A stretch of 62,082 bases of DNA from a virus (IMGVR_UViG_3300006893_000280:1-62082), one strand, 5' to 3'. Shown: positions 1-62,082, counted from the stretch's first letter. Translations and numbers: made by a program. The notes: generated by a model not told the origin, from the sequence alone.

Positions 1-339
1 TCAGAGGTCGATGTCGAGATCCCCGACCGCCTCCGAGAACGGCACGGTGTCGTGCTCGCGGTCGACGATCGAGAGGCGGTCCTCGAGATCCTCGATGTGG
101 TCGAGTAGGGCTTCGTAGCGCTCGAACGACATGAGTACTCCTTCGGGTTTCGAGTTGGTGAGGATGATGACGTCCTGGCCGCTCTGCGCGAGCTCGATCT
201 GAGTCGACAGCTTCCGTCGTGCGTCGCTGACCGAGACCAGGTGCGGCTTGACACGCACTCTGCGCAAGGGATGGCGGACAGCTCCGACGAGCTTCGCCGC
301 CTCAGCCGCGGTGAGGGCCTGGTCCTTCTTGGTGGTCAT
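1..339 (-). CDS. Phd/YefM-family antitoxin
   Basis: VSVSDARRKLS...VIILTNSKPEGVLMSFERYEAL is the typical Phd/YefM pattern; adjacent to RelE-like gene. Confidence 0.85.
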   Translation of the reverse strand: MTTKKDQALTAAEAAKLVGAVRHPLRRVRVKPHLVSVSDARRKLSTQIELAQSGQDVIILTNSKPEGVLMSFERYEALLDHIEDLEDRLSIVDREHDTVPFSEAVGDLDIDL

Positions 340-397
340 TGCTTTCCCTTCCCCCCGCCGGCCTGTGCGGCAGGGGCTGTCCTGGCGTCCGAGGCCG

Positions 398-673
398 TCA
401 CTTGTAGACGCCGCCTCGGATGCCGACCTTGGTCACGGTGACGATGCGCACGCCGTCGTCGACCACGTACACGACTCGGTAGCCGCCCACTCGGATGCGG
501 TATCCGGGTGCGCCGCTGAGCTTGGTGCAACCGCTCGGCCGGGGGTCGAATCCGAGGTCCGTGATCGCAACGGTGATCGCGGCCCGCTGGCGGCGGGGCT
601 CGACGGCGCTCAATTCCTTGAGGGCCTGACGCTCGATGGTGACCTCGTATTCGGGCTGCTGCGGCTGTGTCAT
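398..673 (-). CDS. RelE/ParE-family toxin
   Basis: YEVTIERQALKEL...PRPSGCTKLSG..GYRIRVGGYRVVYVVDD..VTVTKVGIRGGVY; ATG at 673 after GAGAGGAACCACCC. Confidence 0.88.
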   Translation of the reverse strand: MTQPQQPEYEVTIERQALKELSAVEPRRQRAAITVAITDLGFDPRPSGCTKLSGAPGYRIRVGGYRVVYVVDDGVRIVTVTKVGIRGGVYK

Positions 674-813
674 GGGTGGTTCCTCTCGTTGTCGGGGTGG
701 CGGCCCCGGCGATCTATGCATCGCTGAATGTACCCTGCGATGTACGTAATTTGGTACCTAATTCAGCTCATCATTATGTGACGATTGACACGTGAATGGT
801 CTATCATCCCTGC

Positions 814-842
814 TTGTTACGTACATATCTCGTATGTATGTT
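814..842 (+). promoter_or_regulatory. Putative SigA-type promoter with inverted repeat
   Basis: TTGTTA-N17-TATGTT; TACATA/TATGTA inverted repeat in spacer; ATGTACGTA near 740 is inverted at 818-826. Confidence 0.45.
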
Positions 843-941
843 GATTATGTACGACGCATCGGGGCCGCCACCCCAGCCAAGTACCGACCACCCACCCAAG
901 CGCGACCGCCGCCACGGCCGCGCCCCGCGAAAGGAACCACC

Positions 942-1658
942 ATGACCCAGGCCCATACCGCCCGGCACGACATGCTCGACAAGGTCCGCAAACTTCTCGC
1001 AAAGGCCGAAAATGTCGCAGGCACACCCGAGGCGGATGTCCTCAACGCCAAGGCATTCGAGCTGATCGCCAAGTATGGCATCGACGAGACCGCAGCCCGC
1101 GAGCGCAACGGCGAGGGCCCCGCCCCGATCGAGATCGCACGGTTCGCGATCAGCGGTCAATACCAACGTGAGCAGTCGTTCCTACTTCACATCCTGTCCA
1201 GGGCATTGCACTGCAAACCGTTGATGCTGGACGGTAACGAGAGCCACGTCGTATACGGCACGGCCGGGCACATCGAGCGGCTGCGCGTCCTGTTCGCGAC
1301 TCTGATGCCGCAGATGCTTGCCGGAGCCTCCCGTGTCCGCCCCCATTACGGGGCACAGGTCGGCGTCAAGGCGTACCGCATGTCGTGGATGCGGGGCTTC
1401 TACCTCGAAGTCGGTTCCCGCCTGGAGGAGGCCGAGGGGACCGCGGCGAAGGAGTCCGAGCCCGGCACCGCGCTGGTGTTGATGGATGACGCCAAGCGCG
1501 CTGAGGCCGCCCTGCAGGCCGACCATGGCGGCCAGATGCGCGACGTCACGTCGCGCTCACGCCACGACGGCAGCGCCGCCGCTGCTGGCGCCGCTGCCGG
1601 ACAGCGCGTGAACCTCGGGCAGACCGGCGTTACCGGCCGACGCACCCTCGGCCGGTAA
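942..1658 (+). CDS. DUF2786-domain protein
   Basis: N-terminal MLDKVRKLLAKAE..GTPEA...KAFELIAKYGID signature; RBS GAAAGGAACCACC at 929. Confidence 0.8.
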   Translation: MTQAHTARHDMLDKVRKLLAKAENVAGTPEADVLNAKAFELIAKYGIDETAARERNGEGPAPIEIARFAISGQYQREQSFLLHILSRALHCKPLMLDGNESHVVYGTAGHIERLRVLFATLMPQMLAGASRVRPHYGAQVGVKAYRMSWMRGFYLEVGSRLEEAEGTAAKESEPGTALVLMDDAKRAEAALQADHGGQMRDVTSRSRHDGSAAAAGAAAGQRVNLGQTGVTGRRTLGR

Positions 1659-1747
1659 CCCCTCCAGCACCCACCCAGGCCGGGCCTGCACGTCAGGCCC
1701 GGCCATCCATCACGGGGCCGCCACCCCGCACCGAAAGGAACCACGTC

Positions 1748-3406
1748 ATGAGCGCGTTCGCGCCCACCGCCGAGCAGCTGCACATCCACCACCTGTTCAA
1801 GACCGGACAGCCCATCCGAATTCGCGCAGGAGCAGGCACCGGTAAGACCACCACCCTCACCCAGCTCGCAGAAATCGTTCAGTCCCAAGGGCGCGCCGGC
1901 CTGTACATCGCCTTCAACCGGTCCATCGCCAATGAGGCGGAAACCAAGTTCCCCGAGTGCATCTCGGCGTCGACCGCGCACGCTCTCGCCTACCGGAACA
2001 TCGGCCAGACCCGGCACGCTCCCCTGTTGAACAGGATGCGCCGAGGTGCGCGCATCCCGATCGGCGAGACCGGCCGACTCTTGAACGTCGATCGGTTCGT
2101 CGCGTACGTGGGTGGCGAGACCTTCACACTCACCGAGTACGAGGTCACCCGGCACGCGCTCGCCGCTGTCGACCGGTTCTGCAAGAGCGCGGACCCGGAG
2201 CTGACCAAACGGCACATCGCCCGGATTCCCGGCATGGACGATCGGGACCTGCACGGCCAGCTGGTCGAGTTCGTCTACCCGGTCGCACAAGCTATTTGGG
2301 CCGATCTGCAAGACCCCTACGGCAGCGCAGTGGCGTTCGGGCATCCCCACTACCTGAAGTTGTTCGCGCTGGAACGGCCGAAGGTCGGCCCAGATGGCGG
2401 TGTCGTGTTTCTCGACGAGGCACAGGATACGAGCCCCGTCCTCGCGGGCATCATCGACGACCAAGTGCATTTGCAGTTGGTCGCAGTCGGCGACCCGGCC
2501 CAGGCCATATACGGATTCACCGGCGCGACCGACTACATGACGCAGGCCAGTAGTGCTATCGAGGGGCGCTTGACGCAGTCGTGGCGATTCGGCCAGCCGG
2601 TCGCGGACGCAGCGAACACGTTGCTTACCCGCCTCGGCGACGACCTGCGTCTGACCGGCAACCCCGGCCGGGCCAGCGTCGTCGATCACGCCGCGAGTGG
2701 ACTACGCGTCACCCTGGCCCGGACGAACGCCACCGCGATCGAGCACGTGATGGCTGCCCAGACGGCCGGACGGCGTGTGCACCTCATGGGCGACAACCGG
2801 TACGCCGTCCAGTTCTGCTTCGACGCCGCCCTGCTGATGAACGAGAACCGCTCGGCGTCGAAGAAACCGCGCCTCGCCGACCTCGCGGCGTTTCGCACCT
2901 GGGATCAAGTTGTCGAGCACGCCAACGACTCGACCGACTCCGCCGACTGGAAAGTGCTCGTGACGTTGATCGTCAAGCACGGCACCGCGAAGGTGCGCGC
3001 GGCACTGGGCGGCGTCGTGAACGAGCACGACGCCGACGTGATCGTGGCAACCGCCCACAAGGCCAAGGGCCGCGAATGGGACAGCGTGCACCTCGCATCG
3101 GACCTGGCCGACGCCGTCGAATCCGCGGCCGAAGCCATTCAGCAGTCCGAAGCGTGGATCCGTGACGAAGGCCGGTTGAGGTTCACCCCTGCGGGCGAGG
3201 AAGTGCCGAAGCACGTGCACGACTGGCGGGTACGGCGCTCCAACGACGGCCAGACTCCAGATGAAGCGTTGCGCCGCAGCCAGAAACGACTCAAGGACGA
3301 GCTGATGCTGGCGTACGTCGCCGCGACCCGAGCTCGGAGCCTCCTCAACCCCGGTGGCCTGATCGCCGCCAGCACGACGACCGAGCAGCAGAGTGACGGC
3401 CTATAG
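1748..3406 (+). CDS. UvrD/REP-like superfamily 1 helicase
   Basis: Walker A AGAGTGKTT, LDEAQD, VGDPAQAIYGF, LTQSWRFG, TAHKAKGREW, LAYVAATRA. Confidence 0.92.
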   Translation: MSAFAPTAEQLHIHHLFKTGQPIRIRAGAGTGKTTTLTQLAEIVQSQGRAGLYIAFNRSIANEAETKFPECISASTAHALAYRNIGQTRHAPLLNRMRRGARIPIGETGRLLNVDRFVAYVGGETFTLTEYEVTRHALAAVDRFCKSADPELTKRHIARIPGMDDRDLHGQLVEFVYPVAQAIWADLQDPYGSAVAFGHPHYLKLFALERPKVGPDGGVVFLDEAQDTSPVLAGIIDDQVHLQLVAVGDPAQAIYGFTGATDYMTQASSAIEGRLTQSWRFGQPVADAANTLLTRLGDDLRLTGNPGRASVVDHAASGLRVTLARTNATAIEHVMAAQTAGRRVHLMGDNRYAVQFCFDAALLMNENRSASKKPRLADLAAFRTWDQVVEHANDSTDSADWKVLVTLIVKHGTAKVRAALGGVVNEHDADVIVATAHKAKGREWDSVHLASDLADAVESAAEAIQQSEAWIRDEGRLRFTPAGEEVPKHVHDWRVRRSNDGQTPDEALRRSQKRLKDELMLAYVAATRARSLLNPGGLIAASTTTEQQSDGL

Positions 3407-3458
3407 TCCCAGTCGGCCGCGTACAGTCGCGGTATGCACCGACGAGAGGGCCCTATGG

Positions 3459-3674
3459 ATGAGCGCGACCGACCCTGACACCTGGTGGACCGCGCAGCAG
3501 TGCGCCGACTACATCGACGTCAAGCCGCGCACCTGGCACGGATATGTCAAACGGCCGACCAAGACCAACCCAGCGCCCCAGCCGATCAAGAAGATCGGTA
3601 GCACTCCGGTTTGGGACAGCGAAGAGGTCATCGCCTGGAACGAGTCGCGGCCCGGAGACCCGATCAACGCATAG
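3459..3674 (+). CDS. Small AlpA/excisionase-like HTH protein
   Basis: WWTAQQCADYIDVKPRTWHGY...PAPQP...PVWDSEEV; start uncertain (3393/3459). Confidence 0.65.
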   Translation: MSATDPDTWWTAQQCADYIDVKPRTWHGYVKRPTKTNPAPQPIKKIGSTPVWDSEEVIAWNESRPGDPINA

Positions 3675-3712
3675 AGCTGGCCGCCACCAGCGCCCCCGAA
3701 AGGAACCACCCG

Positions 3713-4498
3713 ATGCTCACCGCTGCCCGCACGGCCGCCGCAGGGACCATCCTCATCGCAGCCCTGTCGTCGGTGCTGTCGTTCGCCGCACTCAGCGACG
3801 TAGCCCGTCGCTCCGGAGTCGGCATCCCAGTCCTGTGGCCGATGATTGTCGACGGCCTGATCCTCGTCGCCACCTTCGCCGTCGTCGCCGTCCAAGGCTC
3901 CGCGTACGCATGGATGATGCTCGGGTCCGGCGCAGCCGTCTCGATCGCTGGCAACATCCTCGACGCGGTCACCCCTGAAGGGCCGATGCCCAGCCAGATC
4001 GCCGCCGTCGTCGCAGCGGTCCCGCCCGTCGCTCTGGTCGCCGTGACGCACCTGACCGTCCACCTTGCGCGTCATGCGTCAGTGACGCGTCATGCCACGA
4101 CACCGACAGATAGTGCCGCGCAATGGGATTCTGCCGAACCGCTGGCGCCCCTGGCGTATGAGCCCGCGGAGCAGTGGCCGGCTGCATACCCCAGCGCGCC
4201 GAGCGTCACACCCTGGCACCGGAACGACGCGATAGCCGATGCATGGTCGTGCCGCGATGACGTGGAAGTTGTTGCGCCCGCGCCGGTCGTCGAGGAACGC
4301 TACGAGGACCCCGACACCGGCGAGTTGCCCGTCCTGGCCGACCCAGTACGCGGACCGCGTGATGTCGCGGAGGAATTGATATGCAACACCGACCTGTCCA
4401 ACTATGCTGTCGCCGAGCGCGTCGGCAAGTCGGAGGCAACTATTCGACGGTGGCGCAAGGTCATTGAAGACGACCGGGTTGAGCAGCGCACGGCCTGA
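3713..4498 (+). CDS. DUF2637-like membrane protein with C-terminal HTH
   Basis: LSFAALSDVA...LWPMIVDGLILVAT...SIAGNI...VPPVAL; C-terminal SNYAVAERVGKSEATIRRW. Confidence 0.75.
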   Translation: MLTAARTAAAGTILIAALSSVLSFAALSDVARRSGVGIPVLWPMIVDGLILVATFAVVAVQGSAYAWMMLGSGAAVSIAGNILDAVTPEGPMPSQIAAVVAAVPPVALVAVTHLTVHLARHASVTRHATTPTDSAAQWDSAEPLAPLAYEPAEQWPAAYPSAPSVTPWHRNDAIADAWSCRDDVEVVAPAPVVEERYEDPDTGELPVLADPVRGPRDVAEELICNTDLSNYAVAERVGKSEATIRRWRKVIEDDRVEQRTA

Positions 4499-4980
4499 TC
4501 CACTTTGCAAGTCGCTGGCGCAGTCGGCCGGGCCTCGTCCGCGAACTCGGCCGCTCAGCTGGCCTGTTCGATCAGCGCGGTACGCGGGCTCTTTTGACAC
4601 GAGCATGGAGGGGCAGACCGGGCGGATACGGTCCGGAGCCGACGTGCGGTCCCTTCTCCATAGGGGCGGTATGACGGTACGGCAACAACACACGCGTGAT
4701 CTACATTCCGGTGCGACTCGATGCCCGCTCCCGGTAGCGTTGGGAGCAACGCAGTATGCCTACGTCTCATCCCGTGTCAGTCGGGGATCCGTACTGGCTC
4801 GGCAGCTTTCGCTTTACGTGTGCTCGGTGAGGAGTGGATCAGATGCCAGACTCGGTCTCAACACCAGTCGATGATGTCTGGCGTCCCCGCCCGAGATCGA
4901 ACACATCAGTGCAGGATGCGAGTTACCCGGAGTGTGTAGAGATTCTGATACGGGGCGACCATCGGATCGGATCGATATAG

Positions 4981-6399
4981 ATGGAGACGGAGAGCGACGA
5001 CATCTTGCGCTACATCAGAACTTTTCAGCAGGCTGAGCAGAATGCTGTTGTACGCATGAAGGAGTTGGGGTTCAGCGACGCGCACCTGACGGTATCTGGG
5101 GCGGACAGTGGTATCGACATCGAATCGTCGCAGTCAGTAGCCCAGGTTAAATGGACGGGAGCTGCCGCCGGGCGGCCCGAGATGCAGAAACTCTTCGGTG
5201 CGCGGGGTATTCGAAATCATTTACAGATGTTCTTCTTTGCGGCATCTGGATATAGCCAACCTGCCATTGTCTATGCCGACGAAGTTGAGATCCGTCTGTT
5301 TGCATTCGATCCGATCGGGCAGATCGAACCTGCGAATTCCGTGGCGCGTTTATTCGTAAAGGAGCTCCAACGGAAGAGAAAAGCTGAGCGTGTGGCAAGT
5401 GAACGCGCTGAAGCCGAACGTGTGGCAAGTGAACGTGCCGAGGCCGAACGTGTGGCAAGTGAACGTGCCGAGGCCGAACGCGTGGCAAGTGAACGTGCCG
5501 AGGCCGAACGCGTGGCAAGTGAACGTGCGGAGGCTGAACGCATCGAAAACGAACGCGCCGAGGCTAAGAGACAGCCGTGGCCGGTGACTGTCGGAGAATT
5601 GACTGCACAGGTAGACAACTTTTCCCCCCTGAGCTTACCCGTTCCTGTGGTCGGCATGAATTCGGTGCAGCCGCCGATCGCAGACCCCAAGCTCCAGATT
5701 GCTAGTTCAGGGCGATCAATGATGGTAGATAGCCCTCAAACCGCCGGACGCAAATTTGTTGTCGCTAGCCTGTTTGTCGTCGTGATTCTATGTGTGCTTG
5801 GCGATGCGTTTATGGCATTATTTTTTGTTGCTGGGATATTCGTCACCAGCCACGAAGTCAGTGTGGCCAGCATCGTTGTTTTGGTCATGTGTCTTGCAAT
5901 TATTGGGTTGCTTGCGTTCATCGCTAGTCGATGCATGCGGAGGCTTAGGGTCCTAAGATGGCACGCTTCCGAATCCTCACTGCTAGTTGCGAACTCGCAG
6001 GGGTATGCCTCATATTTTCCGCGGTGTGCCCCGACGCTTGGAGATCGCCGAGCAAGAAGTATGCTACGCAGACTAAGAAATGTCCTTGAGCCCGGCGAGA
6101 TGCTTTGGGTATTCGCAAGTCCGAATAGCACGCATCCTCTTATGAACGGTTTGGCTGTAACGAATAATCGGATATTGGCCTTCTTAGTTCATAGGCTTTC
6201 AGTCGAAGGTCCGAGAATAGTTGTATATGCAGAAGACATTAGCCGTATAGATTTTAGTGATACCAAAATCGGAATGAAGGAGATGGTCGTCACTACTCAC
6301 TCAGGCGAATCGAAATCGTTTGGGAGACTAGATCATGGCGATGTCAGGTTTATTGCGTATTATGCGAACTATCTTGGCGCAACAAGGTCGCCGAACTGA
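4981..6399 (+). CDS. Mrr-like restriction endonuclease domain fused to coiled-coil repeat, 2 TM helices and a C-terminal domain (moron)
   Basis: AEQNA..RMKELGF..A..T..GADSGIDI....AQVK...G.PEMQKL.G...FFAASGYS..A Mrr_cat pattern; visibly lower GC; opposite strand to tail genes. Confidence 0.75.
   Translation: METESDDILRYIRTFQQAEQNAVVRMKELGFSDAHLTVSGADSGIDIESSQSVAQVKWTGAAAGRPEMQKLFGARGIRNHLQMFFFAASGYSQPAIVYADEVEIRLFAFDPIGQIEPANSVARLFVKELQRKRKAERVASERAEAERVASERAEAERVASERAEAERVASERAEAERVASERAEAERIENERAEAKRQPWPVTVGELTAQVDNFSPLSLPVPVVGMNSVQPPIADPKLQIASSGRSMMVDSPQTAGRKFVVASLFVVVILCVLGDAFMALFFVAGIFVTSHEVSVASIVVLVMCLAIIGLLAFIASRCMRRLRVLRWHASESSLLVANSQGYASYFPRCAPTLGDRRARSMLRRLRNVLEPGEMLWVFASPNSTHPLMNGLAVTNNRILAFLVHRLSVEGPRIVVYAEDISRIDFSDTKIGMKEMVVTTHSGESKSFGRLDHGDVRFIAYYANYLGATRSPN
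5383..5565 (+). repeat. 30-bp tandem repeat x6 encoding AERVASERAE
   Basis: GAACGTGCCGAGGCCGAACG(T/C)GTGGCAAGT-type units read directly; last unit degenerate. Confidence 0.95.
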
Positions 6400-7124
6400 G
6401 TAATACGCTGCGTGCGGGCCTCGAATCGGTCGATGGCCGGGGAGTTGTACTGCTGCTGGAACAACGGGTAGTTGCCGGTGAGCGCGATCTTGAACGCGCG
6501 GTGCGCGGCATCCATCTTGGATTCGTTGGCCGAGTCGGGCCACGAGGTGATGACCGCCTGGGTATCTAGGCGGACCACCGAGAATGTGCGGCCCACTGCC
6601 CGGAACTCAAGGTCGACGTCGAGCGGGTAGGTCCCCCCGAGGCCGCGTGGGGTCTGCGTCCCGCCGATCATGGTCATGATCCGGGCCTTGCCTCCCATGA
6701 AGACCGCCCAGACACCATCGTTGGTCGAGGCATCATCGGTGCAGCGCAACGCAACGATCGTTTCGTTGTTGTCGGCCAAGGCGTATGGAGTGGGTGCAGT
6801 CAGCCGGAACCCGACTACCACGTCGTCCTGCGGAGCGACGACGTCGGTAGGGCGGTACCAGAACGCCACCTTGCCCGTCGTTCCCATGGCAGCGAGCACG
6901 ATGTGACCGTCGGCTACACGGCCCTTCACGCCGGAGATGTACGCCCAGGCCGGGCCGAGCGAATCGGGATAGGCGGTGTTGAACTCGTAGACGAACCCGA
7001 AGGGCGGGACCGCCGCGCTGAAGACCTTCTTCCAGGCTGAGCCGTTCCACACCCACCCTTCCCTCACCTTCCGCCCGCCAGCGCTCAGCGTCTCGATCTT
7101 CTGCGAGCCGACATAGAGGGGCAT
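6369..7124 (-). CDS. Minor tail protein (beta-rich, possible receptor binding)
   Basis: Follows tail fibre; N-terminal LYVGSQKI...WVWNGSAWKKVF typical of tail proteins. Confidence 0.65.
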   Translation of the reverse strand: MPLYVGSQKIETLSAGGRKVREGWVWNGSAWKKVFSAAVPPFGFVYEFNTAYPDSLGPAWAYISGVKGRVADGHIVLAAMGTTGKVAFWYRPTDVVAPQDDVVVGFRLTAPTPYALADNNETIVALRCTDDASTNDGVWAVFMGGKARIMTMIGGTQTPRGLGGTYPLDVDLEFRAVGRTFSVVRLDTQAVITSWPDSANESKMDAAHRAFKIALTGNYPLFQQQYNSPAIDRFEARTQRITQFGDLVAPR

Positions 7125-7127
7125 GGG

Positions 7128-8558
7128 CTACTCCGGGATGCAGTACAGGACACCGGCAATCGGTGTGCTGGGAAGTGATGCGACAACCTGGATGGCGTCG
7201 CCGCGCAGCGCCGTCGTGGACGTCGTGCCGATCGTCAGCAGCGCCGCCTGTAGACCGGTCACGTCGGAGATGGTGTGCACGTGTGCCTTCGGTGCGCGGG
7301 CGTCCGACAGGCGCGGATCGTTGCCCTGCGTCACCGCTCCCGCCGTCGAACCGAACAGCGACGCGACCGCCGATGCGACACGCGCGTCAGTCAAGTAGCG
7401 GTTCGTCGAGCCCTCGGGCACTGCGTCAGTGGATCCCGGAGACGGCGAGATCTCGGTGTAGGACGAGCCGCCCCACCGATAGACCTTGTTCGAGTCGATC
7501 GCGATATAGATCTTGCTGGGCTCGCCCGCGCCGGGGAACGCAGCTGTACTGCCGAATTCGAGTACGTCATCGACGTATGACGGCAGCTGCGTCGCGGGCA
7601 CCTTGCCGGATGCATCGAGCGCGGCGTACCCGTTCGCGGCCCCCTTCATCGAGGCCAATTCGCGAGCATTGATCGCGTCGCTGATCGCACCCGATGACGC
7701 AAGCTTGGCCTGCGACAGTGCGCCATCTGCGATGTGGGAGTTGGTGACGCCGTTCGCTGCGATGGATACGGTGCGGTCGACGCTGAGGTCGCCGCCGCCC
7801 GTCAATCCGCCGGCTGCGGTCACGGTGCGGCTGGAAGGCACGCCGCCAGCACTCGCCGCGTCCTGCGCAGACTTCGCTGCGTCGCCTGCCGACTTCGCCG
7901 CGTCGGTCGCCTTCCCCGACGCGACGTCGCGCGCCCCGACCGCTACGTCACGCGCGGCCACAGCATCGGTCTTGGCGGTTTCCGCGGCTGCCCGATCGGC
8001 AGCGGCGCCAGCGGCATTCGCCGCCGCAGCACCCGCCTTCTGCGACGCGGTGTCGCGTGACGCGTCAGTTGCGTCGCGTGCCGCAACTGCGTCATCGCGG
8101 GCCGCGACGGTCACGTCACGCGCTGCGACGGCGGTTGCCTTGTCGGCGGCGACTTGAGCGGCGTCCTTGGAGATGTCGCGTACGCCGTCGGCCGCACGTA
8201 CGGCCTCGTCGCGGGCGACGCGGGCAGCGTTCGCGGCCTGCCATGCCTCGGAGACGACGGCGGGCGCCTGCTCCTCGTATTGACCGAATAGCGGCGACAG
8301 GCGGACCGGCGTCGCGGACTGCGGAATGGTGATGTCCTGCGGGCGAGTCCAGCCACCGAGCCGCAGCATCACCTTTGCTGGGCCTGCGTCGAGGTCGGGG
8401 GTGGTGAGGTTTCCAGCGACGATGGCGACGCTGACTCGGTTCGGCGTCGTCACGCCTTCCCGGTCTACGTCCTGACTCAGGGCGGGCCGCCAGATTTCGC
8501 AGATGCCGTCGACAGGCCCGTCTCCCAGGTCACTGAAATGGTCGAACAGGACGGTCAC
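7128..8558 (-). CDS. Tail fibre protein
   Basis: Ala-rich coiled repeats, LDASGKVPATQLPSYVDDVLEF and AHVHTISDVTGLQAAL tail repeat motifs; GTG start after GAGGAGG. Confidence 0.8.
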   Translation of the reverse strand: MTVLFDHFSDLGDGPVDGICEIWRPALSQDVDREGVTTPNRVSVAIVAGNLTTPDLDAGPAKVMLRLGGWTRPQDITIPQSATPVRLSPLFGQYEEQAPAVVSEAWQAANAARVARDEAVRAADGVRDISKDAAQVAADKATAVAARDVTVAARDDAVAARDATDASRDTASQKAGAAAANAAGAAADRAAAETAKTDAVAARDVAVGARDVASGKATDAAKSAGDAAKSAQDAASAGGVPSSRTVTAAGGLTGGGDLSVDRTVSIAANGVTNSHIADGALSQAKLASSGAISDAINARELASMKGAANGYAALDASGKVPATQLPSYVDDVLEFGSTAAFPGAGEPSKIYIAIDSNKVYRWGGSSYTEISPSPGSTDAVPEGSTNRYLTDARVASAVASLFGSTAGAVTQGNDPRLSDARAPKAHVHTISDVTGLQAALLTIGTTSTTALRGDAIQVVASLPSTPIAGVLYCIPE

Positions 8559-8607
8559 CGGGACCTCCTCTTTGCTTGAATGGTGAAGCGCGGAAGCATG
8601 AGTGTGG

Positions 8608-10059
8608 CTAGCCGAGAACGAACCAGGGGATCCAGTCACCGGTCTTGATGCTCGACGCGGTGATGAAGTCAGGGATGGTGTCGCAGTCCTTGACGTAGCC
8701 GTAGATGTTGCGCGGGTACACGCCCGGCGGTTGCGCCGGAATGCTTTGGTGCACGCAGGCAAGCGGACGGTTCGCGGTGCCGAACGAAGGGCTGATCTGA
8801 AGGACGCCCACGGCGAAGACATCGCCCTGCTTGACGGTGATCGTTGGCAGATCGATACGGAACTGGGTACCGGCAGAGGCGATTTGGGCCTTGACGTCGC
8901 CGCTGTCCCAGATCTTCGACAGGTTGCCGTTGCTGGGGTCCATTTTGAGCATAGCGACGGTGAACGACTGCGGGTCGAATCCCCAGCCGCCTCGTCCCGT
9001 GATCATGCCGACTGTGCCGTACGTGCGGTCTCGGGTCGCGCGAATGAATCCGAGTTCGAGTACACGGGTCGCGGGCAGGTAGTCCGGCGACCTGCGCTCC
9101 TCACCGACAGCGGGCGCGTTGGAGCCACCGGAGACCGTCGTCCAGTTCACCAGCTGCGACAGCGGGAACGTCGGGTCGTCTAGCGCGTTGATGTTCTGCC
9201 ACAGCGGGATATTGGTGGGGATGTCGCTGAAGTTCGGCTTGCCGCTCGCGGTCGCCTGTGCGTAGGTCGCGACGCTCTGGGCGGTGCGGGCGGTCTCCCG
9301 CGCCGCGCTGGCGGCGGCCTGAGTGGTGGCGAGATTGCCCATGCCCGAGCGGGCTACGAAGCTGGCCAGGCCCCACGAGTAGTTGGGGATGATGCCCTGG
9401 AAGCGGGTTTCCGAGGAGAAGCCGACGGTGCGATGTGTGGCGTCGACCGGGTAGCCGGAGGTGTCGGTGTGCTCAATCACGCTGGTGCGGTTGACGATCA
9501 CCCGGTATGTGGTGCCTTCGGCAACCAGCTCGACCGTGTCGGATTCCTGCACGCCCTTGGCGTAGGTCTTCCAGTTGGTGAACTTCCAGGTGTCGCCGCT
9601 GCGGGTGCCGCGCCCAAGCTGGATCGAGCGCTTCCAGATGTTGGCGTAGACGAACTCGGTGAGGTCGGCGTTGGCGCGCACGAAAAGCGCTGTCGGGCAG
9701 CCGTCCATCACTCCGGCCGGATTGACGATCGCCGCAACCGAGTGGTTGTCCTCGCTCATCAGCTGTGGACAGATGGCGTAGCGGATACCGGCCGAGATGC
9801 CGTGGTTATCGAGGCGCGCGGCGAAGTCGATGATGCCGAGCCCCTGGCCGGTGCCGCCCTGAATCCAGCCGTTGCCCAGCATGTTCGACTCTTTGCGGTT
9901 GAAGTTGTCCACGTAGGACGCGCCGGTCGCGAGGCGAGATTCCAGCTGAGCGATGGCGGAACCGTGCGCGGAGGTGATGCCGAACAGGCTCTTGAGGAAC
10001 GTGTCGACGAAGCCGCCGAAGATCGGCATGACTTCGGGCGGCGGGATAAGACGCTTCAC
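8608..10059 (-). CDS. Minor tail protein
   Basis: DNFNR...LGNGW beta-sandwich motif; position in tail module; GTG start overlapping upstream stop. Confidence 0.7.
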   Translation of the reverse strand: MKRLIPPPEVMPIFGGFVDTFLKSLFGITSAHGSAIAQLESRLATGASYVDNFNRKESNMLGNGWIQGGTGQGLGIIDFAARLDNHGISAGIRYAICPQLMSEDNHSVAAIVNPAGVMDGCPTALFVRANADLTEFVYANIWKRSIQLGRGTRSGDTWKFTNWKTYAKGVQESDTVELVAEGTTYRVIVNRTSVIEHTDTSGYPVDATHRTVGFSSETRFQGIIPNYSWGLASFVARSGMGNLATTQAAASAARETARTAQSVATYAQATASGKPNFSDIPTNIPLWQNINALDDPTFPLSQLVNWTTVSGGSNAPAVGEERRSPDYLPATRVLELGFIRATRDRTYGTVGMITGRGGWGFDPQSFTVAMLKMDPSNGNLSKIWDSGDVKAQIASAGTQFRIDLPTITVKQGDVFAVGVLQISPSFGTANRPLACVHQSIPAQPPGVYPRNIYGYVKDCDTIPDFITASSIKTGDWIPWFVLG

Positions 10060-10472
10060 AGGGGCACCTCGTCGGCGATGAGTTGTGGTGGCGGGGGCGC
10101 GGATTCGCTGCCGGGCTGGGTGCGCGCCCAGGCGAGGAGTTCGCGGATGTAGTCGACGGCGAGCCGGTAGCGGGCGCGTAGAGCGTCGATGACGCTGTGC
10201 AGTTCGCGGACCTCCTTGCGGAGGCTGTCGACGTCGTCTCGCAGCGGCTTGACGATGGACTCGAAGTCCGCGCGCTGAGCGTCGAGCAGCATCTTCAGGT
10301 GGTCGCCGTCGAGCCGCTGGCGTTCGATGTTGTCGTCGGCGGTGGCGTTGCGGGCCTCCACCCTGGTCTTGAGGCGGGCTGCGTGCCAGACGCCCCATGC
10401 GCCCGCGAGAACGCCGACGAGGGTGAGGCTGTCGTTGATGTAGGGGGCGATGGTGCTCACCCGGCCTCCCAT
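10056..10472 (-). CDS. Lysis-cassette membrane protein (1 TM + coiled coil)
   Basis: TM LTLVGVLAGAWGVW followed by heptad-rich region; downstream of holin. Confidence 0.55.
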   Translation of the reverse strand: MGGRVSTIAPYINDSLTLVGVLAGAWGVWHAARLKTRVEARNATADDNIERQRLDGDHLKMLLDAQRADFESIVKPLRDDVDSLRKEVRELHSVIDALRARYRLAVDYIRELLAWARTQPGSESAPPPPQLIADEVPL

Positions 10473-10544
10473 TCATGGGCAGGAACGGCGGAGGCCGCCT
10501 CCCGAAAATCAGGGGCGGCCTCCGCGGCTGAGGTCGGTGACGGG

Positions 10545-10802
10545 TCAGGCCGGCGGTTCTGCGAGCAGCCACGGCGCGAACCGGGCCAGCAGCTCGTTGA
10601 CGGCGGGTAGCGCCATGACGCGGGTGATGCCTGCGCACGCGGCCAGAACGACTGCTACCGCGCCTGTGACGGGGATGCCGCCGGTGATCACGATGATGGG
10701 GATCAGGGTGGCCAGGGCGAGAACGACCTGGAACACGGTGCGCACGGTTGCGCGCCACGGGTATGCGGTCTGCGACGGCGCGGTCAGGGAATGGTCACCC
10801 AT
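10545..10802 (-). CDS. Holin
   Basis: 85 aa, two TM segments, PWRATVRTVFQ...ITRVMALP.VN motif of actinophage holins; directly after endolysin. Confidence 0.8.
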   Translation of the reverse strand: MGDHSLTAPSQTAYPWRATVRTVFQVVLALATLIPIIVITGGIPVTGAVAVVLAACAGITRVMALPAVNELLARFAPWLLAEPPA

Positions 10803-10828
10803 ACGGGTCTCCTTCGGGGACGGGGTGA

Positions 10829-11632
10829 TCAGGCGTCGAGCTTGGCGAGGATGGCGTCGAGCTTGGCGTTGAGGGCCTTGTCTCGTTCGTCCTTCTCGCG
10901 CCGCCAGCGGTCGAAAGACTCGACCTTCCTGTCGGTTTCGAGGACGTAGCCGACCAGTGAGTCGCGGTAGTCGGACTGGTGGCCGGTCTCGTCCTTGTAG
11001 CGGGACTGGAATCGGTAGCCGAGTTCCTTGGTGATCAGGTTGTACAGCTCGTCCTGCTTCGCTTCGGACAGTGCCATGAGGAAGCCTCCTTCTCGTTGTT
11101 CGATCCGTGCCTGGATGTCGGCGCGGAAGCGGTTCATGTCGAGCCCGCCGGGGTCCCACTTGCCTTGCTTGCGGCCCGCCCATTCCTTGTGCGCGATAAC
11201 GCGATCCGCACCGTAGCCAAGGCGGCGGCAGATGGCGGCGCACACCTCCACGTACGCCCAGTACTGCGCTGGTCCCCACCCCTCGGTGCCGTTGTTCGCG
11301 GCCTCGATGCCGATCGTTCGATTGTTCGCCGCGTCTTCCGGCAACCCCGGATACGAGCCGTATCCGGCGTGCCAGGCGACGCCGACACCGCACAGGGTGA
11401 CCGTGCCGTCCTGGGCGAGATGGATCTGCGATAGCAGCCCCTTGAGTCCGGGCACGCCGTACATGATTTCCTTTGCAGGAGTCCGTGATCCGCCGGTGTG
11501 ATGGCAGACCACACCCCAGATGTCCCCGAAGTCGCCCTGTCCTCGATCACGCCATCCTGGCGCTTCAACGACATTCAATCCTTCGGCGCGCAAAACGTCT
11601 GCAAGCCATACTGGGTCGCCGTACCAGCCCAT
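10829..11632 (-). CDS. Endolysin (lysin A), N-acetylmuramoyl-L-alanine amidase
   Basis: VVCHHTG, AWHAG, TIGIEA, VIAHKEW..RK.DPG amidase_2 motifs. Confidence 0.92.
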   Translation of the reverse strand: MGWYGDPVWLADVLRAEGLNVVEAPGWRDRGQGDFGDIWGVVCHHTGGSRTPAKEIMYGVPGLKGLLSQIHLAQDGTVTLCGVGVAWHAGYGSYPGLPEDAANNRTIGIEAANNGTEGWGPAQYWAYVEVCAAICRRLGYGADRVIAHKEWAGRKQGKWDPGGLDMNRFRADIQARIEQREGGFLMALSEAKQDELYNLITKELGYRFQSRYKDETGHQSDYRDSLVGYVLETDRKVESFDRWRREKDERDKALNAKLDAILAKLDA

Positions 11633-11666
11633 GCCGGTACCTCCTCATTTTCGATTGGTGACGGAA

Positions 11667-13235
11667 TTAGCCGGTGCCGTTCGCGATGGCGCGCGACAGT
11701 CCGGCGAAGCCCTTCATGCGGTCGATGAGCTTTTCCCAGGCGTCCTTGACTTCGCCGTCGTCGCCGATGGTGATGAACTCGGTGCACTTCTCATCTCGGG
11801 AGTCCTCGACCTCGACGGCGGAGATGTAGTCCTCGATGACCGTGCCCCGGTCGTAGAAGGTCATGATGTCGCCGACCTTGAAGCGGCGGCCGGAGCCGTC
11901 GTCTTCGCCGAAGGAGAATCCGCGCCCGTCGATTCCGCCGGCCTGGACTTCCAGCTTCAGCGACTCCCCGCCGCCTGCGGCCTTGAGCCCGGCCATGCCG
12001 ATAGCGAGGCCGTCGAGCGAGTAGGCGCTGGTGTTGTCCACGAAGATCTCACCGAACGCGTGCGGGCCGAGATCGGCCTTCAGCTTGTGGTCGTCGAACT
12101 TCTGGTAGGCGAAGAAGATGTCGTCGAACAGGTCGCCGACGAGGATGTCTCCGAGCGCCGCGCCGGGCAGCAGCCAGTTCAGCAGTGCCTTGATGGCGGC
12201 GTTCGCGGCCCACTCGACGACCTGGTTGATGAACTCCGGGGCCTTGCCGCCGACGATCGCGGAGTGCGCTTTCGGGTGGCTGACACCGCGTGTGTAGTTG
12301 GTGATGTGGCCGGAGTCGGTGCGCCACTGCATCCAGCGGCGGTCGCGCTTCTTGTGGGTGTCGAAGACGTATCCGGCCTTCTGCGCCTTGCCCCACTGGT
12401 CCGGGTCGGCCAGGCCGAGGATGTTGCCGGGGTTCATGAACCAGAAGAAGTTGTCTCCGGACAGGTCCAGGACGTTCTGCAGGCGCGCGAGGGTGTCGGT
12501 GTTGAACACCCACGGAGAGGGGCCGTCCTTCGGGGTCCACAGGTTGCACGACAGGCCCAGATCCGCGGAATCGACTGTGGTCTTGTACAACTCGTCGAGC
12601 TGGGTGAACCGGGCTGAGATGATGACCAGTTCGGCGGTCAGGTCGTCGATGGCCTCGAGGATGTCGTCGAGCGTCTTGAGGTCCTTCAGCTGTGGCAGCT
12701 CGGGGATCTCGTAGCGGATCGGCAGCTTCATGTAGACCGGCTTCTGTAGCCGGATGACGTTCTTCGCCAGGAAGTACTTGAACACGAAGTCGGCCGGGCC
12801 GAACATGATGTCCTGCTTGCCCGTCAGGCCGACCTGGACCTCCGGCGGGAACAGAGGGTTGACCCACGCGAGGATCGTGAGCAGCCAGTACAGGTTGGAA
12901 ACGCAAGTGGCTGTGAGGATCTCTTCGCCGGGCTTGCCCGCGATGGTCGCGGACATGACGCGGCCGTCCCAGGGGATCCCGTTGTAGTAGGTGCGGATCG
13001 GCACGACGTCGCGCTTGCACTGCATCAGCCGGGCGGCGAGCGGGTGATCCGCACGAACCTGAATCGTGGCGGTGCCGGGCACATTCCAGAACCAGCCGAA
13101 CCGGGCCTTGATGTACGGGCCGAGCGGGCGGGACTGGGTGTAGTCCTGATTGAAGACGGTGATGTCGAACGCGGGCGGCGTCTTCGTGTTCGGCCGCCAC
13201 AGCGGATTGGGTGCGGCGTATGTCGGGGCGCTCAT
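11667..13235 (-). CDS. Minor tail protein (baseplate hub, Gp37-like)
   Basis: Second gene after tape measure; WNVPGTATI, WDGRV, LAWVNP.FP.EVQ, FKVGD motifs. Confidence 0.8.
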   Translation of the reverse strand: MSAPTYAAPNPLWRPNTKTPPAFDITVFNQDYTQSRPLGPYIKARFGWFWNVPGTATIQVRADHPLAARLMQCKRDVVPIRTYYNGIPWDGRVMSATIAGKPGEEILTATCVSNLYWLLTILAWVNPLFPPEVQVGLTGKQDIMFGPADFVFKYFLAKNVIRLQKPVYMKLPIRYEIPELPQLKDLKTLDDILEAIDDLTAELVIISARFTQLDELYKTTVDSADLGLSCNLWTPKDGPSPWVFNTDTLARLQNVLDLSGDNFFWFMNPGNILGLADPDQWGKAQKAGYVFDTHKKRDRRWMQWRTDSGHITNYTRGVSHPKAHSAIVGGKAPEFINQVVEWAANAAIKALLNWLLPGAALGDILVGDLFDDIFFAYQKFDDHKLKADLGPHAFGEIFVDNTSAYSLDGLAIGMAGLKAAGGGESLKLEVQAGGIDGRGFSFGEDDGSGRRFKVGDIMTFYDRGTVIEDYISAVEVEDSRDEKCTEFITIGDDGEVKDAWEKLIDRMKGFAGLSRAIANGTG

Positions 13236-14062
13236 GCGGCGGCCCGCTGGTACTTCTGCGGTAGCCACACCTCGACGCGGCTATCGGCGGTGGTGGCGAC
13301 GCCCTCGATGTTGAGCGGCACAGTCGTTTTCGGAGGAGCGCTCTGGTACCAGGCGACGTTGCCTGCCTTGCTCCACACGTCCTTGCCGGTCCAGTCCTTG
13401 ATGTGCGGGAACTCCGGGTTGGTCTCGACCGTCCACCCCTCGTTGGGCTGAAGCTTGGGCAGCAGCACCTTTTCGGTGCCAATGCCGATCGAGAACGCAC
13501 CGGGGCCGGTGAGCCGCCAGAACGGCCACGTAGGAACGTCGCCGTCGTTATGAATGCTTCGGCCTGCGAACTGGTCGGGAGCCAAGGCCGGCGGATTGAC
13601 GGGCTTTCCGTTCCACCAGGATTCGTCGGAGACGAGGACCGCGTCCTCGGTGCACCAGCCGACGGTGTCCAGCAGCTCGTACGGTGGATCGGACATGGCC
13701 GTCTCCAGCCGTACGTACTGCCAGCGGTTCCCGCCGCCGGGGGAGATGACGTGCCATTCGACGAGATTGGTTCCGTCGCCGAGGCTTTCGCGCCAGGTGT
13801 TCCACAGGTCGAACGCTTCTTCGCCCGGTTTCACGGGGCCGACGCGGACGGTGATGCTGATCGGGTTGATTTCTCGATTGGTGCCTCGGTAAGTGGCACC
13901 GGCTTGGCGGGCGTTGGCCTGCCGGACATGAGCCATCGGCGCTCCGCCCACACCCAGGGGAGCTTGGGCGAGGCGGAGCGGGCATTCGGGGTCGCCGAAT
14001 CGCCAGATGGCTCGGGGCTGTCCGGGATACTCGACGCCGCGCAGCTCGTAGCGAACTGCCAT
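13232..14062 (-). CDS. Distal tail protein (Dit-like)
   Basis: Directly after tape measure; NDGDVPTWPFWRLTGP motif. Confidence 0.8.
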   Translation of the reverse strand: MAVRYELRGVEYPGQPRAIWRFGDPECPLRLAQAPLGVGGAPMAHVRQANARQAGATYRGTNREINPISITVRVGPVKPGEEAFDLWNTWRESLGDGTNLVEWHVISPGGGNRWQYVRLETAMSDPPYELLDTVGWCTEDAVLVSDESWWNGKPVNPPALAPDQFAGRSIHNDGDVPTWPFWRLTGPGAFSIGIGTEKVLLPKLQPNEGWTVETNPEFPHIKDWTGKDVWSKAGNVAWYQSAPPKTTVPLNIEGVATTADSRVEVWLPQKYQRAAA

Positions 14063-14095
14063 TACAGCTTCCCGTCTAACGAAAGATGCTGGAGC

Positions 14096-16912
14096 CTAGA
14101 GCCCCAGCTGAGTGATGTTGATGTTCGCGGCGCGCGCCCCGGAGTCGATATCGACCGAAACCGTCACGGGCTCTTGGCTACTGGCCGCTGCGACTATCGC
14201 GTCGAGCTTTTCGCCGAGCTGTTCCAGCTGGCCGTCCAGGCCGGGAATGGCGGTGTTACTGGTGTCGAAGCCGACGAACTTGCCACTTTCGTCCCAGCTG
14301 GACCGCGCCGCCAGTGCGCCGCCGACGAGGAGGCTCAGGGCGCGGTATCCGTCCTGTGCGATCCTGTTGAGTCCGGCTCCCTTGCCGGGTGTCGACAGCG
14401 GGATATCGCCCTGGTCGCCCTGGGTGATGACACTCCATGAGCCGGTGTGCACGCCGCCGTCTCCGGAACTGCCCACCCCACCGAATCCGCCATTGGCGTA
14501 GGGGGTCAGGGAGAAGCCGAAGCGGTCAGCGACTTGCTGCAGGATTGTTGTAGAGCGGGCACGCTTGGCGGCCGACAGCGGGATGTACGCCTCGCCGCCG
14601 GTCTCAGGTTCCGCCCACTGAATCAGTCGGCCTGTGGCGGGCTTGATTTCAGCGGTATCCGGCAGCTTCCCGTCGGCGTAGCGGTCCAGGTCGACTCCGC
14701 CATCGGCTCTGAAGGTGCCATCGGGCACACGTACCGGCCCCTGCACGAGCCCCTGGTTCGGGTCCTGGCCGGAGTTCTGTGTCGCCTGCGCGCGAACGTC
14801 CCTGATCTCGTTCGTCGTGTAGGTGGTGATTGTGCGACCGCTGTTGTTGGCAATGAACGCGTCGAGGACTTGCTGTGCGGCGGCGATTTCCGCAGTGACC
14901 TTTGACTTGCCGTTGGGCAGGTTCTCGACCTTGAAGCCGAATGCCTCCAAATTGCGCTTCGCGTCCTCGGTCAGCGCCGTCACCGTCACCGTGTGGCTGT
15001 CCGGGATATCAGATATCGCGCCACCGAGAAGGCGAGTCATCTCGGCTGCGCCGGAAGCTTGTTCACCAGCGGTGCGGACCGAGTCACGCATCGCGTCGAT
15101 CTTCGGCTTTGCAGCGTCCAGCTTGTCGGCGAGCGAGCGAACCCGGTCCGCGGCCCGGTCCATCTGCTCGCCGTACCAACGGGCGGCGTTGCCGCTGCCC
15201 TCGATCGCGGAGCCGACGTCCTTCATGCCGGGGATGTGCTTGATGATTCCGCCCAGCTTCGAGGAGAACCCGCCCAGTATCTCCAGAGCCTTGCCGATGC
15301 TGTCGCCGATGCCCTCTTGCAGCGTCGCGAACATGCGCAGCGTGCTGGACGCGAAGGCGACAAGGCCGTCCAGACAGGCAAGGCCGGCATCGGCCAAGTT
15401 CGCGAAGAACGAGATGATTTCCGGCTTGTGGGTCGATACCCAGTCGGCGACCTGCTGCAAGGTGGGGCCGAACGCCTCGGCGATGGAGAACTTCACCTCG
15501 CCCATCGCCTGAGTGATCGAGTTCTTGGCGGCCTCGAAGCGGTGTGCGGTCGTATCGCCGATCTTCTGCGTGGCTGTGTCAGCGGTGCCAGCGACATCGC
15601 CGAATTGCTGCACGGCGGTGTCGAGATCCAGAGCAAACGCTGCGCCCTGGATGTCCTCGAACTTGGTCCCGAACAGCGCCAGTGCGGCGGTGTAGCGATC
15701 CTGCGGATCCTGGACGCTTCGCAGCCCGCGCAGTAGTTGCGCCATCATGTTGCGCGCCGCCTCGCCGCCGGAAGCCATCGCTGTCCGTGCCTCCTCAGCG
15801 GAGACTCCCAGCTTCTCGAAACCGGCTGCGCCTTCGGCGGTTCCGTCCGAGACCCGGAGTTTGAACTCCTTGAGGCTGTCGATCACAACGTCGGTATCGC
15901 GGGCACCGGCCTTCACGCCCTGAGCGACCAGCGCCCAGCCTTCAGCGCCGACCAAGCCCAGGGCACGCAGCTCTGTGGAGTATTCGTCGAACGAATCCAG
16001 CAGGTCCCCGCTGACATTCAGGTTGTTCTGCTGGGCCTTGATCAGGAGGTCGAATGCTGCGGTTCCGTCCTTGGCGATGCCGTTCTTGATCGCCTGCCCG
16101 GCCGATCGGGCGACTGCCGGGACTTCTTCGCCCAGCAACTGGGAGACGACGTCCAGCTTCGTGATCACCGGCTGCATCTGATCGGCGGTTTCCTCGCCGT
16201 TCAGCAGACTGGACTCGATCGCCGCCTCCACGGCCTGCATGTTGGAGTTGACCGAGTCTCCCCAACCGTCGGAGAACGCGTTACCGGCTGCGGTGCCGAT
16301 GACCCGCATTGTCTGATCCTTGACGCCGAGGCGGGCTTGGATCAGGGCGGAGTTCTTCTCTATCTGCATACCGTCGGAGATCGCCTCTGCCAGAACGGCA
16401 CCGGCGGCCAGGCCGATACCGGCGACTCCGACCAGCGCCATTGCGATCGGGCCGCCCTTGTCGCCCAGTCGCTCGAGCTTGCTGGCGAATCCGCCGACGA
16501 AGGAGTCACCGAACGAGGAACCGGTCGATGCCGCGCCCGACGCTCGCTGGCCAAGATTGGCGAGCGTGTCGGAGGCGCGCCGGGCAGCCTTCGACAGGTC
16601 GGCGGGCAGGTTGATGCGGTGGGTGGCGTCGGCGGCCTGCCCTGCCGAGCGTTCGATCCGCCGGACGTCGCGGGCGGCTTTCTGCGCGGTGTCCCCGAAT
16701 CGCTGGACGTCACGGGAGGCGTTGCGTGCGCCCAGGCCGCCGCGCTCGATGCGGGCACCGGAGTTGGTAAAGCTCCGGTCGACCTGGCCCGCCGCGCGCT
16801 CGGCAGCGCCACGCAGGCCGGTGAAGCCACGCTCAGCGCTTCCGAGGGTGCGTCGGAACCGGGCATCGTCGAGGGTGAGTTCGGCGTAGATTTCGCCGAC
16901 TCTGGTTGCCAT
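14096..16912 (-). CDS. Tape measure protein
   Basis: MATRVGEIYAELTLD start, Ala/Gly-rich helical, C-terminal WAEPETGGEAYIPL. Confidence 0.93.
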   Translation of the reverse strand: MATRVGEIYAELTLDDARFRRTLGSAERGFTGLRGAAERAAGQVDRSFTNSGARIERGGLGARNASRDVQRFGDTAQKAARDVRRIERSAGQAADATHRINLPADLSKAARRASDTLANLGQRASGAASTGSSFGDSFVGGFASKLERLGDKGGPIAMALVGVAGIGLAAGAVLAEAISDGMQIEKNSALIQARLGVKDQTMRVIGTAAGNAFSDGWGDSVNSNMQAVEAAIESSLLNGEETADQMQPVITKLDVVSQLLGEEVPAVARSAGQAIKNGIAKDGTAAFDLLIKAQQNNLNVSGDLLDSFDEYSTELRALGLVGAEGWALVAQGVKAGARDTDVVIDSLKEFKLRVSDGTAEGAAGFEKLGVSAEEARTAMASGGEAARNMMAQLLRGLRSVQDPQDRYTAALALFGTKFEDIQGAAFALDLDTAVQQFGDVAGTADTATQKIGDTTAHRFEAAKNSITQAMGEVKFSIAEAFGPTLQQVADWVSTHKPEIISFFANLADAGLACLDGLVAFASSTLRMFATLQEGIGDSIGKALEILGGFSSKLGGIIKHIPGMKDVGSAIEGSGNAARWYGEQMDRAADRVRSLADKLDAAKPKIDAMRDSVRTAGEQASGAAEMTRLLGGAISDIPDSHTVTVTALTEDAKRNLEAFGFKVENLPNGKSKVTAEIAAAQQVLDAFIANNSGRTITTYTTNEIRDVRAQATQNSGQDPNQGLVQGPVRVPDGTFRADGGVDLDRYADGKLPDTAEIKPATGRLIQWAEPETGGEAYIPLSAAKRARSTTILQQVADRFGFSLTPYANGGFGGVGSSGDGGVHTGSWSVITQGDQGDIPLSTPGKGAGLNRIAQDGYRALSLLVGGALAARSSWDESGKFVGFDTSNTAIPGLDGQLEQLGEKLDAIVAAASSQEPVTVSVDIDSGARAANINITQLGL

Positions 16913-17053
16913 ATGCGGCTCCGTTCAAACTGCCTGTCTGGTGATCGCCGCCGCACGACTCCGTCCGACCGACGAACTGTTTGAAGTGCCTGTCGTCATG
17001 CGCGCTGAGGAGAAACTCGGATCTGTCGGGGGTCATCCGTAGCATTCGGTTGC

Positions 17054-17725
17054 ATGACTCAGCAGTCGCTTGTTTCGTTGGTGGTCGGGTTGGCCGCCGC
17101 GTTGGTCGGTGTGCTGGCTCCGGTGCTCGCTCACCGGTACTCATCTCGTGACAAACGCGAGAATTTGAAACGAGACCTCGAGCTGGCGCAATTGATGGCC
17201 GAGGATGAATACGGATCTCGCGCGGAGTTGATGGCGCATATCGACGACAGGGTTGTGAAGCTCGTTCGGCATGAGAAGCCGATGAAGCTGCTTCGAACAT
17301 CGATGGTATCGGGGGCAATGTTTTTCGGCTGTCTAATCGGCATCAATGCGCTGGCGGTTGGTCAGAGATGGACCTTTTACCTCGTTGAGGTCGCGGCCTA
17401 CACGGTCATGGGAATCACAATATTGGCACTTGCGGTTTTCTTAATCTCCATGGCTGCGTTAATCATGTCGATGCGCTCGGCCTCGGTTGGGTATCAGATC
17501 CTCGCGGTCCTGACGTTCCCGGTTGGCGCCGTCGGCGTCATTATCGTGTGGTGTATCGGCACACTGCTCATCCTGGGAACGAACCTCGTCCGTCAGCGGT
17601 ATGGATTGACAGCGATCGAATGGGACAGGTCGCCGATTGCCGGGATGAAGGAACTATGGTCGCGACTTCGTCGACCTGAGAATTCTCCGGATAACGCAGC
17701 AGAGGTGAGAGTGGCGGAAGCCTGA
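17054..17725 (+). CDS. Multi-TM membrane protein (moron)
   Basis: About 4 hydrophobic segments; opposite strand within tail operon; lower GC. Confidence 0.7.
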   Translation: MTQQSLVSLVVGLAAALVGVLAPVLAHRYSSRDKRENLKRDLELAQLMAEDEYGSRAELMAHIDDRVVKLVRHEKPMKLLRTSMVSGAMFFGCLIGINALAVGQRWTFYLVEVAAYTVMGITILALAVFLISMAALIMSMRSASVGYQILAVLTFPVGAVGVIIVWCIGTLLILGTNLVRQRYGLTAIEWDRSPIAGMKELWSRLRRPENSPDNAAEVRVAEA

Positions 17726-17812
17726 GCCAGGGTAGACCGTTGAGGGCAGGTCCTGGAACAGCGCGGCCGTATATTCGCACCGACCTCCGTCCCGCACAGC
17801 TTGACTAGTCGG

Positions 17813-18187
17813 TCAGGTGTCTGCGGTTGGGCTGTCCTTACCGGCGTCAATAACGGCCTGGATGTCGACGAAGTCGGCGAGCTGGGCGAATTGCCAGTTA
17901 GCGCGGCCGAGGCTGGGGCTGCCGCCGAAGTGTAGGAGCGCGGTCCGGCCCGCGTGCATTGCCATCGTGTCCGGTACACCGTCGCGGGCCATCTCCTCGC
18001 GCGCGGGGCCGAGAATCTTGCGGATCTCTTCGTACTCCTGTGCAGCGGAGAGGTTGTCGTCGAGGACGAGTAGCCGCAGCCGGTCAGCTTCGCGGATGCC
18101 GGGGCTCTTGATCTTGTAGATGACGCCATCAATCGGCAGGGAGAGGTCCGGGTCGTAGAACTCGGATAGGTCGCGCAGGGCGCCCAT
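17813..18187 (-). CDS. Tail assembly chaperone (short, G-like copy)
   Basis: Between major tail and tape measure genes; paralog of N-terminus of 18199..18849. Confidence 0.75.
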   Translation of the reverse strand: MGALRDLSEFYDPDLSLPIDGVIYKIKSPGIREADRLRLLVLDDNLSAAQEYEEIRKILGPAREEMARDGVPDTMAMHAGRTALLHFGGSPSLGRANWQFAQLADFVDIQAVIDAGKDSPTADT

Positions 18188-18198
18188 AGGTGTAGTCC

Positions 18199-18849
18199 TT
18201 ACACGGTAGGGGGAAGGATTGCGCGGTGTAGCCGCGTGCCCGGCGAACTCGCGAGGTCGTGGATGCGTACCTCGAGCCAGCGCCACGGACGTTCATGCAG
18301 CACACCGGAATTGACGTCCACTCCGTACGCGGAGTGCAGGTCGAGTTCGATATCGCGCCAGCAGGCCAGCACTTCTCGCCACGAGCGGGTGGGTGAGATG
18401 GCGTTGACCGGGGCCATCTCCGGCGGGTTGAACCAGGCACGCAGACCGCTCGCTGGGTCGACAGGGCCGCCGCCTGGGTCGTTCGGCCCGAGGTAGCCCG
18501 GCGCTGAAGTGTCCACAGCGGCGCCAGGTTCGCTGTTGCCGTCGGGGGCGATCTCGCCGTTCCAGAACGCTGCCGCCGCGTCGGGGCTCTTGCCGAAGTG
18601 CAGCAAGGCAGTACGTCCGGCTAGCGCGATGACGGTGGAGTCTGCGCCGAGTCGGTCGAGCTGGTCCCACGCTGCGCCGAGCAGCCGCCGCACCTCGACA
18701 CGCTCCACCTCCGGGGTGAGTGCGTCGAGGTCGGCAAGGAGCCTTCGCAATCGCAGCCCATCCCAGGCGGAAGGGGATGCGATACGCACCTGGTGGCCGC
18801 GCACTGGCAGATACAGGTCCGGGTCTAGGAAGTCGTCGAATTCCGGCAC
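18199..18849 (-). CDS. Tail assembly chaperone (long, GT-like fusion)
   Basis: G-like N-domain plus C-domain WRDIELDLH..YGVD......PWRWLEVRI typical of T extension. Confidence 0.75.
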   Translation of the reverse strand: MPEFDDFLDPDLYLPVRGHQVRIASPSAWDGLRLRRLLADLDALTPEVERVEVRRLLGAAWDQLDRLGADSTVIALAGRTALLHFGKSPDAAAAFWNGEIAPDGNSEPGAAVDTSAPGYLGPNDPGGGPVDPASGLRAWFNPPEMAPVNAISPTRSWREVLACWRDIELDLHSAYGVDVNSGVLHERPWRWLEVRIHDLASSPGTRLHRAILPPTV

Positions 18850-18986
18850 AGTGCACGCCTTTCCGGTGCCAATGCCGCAACGGCATCCGGGCTAGTGAGA
18901 GTCCGCCGTCCGCCGCTCAGCACGGGATCGGCGGCTCTCATATGAGTTGGAGTTGGTTCGATCACCGCCGATTCGACGCGATCATT

Positions 18987-19002
18987 GGTGATTTACATCA
19001 CA
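18987..19002. promoter_or_regulatory. CRP/GlxR-like site
   Basis: GGTGA-TTTACA-TCACA matches tGTGA-N6-TCACA, in a non-coding insert. Confidence 0.35.
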
Positions 19003-19448
19003 TGCCAACTGGTATGTTGGCCTTAGGTAGGGCGACATAGTTTGCTGGATGTTGATGGGATTTTTCGTGGACGGACCCCGAAAGGGCGCTGAACGTCGCC
19101 AGTGCGATTTTACGTCTACATATAAAAGTTGCTGACCCACCTGACCAGCAGGGCTCCAAGCTGCGGACACTGGATTCGAACCAACTTGAGCGAGCCATAA
19201 GTCCAGGTAAAAGCACGAATTTGAAAGCGGTTTAACAACTCCAGCTGTTGTGCAATGACGGGGGACCCGAGTTTGCTGGCGCTGCGTTCGGGGTGGCGTT
19301 GACTCCTCGTTGTCAGTCGCCCACGTCGGATAGGCTTGTCCCAGCACCGATTTCCCGGGCTGTTAGGGAGTCGGTGACCTGCTCTCCTTGCTTGGATTGT
19401 GCCACCCAGACGGGTGTCACTATCTGGATAAGGAAAGTGGGAGCAGCG

Positions 19449-19568
19449 ATGTCGTCCAAGCGCAAGCATCACCCGAGGGCAAAGACCCCAGCCCGATCAC
19501 TCGGAGCCGAGGCCTTCGTCATCATCCTGGTTCGGTTCGCGACCGTACTGCTGATGCTGATGCATTAG
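19449..19568 (+). CDS. 39-aa basic + hydrophobic peptide (type I toxin-like)
   Basis: MSSKRKHHPRAKTPARSLGAEAFVIILVRFATVLLMLMH; purine-rich RBS; own terminator. Confidence 0.55.
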   Translation: MSSKRKHHPRAKTPARSLGAEAFVIILVRFATVLLMLMH

Positions 19569-19579
19569 TCGCATCGACG

Positions 19580-19620
19580 GGGCCGGATTCTGCTGCAACA
19601 GATCCGGCCCTTTGCTGTTG
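19580..19620 (+). terminator. Intrinsic terminator
   Basis: GGGCCGGAT...ATCCGGCCC stem followed by TTTGCTGTT. Confidence 0.65.
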
Positions 19621-19707
19621 AGCAACCGAACTATCTAACACTCTACCCGAATTTCTACAAGGTACCGAGGTCAGAGAGTGAGCGTACTGAGCGCAGCGGC
19701 TCGTCCA

Positions 19708-20481
19708 CTATGCGATGCCTACTGTGCCCAACGGGGTCAGGCTGCTGCCGGAAGCGGTCACAGCGGCGGCGCTGCCGGGCAGGGTCAGAACGTAAGGGCC
19801 GCCTGCGCTACCGGTGACGGTTGCCTTGCCCGCGCCTACGGTTGCCAGCGCCTCCAGCGCGGTCTTAACAGCAACCGCAGTCGCGTTGTAGGCAATACCG
19901 GCCGTGGTCTGGCCATCCACGGTCACGGTGAAGGTGCCGCTGGTCGAACCGTCCGGGAGGGTGATGGTCTTCGCCGTCGGCGCGGACGGCTTGGGGATCT
20001 TCTTGTGCTGGCCCTTGCCGGTGAGGGTGCACGTGAAGCCGTACAGGCCCTCCTTGTCCTCAGCTGCCGACACCCAGGACACGGCGAAGTAGCCTTCCTT
20101 GGCCTCGTCGATGTCGTCGGTGCGCCAGTAGCGGACGTGCGCGGTGTTCGCAGCGCCGATCTCCTCGCCATGGCCGCGCAGCTTCTCCTGACCGGGATCA
20201 GCGACGAAACCTGCCGCGAGGTTGCCCTTGCGCAGGCCGGCGATTTCCAGGTTCTCGCCGATGGCGGTGGCGATCTGCGACTTACGGCCGTTGGAGTGGA
20301 TATCACCGTCGTCCTGGAGGGTGACGTCATTGGACGGCGAGACCTTGTTCAGGCCCATGACGAACACCCACTCGGGGGTGCCGGACTGGGCGGTGCCGTA
20401 GTTGATGTCGACCTGGACGGCGTAGTCGCGGGCGAGCGCGGTCGCCATACCGGCCGAATTGGGAGCCTGGAGAGTAGTCAC
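19708..20481 (-). CDS. Major tail (tube) protein
   Basis: DPGQEKLR, F.CTLTGKG motifs; C-terminal Ig-like GTFTVTVDGQTTAGIAYNATA domain. Confidence 0.88.
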   Translation of the reverse strand: MTTLQAPNSAGMATALARDYAVQVDINYGTAQSGTPEWVFVMGLNKVSPSNDVTLQDDGDIHSNGRKSQIATAIGENLEIAGLRKGNLAAGFVADPGQEKLRGHGEEIGAANTAHVRYWRTDDIDEAKEGYFAVSWVSAAEDKEGLYGFTCTLTGKGQHKKIPKPSAPTAKTITLPDGSTSGTFTVTVDGQTTAGIAYNATAVAVKTALEALATVGAGKATVTGSAGGPYVLTLPGSAAAVTASGSSLTPLGTVGIA

Positions 20482-20918
20482 GGTGTCGTGCCTCCTGGGT
20501 TGAGGGTGAAAACGTAGGAGTCGGCGCGCTCATAGCGGCCGTTCGAATCCGGGGCGGTGAGCCCGCGAACCTTCCTGCGGCACAGCAGCACTCGCACGCA
20601 GCCGGGGAACGTCAGATGTGTTTGGTCGTGCAGAATGCGGCTGGCGGCGTCGGCGGCGAGGTCGACGGCACGCGGGTCTTTCCCAGCCGTACGCCAGCGC
20701 AGCTGCACGTACAGGTCCGGGTTGTGGTCGTCGCGGTCGAACAGCTCGTCGTACACGGTAATCGCCAGTGCTGCTTCTGGTTTCGCGGGCAGCAGGTTGA
20801 AGGACACCGCCGGGATATCGCCTTCGGGATATGCGCCGACCGGCTGGTAGCGGGCAATGCCGGCGCTGTGGAGGTAGCGGGCCAGGGCGTCGACGAACCG
20901 GCCGGTGTCGGTGCTCAT
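20478..20918 (-). CDS. Tail terminator
   Basis: Position; YVQLRWR...DSNGRYER motif. Confidence 0.75.
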   Translation of the reverse strand: MSTDTGRFVDALARYLHSAGIARYQPVGAYPEGDIPAVSFNLLPAKPEAALAITVYDELFDRDDHNPDLYVQLRWRTAGKDPRAVDLAADAASRILHDQTHLTFPGCVRVLLCRRKVRGLTAPDSNGRYERADSYVFTLNPGGTTP

Positions 20919-21256
20919 GACCCGAGCCGCCGCGTAACGGCTGCGCCTGCAATGGCTTCCAGCTCCGCACCGTACTGATTGAGCGGCTTTTCCAGGTACT
21001 TCGCGGTGCGGCCGTTCGCATGGTGGAGGGTCAAGTCCTCGTGCTGGCGCAGCGCGTACGGCGTGTTGTAGCCGACGCGGGCCTTACTGTCGCGCACCTC
21101 GGCGGTACCGGAGTTCTGGAGGGTGCCCTCTTCGATCGGGACGAGCGCATTCGCCTGCGCGAGAAGTACTTCTGCCGCCTCGAACAGTCCGGCTTCCAGG
21201 CCCTCGCGGGCGGCGGTCGAGACCTGCTCGCCGTCCCATCGCATCGACAGCGCCAT
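20915..21256 (-). CDS. Neck/tail-completion protein (HK97 gp10-like)
   Basis: VPIEEGTLQNSG...YNTPYALRQHE...AKYLEKP. Confidence 0.8.
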   Translation of the reverse strand: MALSMRWDGEQVSTAAREGLEAGLFEAAEVLLAQANALVPIEEGTLQNSGTAEVRDSKARVGYNTPYALRQHEDLTLHHANGRTAKYLEKPLNQYGAELEAIAGAAVTRRLGS

Positions 21257-21271
21257 CGCGCGGCCTCCTTA

Positions 21272-21598
21272 CTATTCGAGGTAGACGACTTGGGTGTCCG
21301 GGAACGGCGGGCCAGCATGGGACACGGAGACCGACACGGCGTCTGCTGTGCCTCCGCCGAATTCAGCGGGCAGTGTCAGCTCGGAGCCGGGCGGTATCGG
21401 GGCGACGGTCGGCGGGAAGACGACCGAGGTCGACGAGGTGACTTCGTCGCCGCTGCCGTCGCGAACTACCTGCCGCTTGGCGGCGACGTTGCAGCGCTCG
21501 CCTGTCGGAGCTTCGTACTCCGGCCCGGCCGCGCCGCTGCCGACGTAGCGGCGCACGAATACCCAGTGGCGCCAGAACATCGCGAGCGGGTCACTCAT
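21272..21598 (-). CDS. Head-to-tail stopper
   Basis: Position and size; VRDGSGDEVTSST. Confidence 0.7.
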   Translation of the reverse strand: MSDPLAMFWRHWVFVRRYVGSGAAGPEYEAPTGERCNVAAKRQVVRDGSGDEVTSSTSVVFPPTVAPIPPGSELTLPAEFGGGTADAVSVSVSHAGPPFPDTQVVYLE

Positions 21599-22023
21599 CG
21601 CCGGGCCACCATTGAGGAGGCGAGGCCAGCATTGCGCAGCTCGATTCGGGCGGCGGCGGCCAGCTCGGTGAGCAGCCGCGCGCGGGCGGCGGCCTGATCG
21701 GTGTTGTTGTAGCTGACCGACGAGCCGTTGGTGGATGCGGAGGCGACGGTCGGAGCAAGACCAGCCGCCCCCGTCAGCGGGTTGATGTCGTTGCTGATCC
21801 ACTCGCGCACCTGCACGCAGGTGGCGACGGCCAGCGCGCCCGCCACGATCGGGTCCGTCGGCATACCGGCCGGGGTGACGTCGTACAGGTCGTTCTTCGT
21901 GGCAGTCCGCACAATTTGTGTGGCCGCCTGGATGTAGCGGGCGGCGTCGCCGACGGCGAGCTTGTCGAGCTGGGCCGCCGTGACATGCTCGGCGAGCTGG
22001 TCGACAGTGGCGTAGGTGAGCAC
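21595..22023 (-). CDS. Head-to-tail adaptor
   Basis: YATVDQL start, ATCVQV, SAS..GSSVSY; follows capsid. Confidence 0.8.
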   Translation of the reverse strand: MLTYATVDQLAEHVTAAQLDKLAVGDAARYIQAATQIVRTATKNDLYDVTPAGMPTDPIVAGALAVATCVQVREWISNDINPLTGAAGLAPTVASASTNGSSVSYNNTDQAAARARLLTELAAAARIELRNAGLASSMVARR

Positions 22024-22073
22024 TGAAGCCTCTCAGTAAGATTGAAGATTCATTGGTGGATAACCTGTGCTGC

Positions 22074-22643
22074 ATGGCATTTGAACTTGCTCCCGCGTTG
22101 TTTGGCCTCGGAGGAACGATCGTCGGCGGCGGAATCACCTTCGCGGCTAACTGGTTGACCGCCCGCAATCAGCGGGTACTGGCCGATAACACCCGAATGC
22201 AAGCTGTCCACGATCGAAGGGTTGAGTCTCACCGCGACCTGCTTGTTCGAACCGATCAGTTCATGGAATCGGCACGAGCATTCCGAGCCATCCTGTTGGA
22301 CATGGGAGACGCCGAATCCACTGCACGGCTGCACGGTGTCTATCTGGAGAAGTGGACGACGCTGTTCGATGTGAAGGCACCAGCAACGATGGCTGGGCCT
22401 TCATCACTTGATGCGTACATTGCCGGGCTGTACGAAGCGCTCGAACGTTATTCGGCGCATCTTGATTACTGGCGCGATCAGGGACCAACGAGGAGCACCA
22501 ACGCTCTCGACAAAGAGGCTGGTCGTCGGATGTCGGTCGTCCATCAGGCGTATGCCGAATACGTCGACGCGGTACGCACTGCCATCACCCCCTCCGGGCG
22601 AACGCGGCACCAGCTCTTTAGACGCAGCAAACCGGCAGCTTGA
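22074..22643 (+). CDS. N-terminal TM helical protein (moron)
   Basis: ALFGLGGTIVGGGITFAANWL anchor; opposite strand between capsid and adaptor. Confidence 0.65.
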   Translation: MAFELAPALFGLGGTIVGGGITFAANWLTARNQRVLADNTRMQAVHDRRVESHRDLLVRTDQFMESARAFRAILLDMGDAESTARLHGVYLEKWTTLFDVKAPATMAGPSSLDAYIAGLYEALERYSAHLDYWRDQGPTRSTNALDKEAGRRMSVVHQAYAEYVDAVRTAITPSGRTRHQLFRRSKPAA

Positions 22644-22709
22644 TGTTGCACGAGAACGGGCGGGACACCGACGCAGTGAGGCGTCGATCTCCCGCCCCGC
22701 ATTGGCCGA

Positions 22710-23606
22710 TTATGCGGCGGTCGTAGGAGCCAGCAGCACTGACGCCGAGGCTAGGCCCTCGGGACGGAAGACCTTGCCGCCGTAGATGTTCACGCCACGC
22801 ACGATGTCGGCGAACCGGTTCGGGTCACGGATCGTCTCGACGTTGGACAGCTGGTTGGCGAACGACGAGGCCTCGGAGACGCCCGCGACGATCACGTAGT
22901 CGTCCTTGGCTGCGCCCGCGCCGCCGACCTTGTTGATGTTGTTCGATTCCAGGATGTCGAAACCGGCCATGCGGCCGACGGTGCCGTTGAGCAGCGGGCC
23001 GACGCTGCCCAGCTTGTCGGCGCTGATGAAGCGCTCATCGAGCAGCAGCGGTGACAGCAGCTCCGGCGGGATCGCTAGGTAGCGGCCGTTCTTGGTGACC
23101 GACGCGCGGTCGAGCTTCTCCCGTAGCTTGACCGCGACGCGGTACATGCTGAGCTGACCGGTGGTGGCCTTCTCGGGCTCGCCCTCGGTCACGGTGACGC
23201 GGCCCAGCTGGTTGCCCGCCAGGACACCGGCGGTGAGCTGCTTGTACAGGAACAGGTCGACCTGGTTCTGAAGCTTGTAACCGGCGCGGGCGGTGGCCGG
23301 GTCTTCGAAGTTCACCGCCGACTGCAGCTCGTCGACGTCGTTGACGCGGAACGCGAAGTAGTCGCCCTGGTCGATGATCATCGCGGTCTCGCTGTCGGAC
23401 AGATCTTCGACGTCGAGATTGGTGTTCTTGTCGTACTTCTTGACGGTCGGGTCACCGATTGACGAGACGTGGACGGTGTCGCCCTTCTGGCGAATGGTGC
23501 CCTCGTACTTGCGGTTCGCCACCTTAGGCTGACCGAAGACCAGGTCGGCCTCGAACGGGACGAGGACCTGGTCGGACCAGAACTCGGGAATGAAGTTGAT
23601 AGCCAT
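22710..23606 (-). CDS. Major capsid protein
   Basis: MAINFIPEFWS, NRKYEG.I...GDTVHV, FADIVRG..IYGGKV.RPE. Confidence 0.92.
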   Translation of the reverse strand: MAINFIPEFWSDQVLVPFEADLVFGQPKVANRKYEGTIRQKGDTVHVSSIGDPTVKKYDKNTNLDVEDLSDSETAMIIDQGDYFAFRVNDVDELQSAVNFEDPATARAGYKLQNQVDLFLYKQLTAGVLAGNQLGRVTVTEGEPEKATTGQLSMYRVAVKLREKLDRASVTKNGRYLAIPPELLSPLLLDERFISADKLGSVGPLLNGTVGRMAGFDILESNNINKVGGAGAAKDDYVIVAGVSEASSFANQLSNVETIRDPNRFADIVRGVNIYGGKVFRPEGLASASVLLAPTTAA

Positions 23607-23633
23607 GTGGCCACTCCTTGAACGTGGTGCGGG

Positions 23634-24368
23634 TTACTTGCGGCCGAGGATCTGGTTGGCTCGGCCTTCCTTGACCGCCTTCACGCGGTCGGCCGGGGAA
23701 AGGGCCTGGTACTGCGCGTAGGTGAGCTGCCCGGAGTTCTCGCCCTTGCCGCTGCCGGTGTCGGAACCGGACCGCTTCGGCGGTTTGGGTGGCTCGGCGA
23801 CGGCGGCGAGGCGGAACTTCGTCGGGTTCTTCTCGACGGCCTTGGTGATCTCGGCGGCCACTTGGGCGGCGAAGTCATCGGCGGTGAGGTCGAGCTTGGA
23901 CACGACCGAGGCGAAGGTGCGGGAGTCGAGCAGCGCATCTGCGTCGATGTCCTTACCGGCGGCTCGGTAGACGGCCAGCTCGACACGGGCGTCGTTTGCT
24001 TCCTTGACTGCTGACTCCAGCTGGCCGGTCAGCTTCTTCGGGTCGTTGGCCTCGTCTTCGGAGACGAACCCGAACAACGTGCCGACCTGCTGCTTGAACG
24101 ACGTCAGGTCGTTCTCGGCCTGGCTTGCACGGGTCCGGTACTTGGCGGCGTCGTTGCGTGCGGACCGCAGCCGCGGATCGTCGGCCTGGCTGCCCTTCGG
24201 CTCATCCGTCGCGCTCTCGCCGGCCTCGGGGGTGCTGGTGTCGTCCGAGACCTGTTCGCCGCCCTGTGCACCGTCAGTGACGTCAGACGCTGCGGCCTCG
24301 TCGGGCTCGGTGCCCGGCATGGTGGGAGTTGTTTCGTCCTCGGTGGGAGCGTTCGGGGCAGTGGGCAT
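23634..24368 (-). CDS. Capsid scaffolding protein
   Basis: Acidic N-terminus, RNDAAKYR, DALLDSRTF; directly upstream of capsid. Confidence 0.82.
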   Translation of the reverse strand: MPTAPNAPTEDETTPTMPGTEPDEAAASDVTDGAQGGEQVSDDTSTPEAGESATDEPKGSQADDPRLRSARNDAAKYRTRASQAENDLTSFKQQVGTLFGFVSEDEANDPKKLTGQLESAVKEANDARVELAVYRAAGKDIDADALLDSRTFASVVSKLDLTADDFAAQVAAEITKAVEKNPTKFRLAAVAEPPKPPKRSGSDTGSGKGENSGQLTYAQYQALSPADRVKAVKEGRANQILGRK

Positions 24369-24429
24369 TGTGGACCCTCCTGGGGTGCTGGGTGACAGAG
24401 CACGCTCACGCCGGGTGGCGCGCACGAAA

Positions 24430-24458
24430 GAGGCCCCCGGCGCGTGCTGGGGGCCTCG
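24430..24458. terminator. GC-rich hairpin, likely terminator for TA insert
   Basis: GAGGCCCCC...GGGGGCCTC with AAAG on the left (UUU on - strand). Confidence 0.6.
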
Positions 24459-24472
24459 ATGATTTGTTCTTG

Positions 24473-24793
24473 TTAGAGGTCGAATCGTGCTCGGAGAGCG
24501 ACCTTTAGGCGATCTAATTGTGCGGTGGTGAGTTGGCCGGACGGTTCTTTGAGCCAGCCTTTGTCGAATGCGGCGATGTCGTAGGCGGCGATGACCAGAC
24601 CTTCGTCCAGTGGGACGGTGAGCAGCTTCATCGCCGATGGCACTTCGCGGTCGGGGCGGACTCGTGCGGCCAGGAGTCGGCGGCGGCCGAGCATTCCCGG
24701 CAGCGCTTCGAGGATGACCACGGTCGCCTCCTCTGCTCCGACGGGGCTGACAGCCTTCCAGAGTTGACCTTGCGTAATGGCCGGGTAGGTCAC
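24473..24793 (-). CDS. PemK/MazF/CcdB-fold toxin-like protein
   Basis: ITQGQLW start, TVVIL, C-terminal GQLTTAQLDRLKVALRARFDL; coupled to RHH gene. Confidence 0.65.
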   Translation of the reverse strand: MTYPAITQGQLWKAVSPVGAEEATVVILEALPGMLGRRRLLAARVRPDREVPSAMKLLTVPLDEGLVIAAYDIAAFDKGWLKEPSGQLTTAQLDRLKVALRARFDL

Positions 24794-24990
24794 TCGCCGA
24801 ACTCCTGCGGGAACTGATCGGCCAGCTCGGGCTGGGCATGGGTGGCGTCGAATTCGGCGAGGGTGCGCAGGTCCTCTTCAAGAAGACGCTGGCGGACCGC
24901 GCGGGCGATGTACTCGGACACATTGCCGTCGGCGGAATCGCGCACGGCCTGGGCCAGCTCGTCCGGCATTGTGATGGTCAACTTCGTCAT
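24790..24990 (-). CDS. Ribbon-helix-helix antitoxin
   Basis: KLTITMPDELAQAVR....NVSEYIARAVRQRL; acidic tail; 4-bp overlap with toxin. Confidence 0.75.
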   Translation of the reverse strand: MTKLTITMPDELAQAVRDSADGNVSEYIARAVRQRLLEEDLRTLAEFDATHAQPELADQFPQEFGE

Positions 24991-24999
24991 ACAGCCAAC

Positions 25000-25020
25000 G
25001 ATACAGCATTCAGCTGTATC
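25000..25020. promoter_or_regulatory. Inverted-repeat operator of TA pair
   Basis: GATACAGC-N5-GCTGTATC just upstream of the antitoxin start. Confidence 0.6.
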
Positions 25021-25037
25021 AAAGTATGGCGTTGCGT

Positions 25038-25211
25038 CTAGGCTTCGTCGGGCACGTCCAACGCGTGCTTGAGCCGCCCGCGTAACCACATTCTCGCCAA
25101 CAGCTCCCGGGCAGTGCCGGGCGCGGCCGGGACGTACGGATTCACCGCAGCCACTTCACCGGCCGCCGCCGCGCCCTCCTGGTAGGCGCGAGCGAGATCA
25201 CGTCCGCTCAT
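25038..25211 (-). CDS. Small Rmf/CrpP-like protein
   Basis: AYQEG......NPY.....RMWLRG pattern; coupled to minor capsid gene. Confidence 0.5.
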   Translation of the reverse strand: MSGRDLARAYQEGAAAAGEVAAVNPYVPAAPGTARELLARMWLRGRLKHALDVPDEA

Positions 25212-26998
25212 CGCAGGAAATCTCCTCTCGCGCTCCGCATCCGGTCGGCCTCCGCTGGGTCGAGTAGGTCGGCCTTGAACTCGTCGAGCGTCGGGCGGCC
25301 GTGCTGGTCCCAGTAGGCGCGCAGCTCCTCCGAAGCGTACTTCTCGGCGGTCGTGGCGTTGCCGAACCACAACGATCGCGGATCAACTCCGGCCGCTTGT
25401 CCGGCCCTGGACAGCATGTAGCCGTTCGTTGCCTCCTCGGCGGCCAACCAGTTCGTGTAGGCGCGGTCCCTGAACGCGTGGCGAACCAGCTCGGTGAACG
25501 ACTTCCCCTCGTACCCTTGCCCGCGCAGCATGCCGATAGCCGCTTGCGAGCGTTGGGTTTTCACCGAGATGCCGTACGCCTTCTCGACAGCATCCTCATG
25601 GTCCCAACCGTCGGCCATGAGCTGGTCGTACTTGCGCTCATATCCGGCCCACCGTTCGGCCCGCTTGGCGATGAGCTTGTGGCGGTGCTGGTCCTCGGCC
25701 TCGATGCGGTCGAGTAGAGCCATATCGAGGTCGTTGACGGCCGTCTCCGCGAGGTCGGCAAGCTCCTTATCGTCCAGATGCTCCAGCTCGCGCTTGCGCC
25801 GCGTCAACTTCGCCTCCGCCTTCGCGACCGGCGACTTGGCCGGGAGCTCGGGCGGGTTCGGATTGCGTGTCAGCTTCGTCAGCGTGTGCGCGTTGCTCGC
25901 GTCGCCGTCGCGCAGCTGCTCACGGTGCAGGCGGCGGATGACGCCGGTCCGGTCGACGTGGTCGCGGATCACGGCCTGGCGGGCACGAACTTTCGCGGTC
26001 GCAGACTTCTTCGCCTCCGGGGTGATGGCCGCGGCTTGCTGCCGTTTCGCTTCACGCACTTGCCGTTCCAGGCGGCGAAGCTGCTGCTCGTCGGCGTAAC
26101 TCTGCTCGTCGTACGGTTCGACCTTCGGGCGAGATGCGCCCGGAACCCACAGAGTGTGAGTGTGTTTGCAGTTCGGGTGATGCAGGCCGGCGCTTTCCGC
26201 CTCCCGCATGGACGCGACCACCGATTCAGTGACAGCGGCGCCAGTGAATGGTGAAGTGCTCTCAACCTTCCCGTTGGGAGTGCGGCCAGTCAACGACACG
26301 ATGCAGCCCTCGAACCGCCTGCACTGCGGTGCGGGGCGCGGGTGTGAGGAGATGACGACCAGGTCGTAGCCGCGCTGCAACAGCCGGTCCGTATGGCCCT
26401 GTTTCAGGGCGCGCAGAGCGGCTGTGCGGACGGCCATTTCGGCGTAGGTGTCGACGCGCCAGTTCCGTCCAGCCTTGTCGCGGAAGCTGCTGATCCCGCG
26501 AGCGGCGAACTGATCGAGAGCGGCCTGGGTCGCTTCTCGTCGGGTACCGACGCCGGTCACGACGCGGCCCGCAACGTCGGCGACGACCTGCCGGTAGCCG
26601 TCTACCGTCGATCGCAGGATCTGCGAATGCGTCGACACGACAGCCGCAGTGGCTTCGGTGGCGAGGGCGGCTACCGCTTCTTGCGAGACGACCGGTGCGG
26701 GGGAGCTGGACGGCGGCCCCGGAATGTCGCCGTCGGCGGCAGCGACTCCAGTTGCATGCGCGGCGAGTAGCGCGGCCTCGATCTGCTGTGCGACAAGCGG
26801 ATCGAGAGACAGCAAGAACCCGCGTGCCTCCTTCGACAAGCGGACCATCTCGCCGAGCTGCACGCTCACCCACTGCGGAGTGTCGATGCCCTTCTCGATC
26901 GCCTTGGCGACGCGGGCAAGTAACTGCACTTCAGCGTCGGCGTAGATCTGGGCGACTCCGTCTTGCAGTCCTGCGACGGCGGCGGGCTCGAACGCCAT
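25208..26998 (-). CDS. Phage minor capsid protein (MuF-like) with C-terminal extension
   Basis: DKAGRNW..DTYAEMAVRT, SSH..P..C..FEG, GLHHPNCKH, QLRRLERQVR. Confidence 0.85.
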   Translation of the reverse strand: MAFEPAAVAGLQDGVAQIYADAEVQLLARVAKAIEKGIDTPQWVSVQLGEMVRLSKEARGFLLSLDPLVAQQIEAALLAAHATGVAAADGDIPGPPSSSPAPVVSQEAVAALATEATAAVVSTHSQILRSTVDGYRQVVADVAGRVVTGVGTRREATQAALDQFAARGISSFRDKAGRNWRVDTYAEMAVRTAALRALKQGHTDRLLQRGYDLVVISSHPRPAPQCRRFEGCIVSLTGRTPNGKVESTSPFTGAAVTESVVASMREAESAGLHHPNCKHTHTLWVPGASRPKVEPYDEQSYADEQQLRRLERQVREAKRQQAAAITPEAKKSATAKVRARQAVIRDHVDRTGVIRRLHREQLRDGDASNAHTLTKLTRNPNPPELPAKSPVAKAEAKLTRRKRELEHLDDKELADLAETAVNDLDMALLDRIEAEDQHRHKLIAKRAERWAGYERKYDQLMADGWDHEDAVEKAYGISVKTQRSQAAIGMLRGQGYEGKSFTELVRHAFRDRAYTNWLAAEEATNGYMLSRAGQAAGVDPRSLWFGNATTAEKYASEELRAYWDQHGRPTLDEFKADLLDPAEADRMRSARGDFLR

Positions 26999-27016
26999 GG
27001 GCAGACCCGCCTTCCG

Positions 27017-28681
27017 TTATGCCGCGAACAGCGGCTTGTCGCCGTCGTCTCCGATGTCCTCTGCCGGGTGCGCCTCGTCGGGCGGATCCTTGATGTCGGG
27101 GTCAGGTTCGGGGAATGGCTGGTCCGCGCCCAGCGTGAGTGGGTCGGTGACTGCGCCCTCGTCGAAGATGCGAGCCACCTCGTCGGCTACCTGGATGTCG
27201 TCGTACTCCGGATTCAGGTAGCGGACCTTCCACTCGGTCGAGGCCGCCCTCGCGGATTCGACCGCCTGGAGGGTCTGTCCCTTGGACTGGACCGATTCGC
27301 GGGCAGCGGGCGGCCAGTGCACGTCGAGCTCCTGGCTCAGGACTGCGCCGGTCTCGAACACGGCGGCATCCACTTCGATCAGCGTGCGGGCGGCCTTCGC
27401 CAGGACGGACTTCCAGATGCCCGAGCGCGCCTTGAACGTCGCGGTGCTGGCGTCCTTCTTCGCGTCGACTTCGGTCGCGGTCATGGCTGCGCCGGATTCA
27501 TCGGCGAGCCCGAATGTATACGGGGAGAATCCGACTCGTCGCAGGATCGCGCGCAGGAACCCTTCGCCGGTGCGGAGGTGGTCGTCGACTCGGATTGCGA
27601 ACTGGTGTGCCTCGATGACGGGGGTGCCGTTGGGGACGCCGCCGACCTTCTCGTATACCTCCTGCTCGACGTTGAACGTCGAGCCCTTGCCTGGCCCCTT
27701 CACCTCTAGCAGGTGCTCGGAGACCATGAGCCGGGCCTTGGCCAGGCGCACGTCACGCGCCAGCGACGAATAGGTTTCGTCGATTTGGTCCATGAGACCG
27801 ATGACGGCAGGGTCGCCGATATCGGACCGGCCGAAGTGCTGGAGGGTGCCCTTTCCTCGAAACATCGGGTTGGGCAGCGCATTCGGGAAGTAGAAGGCAG
27901 TCAGGTCGGCGGTGCCGGTGTCGACGTAGCCCTCTTCGTTGACTGGAATGCCCTTGGTCTCAGTATGTTCGGTCACATCAATCTGGCGGCCCAGCGTCAC
28001 TGCGGTGCCTTCGTAGAGGCCGTGGTAGATGCGGCCGTACACCTGCGTCTCGGTGCCGTCGGAGTGGAACTCGACATATCCGGGCTCATGCCGTTCCAGG
28101 TGGCGCAGCACGCGGTCTCCGGCTTCGTTCTGGTCGACGACCTCCCAGAAGGTCACCGCGGATAGCTCGCCGTAGATGAACTCGGGCACAGCCTGATCGG
28201 CGCCAACGAAGTCGAGCCAGGCGTGATCCTTCACCGCTGCATTCCAGACGATGCGCGCGTAGACGCCACCGAGAGCCGAGCCGGCCTCGGCTCCCTGGAG
28301 CATCGCCGAATGCATCTGCGGCGAGTTGAGGATCTTGTCGACCCGATCGCGGGCCTCACCGTTGGCGTCCGCGTCGTCAGTGGCGATACGAAACGCAACT
28401 GGGTCGGGCAATAGCAGTGACGCGGCGGTCTGCACGATATCGGCGGCGATCGGGATGTGGATCTGCCGAATCTGGTTCGACACATCGGGTTTGGTGCCCC
28501 AGAACAAGCGCTTGATCCGATTGCGCAGCGTGCTGCCGAAGCCTGTGCGGGCGGGTTCGCCGTGGCTGGCGGACAGCTTCTCGGCGTCGCCTTCCCACCA
28601 CACCTGGCAGGTGGCGAACATTTGGAATGCGGAGGCGAGGTGGCGGGGCGGCCATGGTGTGTTGGCGTTAGGCAACGGCAT
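27017..28681 (-). CDS. Portal protein (SPP1/A118-like)
   Basis: Follows terminase; GRSD, IDETYSS, MTATEV motifs. Confidence 0.9.
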   Translation of the reverse strand: MPLPNANTPWPPRHLASAFQMFATCQVWWEGDAEKLSASHGEPARTGFGSTLRNRIKRLFWGTKPDVSNQIRQIHIPIAADIVQTAASLLLPDPVAFRIATDDADANGEARDRVDKILNSPQMHSAMLQGAEAGSALGGVYARIVWNAAVKDHAWLDFVGADQAVPEFIYGELSAVTFWEVVDQNEAGDRVLRHLERHEPGYVEFHSDGTETQVYGRIYHGLYEGTAVTLGRQIDVTEHTETKGIPVNEEGYVDTGTADLTAFYFPNALPNPMFRGKGTLQHFGRSDIGDPAVIGLMDQIDETYSSLARDVRLAKARLMVSEHLLEVKGPGKGSTFNVEQEVYEKVGGVPNGTPVIEAHQFAIRVDDHLRTGEGFLRAILRRVGFSPYTFGLADESGAAMTATEVDAKKDASTATFKARSGIWKSVLAKAARTLIEVDAAVFETGAVLSQELDVHWPPAARESVQSKGQTLQAVESARAASTEWKVRYLNPEYDDIQVADEVARIFDEGAVTDPLTLGADQPFPEPDPDIKDPPDEAHPAEDIGDDGDKPLFAA

Positions 28682-28683
28682 GT

Positions 28684-29991
28684 CTAAGCTGCCTCCTTGG
28701 CTGCGGGGATCGGGGTCCGTAGGTGTGAGAACCAGGCGAATTGGGACGACGCCACCGAGTAGCGCAGGGCGTCGCAGAAGTGGTCGTCGAGCTTGACCGG
28801 CTTATCGATGCCCTTGTCCGATTGCTTGGAATCCCATACGTAGCCGTGGATTTCGGTCAGCAGCCGTTCGCAACGCTCGGAGATGAGCAGCTGGCCGGTG
28901 GAGAACAGGGCGGCGACGGTCCGGATACCGTCCAAGACTTCGTTGGTGGCGTCGGCGACGCGGGCAATGTCGTCGCGGTACAGCTGAAGCTTGAAGCTCG
29001 CGGCGGCCGGATCGACGAACACCCACTCGGGTTCGTACTTGGTATCGCGCAGCCATTCCGACAGCGCTGCAGACAGTTCGGCGTCGGTGCCGCGCGGCGG
29101 CGACCATTCGTCGATGACGTACAGCCGCCCGTCCACCCCGAGGCCGAGCAGGATTCCGGCAGTTGGGTTCGTCGTGCCGTAGTCGATGCCCATCGCCAGC
29201 ACCCGCGACATCTGCGGAAGCTCCTTATGTGGGACAAGGTGTTTCGCCTCATCGAACGCGGAGTAGATCGCGCCGTCCGCAACGACCCACTTACCCAACA
29301 CGAATCGCAGGTACCAGACGCCGGTGTAGCTCGATTTCAGCGACGCGACGAAGTCCGGGTCGAGGTTCGGGTTGTCGTCCAGGATGAACGTGAACCGGTG
29401 CAGGTCCAGCGGCCGGTCCGGATCACCGGGCTGGAGTCGTGCGTAGACGTCGCGGCGGTCGACGATGCTGCCGTCGTCCTGAATCCAGAACTTCGCACGG
29501 TCGAGCCACTGCATCTTGAACCAATGGCGCGGCGACTCCGGATTGCCGGTCGCGAACATTTGCGCGCCGGGCACCGACAGCCGCGAAAACAGCATGTTCC
29601 AATACGACTCGGGCAGGGTCGGTGCCTCATCGACGTACGCCCCGGCCAACGTGAGGCCCTGGATTTTCGTGCGGGCGGCTTCATTGTTCGCGCCGACGAG
29701 GATCACCGTGCGTCCGCAGAGGTTGACGGTGCCGTTTCCTCGATTGATCGAGACCCGGCCGGGGCCGAGCATGTCCTGAATCGGCAGAATCAGATTGTTG
29801 ATGATGGTCCGCTCGGTGCGGCCGGTCATCAGCAGCGTGCCGGGCGGACCCTGGCGGCAATAGCGAATCCAGTCGATCAGGGAACAGATCGTCTTCGATG
29901 ATCGGACGCTGCCCTCGTAGATATTCAGGCGTGCGGTCGAGTTCTGCACGGCGAGGACCTGTTTGCCGACCAGCGGCCGAAGCGCGCTCAT
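28684..29991 (-). CDS. Terminase large subunit (PBSX/SPP1-like)
   Basis: YEGSVRSSKT Walker A, GAYVDE Walker B, GIDYGTTNP, DDHFCDALRY nuclease. Confidence 0.95.
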   Translation of the reverse strand: MSALRPLVGKQVLAVQNSTARLNIYEGSVRSSKTICSLIDWIRYCRQGPPGTLLMTGRTERTIINNLILPIQDMLGPGRVSINRGNGTVNLCGRTVILVGANNEAARTKIQGLTLAGAYVDEAPTLPESYWNMLFSRLSVPGAQMFATGNPESPRHWFKMQWLDRAKFWIQDDGSIVDRRDVYARLQPGDPDRPLDLHRFTFILDDNPNLDPDFVASLKSSYTGVWYLRFVLGKWVVADGAIYSAFDEAKHLVPHKELPQMSRVLAMGIDYGTTNPTAGILLGLGVDGRLYVIDEWSPPRGTDAELSAALSEWLRDTKYEPEWVFVDPAAASFKLQLYRDDIARVADATNEVLDGIRTVAALFSTGQLLISERCERLLTEIHGYVWDSKQSDKGIDKPVKLDDHFCDALRYSVASSQFAWFSHLRTPIPAAKEAA

Positions 29992-30416
29992 TCCGTCGTC
30001 TCGCTGGCGCCGCTGTTGAGCATCGCGTCCAGCCACGCATCCACGGCGGGCAGATCCTTACCGTCCTGGGCGATCTTCTGCGCGGCCAGCTGGTCGAGGC
30101 CGGCGAACTTTGTGCGGCGCTCCATGATCCGCAAGGCGCGGTCGATCGCGTGGAGCTCTCCGCGCGACGCCTTCTTCCAGATGCCCAGCAGCATGGCGTC
30201 CAGCCGGGACAGCTCGAGCTGGAGCAGCGATTCCGCTGGCTCACGGGTCAGCTCTTTCATCGCCTCGTCGACATAGGAGTGTGCGGTCGAGGTCGAGATG
30301 TCGAGAGCCTGCGCGATCTGCCGGTAGTTCGCGCCGGTCTCGCGCAGCTGAAGCGCTTGCGCCATCCTCTTGCGCTTGTCGATGGATTCGGGGCTGGTTT
30401 TGCTCTTGCCTGGCAC
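29988..30416 (-). CDS. Terminase small subunit
   Basis: N-terminal HTH (ALQLRETGANYRQIAQAL), ELSRLD, AIDRALRIMERR; overlaps large subunit. Confidence 0.85.
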   Translation of the reverse strand: MPGKSKTSPESIDKRKRMAQALQLRETGANYRQIAQALDISTSTAHSYVDEAMKELTREPAESLLQLELSRLDAMLLGIWKKASRGELHAIDRALRIMERRTKFAGLDQLAAQKIAQDGKDLPAVDAWLDAMLNSGASETTE

Positions 30417-30876
30417 CGAGGGTGCCTCCTTGCGGTGCGCCGGGCGCACCTGGCGGCCGGATCGGGGGCGGCCGGGCCGTCTGGGCTGGCCATCCTCACC
30501 CCTCCCACGGGGCCGACCTCATCCGCCAATGAGCGCCGTGAGGTGTGCGCGGGGGCGGCCTGCCGGGGAGGGGCGAGGAAGCGAGACGCCCACGCTGCGA
30601 CCAGCGGAAGGGCTGGGAGCGTGGGCATCTGCGAGGACGCGCGACTATGCCGCCGTCCTCAGACCTGTCGGGCGTATGGCGTGGAAAGGAATGCACGCGC
30701 CGCCGACGGCTGGAGCCTATCGGTGATCTCGCGACACTGCGGATTTGGAGTCAGAGGTGGCGGTCGATGTCCCACGGTGGGCTACACCGGGTCGGAGAAG
30801 GTTACAATGTGGTTCACTACGCGGGGGGCCGCCGTTCGGGTATCCCCAGCACACTGGCAACCAGGACGGGAGAGGC

Positions 30877-31485
30877 ATGCGGCGGAAAACGATGCAACGC
30901 ACCAGGATCGCGCGAGCCGTCGGCGCTGTACTCGCTGCAGGCGCAATGACTGCAACGGCTGGTTGCTCTGGGGGATCGCACTCCACGACCGCCAGCAGCA
31001 GTACCTCGGCTGTGCCCGTGAGTACGGCACCTGCGGCGTCTGCACCAGCGTCCAATACCGCGTGGAATCCCTGTTCAATAAGTGATGCCGACATCGCGGC
31101 ATCGGGACTCAATCCGGCTAAAAAAGAGCCTGACACGGGCAAGTACGCCCAGAAGTTCCCAGGATGGGACGTCTGCGCATGGCTGAGCGACAGCTGGTAC
31201 CAACTCAACGTGTACTCGACCAACGCTCACACCTTCGACGAGGTCGTCCACAACACCACGCTGTTCCGCGACCCGCAGCCCGTGACGGTCGCAGGGCGTA
31301 GCGGGATGCTGCTGCCGTCGGTGAGCGATCCGGAAGACTGCACGATCGCCTTCGATATACCTAACGATCCCATTCAGTTGGAGGTGTCCGCCAAAATCAG
31401 CGCGGATAGCCCTGGGGACGCCTGCACAGAGGTCACACGGATCTCGAGTGTGCTGGCGAAGGATCTTCCCGCCACCGGGAAGTAA
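30877..31485 (+). CDS. DUF3558-like lipoprotein
   Basis: Lipobox TAGC, Ser/Thr linker, WNPCSI, VCAW, DCTIA, DAC cysteines. Confidence 0.8.
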   Translation: MRRKTMQRTRIARAVGAVLAAGAMTATAGCSGGSHSTTASSSTSAVPVSTAPAASAPASNTAWNPCSISDADIAASGLNPAKKEPDTGKYAQKFPGWDVCAWLSDSWYQLNVYSTNAHTFDEVVHNTTLFRDPQPVTVAGRSGMLLPSVSDPEDCTIAFDIPNDPIQLEVSAKISADSPGDACTEVTRISSVLAKDLPATGK

Positions 31486-31507
31486 GCAGAAGAGCGGGGA
31501 GCTGACC

Positions 31508-31879
31508 ATGTCAGAGCTGGACACCTGGAAGCAGCTTGCTAACGAGGTCGCCCGAGGCAACCTCATGCTGAGCGTGGACCCTGAAGGCTTGAGCGCGGCG
31601 ATCAAGCAGTTGCAGGACTACATCGACGGCATCGACGAGCTGGGTCCGTACATTCAGACTGTGTCTCATGTCTCCGGTTTCGGCGGTTTCCAGATCGGTG
31701 TCGACCTGGCGCAGAAGTTCACTGACAAGGGTGGCGGCGACGAGTCGATCAAGCAGCGCCTCAAGGAGCTTTCCGACGAGGCGAAGGCGATCCAGGAAAC
31801 GATCCGCAAAGCCGCTGCTGCCTATGCCGAGACCGATCATCAGAATGCCGCCAGTATTGCCAAGGTAACTCCGTCATGA
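31508..31879 (+). CDS. Small ESX substrate partner (PE/WXG100-like helical hairpin)
   Basis: 123 aa, central GFGG turn, C-terminal YAETD = YxxxD/E T7SS signal. Confidence 0.7.
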   Translation: MSELDTWKQLANEVARGNLMLSVDPEGLSAAIKQLQDYIDGIDELGPYIQTVSHVSGFGGFQIGVDLAQKFTDKGGGDESIKQRLKELSDEAKAIQETIRKAAAAYAETDHQNAASIAKVTPS

Positions 31880-33417
31880 CTCCGACCCAGCCGTCGAGTT
31901 ACCTGGACCAGAGCGGTGGGGACTATCTGCGGTCTCAGCTGACGGCGATGCAGAACGGCGTCTACGCGACGATGGTCTCACCAGACCACACGAAGGCGTG
32001 GGACTCGGATCAGCTTGCACTGCAACGCAAGATCAATGACCTTGCCCAGCAATCGAACACCAGTACTGACCCGAAACGACTTACGGGCGCAGATAATTTC
32101 GAGCATCTGAGTCTTGAGCAGATTCGCGATCTAACCAACGAGATCAAACCCGAGATGGTGCAGGCAGTTTCCGAGGCTTGGGACAAGATCGGTAAGGGCC
32201 TGGGTGATCTCACCAGCACCCTGTCCACGGGGTTGCAGGGCATGCTGGCCAATCATTGGCAAGGCCAGGCCGCCGGGAGTGCGGCTCAAGCGATAGGTCA
32301 GTTCGTCAACACCTCCACGACCGTAGGGCAGGGCGCGGAAGTAGTGGGGATGAAGGTGGCGTTCGCCCAGCGTGGCAGCGATGAAACCTTCCGGATGCTG
32401 GGGCCGATGCTCGAAGCGGCCGCACCGACCGGCCCACCCATCCAGGTTCCAGGCTTGCCAGCCCTGGGGCCCGCGGCGATTCCGGGCGCGTCGACCTCGG
32501 TGATTCCGATGCTGGCTGGTACGCAAAACGCGGCGCATCAGAAGGAGGAGGCGCGGCAGGCGGCACTACAGGTGCTCCGAAACGTGTATTCGCCCGGCAT
32601 CCATGGCGGAGATCAGGGCGTACCTGTGCTGCCGTCGGTGCAGCAGGCTGCTAACCCGTCCGGGCCGATTACACCGGGCTCGATCACATCAGGCCCGACC
32701 GGCCCGACCGGTCCAGGTGCGACGAAACCGGGCAGCTCGTCACCGAATTCCCCGACATCGGCAAATCAGCAATCCGGTCCCGGCAACGGGCAGCCGACCG
32801 GCACCACGCCCGCACAGGACTCGGGCAACCAGACTACGAAACCCGCGGATTACAGTGCCGCTCAGCCTGATTCCTCAGGGCTTGGCAACTCCACGTCCAC
32901 CACTCCCGCGAGCGTAGGGCCTAGTACCGGCTCTGGTGGCAGTCCCTCGCTCGCAGGCCTGGGTGGTGCCGTTCCGGACGGTGCGGGAGGCGGCGGCTTC
33001 GGAGGTACGGGCGGCGGTGGTACCTCACGGCCAGGTGGGCCGGGTTCGAGTGTTCCCGGCAAGCCGGCGCCGCCGGCCTCGTCAGCGCCAGGTGTTGCGA
33101 GTGCTGGCAGGGCTGCGGGTACGGCCGGTACGTCACCAGGAATGATGGGTCATGGTGGCGGACGCGGGAAGTCCGAGGATGACAACGAACATGAGATTGC
33201 TGACTATTTGCACGGCCAGCACCTCGATGAGTGGATCCAAGACGGGCAGACGGTGACGGCGATGCCCGCCTTCGGGGCCATCGGTGAAGAGGGAACGGTG
33301 TGGCGGCGGCGGCCCAAGGCCCGGCCGTCGCAGGGGCAGCCTCCGGAAGATCCGCGGCCTGCACCACGGCCGCCTGAGCCACCTCGATCCGGCACGGTGC
33401 AGGGAGAGTATCGGTGA
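31876..33417 (+). CDS. PPE-like ESX substrate with Pro/Gly/Ser-rich tail
   Basis: WQG (WxG) in helical N-domain, low-complexity region, GMMG..GG.GKSEDDNEH..ADYL C-terminal motif. Confidence 0.75.
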   Translation: MTPTQPSSYLDQSGGDYLRSQLTAMQNGVYATMVSPDHTKAWDSDQLALQRKINDLAQQSNTSTDPKRLTGADNFEHLSLEQIRDLTNEIKPEMVQAVSEAWDKIGKGLGDLTSTLSTGLQGMLANHWQGQAAGSAAQAIGQFVNTSTTVGQGAEVVGMKVAFAQRGSDETFRMLGPMLEAAAPTGPPIQVPGLPALGPAAIPGASTSVIPMLAGTQNAAHQKEEARQAALQVLRNVYSPGIHGGDQGVPVLPSVQQAANPSGPITPGSITSGPTGPTGPGATKPGSSSPNSPTSANQQSGPGNGQPTGTTPAQDSGNQTTKPADYSAAQPDSSGLGNSTSTTPASVGPSTGSGGSPSLAGLGGAVPDGAGGGGFGGTGGGGTSRPGGPGSSVPGKPAPPASSAPGVASAGRAAGTAGTSPGMMGHGGGRGKSEDDNEHEIADYLHGQHLDEWIQDGQTVTAMPAFGAIGEEGTVWRRRPKARPSQGQPPEDPRPAPRPPEPPRSGTVQGEYR

Positions 33418-34190
33418 TCCACTGGCAGCTGACCAGCCAGCAGTACGAGGCGGTCTTCTTTGCCATGCAACGTGACCGTTTGCCATATCCGACGTGGCAT
33501 GCTGAACATGCCGTCGACGAAGCCGACCTCGATCGGCAGCGCCGCGAGGCCATCGATGCCCTGCAGCCCCGGGTGGATGACGATCTGGCTCGACTGCTTC
33601 ACACACTCGCCGGACCCGACGTGCGTGTCCATGTACATGGCTGCATCGGCAGTGAGATGGACGACTCCGACGACCAACTCCGGGCGTATGCCGGATTCGG
33701 GCAGTCGATAGCGGCGGTGGCGATTCAGGCGGCCGATCCGCGTCCCGGCGTCAGTGGTGGAGTCACCGTCAGCTTGTGCAGCCATCGGCAAGCGGAATTG
33801 CTGCTGGCCCGCATGCTTGGTGAGCAGCGTCCCGGACAGCACAAGATTGCTGCGCTGAAGTCCGAGCTCGACATTGAACCGGAATGGGTCGGCAGCTGGA
33901 ACCGTCCGCCTACACCACGCGAGCGCGTCGAGAGATTCTTCACCCGCCCCCGGACCGGATGGGGCGAAGTGCTCTGCTACCCGGGGCCGTTCCTTGACAA
34001 TCGAACGGACGGCGTGGACGGCTTCCTTTGGATGGACTTCCCTCGCGATGGCCGGTACTACGTCCGCGAGGATAACCACAGCTACACCGCCACGCCGATG
34101 GACCATGACCGATTCGTCGGTCACGTCAGGAGCCTAGTCTCGCGGGTCCGCGCATCCAGCGAGACGCCCAAAGGGCAAGCCCACCGGTAG
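33414..34190 (+). CDS. espG: EspG-family ESX secretion chaperone
   Basis: W.LT...Y......DRLPYP, AAVAIQ, LWMDFPRDGRYYV; directly after PPE-like gene. Confidence 0.78.
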   Translation: MIHWQLTSQQYEAVFFAMQRDRLPYPTWHAEHAVDEADLDRQRREAIDALQPRVDDDLARLLHTLAGPDVRVHVHGCIGSEMDDSDDQLRAYAGFGQSIAAVAIQAADPRPGVSGGVTVSLCSHRQAELLLARMLGEQRPGQHKIAALKSELDIEPEWVGSWNRPPTPRERVERFFTRPRTGWGEVLCYPGPFLDNRTDGVDGFLWMDFPRDGRYYVREDNHSYTATPMDHDRFVGHVRSLVSRVRASSETPKGQAHR

Positions 34191-34264
34191 CGTTTCGCTC
34201 ACACTTGTCCGTTCGCTTCACCGCAGGTAAGCGCCATCAATGGCCTAATGGGGCTGATTCGATG

Positions 34265-34891
34265 TCAACCGAACTTTGAAATCAGCGCCGACACCAGAGC
34301 GATGAGGCCGGCGGCGGTCATCGAGGTGAACAGCACAATGAGTGCCGGTGAGCTGCGTTTGATGCGTCCTCCGCGGCCCACGGTCGCACCGTAGGCGATG
34401 AATGCTCCAGCCAGTATCAAGCACAGTCCGAGTGCCGCATAGGCCAGTCCGCGCGTGGTGTCGCTGAAATGGGTTACCGATGCGCGCCCCATCCAGTAGC
34501 GTGCCGACAAGGTTGTCCACGGTTGATAATGGGATCCCGCGTCCAGCGGCACGCTGGAATGGGTGCCCGTTGCGGGAGTGGCAGAGTTCGCGACGAACTC
34601 GCCGTGACAGGTGGTGGTGCCACCGAATTTGCTCGATGAGTCCGTGTCGCATTGCAGCACAGCGTATGTGCCCGCGACTCCGGCAAGTCCGGCCGAACGA
34701 GCGAAGTTCTCGGCACCCGACAACCCTACGAATGCCCCGATGATTGCCAGGCCGACTGCGAGTATTAGTCCGGCCCACCTCTTCCAAGCCGCGGGCGCGG
34801 GGGCAGGTGTGGTGAGGCGGTCGAGTTCAGCCCGCGTCTCTCGTTCGAGGCGGTCTCGCTCCGATTCTGGGTCTGGGGTTCCTTCGCTCAT
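34265..34891 (-). CDS. Membrane protein (3 TM), candidate immunity protein
   Basis: Three hydrophobic helices with Cys-pair loop; directly downstream of WXG effector. Confidence 0.6.
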   Translation of the reverse strand: MSEGTPDPESERDRLERETRAELDRLTTPAPAPAAWKRWAGLILAVGLAIIGAFVGLSGAENFARSAGLAGVAGTYAVLQCDTDSSSKFGGTTTCHGEFVANSATPATGTHSSVPLDAGSHYQPWTTLSARYWMGRASVTHFSDTTRGLAYAALGLCLILAGAFIAYGATVGRGGRIKRSSPALIVLFTSMTAAGLIALVSALISKFG

Positions 34892-34951
34892 TCGATGTAT
34901 GTCTACCCTTCACGCTGTGGCCCTCGAGCACTACCGTCGTCAATAAATCGG

Positions 34952-36100
34952 TCACCACCAATGATCTACAGCCCAGCCAACACCCAACGACGCGACGATG
35001 CCGACGCCGACGGCGGCAGCAGTGACCGGCCCACCTCCCCAAGACGCGGCCCAAGCTTCCGGCGCAGCTGCCAAAATCGTTGACGTAACAGCAGTACCTA
35101 CTACGGCACCGCCGACATCCTTGGTCACGGTCTTCGGAATATCGCCATGATTTGCGCCGTCGGCAACATCGTAGATGGTCTGTCCGGCCGTGATCGCCGC
35201 CCCCAGATAGGGGACCTTCTCGGCAAGGGCGGCAACAGTCGATCCTTTGGGTAGCAGTTTCGGAAAATCGTCAGCCATATTCCTGGTAAAGGCGTTGGCG
35301 ACCTTGGAATCCTGCTGATTAAGCACAAGACCGGCGTTGGCCGTCATCGTTCGTTCGGACTGTTCCGCTGCTTGCTCACCGTTCTTCACAGCTTGCTCTG
35401 CCATATCGTCCGGAAACGGGACGCCGATGTCTTTTGCGTGCTGAATGCCTGCCTTCAGGTCGGTCAGATACTTGCTGCGTTCCTCGGCTGCCTCGGTCCA
35501 TTTCTTGGCCTGATCGACCGCGGTTTCAATAGTGCGATCGACAGTGTCGGCAGCCAACCAATATTTTTCGGCCTCGAACTTTTCTTCCTCGCCGACCGCA
35601 GCTGCCGCCGCGGCGTCCAGAGCAGTGTGGGCGCCTTTTTCCAGATTTCGCGCGTCTTGCACCAACGAGGACGCCGCCTTGTACGCACCGGTCTGCCGTG
35701 CCCGGTCGGCATCACTTGCATGAGCGTCTGGTCCGAGGATCCAGTCGTCGTTGGTCTGCAGCCCCCCTTGCTCTGCAGTTGTTCGGGCCTGGCCGAGCCG
35801 AGTTTTGATCGTGGTCAGATCGTCGGCGAACGTAGTCAGTGCCTTACTGAGTGTTTCGATGCTGGTCGACAGGTCTTTTGCGCCATCGGACATATTGGTC
35901 AAACTCTCACGGAACCGTTCTCCGGCGCTGTTCGCGCCGCCCTGCCAGTCGGATTCCGATTGGCTGCGGGCGGCACCAATAGAGCGTTCGCCATCGTCAT
36001 AGACCGCAGTCGAGACCGTATGCAGTCCTGTCGCCGCCGCATGACATGAGTCCGGATCTCCGGAAAGATGGATACAGAGCGGAGAAGTCACGGCCGCCAA
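34952..36100 (-). CDS. WXG100-like ESX effector with hydrophobic Gly-rich C-terminus
   Basis: GDPDS...SDWQG helical N-domain; C-terminal VGGAVVGTAV...GGGPVTAAAVGVGIVASLGVGW. Confidence 0.72.
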   Translation of the reverse strand: MAAVTSPLCIHLSGDPDSCHAAATGLHTVSTAVYDDGERSIGAARSQSESDWQGGANSAGERFRESLTNMSDGAKDLSTSIETLSKALTTFADDLTTIKTRLGQARTTAEQGGLQTNDDWILGPDAHASDADRARQTGAYKAASSLVQDARNLEKGAHTALDAAAAAAVGEEEKFEAEKYWLAADTVDRTIETAVDQAKKWTEAAEERSKYLTDLKAGIQHAKDIGVPFPDDMAEQAVKNGEQAAEQSERTMTANAGLVLNQQDSKVANAFTRNMADDFPKLLPKGSTVAALAEKVPYLGAAITAGQTIYDVADGANHGDIPKTVTKDVGGAVVGTAVTSTILAAAPEAWAASWGGGPVTAAAVGVGIVASLGVGWAVDHWW

Positions 36101-36119
36101 CTCCTAGATTGCTTGGAAC

Positions 36120-36425
36120 TCATTTGACCGCCCTCGGATTGCTTGGAGGCGTGACACCGTTGATGTCTTTACTGTTCTGTTGATCGACATTCTTATAGGC
36201 GGCGTCGCTGGCTTGAACAACATCTGCGGCTCGCCCTAATTGAGTTGCCAATTTTCCCACGCCTTGGTACAGCTTGACCATAGCCTCGCCAAGTTTATCC
36301 GTCGACGAACCAGCGTCCGGCACCTTCGGAGCCGCTTTAGCCGCGTCTTCCAAATGTTCCGCCCCGAGCGCAAGCGTTTTCGCTGTGGGCTTGAGATCTT
36401 CGACCTTGATCCAGTCGTTGGACAT
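36120..36425 (-). CDS. Small ESX substrate partner (WXG100-like)
   Basis: 101 aa helical hairpin, PDAGSS turn, C-terminal YKNVD = YxxxD/E. Confidence 0.68.
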   Translation of the reverse strand: MSNDWIKVEDLKPTAKTLALGAEHLEDAAKAAPKVPDAGSSTDKLGEAMVKLYQGVGKLATQLGRAADVVQASDAAYKNVDQQNSKDINGVTPPSNPRAVK

Positions 36426-36426
36426 A

Positions 36427-36813
36427 CTATGGCCTCGGCTTCCACATGTCGTGCCACACATCGACCGACCAGTCCTCAGCCTCGTCGTCGAAGTCATCGT
36501 CATCGTCGTCGTAACTGCTCGTGGCCACGGCCGGTTCTGTTTTCGGTCGACGCAGTTCTTCCGGGATTTCCTCGTCGAGCAACATCGTCTGATATCCCGT
36601 GGCTGTTTTTATCTCAGCGAGGCCTTGTTCGTCGAGGCCGGCCCAATGCTGCTGCGGCCCCCAACAACGCACCAATTCTTCGATGGACGTGTAAGCCAGC
36701 AGGGCAGTGCCGCCGTCCTTTAACGGAAGTAGCTCCACATAGACCTGCCGATCGGTTTTGCCACGTGGGCGAATCGGCACGTATGCGATGATCTTCGGAT
36801 CGGCTCTCCCCAT
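36427..36813 (-). CDS. SAV_915/SseB-like protein with acidic tail
   Basis: YVPIRP...VELLPLKDGGTALLAYTSIEELVRCWGPQQHW. Confidence 0.65.
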   Translation of the reverse strand: MGRADPKIIAYVPIRPRGKTDRQVYVELLPLKDGGTALLAYTSIEELVRCWGPQQHWAGLDEQGLAEIKTATGYQTMLLDEEIPEELRRPKTEPAVATSSYDDDDDDFDDEAEDWSVDVWHDMWKPRP

Positions 36814-36946
36814 GCATGGCACTTTACATCAGGCCCTCCGACGGTGCTGGGGTGTCAGTGAGGAAGCGCACAATATCCGACCGGTGGGTGTCGAGGTCTG
36901 TCAATTCGCCTGTGCAGCAGCCTCTACCGGTCTATGTTCTCCGGCT

Positions 36947-37654
36947 ATGGCCAAGCTGACTGAGGAACAGCGTGCGGAGCGCGCAGCGAAGCGTCGACTC
37001 CGAGAAGCGCTCGAAGCTGAGGAGCGTGCAGTACGACGGCGCGAGCTCGATAAGCAATGGACGCGAGAGGGCACCTGGCTGACCTGGGAAGAGCTGGAAG
37101 CGGGGGAACCGTGTCGTGGATGCGGGAGGGCGATCATCGACAACCTCGGTGATTTTCCAGCCCGCATCTATGAAACACCGGAGCAGAAGGCTGATCGTGA
37201 AGCCGAAGACAAGGCCTACCTGGAGCGCCATTCCGGGTGTTACGCCGTTAGGTGGAGCATGGAGGGTTGCCGTACCAATCACTGCGGATGGTGCTGCCCG
37301 ATGCCGCCGCTCAGTCCGGCGAAGGTCACCGAGATCGCGAAGCTACTCAGGAGTTTTCCGGAACACCCCGAGCATGAGTACGTCACGTGGCGGCTGTCAT
37401 TGACGTGCGGCCACTACGCCGATTGCCGTGCCCACCAGTCAAACCAGAGCTACAACGCCAGCACAATCGACTGCGCCGAGTGTGGTGCGATCCGCGGCGT
37501 GATCGCCGCGAAGCAGTTGCCGCGGAACGATGTTGCCGAAGACTCGCAGTCACCCAGCAACGAGGTCGAAATCGCCGCAGTCGACAAGGAGATTCAGGCT
37601 CTCCGCAAGAAGCTTCGAGCTGCGGAGCGCCGCCGGAAGACGTTGGTCGATTAG
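36947..37654 (+). CDS. Hypothetical Cys-rich (Zn-binding) coiled-coil protein
   Basis: CRGC, HCGWCCP, CGH, CAEC; charged helices at both ends. Confidence 0.6.
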   Translation: MAKLTEEQRAERAAKRRLREALEAEERAVRRRELDKQWTREGTWLTWEELEAGEPCRGCGRAIIDNLGDFPARIYETPEQKADREAEDKAYLERHSGCYAVRWSMEGCRTNHCGWCCPMPPLSPAKVTEIAKLLRSFPEHPEHEYVTWRLSLTCGHYADCRAHQSNQSYNASTIDCAECGAIRGVIAAKQLPRNDVAEDSQSPSNEVEIAAVDKEIQALRKKLRAAERRRKTLVD

Positions 37655-37678
37655 GAAATCCGCACCGTGGGTCGGTCG

Positions 37679-38248
37679 CTATCGCTCCCACTCCATCGTC
37701 GGGTACTCCCTTTCCTCAATTACTGGCCGCTCGATCTCCGTCGCTGCCGGCCTCTCATGCTTCATCCGCAACTCGTGCTGTCGTTCCGCGAGATTGGCAC
37801 GTTCGAGCGCGTCCCTCGACTGGAGATCGGTGTAGTCCCAGAGACATTGCAGTGCTGCTGCGCGGTCGGCCCCCGCCTCGAGCTGGGCGATCCGTGCCGA
37901 CAACCGGTCCATACCTTCGCATGCTTGGCCGATGTCGACGGCGGATTGCCCATGTCGTGTCTGGTCGAGCACCGTGAGCAACGCGCGGTCTATCGGCGCC
38001 TGTTCCCTTTTGAGCCAATCGTTTTCATTCTCAAGGGCTGTTCTGCTACGCCAATCCACATAGCCGTGTAGCCGTCGCACCGCCCACTGCCGTGGCACGT
38101 TCGGATCTAACGCGTTCACCTGTACTGTCAAGTGAACCACGTCGCGCTGAACAGTCTCAGCCTCCGCCACCGTGGACAAATCCATGAGCGCGACAAGGTG
38201 ATTCCGCAACTGCCGTTCGATCTCTTCTGCTTCATCTATCGATGTCAT
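37679..38248 (-). CDS. Hypothetical helical protein
   Basis: ORF with protein-like composition, convergent with 36947 gene. Confidence 0.5.
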   Translation of the reverse strand: MTSIDEAEEIERQLRNHLVALMDLSTVAEAETVQRDVVHLTVQVNALDPNVPRQWAVRRLHGYVDWRSRTALENENDWLKREQAPIDRALLTVLDQTRHGQSAVDIGQACEGMDRLSARIAQLEAGADRAAALQCLWDYTDLQSRDALERANLAERQHELRMKHERPAATEIERPVIEEREYPTMEWER

Positions 38249-38399
38249 CCATCGATGGTGGAGGAACAACGGTTGCAGGACAACCATTTCCGCTTCGGCT
38301 CACCGTATGTCCAGATTGACCCGGGTTCTCCACACTGTGCTGAGCCTGATACGGGAGATCACGGTCCGCGCCAGAGGCATTCGTCGAAGCGGAACCCGG

Positions 38400-39137
38400 T
38401 CAGGATGCGAGGGAGCACGGCCGTAGCCGAAGGTTCTGCGCACGGTGCAGTTCCAGGACGTCGCCCAACTGGAAGACGATACCGCTGTCTTCGTCGCGTC
38501 CGGCGAGTCGTCCACGCTCGTACCACTTGCGGATCGTTGCGGCCTTGAGCGGAGTGCCGTTGAAATGCGGCAGCAGCCGTGCTAACTCGGCCGCCGTGCC
38601 GGAAACCTCTTGCGCTTCCTGCCACATCCAGGCGCGATACTCGGCCGCCTCGTGACCGCGACCGCACCCGCGGCACGCCACCGTCCGCAGGTGCCCAGGC
38701 GCGGACACAGGGGCGCCACAGTCGAAGCAGTAGCCCGAGAAACGTAGGCCGGCGGGAACATCCACGACGCCCCAGGCCTTCGTGATCTCGCGCAGGATCG
38801 ATCGCATCCAGAATGCGTTACCAGACCCGCGGTTGTGCGGTAGTTGCTCGAGGATGACGAGGGCGGCCTGGCTCGGCGGGAGTGCGCGAGGCGCGTACGG
38901 GACGGGCGCGGCGGCGTATCGGAGCGTGCGCAGCAGGGTACGGCGCTGCTCGCTGGCGCGGTCGTTGAGGATCAGCGGCCGGTCGTGGCCGCTGCCGGGC
39001 GAGCCTTCTCCGCGCGGGCGCGTGACGTCGGTCTTGGTGATCGTCACGTCGAGCTGCGCGAACAGCTCGGGGATGCGTCGCAGATCTCGCACGAAGGTGG
39101 CGCGCAACGCTTCAGGTACGACGGACAGCGGAATCAC
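38400..39137 (-). CDS. Zn-ribbon + HTH DNA-binding protein (possible late-gene regulator)
   Basis: CFDC..CRGC, TIRKWYERGRL..F.LGDV; typical position before packaging module. Confidence 0.65.
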   Translation of the reverse strand: MIPLSVVPEALRATFVRDLRRIPELFAQLDVTITKTDVTRPRGEGSPGSGHDRPLILNDRASEQRRTLLRTLRYAAAPVPYAPRALPPSQAALVILEQLPHNRGSGNAFWMRSILREITKAWGVVDVPAGLRFSGYCFDCGAPVSAPGHLRTVACRGCGRGHEAAEYRAWMWQEAQEVSGTAAELARLLPHFNGTPLKAATIRKWYERGRLAGRDEDSGIVFQLGDVLELHRAQNLRLRPCSLAS

Positions 39138-39140
39138 CTC

Positions 39141-39593
39141 TCAGAACAGTTGGTCGGCTGGGGCGTTGGGGTGGATGAACCGGACGGGGGCGAGAGCGTC
39201 GAGATAGGTGGCGCGGCGCGGCGCGTTCACCTTCCCGCCGGGCCAGCGGTCGACTTGTCCGACCAGGTAGCCCTTCTTGATGGCGTAGAAGCCGCCGCGC
39301 TGGGTCTGCGGGTCGGGACGGTGCCCGGCGCGGATCCACGCCGTGTACTCCTCCCACAGATCTGGCTGCCGGAAACGCATATGCAGGATGAGGTGACAGG
39401 TGATGCACAGTGGCACATACGTTTCCGGCCGTGAGTAGTCTTCCAGGTGGCCGTGGATAGCGCCACCGGCCTGGTCGCATACGACGCATTCCGACGGCGG
39501 TTCCCAGAGGCCGGATGCCCACATCTCGTTGAGTTCGTCTTGGACGCGTTGCCGGTAGTCACCAGAGAACCCGTTGTAGGTGGACATTCCCAT
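39141..39593 (-). CDS. HNH-like Zn-finger protein
   Basis: CVVC...HGHLEDYSRP...LCITCHLILH. Confidence 0.55.
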   Translation of the reverse strand: MGMSTYNGFSGDYRQRVQDELNEMWASGLWEPPSECVVCDQAGGAIHGHLEDYSRPETYVPLCITCHLILHMRFRQPDLWEEYTAWIRAGHRPDPQTQRGGFYAIKKGYLVGQVDRWPGGKVNAPRRATYLDALAPVRFIHPNAPADQLF

Positions 39594-39600
39594 GGTTGCG

Positions 39601-40170
39601 CTACTCCTTCGCGGTCAGGTAGACGCGATGCTTGCCATCGAAAGTTACTGCTTTCCAGCATCTTTCGAGATTGGCCACCTCGTCGATAACTGACCGTAGC
39701 CTGTGTTTCGCGTCCTGGCGAGGTGCGCGCCCTTCCACAAACAGATGTCGCACACCAGCTTTCGTGAGCGTTTCGCCCAGCATTGCGGGCTTCACTCCGG
39801 CGTCGTCCAGCTCTGGCAACACCCTGCGGGCCGCGACGATGGTCACGCCCGACGCCCGTAGGAACTCGCCGAACTCCGGCATCTGGCTGGGCGTGAGCAT
39901 CCAGTGCCGAACCGGCACGCTCGGCCCATAGGTACCCGCCGTTCGCCCGGCGTCGATAGAGTTGGCGTCGGCCTCGACGGCGTGCACAACAAACCTGGCC
40001 TTGTGGAGCCGTCGCGCCAGCAGGCCGGTCGACGAACCGAGATCCAGCACCGCGCCATCCGACGGCGACACCTCCGAGCGGACCAGGTTGTAGATGTCGT
40101 CATGGATGCGCGGGAACCGGCCGGACCGCTGCCAGTCGTACAGGTGCTCGGCGGAGTCGAAGCGGCTCAC
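39601..40170 (-). CDS. Class I SAM-dependent methyltransferase
   Basis: VLDLGSSTGLLA motif I, VHAVEAD motif II; GTG start overlapping upstream stop. Confidence 0.75.
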   Translation of the reverse strand: MSRFDSAEHLYDWQRSGRFPRIHDDIYNLVRSEVSPSDGAVLDLGSSTGLLARRLHKARFVVHAVEADANSIDAGRTAGTYGPSVPVRHWMLTPSQMPEFGEFLRASGVTIVAARRVLPELDDAGVKPAMLGETLTKAGVRHLFVEGRAPRQDAKHRLRSVIDEVANLERCWKAVTFDGKHRVYLTAKE

Positions 40171-40721
40171 GCGGTGGCGTCCTTCGGGTACCAGGCGGGT
40201 GAGTACGCCCACTCGCTGATCTTGCGGGCGGAGAACACGCCGTCCTGGGCGAGTAGGTCGACTTCGGCGCGGGTGCCGCCGATTTCGGCCGCGATCTGGC
40301 CCGGGTCGAGGTGGTGGACATTCAGCAGCTCGCGCACGATGGCCGACATCTCCACGGCCGCGTGACTTCCCTTGGCGCGGTTGATGCGGATCGTCATCAG
40401 CATGGCCGTCGGCTTGTCCACGTCGAGTACCGCGACCGGCACGCGGCCCTTCCAGCGCTGCCGCACGGCCTTGGAGTCCTGCGACAGCCGCCAGCGGTGA
40501 AAGCCGTCGATGATGATGCGGTCCGGGTTCACCATGAGCGGCTGAATCCAGCCGGTCTGCAGTAGCGACCGCTCCAACAGGCGGAGTTCCGGCTTGTGAA
40601 CTCTGTTGGGGTTCCACACGTTCGGATCGAGGGTGTCTGCCGGGATCCACTGGATGTGGTCGATCGGGTTCGCGCCCACCGGAGTCGGCGCCAGGCGCGA
40701 AAGACCTTCGATGTTGCTCAC
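40167..40721 (-). CDS. ParB/Srx-like protein (IbrB-like)
   Basis: PNVWNPNRVHKPELRLLERS..QTGWIQP...IIDGFHRW...TIRINRAKGSH. Confidence 0.85.
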   Translation of the reverse strand: MSNIEGLSRLAPTPVGANPIDHIQWIPADTLDPNVWNPNRVHKPELRLLERSLLQTGWIQPLMVNPDRIIIDGFHRWRLSQDSKAVRQRWKGRVPVAVLDVDKPTAMLMTIRINRAKGSHAAVEMSAIVRELLNVHHLDPGQIAAEIGGTRAEVDLLAQDGVFSARKISEWAYSPAWYPKDATA

Positions 40722-41797
40722 TTCGCGGCTCGTTTCTTCTGATCAGCCTTGGTCAGCGGGGTGATAGTGCGTTTGTAGGCACCGGCCATGAACTGCTTGA
40801 GGACGTGGTCGGGCGGGTAGGCGGCCGGGTTGCGGGCGGCAGTGATACGCATCCGCTGCAGCACGGTGAGCGCCTTCTTCTGCTGCGCCTCGTCGGTGAT
40901 CGTCTCCTGGACGTACGCCTGCACACCGTCGAGAGACTGCCCGTACCGCTGCATGAGCGCCTCTCGGTCCAGTTCGGCGTAATAACGTTCCTGCACAGCC
41001 ATTTCCGGGACGAGCGAGATCACCTGCTCGTAGAAAGTCGGCGCATAGGCCCGCAGCCGACCAAACGTCTTCGCCGACTCCGCGTGCAGCGGCGTCGAAA
41101 CCCGCAGCGGTGTACCGGAAAGCACCTGCGAGTCGTAGATCGGGCAGTACCGGATGCCCTTCTCGTAGAAGTACCGGAAGATGTCGTTCTCTTGCCAGTC
41201 GAACAACGGCTTCACGGTCATGATGCGCGGGTCTTTGCTGGCGTTGATGTAGTTGTCGTGCAGCTTCGCCTTGAGCGCGTTGAATCGCATGATGGACTCT
41301 GCGGCTCGCACCCCGGTCACGATGGCGATCTTGCCCTTTTCGCCGCGCGAGACGACGGTGTCGGCGGTGTACTGGTCGAGCACGAGTCCGCGCGGCAGGC
41401 CGAGCTTTTCGGGTGTGAGTGCCCACTCCGGCACGGGCCGCATGTGCTCGCGGTCGGGGTCCCACTGGATGTAGCGGGTGGACTGGCCCAGGATGTACTT
41501 CGTCGACTCCAACGGCACGCAGTACCAGCGCAAGTCGATCCAATCCAGCTGCCGATACTTGTTGACGAAGTCGACGACCTGATCGGGGATCAGTTCCTCG
41601 TCGCGGAACACGACCTTGAGGGGCCGGGTGTCGCCACGCTCTAACGAGACCTCACGGACCAGGTGCAGGGCGGCGAGGGAGTCCTTGCCGCCGGAGAACG
41701 CGACCATGACCGTGTCGAACAGGTCGTAGACGCGGTGCATCCGCTTCTTGGCCTCCTCGTACACGTTGGTGTCGATGAAGCCCTTCACGCGGGCCAT
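40718..41797 (-). CDS. PAPS-reductase-family PP-loop protein (IbrA-like)
   Basis: NVYEEAKKR, VAFSGGKDS, VFRDEE, TGVRAAES..R, PLFDW...DIF. Confidence 0.88.
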   Translation of the reverse strand: MARVKGFIDTNVYEEAKKRMHRVYDLFDTVMVAFSGGKDSLAALHLVREVSLERGDTRPLKVVFRDEELIPDQVVDFVNKYRQLDWIDLRWYCVPLESTKYILGQSTRYIQWDPDREHMRPVPEWALTPEKLGLPRGLVLDQYTADTVVSRGEKGKIAIVTGVRAAESIMRFNALKAKLHDNYINASKDPRIMTVKPLFDWQENDIFRYFYEKGIRYCPIYDSQVLSGTPLRVSTPLHAESAKTFGRLRAYAPTFYEQVISLVPEMAVQERYYAELDREALMQRYGQSLDGVQAYVQETITDEAQQKKALTVLQRMRITAARNPAAYPPDHVLKQFMAGAYKRTITPLTKADQKKRAAK

Positions 41798-42372
41798 CAG
41801 GCGCGGTCCCCTTCGGTGGCCTCCAGGTACTCGGTCAGTCGCTCGGCGACGGTGCCCTTGTCGCTGTAGGTGCGTTTGAGCCACTTCGTGAACTCGAACC
41901 ACACGTCTTGCTGGTGCTCATCGTCGAAGATCAGGTTGTAGGAGATGACCGGATCGCCCAGGCCGGGCTTGTCGTCCGGCAGCTCCGGTTCGCCGGGCTG
42001 AATCTGGTCCAGCAGCGCGTCCAACTCGGCGTCGGTGTAGCCGGTGCCGTCGAGGTCTGCGACCTCCTGCAGCAGGTCGGTCAACGCGTTGATGTCGTAG
42101 TGGCCCTTGTCGGCGAGCCGGTTGTCCGCGATCACGATTCGCTTCGCGCGGTCATCGTCCACATCGACCCAGTGGACGTCGATCTTGTCCCATCCGAGCG
42201 AGATGGCGGCCTGCATGGTGTGGTTGCCCGCAAGTACGTAGCCGGTCGACTTCTGCACGACGATCGGCCGAAACTGCTGGTTGGCCTTCAAGCTCTGTGC
42301 GATGGCCTCGACGTCGCCGCGACGCGGGTTGCCGGGGAACGGGGTCAGCTTGGCGATGGCGACGAGGGTCAT
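41797..42372 (-). CDS. ParB N-terminal domain protein
   Basis: LTPFPGNPRRGD..AIAQSL...FRPIVV...VLAGNHT...IADNR. Confidence 0.85.
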   Translation of the reverse strand: MTLVAIAKLTPFPGNPRRGDVEAIAQSLKANQQFRPIVVQKSTGYVLAGNHTMQAAISLGWDKIDVHWVDVDDDRAKRIVIADNRLADKGHYDINALTDLLQEVADLDGTGYTDAELDALLDQIQPGEPELPDDKPGLGDPVISYNLIFDDEHQQDVWFEFTKWLKRTYSDKGTVAERLTEYLEATEGDRA

Positions 42373-42941
42373 TCGGAGATCCGTTCGGCCAGAGCGGCGT
42401 AACCGCAGATGTCGGTGTAATCGTCTCGGTGGTAGACGTGCTTGGAGCGCGAGACCTTCAGCAGCACCATGAGGTTGGTGACGTCGCGGGTGCAGATGGG
42501 GTGGCCGAGGTATGCGGACCACAGGCCGGCGATCCGCTCGAACGATTCGGCGGGGTTTCCGTAGGTGTCTATGCGGTCGCCGTCGATGATGGCGGCGGCC
42601 TCGTGCAGGACGGTCGGCGCGGGCGGGGCTGGGGCCGGGGCCGGGGTGGCGAACTTGGCGCGGGCCGCCCAATCTGAGGCGAATTCGTCCAACTCCTCGA
42701 AGTCGTCGTGTTCAGGCTCGTCGACAGCGGCGCCAGGAATCGGGCCGTCGGTGGTGAATTCGACCGGCTGGTCGTTGGCGGCGGCGATGCGCTCGGCCTC
42801 GGTCGGCATGAGCGGGTTCGCACCAGTGGCGACGGAGCTGGTGTCGATCGGCAACGCCTCACCGTCGGGGAAGCGGGTGAGCGCCTCCTCCAGCTTGGCG
42901 CGCAGCATCTCCTTGGTCACTCCGACCATCTGCGGGGGCAC
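42369..42941 (-). CDS. DUF6378-like protein
   Basis: EAAAIIDGDR..YG.P..SFERIA.LWS.YL...V..LM.LLKVSR...D.Y.DI.GYAAL. Confidence 0.75.
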   Translation of the reverse strand: MPPQMVGVTKEMLRAKLEEALTRFPDGEALPIDTSSVATGANPLMPTEAERIAAANDQPVEFTTDGPIPGAAVDEPEHDDFEELDEFASDWAARAKFATPAPAPAPPAPTVLHEAAAIIDGDRIDTYGNPAESFERIAGLWSAYLGHPICTRDVTNLMVLLKVSRSKHVYHRDDYTDICGYAALAERISE

Positions 42942-42967
42942 GGCGGATCTCCTTCAGGTTCAGGGGG

Positions 42968-43129
42968 TTACGGGCAGTGGTCGCCGTCGTCGGCGTCTTC
43001 CTCGTCGTAGGGCGGTTCGCGCCAGGCGTCGGACCTCGCGGCGGCGGCGATATCGGCAGGGTCGAATCCGCAGTGCACTTCCACGTGCAGGGCGATGCCG
43101 AACGGCAGGTGCAGGGCGAGGCGGATCAT
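42968..43129 (-). CDS. Small hypothetical protein
   Basis: 53-aa ORF translationally coupled to upstream gene. Confidence 0.4.
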   Translation of the reverse strand: MIRLALHLPFGIALHVEVHCGFDPADIAAAARSDAWREPPYDEEDADDGDHCP

Positions 43130-43593
43130 GAAACATCCGCCAGTTCGGCCGGGTAGCGCCAGGTCAGTTCGAGCCACAGTGCGCCGGGCTCGCCCTGCGC
43201 GGCTTCGTGGATGATCGGCTCTGGCTTGGCCATCCAGCGCGGCGAATCGTCTTGCACCATGCCGTAACCGATCTGGGCGGGCACGGGCCGTTTGGTGTGG
43301 CGGGAGACGCTGGCCGGTTTGCCGACGGTGAGTGCGTCGCACACGGGTTTGAGTGTGGCCCACAGGTTGTCGGTGTCGCGGACCCTGCTGTCTCGGGGCC
43401 GGTAGTGCAACTGCACGGTGACGTGGTCGACGTCCTTCGGTAGCCACGCCAGCATGGCGAGGCGACAGGTGTCTTTGCGGATCTGTTTGCGGGCGCGGGC
43501 TTTTGCGAACGTTGCTCCGCGGGATGCGCCGGAGTCGTTCATTGACAGCGGTGGTCGGGTGTACGGCAGCGGCAGGATGGCGGTGTTGTTCAT
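43126..43593 (-). CDS. RusA-like Holliday junction resolvase
   Basis: PPLSMN, RDTDNL...KPVCDAL...G.VQDDS. Confidence 0.75.
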   Translation of the reverse strand: MNNTAILPLPYTRPPLSMNDSGASRGATFAKARARKQIRKDTCRLAMLAWLPKDVDHVTVQLHYRPRDSRVRDTDNLWATLKPVCDALTVGKPASVSRHTKRPVPAQIGYGMVQDDSPRWMAKPEPIIHEAAQGEPGALWLELTWRYPAELADVS

Positions 43594-43639
43594 CGGGTGG
43601 TTCCTCGCGGGCGTCGATGGCGGTCGACAGTGGGGCGGG

Positions 43640-43840
43640 TCAGATTTCGACGGTCACTTCGGTGTCCGACGCCAGGGTGAGCGGGCGTTCCCCGGAGTAG
43701 CCGGTCGTGACGTAGGCGACGAGGTGGCTCGATCTGCGGTCGAGGCCGGCGATTCTCACGCGGTGGGTGCGGCCTCGGTCGCGGTAGATGAGGGCCTTGC
43801 CGACGTCATACCTGTTGAACTGGCCGAACAGTTTGTTCAT
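43640..43840 (-). CDS. Small hypothetical protein
   Basis: 66-aa ORF coupled to WhiB-like gene (ATGA overlap). Confidence 0.5.
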   Translation of the reverse strand: MNKLFGQFNRYDVGKALIYRDRGRTHRVRIAGLDRRSSHLVAYVTTGYSGERPLTLASDTEVTVEI

Positions 43841-44442
43841 GCTGCCTTCCCAGTAGTGCGGCGGTGCTTGGATTGGCAGCCCAGGCATCGGCCGTCGGAG
43901 TGGTAGCGGGCGTGGCCTTCTGGGACCGGGTCGCTTCGGCCGACGAGGGGCCGGGCGCAGTCGGTGCAGTGGGAGGGGCGCAGCTGGTAGACCTTGGCGA
44001 GCTGTCCGGATCGGCCGGTGGCGGCGTAGCAGCCCTTGCACAAGCCTCGGGCGGCGAGCCGGGCTTCGTTGACGCCCAATGGTTGTCCGGCGGGGATGAG
44101 GCGGCGTTCGCATCCGGGGCAGACGGGGATGCGGTCTTCGGGGCGGCCGTACCGATTGATCACTTCGCGCAGTGCGAGGGCGGTGTTGTTGTCGCCTCGG
44201 CAGACGATCCCGGCGGCGATGACGCCATCTGCGGGGAGGGTGATATCGGGCTCGGTGGCAAGCTGCCCAGCTCCGAGTGCGGCACGGGCGCAGTCGACAA
44301 ACCTTCTGATGGGGCAGGATGTTTCGCAGACGGCGACGGCCTCGATGGTCTCGGGATAGAGATGCCAGTCGGGGTTGTCGCCGGGCTGAAGGAATCGGGG
44401 GTCGAGATGGCACGATGCCTGTTCTGTCCGCGTGCCCTCCAT
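43837..44442 (-). CDS. Divergent WhiB-like protein with C-terminal Zn-ribbons
   Basis: C-x27-C-x3-CP-x6-C...GVIAAG; then CPGC, CKGC, CTDC, CLGC. Confidence 0.6.
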   Translation of the reverse strand: MEGTRTEQASCHLDPRFLQPGDNPDWHLYPETIEAVAVCETSCPIRRFVDCARAALGAGQLATEPDITLPADGVIAAGIVCRGDNNTALALREVINRYGRPEDRIPVCPGCERRLIPAGQPLGVNEARLAARGLCKGCYAATGRSGQLAKVYQLRPSHCTDCARPLVGRSDPVPEGHARYHSDGRCLGCQSKHRRTTGKAA

Positions 44443-44460
44443 GCCCCGATCCTTGACCAC

Positions 44461-44477
44461 TGCGCACTCGCTGCGCA
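44461..44477. promoter_or_regulatory. Operator TGCGCA-N5-TGCGCA upstream of WhiB-like gene
   Basis: TGCGCACTCGCTGCGCA, same architecture as 58325-58341. Confidence 0.6.
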
Positions 44478-44835
44478 AGGCCGTTGCGCGTCGAAGCATG
44501 TCGCGCACACCGTGGGTCCGCGGGGTTTCTCGACGTCAGATGCGAGATTCGCTCCGGTAACGCAACATGCACAAGCAACACCTGGCTACCGGACGATCGC
44601 GCGTACAGACACTGACTGACGCGCCGGTGCTCAAGATCATTCAAGCTGGCATGATGTCGCCCAAATCAGTGCCGACGAGCACTGGGGGATTCCGTCATTC
44701 CTGACGGCAGCTCCCCGATACGGCATCACGGCGATCGGCCCAGCGCCGCGCCACCTTCGTCCCGGACTTGCAGGTCGCCTGTGCTCAGGTCAGTTGGAGC
44801 TGTAGATTGGCCGTCGACGAGCCGGGCGGAGGTAC

Positions 44836-45465
44836 ATGACTGTGGGTTGGCTGCATCACATAAACGGGTGGGCTCTTGCGCTATGGGTCTATGTTTTATG
44901 CGCGGTCGTCTCGTTCATGCCTGCGGCCAAGCGACTCGTGAGTAGTTCTGCGCTAAAAGCTGGTGGGCCGAGCTTCGATGCATCGCCGCACTTCAGCGAG
45001 GCGGCCAAACAGCAGTTGACACAGAACTACGAGCGTATCGCCGGGACATTGACGTTCTGGAAGACGAGGGCCGAGCGGTACCACGCGGTCCACACATACT
45101 CGCTCTTCTGGATGGCAGTGTCGGCAGTGGCAGTACCGACCCTTGCACAGAACATTGCTAACAACCCCTGGTCAAAGTGGCTGATTACCGTTATTTCCGG
45201 GCACGCGGCTCTACTGCTGCTGATGGTTCGCACCTTTCGAGTCGAGGCCAACTATCGAGCCTTCCGCGATGGTGAATCATCGTTCTATGACCTCTATCGG
45301 AAGATGCTCGATCGCCCCCGAGCGTTCGGCAGGACCGAGGAGGCGCAGCTACGAACCTACTTTGAGCAGGTGGAGCTGGCCCGAAAGTTCATTCGCAATG
45401 CCGAGATCGACAACTTTCCGTCCGTTGAAGATCTGAACTCCGCACTTCCCTCCAGCGAACACTGA
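44836..45465 (+). CDS. SLATT/DUF4231-like 2TM effector (moron)
   Basis: FWKTRAERYH, TM-TM hairpin, F..EANY..FR pattern, extra N-terminal TM; opposite strand; RBS GGAGG. Confidence 0.62.
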   Translation: MTVGWLHHINGWALALWVYVLCAVVSFMPAAKRLVSSSALKAGGPSFDASPHFSEAAKQQLTQNYERIAGTLTFWKTRAERYHAVHTYSLFWMAVSAVAVPTLAQNIANNPWSKWLITVISGHAALLLLMVRTFRVEANYRAFRDGESSFYDLYRKMLDRPRAFGRTEEAQLRTYFEQVELARKFIRNAEIDNFPSVEDLNSALPSSEH

Positions 45466-45500
45466 CGACGTCGCGCGGGTCCTATAGTGCCGCGATCCGG

Positions 45501-46640
45501 TCACACCAGGGACAGGTCTCTGATGTCCCCGCCGGCTGTGAGGTAGACCAACGCCCCGCGCCGGGCTTCCGTGCCGCGCATTTCCCGGTAGTAGTTCGAG
45601 CCGCCGTCGAGCGTCGAGGACTGGATACGCGCCCGGTTGTCGGTCGTCTCCAACTCCCACGTGTGGTAATGGCCGTGCACCAGAACATCAGCGGTGCCGG
45701 GGTTCTGGCCGTGGAATGCTTGGGCGGCCCACCAATCCATGGCCTTGCCCTTACGCCATTGGTGGCCGTGGACGATCGTGAAGACGGTGTCTCCGGCCGC
45801 GACGGTCATGTAGCCGCGCTCCGGGTTAGGGGTGCGAATCTCGATGTGCCCGAACGCATCCGGATTCCGTACTAGGCCCTTGCGCACGCTGTTGGCGGCG
45901 TGGGTGGCCCATCCGTCGCCGGGGCGTGTGGTCTGGAAGCGTTGCGCCTCATCGTGGTTGCCGTTCACTACGTCGACGAGCACCTGTTCGGTGTCGTCGG
46001 AGAATGCCTCGATCGTGGTGTACAGCAGTTGCTCGAACACGGCGATCTGATCGGTGAGTGTGAGATCGGTGCGCCACCAGTTGCGGCCGTTCTGGCTCTG
46101 GTTCCCTTCGACGCAGTCGCCGGGGAACATCAGGTGCACGGGGCCGACAGCGCGAAGGCTGCGCAGCTGCCGGTACTTCTCGACCGCACGGTCCAGTGAT
46201 CCGAGATAGCGGTTGATAATGCCGTCTGTGCCGCCGTTGTCCGACTTGCCGATCTGCAAATCGCTGGCCTGGAAGTTGAAGACGGCTGGGCCACCATCGA
46301 CGGCAGGCCGGCGGGGTGCAGGATGGTCGATGATCTGAGCAATCAGCTGATCCGCGGTGACTTCGCCCGGCCGCTCGGTCAGGACGTAGAAGCGATCAGC
46401 CTGGAGCCATTCGCCCGCGAAGTTCTGCCAGCGCGAGATCCGTACGGGCCGATCGGGATCGAGTCGCACACCTTGTCCGGCCAGGCCGTGCTTCTCCAGG
46501 AGTTCATCGAACGCGACCGTATCCGATGCGGGGTGCGCGTCGGAGTCGATGAAGCCGGTGCGGCCGTCGAATTCGATGCGCGGCTTGTACTGCTGTTCTT
46601 TGGCGGCGGGCTGGGCAGCGAGTTCGGCGGCGATTCCCAT
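45501..46640 (-). CDS. Calcineurin-like metallophosphoesterase
   Basis: SDLQIGK, GDCVEG, GNHDE, HGHQ, HGHYH motifs. Confidence 0.85.
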   Translation of the reverse strand: MGIAAELAAQPAAKEQQYKPRIEFDGRTGFIDSDAHPASDTVAFDELLEKHGLAGQGVRLDPDRPVRISRWQNFAGEWLQADRFYVLTERPGEVTADQLIAQIIDHPAPRRPAVDGGPAVFNFQASDLQIGKSDNGGTDGIINRYLGSLDRAVEKYRQLRSLRAVGPVHLMFPGDCVEGNQSQNGRNWWRTDLTLTDQIAVFEQLLYTTIEAFSDDTEQVLVDVVNGNHDEAQRFQTTRPGDGWATHAANSVRKGLVRNPDAFGHIEIRTPNPERGYMTVAAGDTVFTIVHGHQWRKGKAMDWWAAQAFHGQNPGTADVLVHGHYHTWELETTDNRARIQSSTLDGGSNYYREMRGTEARRGALVYLTAGGDIRDLSLV

Positions 46641-46645
46641 TCAGC

Positions 46646-46882
46646 TCAATCCTTTCGGGGGCACGGGCAGTTGCCGAGGGTGTGGGCGTAGAACATGGAG
46701 GGGCTGCCGGTGTAGCCGTGGTTTCGGGCCACGCGCAGCAGGGCGGACTTGGGGCGGCCGTCGGCTAGCCACGCATCCGCGTCGGCGCGGTCGGCGTCCG
46801 GCAGGGAGTCGAACCAGCGGCCGGAGACGCACGAACTCTTGGCGGTGTCGGCCTCGGCGGCCAGCTCGGCGAGGAGGCTCAT
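46646..46882 (-). CDS. Small conserved phage protein
   Basis: C...W...L...DR...H..G.C.C pattern, upstream of phosphoesterase. Confidence 0.6.
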   Translation of the reverse strand: MSLLAELAAEADTAKSSCVSGRWFDSLPDADRADADAWLADGRPKSALLRVARNHGYTGSPSMFYAHTLGNCPCPRKD

Positions 46883-46889
46883 GTCCGGC

Positions 46890-47291
46890 CTACTTGGGTT
46901 CGGCCAGAACGGCGAACGGACCCTGTGCGGCGAGGTCGAGGCTGTCGAGTGCGACATCCGAGCCGGTGGTGTACCACCAGCCGTCGACCTTGTGCCAGAT
47001 CGTATGGAACAGCTCGCACTTGAGCACAGTGTCGTTGCGGTGGGCGTCGAGCCAGGCGGCAGGGAACGCGGGGTTCGCGGCGATGACGGCCGGGCGATCA
47101 CCCTGTGCGGCGAGGTGGAAGCTGATGTCCGGTTCGTCGATGAACTCGATTTCCTTGGCGCAGTGGGTGAGTGCGTCGAGGGCGCGGGACAGGGCCAGCA
47201 GGCGGCCTTGACCGAACGGGCTGGGATCGGCGACCGCTTCGGCGATGGCGTCCAGGACTGACTCGATGGTGTCGGTGACGAGGTCGGACAC
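46890..47291 (-). CDS. Hypothetical protein
   Basis: GTG start after GAGGAG; preceded by CCGCCA hairpin. Confidence 0.55.
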   Translation of the reverse strand: MSDLVTDTIESVLDAIAEAVADPSPFGQGRLLALSRALDALTHCAKEIEFIDEPDISFHLAAQGDRPAVIAANPAFPAAWLDAHRNDTVLKCELFHTIWHKVDGWWYTTGSDVALDSLDLAAQGPFAVLAEPK

Positions 47292-47348
47292 GGGCAGACG
47301 TCTCCTCTGGGGTGGTTCTTTAACGGGTGCAGCCTGGCGGGACCGCAG

Positions 47349-47669
47349 TTATTCGGCGATGACGTCGTACGTTGCGGCGACGGCATCTGCCGGAGTGGGC
47401 GAGAACTCACCCGACGTTCCTCGGAGCACCCAGTCTCCGACCTTGAGCGGAAGCCACTGAGCGTGAACGGCATTCCACACTTCGGCGGTCACGTTCGCGT
47501 CGTGGTAGATGGCGGGGTACGCCTGGTCGCCTGGGTATGCGCGAGTGCATGCAGTGTTGCCGTATGCCCTACGGCCTAGCATTTCTGCGTTGATGTCGTG
47601 AAGGTTGTCCCCGGTGTACTGGACGGCCTTGATACGGACCAGTTTCGTCCGAAGAGTTACGGCGGGCAT
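47349..47669 (-). CDS. Conserved phage protein
   Basis: K.V.I.AVQYTGDN...VGDWVLRG..GEF.P pattern. Confidence 0.65.
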   Translation of the reverse strand: MPAVTLRTKLVRIKAVQYTGDNLHDINAEMLGRRAYGNTACTRAYPGDQAYPAIYHDANVTAEVWNAVHAQWLPLKVGDWVLRGTSGEFSPTPADAVAATYDVIAE

Positions 47670-47986
47670 CAGGCTGTCACCTCGATCAGCAGGGCATCGA
47701 CGGGGGTTTCCACGGTGAGGCGGGCGGAAAGCTCGCCGCTCGCCGCTCCGATGGTGATCGGCCAATCGGGTACTGGGTTGGCTCCGTTGGCGGGACCGAG
47801 TGAGACGTTCCAGCAGCCGGTGTCGGCGTCATCGTCGAGGCAGACCCGGAGTCGCCCTGCGGTGGAGACGATGTGGAACTGAGCGCCGTTGTAGGCGTCG
47901 TACGTCTCGGCGAGGGTGGCGGAATCGTCTGCGGTTTCGACGAATGCGATGTCGTCGTCTTGTCCGTGGAAGGTGAACCGGGGCAC
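47669..47986 (-). CDS. Hypothetical acidic protein
   Basis: ORF coupled to downstream gene; start uncertain. Confidence 0.5.
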   Translation of the reverse strand: MPRFTFHGQDDDIAFVETADDSATLAETYDAYNGAQFHIVSTAGRLRVCLDDDADTGCWNVSLGPANGANPVPDWPITIGAASGELSARLTVETPVDALLIEVTA

Positions 47987-48058
47987 GGTATAGACGCTAT
48001 GGGCCGACGGGGCGGGTTGCAGAGTTGGAGCCGCAGCCGCCCCGTGCATCTGTCTGCT

Positions 48059-48496
48059 CTACGGGCAGTGCCTGCCGGAGATAATGCCCTCGAATTCCCC
48101 CAGGCCACCGACCTGCGCCATACCCAACCGGCCGATAGCGATCGTGCCATTCGCAAGCCGGTTGTCGAACTTCGCCGTCCCGCCCGTCGTGCAGTTGATC
48201 TGCACGAAATAGCCGCCCTCGGCCAGCGTCGGCCCCAGGGTGCGGGACACCGTGTTGTACGTGTTGAGCAGGTCGGTCGGGTCTGCGCTTCCGGTAGCGA
48301 CGCGAATCGCTTTGCCCTTGAACTCGTACGTATACGGCGGCGGCTCAGGGAACGCCGTGGTGGTGGCGCGCGCCGGGGTCACCTTCGTCGATGTGGTGGC
48401 CGTCGCCTTGTCGTCGGCGGTCGAACATCCGACGAGGACCGCAGACGCGAATACGGCCACACTGGAGGCAAATGCGGCATTACGGACAAATCTCAT
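48059..48496 (-). CDS. Lipoprotein
   Basis: Signal MRFVRNAAFASSVAVFASAVLVGC, Thr-rich linker; flanked by hairpins. Confidence 0.7.
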   Translation of the reverse strand: MRFVRNAAFASSVAVFASAVLVGCSTADDKATATTSTKVTPARATTTAFPEPPPYTYEFKGKAIRVATGSADPTDLLNTYNTVSRTLGPTLAEGGYFVQINCTTGGTAKFDNRLANGTIAIGRLGMAQVGGLGEFEGIISGRHCP

Positions 48497-48568
48497 AGCC
48501 CCGCATACTGCCAGCCAACTCCGGCAGCGGCAGAACCCCGCCACGGCGGGGTTCGTCATACTGGGCCG

Positions 48569-48787
48569 CTACCCTTCCCAACCGACCTCACGACGGAACG
48601 CATCACGCCGACGATCCTGCAACTCCTGGAGCTTCAGCAAACCCTGCCGATGCTCCTCGAGCCGGATCGACGAGCCGCCCATCGACAGCTTCTCGGTGAG
48701 GGCCCGAATCTGGTGATCGAGAGCTACCCGCTCGGCGTGCGCGCCTTCGTCAACAACCGGCGGCCGGTCGATCATCGGGTTGGTCAC
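48569..48787 (-). CDS. Small hypothetical protein
   Basis: Coupled ORF (GTGA overlap). Confidence 0.45.
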   Translation of the reverse strand: MTNPMIDRPPVVDEGAHAERVALDHQIRALTEKLSMGGSSIRLEEHRQGLLKLQELQDRRRDAFRREVGWEG

Positions 48788-49152
48788 TTCGTGGCGCCTT
48801 CGGTGTGGAGAGTTGCGGCGGTGAGCTTTTCGGCGGCGACGTGGGCGATGGTCGAGCACTGCCGGGCCTGCGCGTCGGGGTGCGCGGTCGGGTGGTCGAG
48901 GGTCGACCGGATCCGCTGAAACGACTCGACAGCGTCGGTAGCGGCGACCTGCAGCTGGTTCGCGCGGCGGTCGGTCACGTGGTGCGTGTGGTTGAGGTCG
49001 CGGTACCGGCGGTGCACGTTCGCGATGTGGTTGAGCAGGTCGGCCACCTCGTGCGTGGAGAGGGTGAGGGACGGGTGTTTCTCGCCGGTGAGGATCGCGT
49101 TCCCGGCAACCTCTGCGCAGCGGGCGTGCAGAACATCGAGGATGTCGGACAT
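48784..49152 (-). CDS. Hypothetical protein
   Basis: ORF in early operon. Confidence 0.5.
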   Translation of the reverse strand: MSDILDVLHARCAEVAGNAILTGEKHPSLTLSTHEVADLLNHIANVHRRYRDLNHTHHVTDRRANQLQVAATDAVESFQRIRSTLDHPTAHPDAQARQCSTIAHVAAEKLTAATLHTEGATK

Positions 49153-49608
49153 TCAGATCACTTCCCAGATGGCGGAGGAGCGGGCACCGGACTTCTTCGG
49201 CGGCTCGGCCATTCGGATGCGGCCACGGCGGCAGGCTGCCCGGATCGTGAGGGACACCGTGCTGGTGATGGCGTCGGGCATGTCTACGTTGCGTGTGGAG
49301 AATTGGAAGCCGGTGCCGTTCGCGATCAGAGCGTCTATCCGCTGCTCGACCGCGATTCGTTCCGGGGTGCGGTACAGGAATCCGGTGCGGCGGAGGGCGT
49401 GCTCCAGGCCGGCGGCGGTGTAGCCGAGGCGTTTGGCGATGGCCTCGAACGGGAGGCCGTCGTCCGCCAACCAGCAGAAGTCGCTGACGAGGTTGGCGTT
49501 GGAGACCTCGGCCTCGATCGTGGTGGCCTTCGTACCGAGCGGGCGGCGGCGTGCAGTGAGCTCGCCGAGGGAGATGTCTTCTTCCACCTCGAACATGGTG
49601 GCAGGCAT
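49153..49608 (-). CDS. Hypothetical HTH-containing protein
   Basis: FEAIAKRLGYTAAGLEHALRR; RBS GAAAGGA. Confidence 0.55.
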   Translation of the reverse strand: MPATMFEVEEDISLGELTARRRPLGTKATTIEAEVSNANLVSDFCWLADDGLPFEAIAKRLGYTAAGLEHALRRTGFLYRTPERIAVEQRIDALIANGTGFQFSTRNVDMPDAITSTVSLTIRAACRRGRIRMAEPPKKSGARSSAIWEVI

Positions 49609-49722
49609 GTGGTTCGGTCCTTTCGGGGCGCTGGCGGGCGCGGCGGTCGGATAAGGTGGGATGATCTGAGACACTGGGCGGGACGACACCCCTTCGCCGT
49701 CCCGCCCAGGCCATTCACGCGG

Positions 49723-50178
49723 TTAGAACGGTGCTTCCTCGTCGCGGGCGTTCGAGCCCCACGGGTCTTCTCCACCACGCTGCTGCGGGCGGCTGGCGCC
49801 GCTACCGTTGCCGCGTGTGGTCTTGTTGACCTTTGCCGTCGCCGACTTCAGCGACGGGCCGACCTCATCCACTTCAAGCTCGACGACTGTACGCTTTTCG
49901 CCCTCACGGGTCTCGAAGCTGCGCTGTTTCAGACGGCCCTGCACGATAATGCGCACGCCTCGGGTCAGCGACTCGGCGACGTTCTCCGCCGCCTCGCGCC
50001 AGATGTTGCATCGCAGGAACAGGGTCTCGTCGTCCTCCCATTCGTTCGTGTTCTTGTTGAACTTGCGCGGGGTCGAGGCGACGGTGAAGTTGGCGACGGC
50101 CGCGCCTGCCGGGGTGAATCTCAGCTCGGGGTCGGCGGTCAGGTTGCCTATGACGGTGATCATGGTGTCGTTGGACAT
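49723..50178 (-). CDS. ssb: Single-stranded DNA-binding protein
   Basis: [32 protein letters not shown]...VDEVGPSL...EAPF. Confidence 0.97.
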
Positions 50179-50209
50179 GGGTGGTTCCTCTCGGGTTGGT
50201 GGAGAAGGA

Positions 50210-50689
50210 TTACAGATCGAGGGCGGCCGAGATGTCCGGCGGCGTCCAGCCTTCGGGCTTGAGCACCTTGCCGTCCTCTCGCTTGCGGCATGTGCCGTCG
50301 GGCAGGATCTTCGCCAGGTTTGAGCGGGTGACTTCCGCTGCGGCGGCACGAGTTCCGGCAAGACCGGCGGTCTCCAAGCATCCGCCGTAGGCAACGACGG
50401 TGATGTCCAGGAGCGCGTCAACGATCTCGGCGATGTCCCAGTCCGCCGATTTACGTACCGTGTCCAGCTCATCGGTCAACCAGTCGACACCGCCGGGAGT
50501 CCTGAGACCCAAAGCGATGTCGTACATGTCGATGCCCAGACCGTTGATGAGCTCGTACAACTCCTCGAGCAGCATGAGCAGACGGGCAGCGATGATGTTG
50601 GACGGCGGCAGTCGGGGTTTGTCCGGGATGGGCTGGCGCGCTGCGGCCATGAACGTCTCGACGCCGCCCAGCAGATTCGGGGTGGTCAC
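50210..50689 (-). CDS. MazG-like NTP pyrophosphohydrolase
   Basis: [40 protein letters not shown]. Confidence 0.82.
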
Positions 50690-50692
50690 AGG

Positions 50693-50992
50693 TTATTTCC
50701 TTCCTCGGTAGATGGCATGGTCGGCGTGCTGGGCGTTCGAGCATGCGGGGCATCGGCAGCCCCAGTTCTGATACGTGTAGGGCGTTCCGTGCGTGAGCGG
50801 GTCGCCGCTGCTATCCACGGCGGCGAAGGGGCGGCCGTTGACGATCACCCGCTGGGCGCGGCGGCGGGCTCGCACCCGCGCGGTGTAGGCGCGCAACGCT
50901 TCTCGGCACTCGTCGCACCGGCAGCCTCCGACTGTGTAGCTGGCGACCTTGCCGTGGACGAGGTCCGAACGAACCTCGAACATGGCGGTCAC
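50693..50992 (-). CDS. Small Zn-binding protein
   Basis: Two HG...Y..GCRC..C units. Confidence 0.65.
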   Translation of the reverse strand: MTAMFEVRSDLVHGKVASYTVGGCRCDECREALRAYTARVRARRRAQRVIVNGRPFAAVDSSGDPLTHGTPYTYQNWGCRCPACSNAQHADHAIYRGRK

Positions 50993-51240
50993 CGATTGAC
51001 CCCCGGCACGGGCAGGAAATCGCGGCTGGCGAGTCGCTCGATGGCCGTATCGGTCTGGCGCATCGGCTCGGTGACTGCACCGTCGTACTCCTGGCGGATG
51101 ACCGTGAGATACGCGCGGGCGGTGTCGTTCTCGGGCTCGATGCGATCGACGCGTAGCCAGCGGGTGTTGCTGTCGCGGCGGTCGCGGAACACGTCGCCGA
51201 CGGAGATGGTCAGGCCCTTGCGAGTGGTGTACTCGTTCAC
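50989..51240 (-). CDS. Small SH3-like hypothetical protein
   Basis: VGDVFRD...R.LRV.RI; coupled. Confidence 0.5.
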   Translation of the reverse strand: MNEYTTRKGLTISVGDVFRDRRDSNTRWLRVDRIEPENDTARAYLTVIRQEYDGAVTEPMRQTDTAIERLASRDFLPVPGVNR

Positions 51241-51524
51241 AGCAGGTCCCATTCGTAGTCGCGGGCGGTGTCGGTGAAGTGGTCGCTGGCATCCGCGCCG
51301 TAGATGGCTTCCAGGGCGGCGATCCGCTCGTCGGACGGCTCGGTGTCGATGCAGTCGGAGCATTCGCAAGCCGCGGGCTCGTTGTCCGGGTTCGTGCACC
51401 ATGCGCAGTCGCACTCGGGGCCGCTGGTGAGCTGGTCGGGGTGGCAGGTGGGGCAATCGCCGTAGTCGTCGCAGAAGTGGTGTGCGCCGATATCGGCTGT
51501 GGCGTCGACGAATTCGCCGATCAT
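51237..51524 (-). CDS. Cys/Asp-rich small protein
   Basis: CPTC, CDCAWC, CECSDC; strong RBS motif. Confidence 0.55.
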   Translation of the reverse strand: MIGEFVDATADIGAHHFCDDYGDCPTCHPDQLTSGPECDCAWCTNPDNEPAACECSDCIDTEPSDERIAALEAIYGADASDHFTDTARDYEWDLL

Positions 51525-51585
51525 GGTGGTTCCTTTCGGCGGCCGGGGCGGGGGCTGGCGGACCCATGCGCCCCGGCGCGGATGG

Positions 51586-52101
51586 TTACGCGGGGTTGTC
51601 GAGGTGGAACGAGAGGCGGCGCGCTGCGGCGTCGATGGCGGCATCGTTCTCGTCGAGGAACTTCGTGCGCTCGACCTGAAGTTCGATGATCTGATCCTGC
51701 GCGCGGCGAACCTTGGCCTCCCACAACGCATGTGGCGTGTGCAGCTTGGCCAACACGTCGGCAAAGAGGGCTTCGAGCTTGTCTCGGGCGGCCGGGGTTG
51801 CGCAGTCGTCCCACTTGCCATCCGACTTCCGCACCCACCAGGCCGCGTGGCTGCCGGGCCGGTTGGTGCAGCCCTTCGCGGCCTCGACCATCAGATCGAC
51901 GCTGGCGTTGTAATCGACTCGGTTGGTGCACAGTCTGGGGCCGCTGATCCTGAGGACCCATCCTGCGGCGCTGCTGTTGTGCTGCTTATCGCGCCATTGG
52001 TAGGTGGCCTCGAATCGTCCGGATACCGGACCTTCGGCGAGGTAGATGCGGTGGCTCTCGGAGGTGGTTTCGCCTGTGTCGGTGAATTTCTGGCTGGTCA
52101 T
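51586..52101 (-). CDS. Hypothetical protein
   Basis: RBS GAAAGGAACCACC-ATG; C-terminal coiled coil. Confidence 0.65.
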   Translation of the reverse strand: MTSQKFTDTGETTSESHRIYLAEGPVSGRFEATYQWRDKQHNSSAAGWVLRISGPRLCTNRVDYNASVDLMVEAAKGCTNRPGSHAAWWVRKSDGKWDDCATPAARDKLEALFADVLAKLHTPHALWEAKVRRAQDQIIELQVERTKFLDENDAAIDAAARRLSFHLDNPA

Positions 52102-52292
52102 GGTGGTTCCTTTCGTGCCCGGTGGCGGCCGGGCTGGGTGGTTGATCGTGGCGGCGGTTAGCGGGCGATGATGACCGTGTGTTCGCCGCTGTTGTTGCAG
52201 TGGCGGCAGCCGTTGCCGTTACAGAGCTGGCACAGCGCCCAATGCGTGTCGGCGATTGCTGGTTCCTTCGGGTGTTGTGACCGTGGCGGCGG

Positions 52293-52445
52293 TCAGGCTG
52301 CGTCGTCGGCCATGTCGAGCAGGTCGCGCTCGTACTCGTGGCCTTCGTCGTCGATGTTGAACAGGAGCCCGAGCGGCTGCTGTGGCCGTTTGGTGGTGCG
52401 GAGCGCCGCCCGCAGATGGCGGCGCTTCCTATCGAGGTCGGTCAC
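52293..52445 (-). CDS. Small hypothetical protein (50 aa)
   Basis: GTGA-coupled ORF VTDLDRKRRHLRAALR...DAA. Confidence 0.4.
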   Translation of the reverse strand: MTDLDRKRRHLRAALRTTKRPQQPLGLLFNIDDEGHEYERDLLDMADDAA

Positions 52446-52783
52446 AGGCCGGCGGGCTGACGCGGGGCAGCGTCAAACCTGGCGTTGAGGTCCCACGCCA
52501 GGTCCTCATCCTGATACGCCTCGAGGGCGGCGCATGCTTCGGCGAGCTTGCGGCTCAGGTACTTTCCGTCCTCGTCAGTGCGGTTTTCGGCGATGATGCG
52601 CTGCCCCTCGGCGACGCTGTGGAACTCACCCACATGGATGGTCGCAGCGATCGGCCAGCCGCCCTCGACGAATCCGGCGACCTTCTCGCTCGGGACGATG
52701 AGGATGTCGCCGTCGGCGATGTATGGGCCGTACTGGGCGTGGTCGTATGCCTCACCGGTGGAGGCGAATACGTGAATGCTCAT
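52442..52783 (-). CDS. Hypothetical protein
   Basis: F.ST.EAYD..Q....I.DGD.L...E...G...WP.A.T...GEFH; RBS AGGAG. Confidence 0.65.
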   Translation of the reverse strand: MSIHVFASTGEAYDHAQYGPYIADGDILIVPSEKVAGFVEGGWPIAATIHVGEFHSVAEGQRIIAENRTDEDGKYLSRKLAEACAALEAYQDEDLAWDLNARFDAAPRQPAGL

Positions 52784-52930
52784 GGGTTTGCTCCTGGTGG
52801 GTGGTTGAACCTCCCCGGTCGATGGCGGTCGACCGGGGAGGTGACTGGTTCCTTTCGGATCCCGGTGGCGGCCGGGATATGTTGCAGTGCACGGGCTTTC
52901 GATTCATGTCCGTGCGGTGCAACCGGGATG

Positions 52931-52960
52931 ACACTAGCCTGCACGTTGTGCGGCCGTCAA
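52931..52960 (-). promoter_or_regulatory. SigA-type promoter
   Basis: TTGACG-N18-TAGTGT on - strand, upstream of structured leader. Confidence 0.65.
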
Positions 52961-53079
52961 GTCATACTACGCGATACTGCGCACTACCTGCGGTGATGTC
53001 GAAATTTGTCACAACATACCCCCTAACTAGGTGCAATGTGTGACAGAAGGAAATCTCGCGCAATGCTTGCAACCATATC

Positions 53080-53170
53080 ACTACGCGTCACTGCGCACAC
53101 GTGCTCTTGCGTACACGCGTACTCGCGCACACGCGTGTGACCGCACACGCGTACCCGCGCACACACGCGT
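53080..53170. repeat. About 16-bp periodic CACACGCGT repeats (iteron-like)
   Basis: ACGCGT at 53083, 53115, 53131, 53147, 53165 and ACGTGC at 53099. Confidence 0.75.
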
Positions 53171-53219
53171 GGTGCCACACGGCCTCGCGCCCGACCTCGA
53201 ACGCGGCACACCGTGCCAC

Positions 53220-53720
53220 TCACTTCGCGCCACGCCCGCCGTGCTGGTCGGTAGAACTCATCCGGAGCTGGCGGAGAATGCCGTCCAGATCGCCCGAGAA
53301 CGCGCGAACAGGGTTTGGGCCGGACATCGCCCCATCCGACCCGTCGACAACCCGCCTGCGGCGTGACAGTGGCTTCCGAGGCTCGTGTGTTCGGGTAGCC
53401 GACTCGAACAACGCCCGCGCAGCCGCTCGGGCCTTCTCCGACGCGGGCGGTGCCGCTGGTAGTTCCGGCCGGTATTCCGGCGCGTATCCCGGAGCCCTTG
53501 CTGCTGAACGGATTCGGGCGGTGACGTGTCCGGGCATGAGCCGCTCGGTCTGCTCGGCGTAGTGGGCGCGGATCGCCTCGGCGGCCTCGTCCGGGGTCCA
53601 GCGTGCCCGCCTGGCGGCGTCGAGCCACGAATCGACCATGAGGCCGTCGATGTTGCGGGAGTCGTAGCTCTGGGCGAGCTGGAGCAGGGCGACCACGGTG
53701 TCTCGGGGATCGCTGGACAC
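53220..53720 (-). CDS. Replicative helicase loader/inhibitor-like protein
   Basis: LL..A..YD.R......W......A..AIRAHY.....LMP; follows initiator. Confidence 0.6.
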   Translation of the reverse strand: MSSDPRDTVVALLQLAQSYDSRNIDGLMVDSWLDAARRARWTPDEAAEAIRAHYAEQTERLMPGHVTARIRSAARAPGYAPEYRPELPAAPPASEKARAAARALFESATRTHEPRKPLSRRRRVVDGSDGAMSGPNPVRAFSGDLDGILRQLRMSSTDQHGGRGAK

Positions 53721-53729
53721 GGGAGCCTC

Positions 53730-54620
53730 CTAGGCAGTGATTGCGCGGGACGAGCCGAGATTCGACAGCGTGCCTTGCAGATTGGCAGACGGTGGGACGG
53801 GAAGGCCTGCGGCGCGCAGGATCTCCGGGTTCGGATTCGACTTCAGCGCTTCGGCTTGGGCGAACTTCATCTCGGCGGGGGTGAGCTGGCGGCCGTTCGG
53901 CATGACCGGGCGTTCCGCGGCTGCCGGGCGGCGGGTCTCCGAGGCGCGGCGAATCCAGTTGCGCCAGGTGGCTGTCCAGTCGGCGCGCCGCTCGCCCTTG
54001 CTGAGCCAGTAGTCGGCGAACTTGCGGTGCTCGGCTTCCACGTCGACGGCGGGGCATTCGGCGCGCATGGCGTCGATGACGGCCCGGTCTGGCATCCAAC
54101 CGTGAGGGAGCGCGGTCGCGCGCTTTTTGCGCGACTCTCTAACTACTTCGTTAGAAGTAGTTGGTACGGGACGGGTCGGGTGTTCAACGGGCGCTGCTTC
54201 GTTTGTGCTTGGCACGATGCTCAGCCTCGGCGAAGCATCATGCTTCGTGTTCGGTTCGCTGTTCGGTTCGTTCAACTCTCCCCTTCTGGACTGCCCGGAC
54301 CGCCTCCCACCTGCGCGGCCTGCTTCGCGGAGCCGCTCGCGCCGCGCCTCGACATCAGCCTTGGACGGGTTGAATTTCGACCAGTTTTTGAACGAAAAGT
54401 CGCCGTTGTCGTGCTCGTGCCACAACCCGATTTCGACCAACTCCCGAGCGATTTTCGGTCGGATTCCGAGCATTTTCTGTGCGTTTTTCGATACGACGCC
54501 GTCGGTGAGCTGGTCCGCGCAGTAGCTTCCGGCGGTCGTCCAGACCCCAATTGCGGCGAAGCTCGCGCCGAGTCTTTCCGGGCTGGACCAGAACTTGTCG
54601 TCGACCTTGAACCAGGTCAT
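53730..54620 (-). CDS. Replication initiator protein
   Basis: MTWFKVDDKFWSSP..AIGVW..AGSY..QLTDG; C-terminal FADYW...DWTATWRNWIRRA. Confidence 0.78.
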   Translation of the reverse strand: MTWFKVDDKFWSSPERLGASFAAIGVWTTAGSYCADQLTDGVVSKNAQKMLGIRPKIARELVEIGLWHEHDNGDFSFKNWSKFNPSKADVEARRERLREAGRAGGRRSGQSRRGELNEPNSEPNTKHDASPRLSIVPSTNEAAPVEHPTRPVPTTSNEVVRESRKKRATALPHGWMPDRAVIDAMRAECPAVDVEAEHRKFADYWLSKGERRADWTATWRNWIRRASETRRPAAAERPVMPNGRQLTPAEMKFAQAEALKSNPNPEILRAAGLPVPPSANLQGTLSNLGSSRAITA

Positions 54621-54865
54621 GCCGCGTACTCGCTTTCGGTGGGGTGGTTCGGGCGAAGGAAGATCGAGTTGCGGGGACGGGCGGCGGTGAACAACGTCCA
54701 CTGAGTGCGCGCGGCGATCTCCCAATCGGTGAATCCGTCGGCGACCAGCTGGCGGACCAGTAGGCGACGGTCGTGCGGCGTGAGGACTTCGGCGGGCAGA
54801 TCGCCGGCCTCGACTCTCGTATAGGTGGTTGGTTGTTCTGCTTTATAACGGGCGGGAATGGTCAT
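54617..54865 (-). CDS. Small HTH protein
   Basis: VRQLVADGFTDWEIAART. Confidence 0.55.
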   Translation of the reverse strand: MTIPARYKAEQPTTYTRVEAGDLPAEVLTPHDRRLLVRQLVADGFTDWEIAARTQWTLFTAARPRNSIFLRPNHPTESEYAA

Positions 54866-54959
54866 TGTGGTGTGCCTGAAGTGTTTTCGGCGCGCTGCGG
54901 CGCGTGTGTGGCGGACCGTACGCCGCCCCGGTGACATGGCCGGGGCGGCGTACCGGCGG

Positions 54960-55184
54960 TTATGCCGCTGAGCTGTAGTGCTCGTGGCGGGTGACATCAC
55001 CGGCGCGAACCACCTGGGGCAGATGCCCGATATGGAACATGCCGTCGACCCGTGTGCATGGGTAGGCGTTCATTCGGCGGCCGGGGACCTGCCCGCACAT
55101 CTTCCGTGCGGCCTTGCGGCTCGGGTATGCCCGCTTCTCACAGGCCGGGCACCAGGTCCACGCGCGATAGTCATTGCCGCTCAT
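54960..55184 (-). CDS. Small Zn-finger protein
   Basis: CPACEKRAY.SRK.AR...AYPC....FHIGH. Confidence 0.6.
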   Translation of the reverse strand: MSGNDYRAWTWCPACEKRAYPSRKAARKMCGQVPGRRMNAYPCTRVDGMFHIGHLPQVVRAGDVTRHEHYSSAA

Positions 55185-55492
55185 GACGTGCACCTTTCGG
55201 CGGTGTGCCGATCGAACCGTTCTACCAGCCGGTCGATGGCTGCGCGGCCCAGGGCTGCCTCTGCCTCGACCTGCCGGTCCGGGGTGGTGTCGAGGTACAT
55301 GCCGGTGAACAGGTGGGCATCGACGACCACGACCGTGCCGCGCCCGAACAGTCGCGGACGGTTCTGGCGCCGCTTTCGCGCAGACTCGTTGTGGGCTTCG
55401 CGGCACCACTCGCACGGCTGCTCGGCGCGGCGGTAGTGCCGGTAGTATCCGGCATCGGTGCCGCAATTCAAGTGCACGAACGGCGTTTTCAT
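55181..55492 (-). CDS. Small Zn-binding protein
   Basis: CGT.AGY.RH.R..E.PC..CR.A. Confidence 0.6.
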   Translation of the reverse strand: MKTPFVHLNCGTDAGYYRHYRRAEQPCEWCREAHNESARKRRQNRPRLFGRGTVVVVDAHLFTGMYLDTTPDRQVEAEAALGRAAIDRLVERFDRHTAERCTS

Positions 55493-56571
55493 GCCGCTAC
55501 TCCGAGGGTGGCGACTCTCGCCTGAGCCTTGGCGCGGATCTCGTCGCACAGGGCTGCGGGCAGGTCCCCGGCGGACTTCCACACCGCCTGCAGGTCTTCG
55601 CGACTCACAGATTCGACCTCGATAGCGGCTCGCATGGCGGCGGCCCGCTGCTCGTCCTCTTCGGTGAGTGGGCGGGCCGTCTTGCGGCTCACGGCGGCCC
55701 GTGCCCGATCAGCCACTGACGGCGGGCCAGCTGCGGGAGTCTGCGGAGCGGAATCGGTCTCGACCGAGCCAGGGGTGAGCTGCACGTAGTCGCGGGCCTG
55801 CGCGGTGGTCGGGTCGCACTTCAACACGTCGAAAATCAGCCATTCGAGGGTGAATGACGGCGCAGGGACGGGCTTGTCGACGCCGGGGCGGACACCGGCG
55901 TGCACCGAGCGGACACCGATCACACGGGGCGCGGCGTCGCGGGACAGCCGCACCCATGCGGACGCGTCGAATGCTAGGTTCTTGTGTCCCTCGACCTTGT
56001 ACTCCTTGGTGTTCGGGATCGGCTTGCCCTGGTTGTCCAGTGCCGCGACCTCTTTGCCGCGTGCGGTCGCGACGACGACGCCGGGGAACGTCATGAGCAG
56101 CCGCATCATGCGGCCGTGCCGCTCGGCGGCGTCGTTCCACAGATTCATGGCCGGTTTGATCTCGGCGTCCGGGTCGTCTTTGAGGAGTTTCTGTGCGTAC
56201 TTGGAGCGGCGGGCACGGTCGGAGACCATGTCCTTCAACAGCTCCCACTCGGCGGTCATGGAGTCGATAAGCAGGGCTACGGGAAGCTCGCCGGCCTGGG
56301 CCGCCTCGGCGGCAATGGTGTGCACTTCGGTGAGCTGGTTGTAGATGTCGCGGAACGTGCCGTCGTGCTCGATCACCTCGTAGTCCGCGCCGGGGATGGC
56401 GGCGTACTCGTCGGCCGCGCCCTCGGCGAGGTCGAGCCAGAACGCTCGTCCGATGCGGGCGCTGGTGGTGAGTTCAGCCATTGCCCAGGACTTTCCGGTC
56501 TTCTCGCCGCCCTCCACGAGGATGAATGGCCAGGGTGTCCTGCCGGTGGGCTTGCGGGTTTTGAGGGGCAT
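55489..56571 (-). CDS. AAA ATPase, Sak4-like recombination protein
   Basis: EGGEKTGKS Walker A, LLIDSMT Walker B; next to YqaJ exonuclease. Confidence 0.8.
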   Translation of the reverse strand: MPLKTRKPTGRTPWPFILVEGGEKTGKSWAMAELTTSARIGRAFWLDLAEGAADEYAAIPGADYEVIEHDGTFRDIYNQLTEVHTIAAEAAQAGELPVALLIDSMTAEWELLKDMVSDRARRSKYAQKLLKDDPDAEIKPAMNLWNDAAERHGRMMRLLMTFPGVVVATARGKEVAALDNQGKPIPNTKEYKVEGHKNLAFDASAWVRLSRDAAPRVIGVRSVHAGVRPGVDKPVPAPSFTLEWLIFDVLKCDPTTAQARDYVQLTPGSVETDSAPQTPAAGPPSVADRARAAVSRKTARPLTEEDEQRAAAMRAAIEVESVSREDLQAVWKSAGDLPAALCDEIRAKAQARVATLGVAA

Positions 56572-57503
56572 TACTTGGTTCCTTCCGGAGTGGGCGGCAA
56601 CGTGGCGGCGTGCCAATCAATGGGCTTGCGGAACTTATAAAGGGCCACAGCATTTTTCGTGGATTGGCGGGTGGCGACGGTCTGGGCGTTCTTGCCGTGA
56701 CCGACTACGGCGCGGCGGGTGTTGCCCATGACGCGCAGCATCTTGGATCGGGCCAGGTTCAGGGCTTCGTCTGCGTCGTCCGCGCCGTGAACGGCGGCCT
56801 CGAATTCGCGGGCCAACTCGACCGATATCTGCCAGTCGTAGTCGCGCTCGATGTCGCGGTGAGCGCGCCGGATGGCGTTGTAGGTTTCGCCGTGCCCGTC
56901 GACCTCCGGCGGCTGCCCGTCCGGGTCTGTTGCGCTGCGGTAGAACTCGGCGCAATGGGCCTCGATCGCTGCCGCGAGGTCGGGGTCGTAGGGGATGAGG
57001 TATTCGGTCTCGTCGTAGAACGGGCCGAGGCACACCACGTACGTTCGCCGCAGGCCTGACATGTGCATCTGCCACTGGACTTGCAGGAAATACCCGAGGG
57101 GGATTTCTGCGGAGCCCGCAGGCCCCCATTGGTAGTCGCCGCGCCCGTCGGTCTTGGCCTCGATGCCGAACGTCTCGCCGGTGCGATCGTTGGCGGCGAT
57201 ATCGTCTGGGTTGGCGGCGGCCCACGCTTCAAGGCCGGTTCGGGTGAATGTCTTTGTCCCGCATTGGCGTAGCTCGGGGTGGCGACGAAAGAACCGGCGG
57301 AGAATGATCTCCTCGAAGTCCTGGCCGCGCTCGGTGGCTTCATTCGGCCCGTCGGGGTCGATCTCGCCGCGCAGCAGGTGCCATTCCTTGGTGGGGGAGC
57401 TGTACTTGCTGGCGTCGAAGATGCCGGGGATCTTGGATGCGGTGATCTTGCGTGACCACCGGACGCTACCGGGCTCCAGCGCCGCGACCTCGACGCCGGT
57501 CAT
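56571..57503 (-). CDS. YqaJ-like (lambda-exo/RecE-type) exonuclease
   Basis: W...ITASKI, SKY.SP, G..FE, AANPD, IEAKT, Y..QVQWQM. Confidence 0.9.
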   Translation of the reverse strand: MTGVEVAALEPGSVRWSRKITASKIPGIFDASKYSSPTKEWHLLRGEIDPDGPNEATERGQDFEEIILRRFFRRHPELRQCGTKTFTRTGLEAWAAANPDDIAANDRTGETFGIEAKTDGRGDYQWGPAGSAEIPLGYFLQVQWQMHMSGLRRTYVVCLGPFYDETEYLIPYDPDLAAAIEAHCAEFYRSATDPDGQPPEVDGHGETYNAIRRAHRDIERDYDWQISVELAREFEAAVHGADDADEALNLARSKMLRVMGNTRRAVVGHGKNAQTVATRQSTKNAVALYKFRKPIDWHAATLPPTPEGTK

Positions 57504-57628
57504 CCGAGCAGTCCCACGCGGGCCAGCCATACGATGCCGATGCACGTCACGGCCAGCGCGGCTGCGAGCGCGGCGATGACCAGGTGGGCGATGCTGATGG
57601 ACAACGCTTCTCGGCTGCGGTCGCTCAT
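57500..57628 (-). CDS. Small membrane protein (42 aa)
   Basis: ISIAHLVIAALAAALAVTCIGIVWL; coupled both sides. Confidence 0.5.
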   Translation of the reverse strand: MSDRSREALSISIAHLVIAALAAALAVTCIGIVWLARVGLLG

Positions 57629-57903
57629 GCTGCGACTGCCAGTAGCGTCGCCAGCGCGGCGAGCTGATCGAGTGCCTTGTTAATGGCGTCGACCGGCTCG
57701 CGGGCCTCGAGGATCATCCAGGTGACGTCACCGGCGGTGGACGTCCCAGGGAGCCCGACGTACTCCTCCGGGAGGTGGACAGTGACCTCGAATCCGAAGG
57801 ATCTGCTGGTCAGGCACCACAGTGGGACACTGCCGATGACCTGCGGTGCACGCTCGTCCAGCTCGGCGATGGCGTCGGTGAGGATGCTATGGTTGACGGG
57901 CAT
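57625..57903 (-). CDS. Hypothetical protein
   Basis: RBS motif and CCGCCA hairpin upstream. Confidence 0.55.
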   Translation of the reverse strand: MPVNHSILTDAIAELDERAPQVIGSVPLWCLTSRSFGFEVTVHLPEEYVGLPGTSTAGDVTWMILEAREPVDAINKALDQLAALATLLAVAA

Positions 57904-58009
57904 CTGGTGGGTGGTTCCTTTCGGGTGCACTAGGCCGACACTGTTTTTCTCTTGGCGGAGAGGTGTCGGCCGCCCCCGTATCCGGGGGCTTTTCCGGTGT
58001 GAGCGTTGG

Positions 58010-58240
58010 TTAGGCGCTCAGCGGTTCCCATGGGCTCGCCTGGAGCCACACGTCGACATCGGCGGGTCGGATTCGCTTGGAGCGGCCGTCGCCGCCGGGG
58101 GCGCAGGCGGGGAGGTTGCCTGCGGCGATCTGCCGGTCGATGAACGGGTAGCTGAATCCGGTGATGTCGGCGACTTCTTGGACGGTCAGGGCCAGGCGCT
58201 GATTCAGCGGGATGAGGTGGCGTTCAGCCTTCTTGGACAC
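58010..58240 (-). CDS. Excisionase/Cro-like HTH protein
   Basis: LTVQEVADITGFS...I...I.AG.L......RI...DVD.WL; first gene divergent from repressor. Confidence 0.8.
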   Translation of the reverse strand: MSKKAERHLIPLNQRLALTVQEVADITGFSYPFIDRQIAAGNLPACAPGGDGRSKRIRPADVDVWLQASPWEPLSA

Positions 58241-58318
58241 GGGTGGTTCCCTTTCGGTCGTGCGTGGCGGCGCACGGTGTGGCGTAATCGTCATCCCCAA
58301 TGTTTCGATGACATGAAG

Positions 58319-58347
58319 ATCATATGCGCAGTGGATGCGCAGAGCAA
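58319..58347 (-). promoter_or_regulatory. Early lytic promoter with operator as its spacer
   Basis: TTGCTC-N17-TATGAT on - strand; the spacer is exactly TGCGCA-N5-TGCGCA. Confidence 0.75.
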
Positions 58348-58494
58348 GTCTGTAGAATCAGGGATGATGGGAATCAGTCCCGCTCAGACGTAAAAAATCG
58401 TTCAGACCTGGTGCGCAGTGCGCGCGCATTTACTACTTCTTTACTGAATTCCGTCTTTACTTCGTGCCACTGCGCAGGCCACACTGTTGGAACT

Positions 58495-58860
58495 ATGGAG
58501 CAATGGGAGTTCGGCCGACGAGTGGAGGCGGCGCGGGAAGCCGCTGGCCTGTCCAAGCGTGCAGCGGCCAAACGGGCGGGGATCAGCGAGAGCCGCTGGC
58601 GGCAGCTGGAAGCCGGGGTTGAGAACATCCGGGGACAGACCTTCGCGGTGAAGACCACTCCGGAGACAGTCGCGAACATCGCGAAGGCAATCCGGGTCGA
58701 CAGAACCGAGTTGCTCGAGGCCGCAGGATTCGATCCGGAGATGGTCGACATCCCCGACGGCATCGAAACTTACACGGTAGATGTCGCCGGTTTGGACGCC
58801 GAGAAGGTCGAGAAGGTGCGCTCGTATGTCGCGTTCTTGAAATCCGAATCGGGCGATTGA
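58495..58860 (+). CDS. Immunity repressor (XRE HTH)
   Basis: FGRRVEAAREAAGLSKRAAAKRAGISESRWRQLEAG; divergent from early operon. Confidence 0.85.
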   Translation: MEQWEFGRRVEAAREAAGLSKRAAAKRAGISESRWRQLEAGVENIRGQTFAVKTTPETVANIAKAIRVDRTELLEAAGFDPEMVDIPDGIETYTVDVAGLDAEKVEKVRSYVAFLKSESGD

Positions 58861-58903
58861 AGCCGCGGAGCCCGACGTCCCTGGGAACATCGGGCTCCCG
58901 TGC

Positions 58904-59662
58904 TCAGGCCACCGGCGCAGTGTCGTTCGTCACGGGGACCAGCGTGTAGACCATCCACTTGCGACGCCCTGGATAGGACGGCTCCATGATGGTGATGTCG
59001 AAGGATTTGATGTCGCCGTGCGCCATGTCCCGCACGCGAAGCACTGTGACCGGCTGATTCAGGTCGACCTCGGTGTTCCACATCTTGTCGAATGAGGGAT
59101 TGACCGAGCACTTCGAGCGAAGTTCCTCGATACGGTCGGGTGACAATGCGCCAGGGCCGAGCCACTTCAGCCCGTACGCGAAGTTGTGGGCGATCTGCTC
59201 CCAGTCCGGGAAGACCCATTTGGCAATCGGGTCGGTGAACAGCCATTCGAGCAGGTTTGCCCCGCCGGTCAGTCTGAGTATTGAACGATGCCAGTGCTGG
59301 TTCGTAGCGGCGACGTCTCCTGATGGCAGGTACAGGTACGCGGCCGGTGCGCCGATCACATCGAGAAACGCCTTCTCCTGCTGAGAGAGGGGCACCCTCG
59401 ACGGACCGTAGAGTCGCCCGAGCAGGCCTGGAAACAGGCCGTCGACGAGGAACCTGCGGTAGTTGAATGCAATGCCCAGGGCGTCGAACAGTTCGGTCAG
59501 ATATTCCAGGCCGGGTGACCGAGTGCCGTTCTCCACCTTCTCCAGCGCCGATACCGACTTGGTTGTCCGGTCCGCGAGTTCCCGCAGCCTGATCCCTCTG
59601 GACTCGCGACGCTGCCGAATGAACTTGCCCAGCCAGACCACGCCTTGATGCGCGTCGTGCAC
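58904..59662 (-). CDS. MmyB-family regulator (XRE HTH + PAS-like ligand-binding domain)
   Basis: N-terminal XRE HTH; PAAYL...DVAATN..W...GANLLEWLFTDP.A..VFPDWE. Confidence 0.8.
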   Translation of the reverse strand: MHDAHQGVVWLGKFIRQRRESRGIRLRELADRTTKSVSALEKVENGTRSPGLEYLTELFDALGIAFNYRRFLVDGLFPGLLGRLYGPSRVPLSQQEKAFLDVIGAPAAYLYLPSGDVAATNQHWHRSILRLTGGANLLEWLFTDPIAKWVFPDWEQIAHNFAYGLKWLGPGALSPDRIEELRSKCSVNPSFDKMWNTEVDLNQPVTVLRVRDMAHGDIKSFDITIMEPSYPGRRKWMVYTLVPVTNDTAPVA

Positions 59663-59948
59663 AGGTGTCTCCCGTCTTCACGTGCTGATCGGCCCGCACT
59701 TTTGGTGCGGGTTTGTTGACGTATCACCCAGTGCTAACGGACGCTTTGCCATGCCGGTCTCAGTGCTGTGAGCAATAGGGCAGCAACGCAAGCTGATGCC
59801 GCATCGACCATGCGCGGTCCGCGAACCTCGTCGGGAAGGTTCGGCCTGGGGCGACCCCCGCTTCGGCCCGCATGGTCCAACCGTCCCATCCGGAAACGAC
59901 GCGCAGCGCTGGTCGCGTGACCAAGTGTGCAGCATGGAGGATTACCCC

Positions 59949-60596
59949 GTGCATATGGGGGCTTTACTAAGTGATTACCATTACCTTGCTCGCACGTATC
60001 TGCCTGGACTGATAGTTGCGACACACGACCTGCCCATCGGGCGATCCTGGTACATCAAGGACGATCACACCATCCTCATCGACTCGAAACTGCCGCCCCG
60101 ATACCAGCAGCTCCAGACCGTACACATGCTCGCGCATCTTCAGCTTGGGCATGGTTCGGCAGGCGCACGGCAGGCACGCGCGGCACAGCAGGAGCGGGAA
60201 GCCACCAGGCTGGGAACCGAATGGATACTCCCGCCAGCGAAGCTCGCTCGACTGTTGAACACCGTCTCGACCAATGCCACGCAAATCGCAAGCTATCTCG
60301 GGCTGAGCGTGTGGTTTCTGGCCGCCGCGCTATCCGCCGTCCCGCGCGACTACTGGCAGCAGGTGCGAGCATTAACAGACCTGCGGGTCGAATGGCCGCA
60401 GATCTCACCCAAGGCCATCCCTCAATGCGTCCTGCTCGACACCTTGCCCACGATGGCCGCCGCGCCACCAGGTCCGCTCGCCTCATCGCGAACTTCAGCC
60501 GGGCCGCACCGGCCGGGCCAGCTCACGAGCCGCCCGGCCTTCGCGGACATCAGACGGACTGGAACACCACGTTCCTCCAGTCGCCCGGAGCCGTGA
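59949..60596 (+). CDS. ImmA/IrrE-like protein with degenerate HExxH
   Basis: TILIDSKL......T.HMLAH..LGH....EREA.....LP; GTG start after GGAGG. Confidence 0.68.
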   Translation: MHMGALLSDYHYLARTYLPGLIVATHDLPIGRSWYIKDDHTILIDSKLPPRYQQLQTVHMLAHLQLGHGSAGARQARAAQQEREATRLGTEWILPPAKLARLLNTVSTNATQIASYLGLSVWFLAAALSAVPRDYWQQVRALTDLRVEWPQISPKAIPQCVLLDTLPTMAAAPPGPLASSRTSAGPHRPGQLTSRPAFADIRRTGTPRSSSRPEP

Positions 60597-62082
60597 TCGT
60601 CTGCCGCTGCGATATCGGGCTGATCTGGACGAGATCGGCGACACCGTCCTCGGGCTCATCGTCATAGTCGTCGAGCGAGGCGAAGCCGTCCTTGACCTCG
60701 GCGTCGACGATGTCGGCCGTGCCGGCCTCCAGCGCCAACACCTCCGGCTCGTCGAGCTCGACGACGAACTCGGCGTCGATCAGGTCGTCCAGCGCCGACA
60801 GACCCGCACGCTTCACACCCAGGTCGGCGTGCGCATACTTCCGCTGCACAGCCGCGGAGTTGTGCCCCATGATCGCCATACGCACGTCTTCGGGCACCTT
60901 CGCCTCCAGCAGCAGCGTCGCCGTGGTGTGCCGGGCCGCGTGCAGCACGACGTCCGGCGCATCAGCGCGCTTCAACGCCTCGGCCCACAGCAGCTCGTCG
61001 AGCTTCGCTCGCATCGGCGTACCGGGCTTGACCTTCTTCTGGCCGGGCGGCGCGACGAACAACAGCCCCCAGGGGTTCGGTGTCATGGTCTTGACATGCG
61101 CGCGCAGCAGCGCCAACAGTGGCCCAGGGATGGGGATCATGCGGGTCGACTTATTGGTTTTCGGCCGCACCAGGCACATCGCCTTGTACAGGGGCCGGAT
61201 CTCGAACCCTTCTGCGATGTCGTACGCCTCCAGCGGGTAGACGTCGCCAGTCCAGCGCTTCCCGTCCGGCTTGCGGTTGAGCGGGACTTCTTGCAGAGCC
61301 CACGACAGATCGAACGTGCCCTTTTCGAGGTCCAGGGCATCGGGGTGGAGGGTGAGGCCGAGGCATTCGCCTTGCCGGACACCGGTCAGCAGCGCCATGG
61401 CCCAGCGCACCGCCAGGGGATCCGCTGCCTCCAGCGAGGTTCGGATCACTGCGCGCGCAGTGTTGGAGTTCAGGGCCTTGCGCGCCTTCTGCTGGCGCCC
61501 CTGGCCGGTGGGCAGCGCCCGCTGTTCGCCCGAGTCCTGTGCGTTCGAGTTCGGCCGGGGCTTGGCCACCAGCTCGGTGACGTTCTGCTTGAGGCCTAGG
61601 TTCGGTTCCTTCTTCGCATCATCGAGCGCCTTGTGCAGCACGTTGTAGGCGATCTCGGCGGTACGCAGCGATTTCCCGGTCTTCACGATCTCCTTGAGCA
61701 TGTACCGGATGTGCTGCGGCTCCAGCTCTTGCAGCTTGCGCTGGCCGATGTACGGCACGATGTTGCACTTGATCGCCGACTGGTAGTTGCGCCAGACACG
61801 CGGGCGTAGTCGAGGCTTAGCGATCTCGACCAGCCAGTAGGCGAGCCAGGCTTCGACGGTCGTTGTGTCCTTCCGCAGCGACTCGCCCTGCTCCAGCTTC
61901 AGCAGGATCTCTCGGCGCAGCTTGACGACGTCGCCGCGGTTCTTGCGGCGGATGACAATGCGGTCGGGCTTGCCGTCCGGCTTGACGCCGATCTCCATGT
62001 ACCAGGCGTAGACGGTGTATTCCTTGCCCTTGCGCTTCCGCGTCTCCTTGAGGATCTTTCCTTCGCCGCGCGTATTCGACAT
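60550..62082 (-). CDS. int: Tyrosine integrase
   Basis: GVRQGECLGL, PKT, LHAARHT, MGH, KYAH catalytic residues; arm-binding N-terminus. Confidence 0.95.
   Translation of the reverse strand: MSNTRGEGKILKETRKRKGKEYTVYAWYMEIGVKPDGKPDRIVIRRKNRGDVVKLRREILLKLEQGESLRKDTTTVEAWLAYWLVEIAKPRLRPRVWRNYQSAIKCNIVPYIGQRKLQELEPQHIRYMLKEIVKTGKSLRTAEIAYNVLHKALDDAKKEPNLGLKQNVTELVAKPRPNSNAQDSGEQRALPTGQGRQQKARKALNSNTARAVIRTSLEAADPLAVRWAMALLTGVRQGECLGLTLHPDALDLEKGTFDLSWALQEVPLNRKPDGKRWTGDVYPLEAYDIAEGFEIRPLYKAMCLVRPKTNKSTRMIPIPGPLLALLRAHVKTMTPNPWGLLFVAPPGQKKVKPGTPMRAKLDELLWAEALKRADAPDVVLHAARHTTATLLLEAKVPEDVRMAIMGHNSAAVQRKYAHADLGVKRAGLSALDDLIDAEFVVELDEPEVLALEAGTADIVDAEVKDGFASLDDYDDEPEDGVADLVQISPISQRQTITAPGDWRNVVFQSV

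Follow-up and report, generated by a model that had tools for sequence, protein, structure and literature searches.

What does a phage gain from carrying the same six-nucleotide loop, on stems that differ from copy to copy, in front of many of its genes? The first-pass annotation of this virus sequence (the window, meaning the whole 62,082-nt stretch of DNA analysed) had described about 15 stem-loops that share a CCGCCA loop while their stems differ and still pair. All 15 were located at their annotated positions, and the family lies well beyond chance. When a stem of at least 4 Watson-Crick pairs was required, hairpins formed at 13 of the 110 occurrences of CCGCCA, by far the commonest hexaloop of the window; the runner-up among all hexamers formed 4. 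Against these 13, 300 dinucleotide-preserving shuffles of the window gave 0.32 ± 0.56 CCGCCA hairpins with a maximum of 2, and all 13 lay among the 31 intergenic occurrences whereas the 79 coding occurrences had none. Ten related phage regions contained 87 hairpins at 804 occurrences of CCGCCA, while any other NNGCCA hexamer gave at most 7. The number of distinct inner 4-bp stems found around the loop was 21.

Thirteen copies in the window have a perfect stem of at least 4 bp (marked perfect below); the thirteenth, at 30518-30533, is additional to those annotated. Three further copies pair only via G-U or a mismatch: 47328-47347 and 51552-51565 depend on G-U pairs, as the annotation had it, and 900-923 contains one A·C. 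There is an additional imperfect copy at 56596-56614, and the copy at 52141-52162 scores poorly in the covariance model (8.5 bits, E 0.87). A covariance model trained on 49 copies detected 18 window sites at E<0.01, every one on the strand of the adjacent downstream gene. Genes were taken from an uncurated map built by codon-usage gene calling with PHROG and Pfam scans. The sites are as follows.

674-711, - strand: perfect hairpin 693-708 (CGGGG/CCCCG, loop CCGCCA; 42.5 bits), then start module GAGAGGAACCACCC-ATG of gene 398-673 (RelE-like toxin, PHROG 1213).
857-890, + strand: perfect hairpin 861-874 (GGGG/CCCC; 16.9 bits), upstream member of a tandem pair before gene 942-1658, without its own start module.
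900-941, + strand: imperfect 9-bp hairpin 900-923 (one A·C mismatch; 33.4 bits), then GAAAGGAACCACC-ATG of gene 942-1658 (PHROG 421, function unknown).
1710-1747, + strand: perfect hairpin 1713-1728 and start module of gene 1748-3406 (DNA helicase).
3673-3712, + strand: perfect hairpin 3676-3691 (GCTGG/CCAGC; 50.2 bits), beginning 1 nt past the upstream stop codon, then start module of gene 3713-4498 (Xis-like, PHROG 733).
30518-30533, + strand: perfect hairpin.
43594-43631, - strand: perfect hairpin 43613-43628 (GTCGA/TCGAC) and GAGGAACCACCCG-ATG of gene 43126-43593 (RusA-like).
47292-47348, - strand: hairpin 47328-47347 (7 pairs including 2 G-U) and AAAGAACCACC of gene 46890-47291.
49609-49645, - strand: perfect hairpin 49628-49641 (GCGC/GCGC) and GAAAGGACCGAACCAC-ATG of gene 49153-49608.
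51525-51579, - strand: two-tier hairpin whose inner stem (51552-51565) closes with a U·G pair, outer stem about 51543-51579, then GAAAGGAACCACC-ATG of gene 51237-51524.
52102-52136, - strand: perfect hairpin 52117-52134 (GCCCGG/CCGGGC) and GAAAGGAACCACC-ATG of gene 51586-52101.
52257-52297, - strand: perfect hairpin 52278-52295 (TGACCG/CGGTCA, the family's commonest stem), then GAAGGAACC, which no start codon follows in this phage; the hairpin's counterpart in relatives is the upstream member of a tandem pair.
52784-52842, - strand: perfect 14-bp hairpin 52809-52842, immediately before gene 52442-52783 with its GGAG-type ribosome-binding site.
52843-52879, - strand: perfect 7-bp hairpin 52859-52878 (44.4 bits) and GAAAGGAACCAG, in tandem with the 14-bp hairpin.
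56573-56617, - strand: imperfect hairpin 56596-56614 inside the 3' end of the upstream, RecE-like gene (20.6 bits; perfect 5-bp stem in the N. acidivorans counterpart), then GGAAGGAACCAAGTA-ATG of gene 55489-56571 (RecA-like, AAA_24).
57904-57971, - strand: two-tier hairpin 57933-57971 (outer 9 bp; inner perfect stem 57949-57962, CTCT/AGAG; loop 57953-57958), then GAAAGGAACCACCCACCAG-ATG of gene 57625-57903 (92 aa).
58241-58278, - strand: perfect hairpin 58259-58276 (CGTGCG/CGCACG), then GAAAGGGAACCACCC-GTG of gene 58010-58240 (HTH_17).

Several further statements of the first-pass annotation were borne out. The outer 9-bp stem reported around 57949-57962 spans 57933-57971. Orientation tracks gene direction on both strands: all copies lie in the sense strand of the gene they precede, and each follows its own gene even between divergent neighbours about 150 nt apart. 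Copies were said to be missing before virion structural genes, and the virion gene block 6369-29988 is free of covariance-model sites at E<0.01; a weak model match in the terS leader (17 bits) was rejected as a loop copy, its CCGCCA lying beside another hairpin and outside any loop. The start module is present at 12 of 48 non-structural genes and at 0 of 26 late genes. No virion gene is preceded by a copy. The label of early genes is too strict, and non-structural describes the set better, as it includes the RelE-like toxin gene and the left-end helicase/Xis-like module. The hairpin-preceded genes are distributed over several transcription units on both strands. The HTH_17 gene is the first of the leftward early operon, and its hairpin lies, as judged by eye, about 40 nt into the 5' UTR.

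Most copies had also been placed a few nucleotides before a GAAAGGAACC-type ribosome-binding site, and indeed the hairpin is mostly found 2-9 nt upstream of a module with the consensus CCGAAAGGAACCACC-ATG, whose GAAAGGA is complementary to the 3' end of 16S rRNA. In six prophage regions this start module occurs within 45 nt downstream of 69 of 95 hairpins; the other 26 include upstream members of tandems, hairpins ahead of GGAG-type sites, and others that probably reflect chance or coding sequence. From loop to start codon the median distance is 25 nt, with 23-24 nt in 25 of 63 copies; the start codon is ATG in 57 of 63, and the first G of CCGAAAGGAACCA(C/A)C lies 13-15 nt before it in 43 of 63. 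Intercistronic copies begin 1-10 nt past the upstream stop codon. No second conserved motif besides the start module was seen around the copies.

Pairing around a constant loop extends to related phages. Five related Nocardia prophages have the same loop at syntenic sites, with stems that differ by compensating changes. For the two-tier hairpin of the 92-aa gene, compared in 8 phages at sites chosen by synteny and not by pairing, 98.1% of the cells of the 13 pairs counted are paired and both sides have changed at 9 of 13; none of 500 shuffles matched the observed values, and slid registers were only 33-47% paired. Stems also differ among orthologues elsewhere, as before the HTH_17, RusA and helicase genes and others. 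A covariation count over the 49 paralogous copies is circular, since pairing was the ground for choosing them. Sister phages have the loop variants CUGCCA, UUGCCA and U-GCCA-G; GCCA is retained in all of them, which fits a partner that reads sequence.

Multi-copy matches to the covariance model were obtained in only 4 of 121 sampled Nocardia genomes, and 96 of the 121 gave none. In G002 and G004, where prophage limits were mapped, the matches lie within the prophage, barring one weak match; a host repeat of REP/MITE type, with conserved palindromic arms scattered over the chromosome, was rejected on this confinement of the strong matches and on the variable arms. In other genomes of the family, no model match at E<=1e-5 was found in 150 (151 searched, the one with matches being the N. 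acidivorans genome). Rfam 15, which includes the actinobacterial 6C RNA with its C-rich loops, gave 0 matches at gathering thresholds over the whole window and, in 51400-58400 at E<=5, nothing beyond sub-threshold noise. None of the RNA runs searched for the sequence contains it. The family is real, selected for pairing and for loop sequence, linked to strand and to start sites, absent from virion genes and confined to one prophage lineage.

In 11 of 11 native contexts the minimum-energy RNA fold contains the hairpin with its loop open, and the ribosome-binding site and AUG are mostly unpaired. Folding z-scores range from -5.2, for the tandem pair with the 14-bp hairpin 52809-52842, to +1.05; the single hairpins are short and most contexts fold no better than shuffles. 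The annotation had taken the copies dependent on G-U pairs as an argument for RNA. This argument is weak, since allowing A·C rescues nearly as many copies (12) as allowing G-U (18; 2 versus 5 among copies with a start module), and the mismatch asymmetry does not separate RNA from DNA. The U·G closing pair before gene 51237-51524 is kept in 4 orthologues and becomes a C·A mismatch on the opposite strand. A kissing-loop role, also raised in the annotation, is unlikely, since the sole complementary loop, UGGCGG in the late-operon leader, is exact in just 3 of 6 prophages. Intrinsic terminators, G+C-rich hairpins with a U tract behind them, were rejected as well: no CCGCCA hairpin is among the 7 terminator-like sites of 43000-58600, T is found in just 2-7 of 69 copies at any one of the 8 positions that follow the stem, and there are no U tracts.

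We propose, with moderate confidence, that the hairpin is a cis-acting RNA stem-loop in a start-associated module, acting on translation initiation or mRNA fate, with a loop read by a putative factor; that it acts as RNA, that it affects translation and that it has a partner are what we infer. The stem-loop would work in the sense transcript as the upstream half of a composite start module, which runs from a C/A-rich flank through a stem of 4-15 bp of free sequence and the CCGCCA hexaloop (core GCCA) to a C-rich spacer of 2-9 nt, then GAAAGGAACCA(C/A)C and ATG. The predicted hairpin leaves the GAAAGGA site single-stranded and would hold up its loop at a median of 25 nt before the start codon, roughly where the 30S binding site has its 5' edge. 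Such a module could jointly set translation initiation on about 15 non-structural genes, and with it the fate of their mRNAs, the invariant loop being read by a putative sequence-specific partner, which could be a ribosome component or a protein of phage or host. A more specific version, which we put forward only tentatively, is that the hairpins are RNA operators of a lineage-specific post-transcriptional regulon, in which a factor reads a YYGCCA loop and switches about 15 genes together. The loop, some 23-25 nt before the start codon, would then turn translation on or off jointly, and sister phages would have re-tuned it (CUGCCA, U-GCCA-G).

The hairpins might instead be passive RNA structures without a specific partner, shielding cistrons from RNases and keeping upstream sequence from pairing with the ribosome-binding site: placed near the 5' end or between cistrons, a stem-loop would block 5'-end-dependent RNases for the downstream cistron or 3' exonucleases for the upstream one, and the loop would be maintained for folding reasons or by descent. 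The hairpins do directly adjoin an unpaired ribosome-binding site, their flanks are C/A-rich and G-poor, and our search for a loop-binding partner found none, its one candidate being a 50-aa Arg-rich protein that is missing from G120. Moreover, of the 9 start-associated sequences listed for Microbacterium phage AnnaSerena, 4 have, by eye, an inverted repeat immediately before them; the loops of these repeats are mutually unrelated, and a hairpin next to starts of this kind may thus be a common arrangement. However, passive protection needs no invariant hexaloop, and here the loop is identical in 87 hairpins while the stems vary freely, stays constant among phages that share just 55-90% protein identity, and is altered as a set in sister phages. 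The spacing, too, is fixed relative to the start codon and not to the upstream stop codon. We consider this explanation unlikely.

The same 50-aa protein (gene 52293-52445, - strand) is what could make the hairpins boxB-like sites, bound by it on nascent RNA for antitermination, in the manner of the arginine-rich motif/boxB pairing of lambda N and nut, which makes RNA polymerase resistant to termination. Its conserved N-terminus (RxRRxxAALR) and C-terminus (FNIDDEGHEY..DLLDL), its presence in all six prophages and L021/G064 (7 phages), the position of its gene within the densest hairpin cluster and a large terminator-like hairpin ahead of the late operon all speak for this. Yet its gene lies about 6 kb into the operon, G120 has three hairpin-bearing prophages and no match to the protein family, and each genome has about 15 sites, set at a fixed distance from start codons, in place of one per operon, preceding genes in separate, divergent units that include a toxin-antitoxin gene. 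With no boxA-like partner motif seen, no U tracts in the hairpins and 0 of 7 terminator-like sites in 43000-58600 coinciding with a CCGCCA hairpin, we regard antitermination as quite improbable. Least probable, by a little, is an element acting at the DNA level, in which inverted repeats would extrude in single-stranded or supercoiled DNA for a recombination, replication or nicking protein, for example as joints for module exchange via the RecE/RecA-like system. The phage does encode RecE-like and RecA-like proteins, A·C mismatches and G·U pairs occur with similar frequency, modules flank gene cassettes present or absent between genomes, and about a quarter of the BLAST segment ends listed fall, by eye, within 30 nt of a module. 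This coincidence is not specific, since mosaic joints occur at gene boundaries anyway and nearly every gap here has a module. Against a DNA role, orientation flips with each gene even within 150 nt, which replication or packaging does not explain, the ribosome-binding site and start codon follow at closely kept distances, and the conserved U·G closing pair folds on the sense strand only.

The proposed start-associated RNA stem-loop can be compared with several known systems. Lambda N/boxB has about 2 copies, one site per early operon near the promoter with an adjacent boxA. It shares with our proposed element a short stem-loop whose loop and not stem would be the recognised part, a location in the sense transcript of early operons and an Arg-rich protein encoded nearby; it differs in that about 15 copies are found here versus about 2, tied to start codons, with no boxA seen and no homology. 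A nut layout of one site per operon was rejected for the 16-18 sites here, which are mostly intercistronic. T4 RegA sites and the Mu Com/mom hairpin are phage translational operators. By analogy, they resemble the mode proposed here, a factor that would work on a set of phage mRNAs at their ribosome-binding sites or beside them, but share no sequence or protein homology with it. Stoperators are 13-bp double-stranded DNA repressor sites that require no flanking complementarity; they are likewise numerous, asymmetric, placed in short intergenic gaps and oriented with transcription, whereas the flanking complementarity here covaries. Those of cluster A mycobacteriophages are mentioned in PMC3203893.

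In cluster EF Microbacterium phages (AnnaSerena; Jacobs-Sera et al. 2020, PMC7302621), the available text likewise places an element immediately upstream of the start-associated sequence (SAS), and by eye a stem-loop lies directly before the SAS at several AnnaSerena sites. In contrast to our hairpins, these stem-loops have no common loop, and the GTAGAG-centred upstream element looks promoter-like (TAGCGAA ... TAGAGT/TATAGT). Of the EF consensus GGGAAAGGACCCC, as given in the available text, only the GAAAGGA core is shared with the module here.

Closest are the SAS/ESAS start-associated modules of cluster K mycobacteriophages, as described in the accessible parts of PMC3203893 (2011), PMC11373665 (Adephagia) and PMC12699233 (a survey of 188 genomes). 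Mycobacteriophages, Henu3 included, also have relatives of this prophage's RecA-like gene (about 59% identical); PMC12699233 lists Henu3 as subcluster K4. Apart from its consensus (GGGATAGGAGCCC in the cluster K text consulted, CCGAAAGGAACCACC here), the module agrees with the definition of a SAS, an asymmetric and highly conserved motif, about 13 nt long, that takes the position of the ribosome-binding site a few nt before the start codon, mostly ATG, of a subset of genes. In both systems, as far as the accessible parts of PMC3203893 go, 11-19 copies per genome precede non-structural genes only, in one orientation, and are missing from the host chromosome. A second element lies just upstream at about half of the cluster K sites; this ESAS is a pair of imperfect, sequence-conserved 17-bp inverted repeats with a variable spacer (PMC3203893). 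It contains SigA-like -35 and -10 hexamers; its authors reported no evidence that it pairs as RNA, and a later interpretation makes it a SigA-type promoter plus operator. Here, by contrast, arms that are free in sequence and covary surround an invariant centre, and the gap between hairpin and start codon is too short for a promoter; identity with the cluster K ESAS was rejected on the variable arms (21 inner stems) and on the finding of no sigma-70-like site in 43000-58600. The annotation's claim that no known element has this loop agrees with the Rfam result and with the literature searched, in which we found no description of a hairpin with fixed loop and free stems; as a class, the element is precedented by the SAS/ESAS start-site modules. 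What is new is the hairpin with a fixed loop and free stems, and its closest known kind is SAS/ESAS. If the tentative regulon version of our proposal is right, it would provide the first defined cis-element, with its geometry, for the long-unexplained SAS-type genes of actinobacteriophages.

The window is a complete IMG/VR provirus record of 62,082 bp with 64% G+C, and its genes were mapped with our own codon-usage caller together with PHROG and Pfam scans. The resulting layout is as follows.

1-4498: left-end module, with an antitoxin and a RelE-like toxin on the - strand and a protein of unknown function, a helicase and two Xis-like HTH proteins on the + strand
6369-30416, leftward: virion block, from terS/terL, portal and capsid through the tape measure to minor tail proteins
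About 31-38 kb: island without PHROG matches
58240 down to 38400, leftward: non-structural operon, encoding HTH_17, a RecE-like exonuclease, a RecA-like AAA_24 protein, a replication initiator and SSB, and further MazG, RusA, ParB-like proteins and a methyltransferase
Right end of the window: HTH regulators and a tyrosine integrase

The toxin-antitoxin pair occupies 1-673 (-) at the left end (antitoxin, PHROG 2268; RelE-like toxin, PHROG 1213). The island at 31000-38000 carries genes on both strands with lower coding scores, and its G+C content is 60-61% between 34 and 38 kb; none of the eight island proteins tested matched a PHROG, and no homologues were found in five related prophages. This segment separates the late operon from the early one and probably carries accessory or defence cargo. 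Relatives of the window were found through the RecA-like protein and are Nocardia prophages (from a Nocardia sp. MAG, N. acidivorans, N. panacis, N. bovistercoris, N. testacea and another Nocardia sp.). The isolated-phage collection contained no close relative, and DNA searches returned only short matches of 71-73% identity; in a protein search of isolated phages the RecA-like gene was matched in 152 records. In the one such phage inspected, Gordonia phage Spooky, the annotated early genes for the most part overlap or adjoin, so that intergenic gaps are few.

Every CCGCCA-loop hairpin listed in the first-pass annotation was located in the window, and its observation as a whole was confirmed. 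When all hexamers were ranked as loops, 13 of the 110 occurrences of CCGCCA or its complement were enclosed by a stem of 4 or more Watson-Crick pairs, against 4 for the runner-up hexamer. In 300 dinucleotide-preserving shuffles we obtained 0.32 ± 0.56 such hairpins (maximum 2). The ranking and the shuffles rule out chance or base composition as their source. The hairpins were found at 13 of 31 intergenic CCGCCA occurrences and at none of the 79 coding ones. The same ranking contained a AGTGAACG "loop" signal, which comes from at least five tandem 30-bp repeats at 5398-5550; these lie within ORF 4981-6399 (+, 472 aa, without PHROG match), which probably encodes a repetitive coiled-coil-like protein.

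Pairs of the G-U type complete two further copies (47328-47347 and 51552-51565); these had been put forward as an argument for RNA, and comparison with A-C does not decide between RNA and DNA. The copy at 900-923 has one A·C mismatch, and an imperfect copy (56596-56614) lies within the 3' end of the RecE-like gene. A covariance model of the hairpin plus start motif detected 18 sites with E<0.01 in the window, all of them on the strand of the next gene, in agreement with the proposed orientation; by the same search the copy at 52141-52162 was not credible.

Inspection of the 70 nt preceding each predicted gene showed the hairpin to be one half of a larger module. As had been proposed, it is linked to a ribosome-binding site: it is followed by a short C-rich spacer, the start motif CCGAAAGGAACCA(C/A)C and then the start codon, and this ribosome-binding site makes use of the final bases of 16S rRNA. 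Taken together, the window and five whole relatives contain 702 CCGCCA occurrences; 95 have stems of 4 or more pairs, and for 69 of these 95 the start motif lies within 45 nt downstream. Stems are mostly 4-7 bp long (a few reach 9-15 bp), with 21 distinct sequences among the inner 4-bp stems, and of the closing pairs 44 are G-C, 8 A-U, 7 U-A, 6 C-G and 4 U-G. The spacer between stem and GAAAGGA is mostly 3-6 nt, and the flanks are rich in C/A and poor in G. The median distance from loop end to start codon is 25 nt (23-24 nt in 25 of 63 copies), the start codon being ATG in 57 of the 63. Minimum-energy folds of all 11 native contexts contained the hairpin with its loop open and the RBS and AUG largely unpaired; only a few contexts folded significantly better than shuffles. 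The hairpins do not resemble intrinsic terminators. A separate 11-bp G+C-rich hairpin without a U tract (GGCCGGGCCUG/CAGGCCCGGCC, 1678-1704, +) separates the gene at 942-1658 from the CCGCCA hairpin that precedes the helicase gene, and is kept in N. acidivorans.

Two classes of RBS are in use across the window. Late genes (6369-30416) have GGAG/GAGG cores in 16 of 26 cases and the GAAAGGAACC module in none, compared with 12 of 48 non-structural genes that use it, which bears out the reported absence before virion genes. The interpretation as an early-gene regulon stood in part: the element is a structured, conserved feature of gene starts, but its restriction to early genes did not hold, since the RelE-like toxin gene also bears the hairpin and start module and the module is thus not limited to lytic early genes.

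The covariation expected of a conserved stem was found in the relatives, which have the CCGCCA loop at the same sites with other stems. In the leader of the HTH_17 gene, four phages share CGTGCG/CGCACG, and the stem elsewhere reads GGTGCG/CGCACC, CGCCCG/CGGGCG, GCCCG/CGGGU or GACGUG/CACGU. A synteny alignment of eight phages at the two-tier hairpin before a 92-aa gene comprised 13 pairs with 98.1% of cells paired and changes on both sides at 9 of the 13; these values were reached by none of 500 shuffles, and registers slid by 1-3 columns paired at 33-47%. Among 49 paralogous copies 91.7% of cells were paired versus 52% after shuffling, a count that is circular because the copies were selected for pairing. 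The loop was as invariant as first described: ten related phage regions contained 87 CCGCCA hairpins and at most 7 for each other NNGCCA hexamer. Two more distant relatives each have an altered loop set. In the N. transvalensis sequence the loop is changed as a set, to three CUGCCA loops, and in the other (L023) at least three loops consist of GCCA closed by a U·G pair, ahead of the same GAAAGGAACCAAC start motif; one orthologue in a whole relative (G001) reads UUGCCA. The constant core is therefore GCCA, and loop and start motif are able to vary independently.

The element is a property of the prophage lineage rather than a host repeat, as indicated by the distribution of matches among the sampled genomes. 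Among 121 Nocardia genomes sampled, multiple matches to the model occurred in four (9, 12, 16 and 25), a single weak match in 21 and none in 96; in the two genomes with a mapped prophage, all matches but one weak one were inside it. In a sample of 151 same-family genomes, no match at E<=1e-5 was found outside the N. acidivorans genome. Absence in both samples means not found in the genomes searched. A pattern scan of IMG/VR returned 14 stretches, with several hairpins only in two from one contig, a relative. A look-up of RNA runs listed none containing the sequence. A related Nocardia prophage (L036, contig C12 of G120, a genome with three hairpin-bearing prophages) has another repeated hairpin, TTGCGAGCCC-TCGTAG-GGGC, in four copies within 600 bp (18458-18993).

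Where divergent neighbours are about 150 nt apart, each hairpin still follows the direction of its own gene. This tie to gene direction, the tight distance to the start, the 5' UTR or intercistronic position and the single copy at a coding end point to an action of the hairpin in the sense transcript upon the downstream gene. The loop lies at about -25 to -31 relative to the start codon, near what we take to be the 5' boundary of the 30S footprint, and control of translation initiation was for this reason chosen as the reading. A partner would recognise the loop, and this recognition would control initiation, the fate of the mRNA following from it; we infer the RNA level, the translational effect and the partner from sequence, and give this reading about an even chance. 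That the hairpin is instead a passive protective or insulating structure appears unlikely, as its loop is invariant. Action as DNA, in recombination or replication, is most improbable given the fine-scale orientation with each gene. A boxB-like antitermination site is quite improbable in view of the copy number, the linkage to starts and the hairpin-bearing prophages of G120, which lack the Arg-rich protein described below.

By eye, about a quarter of the ends of homology segments between 38000-60000 plus 1-6500 and the five whole relatives fall within 30 nt of a module, and modules flank cassettes present or absent between genomes (e.g. MazG, 50210-50689). This is compatible with mosaic joints at modules, yet nearly all intergenic gaps of the region hold one. 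A candidate early promoter, TTGCTC-N17-TATGAT, was also seen by eye and places the hairpin about 40 nt into the leader of the first early gene; promoter scans found nothing, including a consensus scan that missed this site. Its surroundings (58300-58440, -) contain a palindrome TGCGCA-N5-TGCGCA in the spacer and more TGCGCA copies upstream, and the segment, between divergent HTH genes (58010-58240 and 58522-58860), is probably an early promoter with repressor operators.

For a partner of the loop, only one gene in the window was suggestive.

52293-52445 (-): gene for a 50-aa protein with a conserved Arg-rich N-terminus and a FNIDDEGHEY..DLLDL C-terminus

The gene sits where the hairpins are most densely clustered, and conserved copies occur in the six prophages and L021/G064. 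The protein had no PHROG or Atlas match; among 1.84 billion proteins it had 8 representatives at E<=0.001, one being a repetitive 858-aa protein, and IMG/VR contained the same relatives only. It occurs in 4 of 121 Nocardia genomes and is missing from G120, where hairpins are present; it is therefore at best a lineage-specific accessory and, as loop partner, a weak lead only. The presence or absence of other early proteins was uninformative because nearly the only gene shared by hairpin-free phages is the RecA-like one. Base-pairing between the loop and rRNA was set aside: in N. acidivorans, 23S rRNA lacks UGGCGG altogether and 16S rRNA contains it at positions 37 and 1111, sites that we take to be in helices 3/4 and the head domain, respectively, off the mRNA path. 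The sole hairpin with the exactly complementary loop UGGCGG is in the late-operon leader (30518-30533, -). This loop is exact in just three of six prophages (the window, G003 and G002) and reads UCGCGG in G001 and CGGCGG in G004 and G005, and kissing was discarded as the main role. The surrounding 600 nt or so upstream of terS (30417-31011, -) are conserved among relatives and contain a long terminator-like G+C-rich hairpin with a T-rich stretch after it, and a conserved run, GGCCGCCCCCGCGCACA, possibly a cos end.

No known RNA family in Rfam matched the element, as the first-pass annotation had anticipated, and we found neither CCGCCA-loop hairpins nor Nocardia prophage start modules described in the literature. 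The closest described kind is the start-associated sequence (SAS) system of actinobacteriophages, first described in 2011 (PMC3203893). The account of cluster K given there reports 11-19 copies of GGGATAGGAGCCC, 3-7 bp before the mostly ATG starts of non-structural genes, about half with an upstream extended element (ESAS), consisting of sequence-conserved 17-bp inverted repeats that its authors judged as not supporting RNA pairing (PMC3203893). For Adephagia, the ESAS has been reinterpreted as a promoter of the SigA type with an inverted repeat (PMC11373665), and a 2025 survey still calls the roles unverified (PMC12699233). For cluster EF Microbacterium phages, GGGAAAGGACCCC is described together with an upstream element whose centre is GTAGAG (PMC7302621). 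By eye, this element looks promoter-like in the EF phage AnnaSerena (MH271292.1, 25640-39185; TAGCGAA ... TAGAGT/TATAGT), and an unrelated stem-loop stands directly upstream of 4 of the 9 listed start sequences. Stem-loops next to SAS-type starts may be a more general arrangement.

The element studied here is real, conserved, lineage-specific, structured and new in form, and makes a candidate for a new Rfam family. About 90 copies in the regions examined, clear covariation, an invariant six-base loop, tight RBS spacing and altered loops in sister phages make the Nocardia prophage lineage an unusually clean SAS-type case. Covariation, fixed loop, spacing and variants make the question testable by mutants, pull-downs and toeprints, and the two halves of the module are separable because loop and start motif vary independently between phages. 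The element matters to phage and RNA biologists because the open SAS question thereby becomes a clean experimental system, and it might serve as a compact expression signal in Nocardia and related actinobacteria. The Nocardia module shares with the SAS its position, copy number, gene class, orientation, ATG bias and absence from the host, whereas its consensus is its own. Its upstream element falls outside the definition of the ESAS: the arms are free in sequence and covary, the centre is fixed, and there is no promoter.
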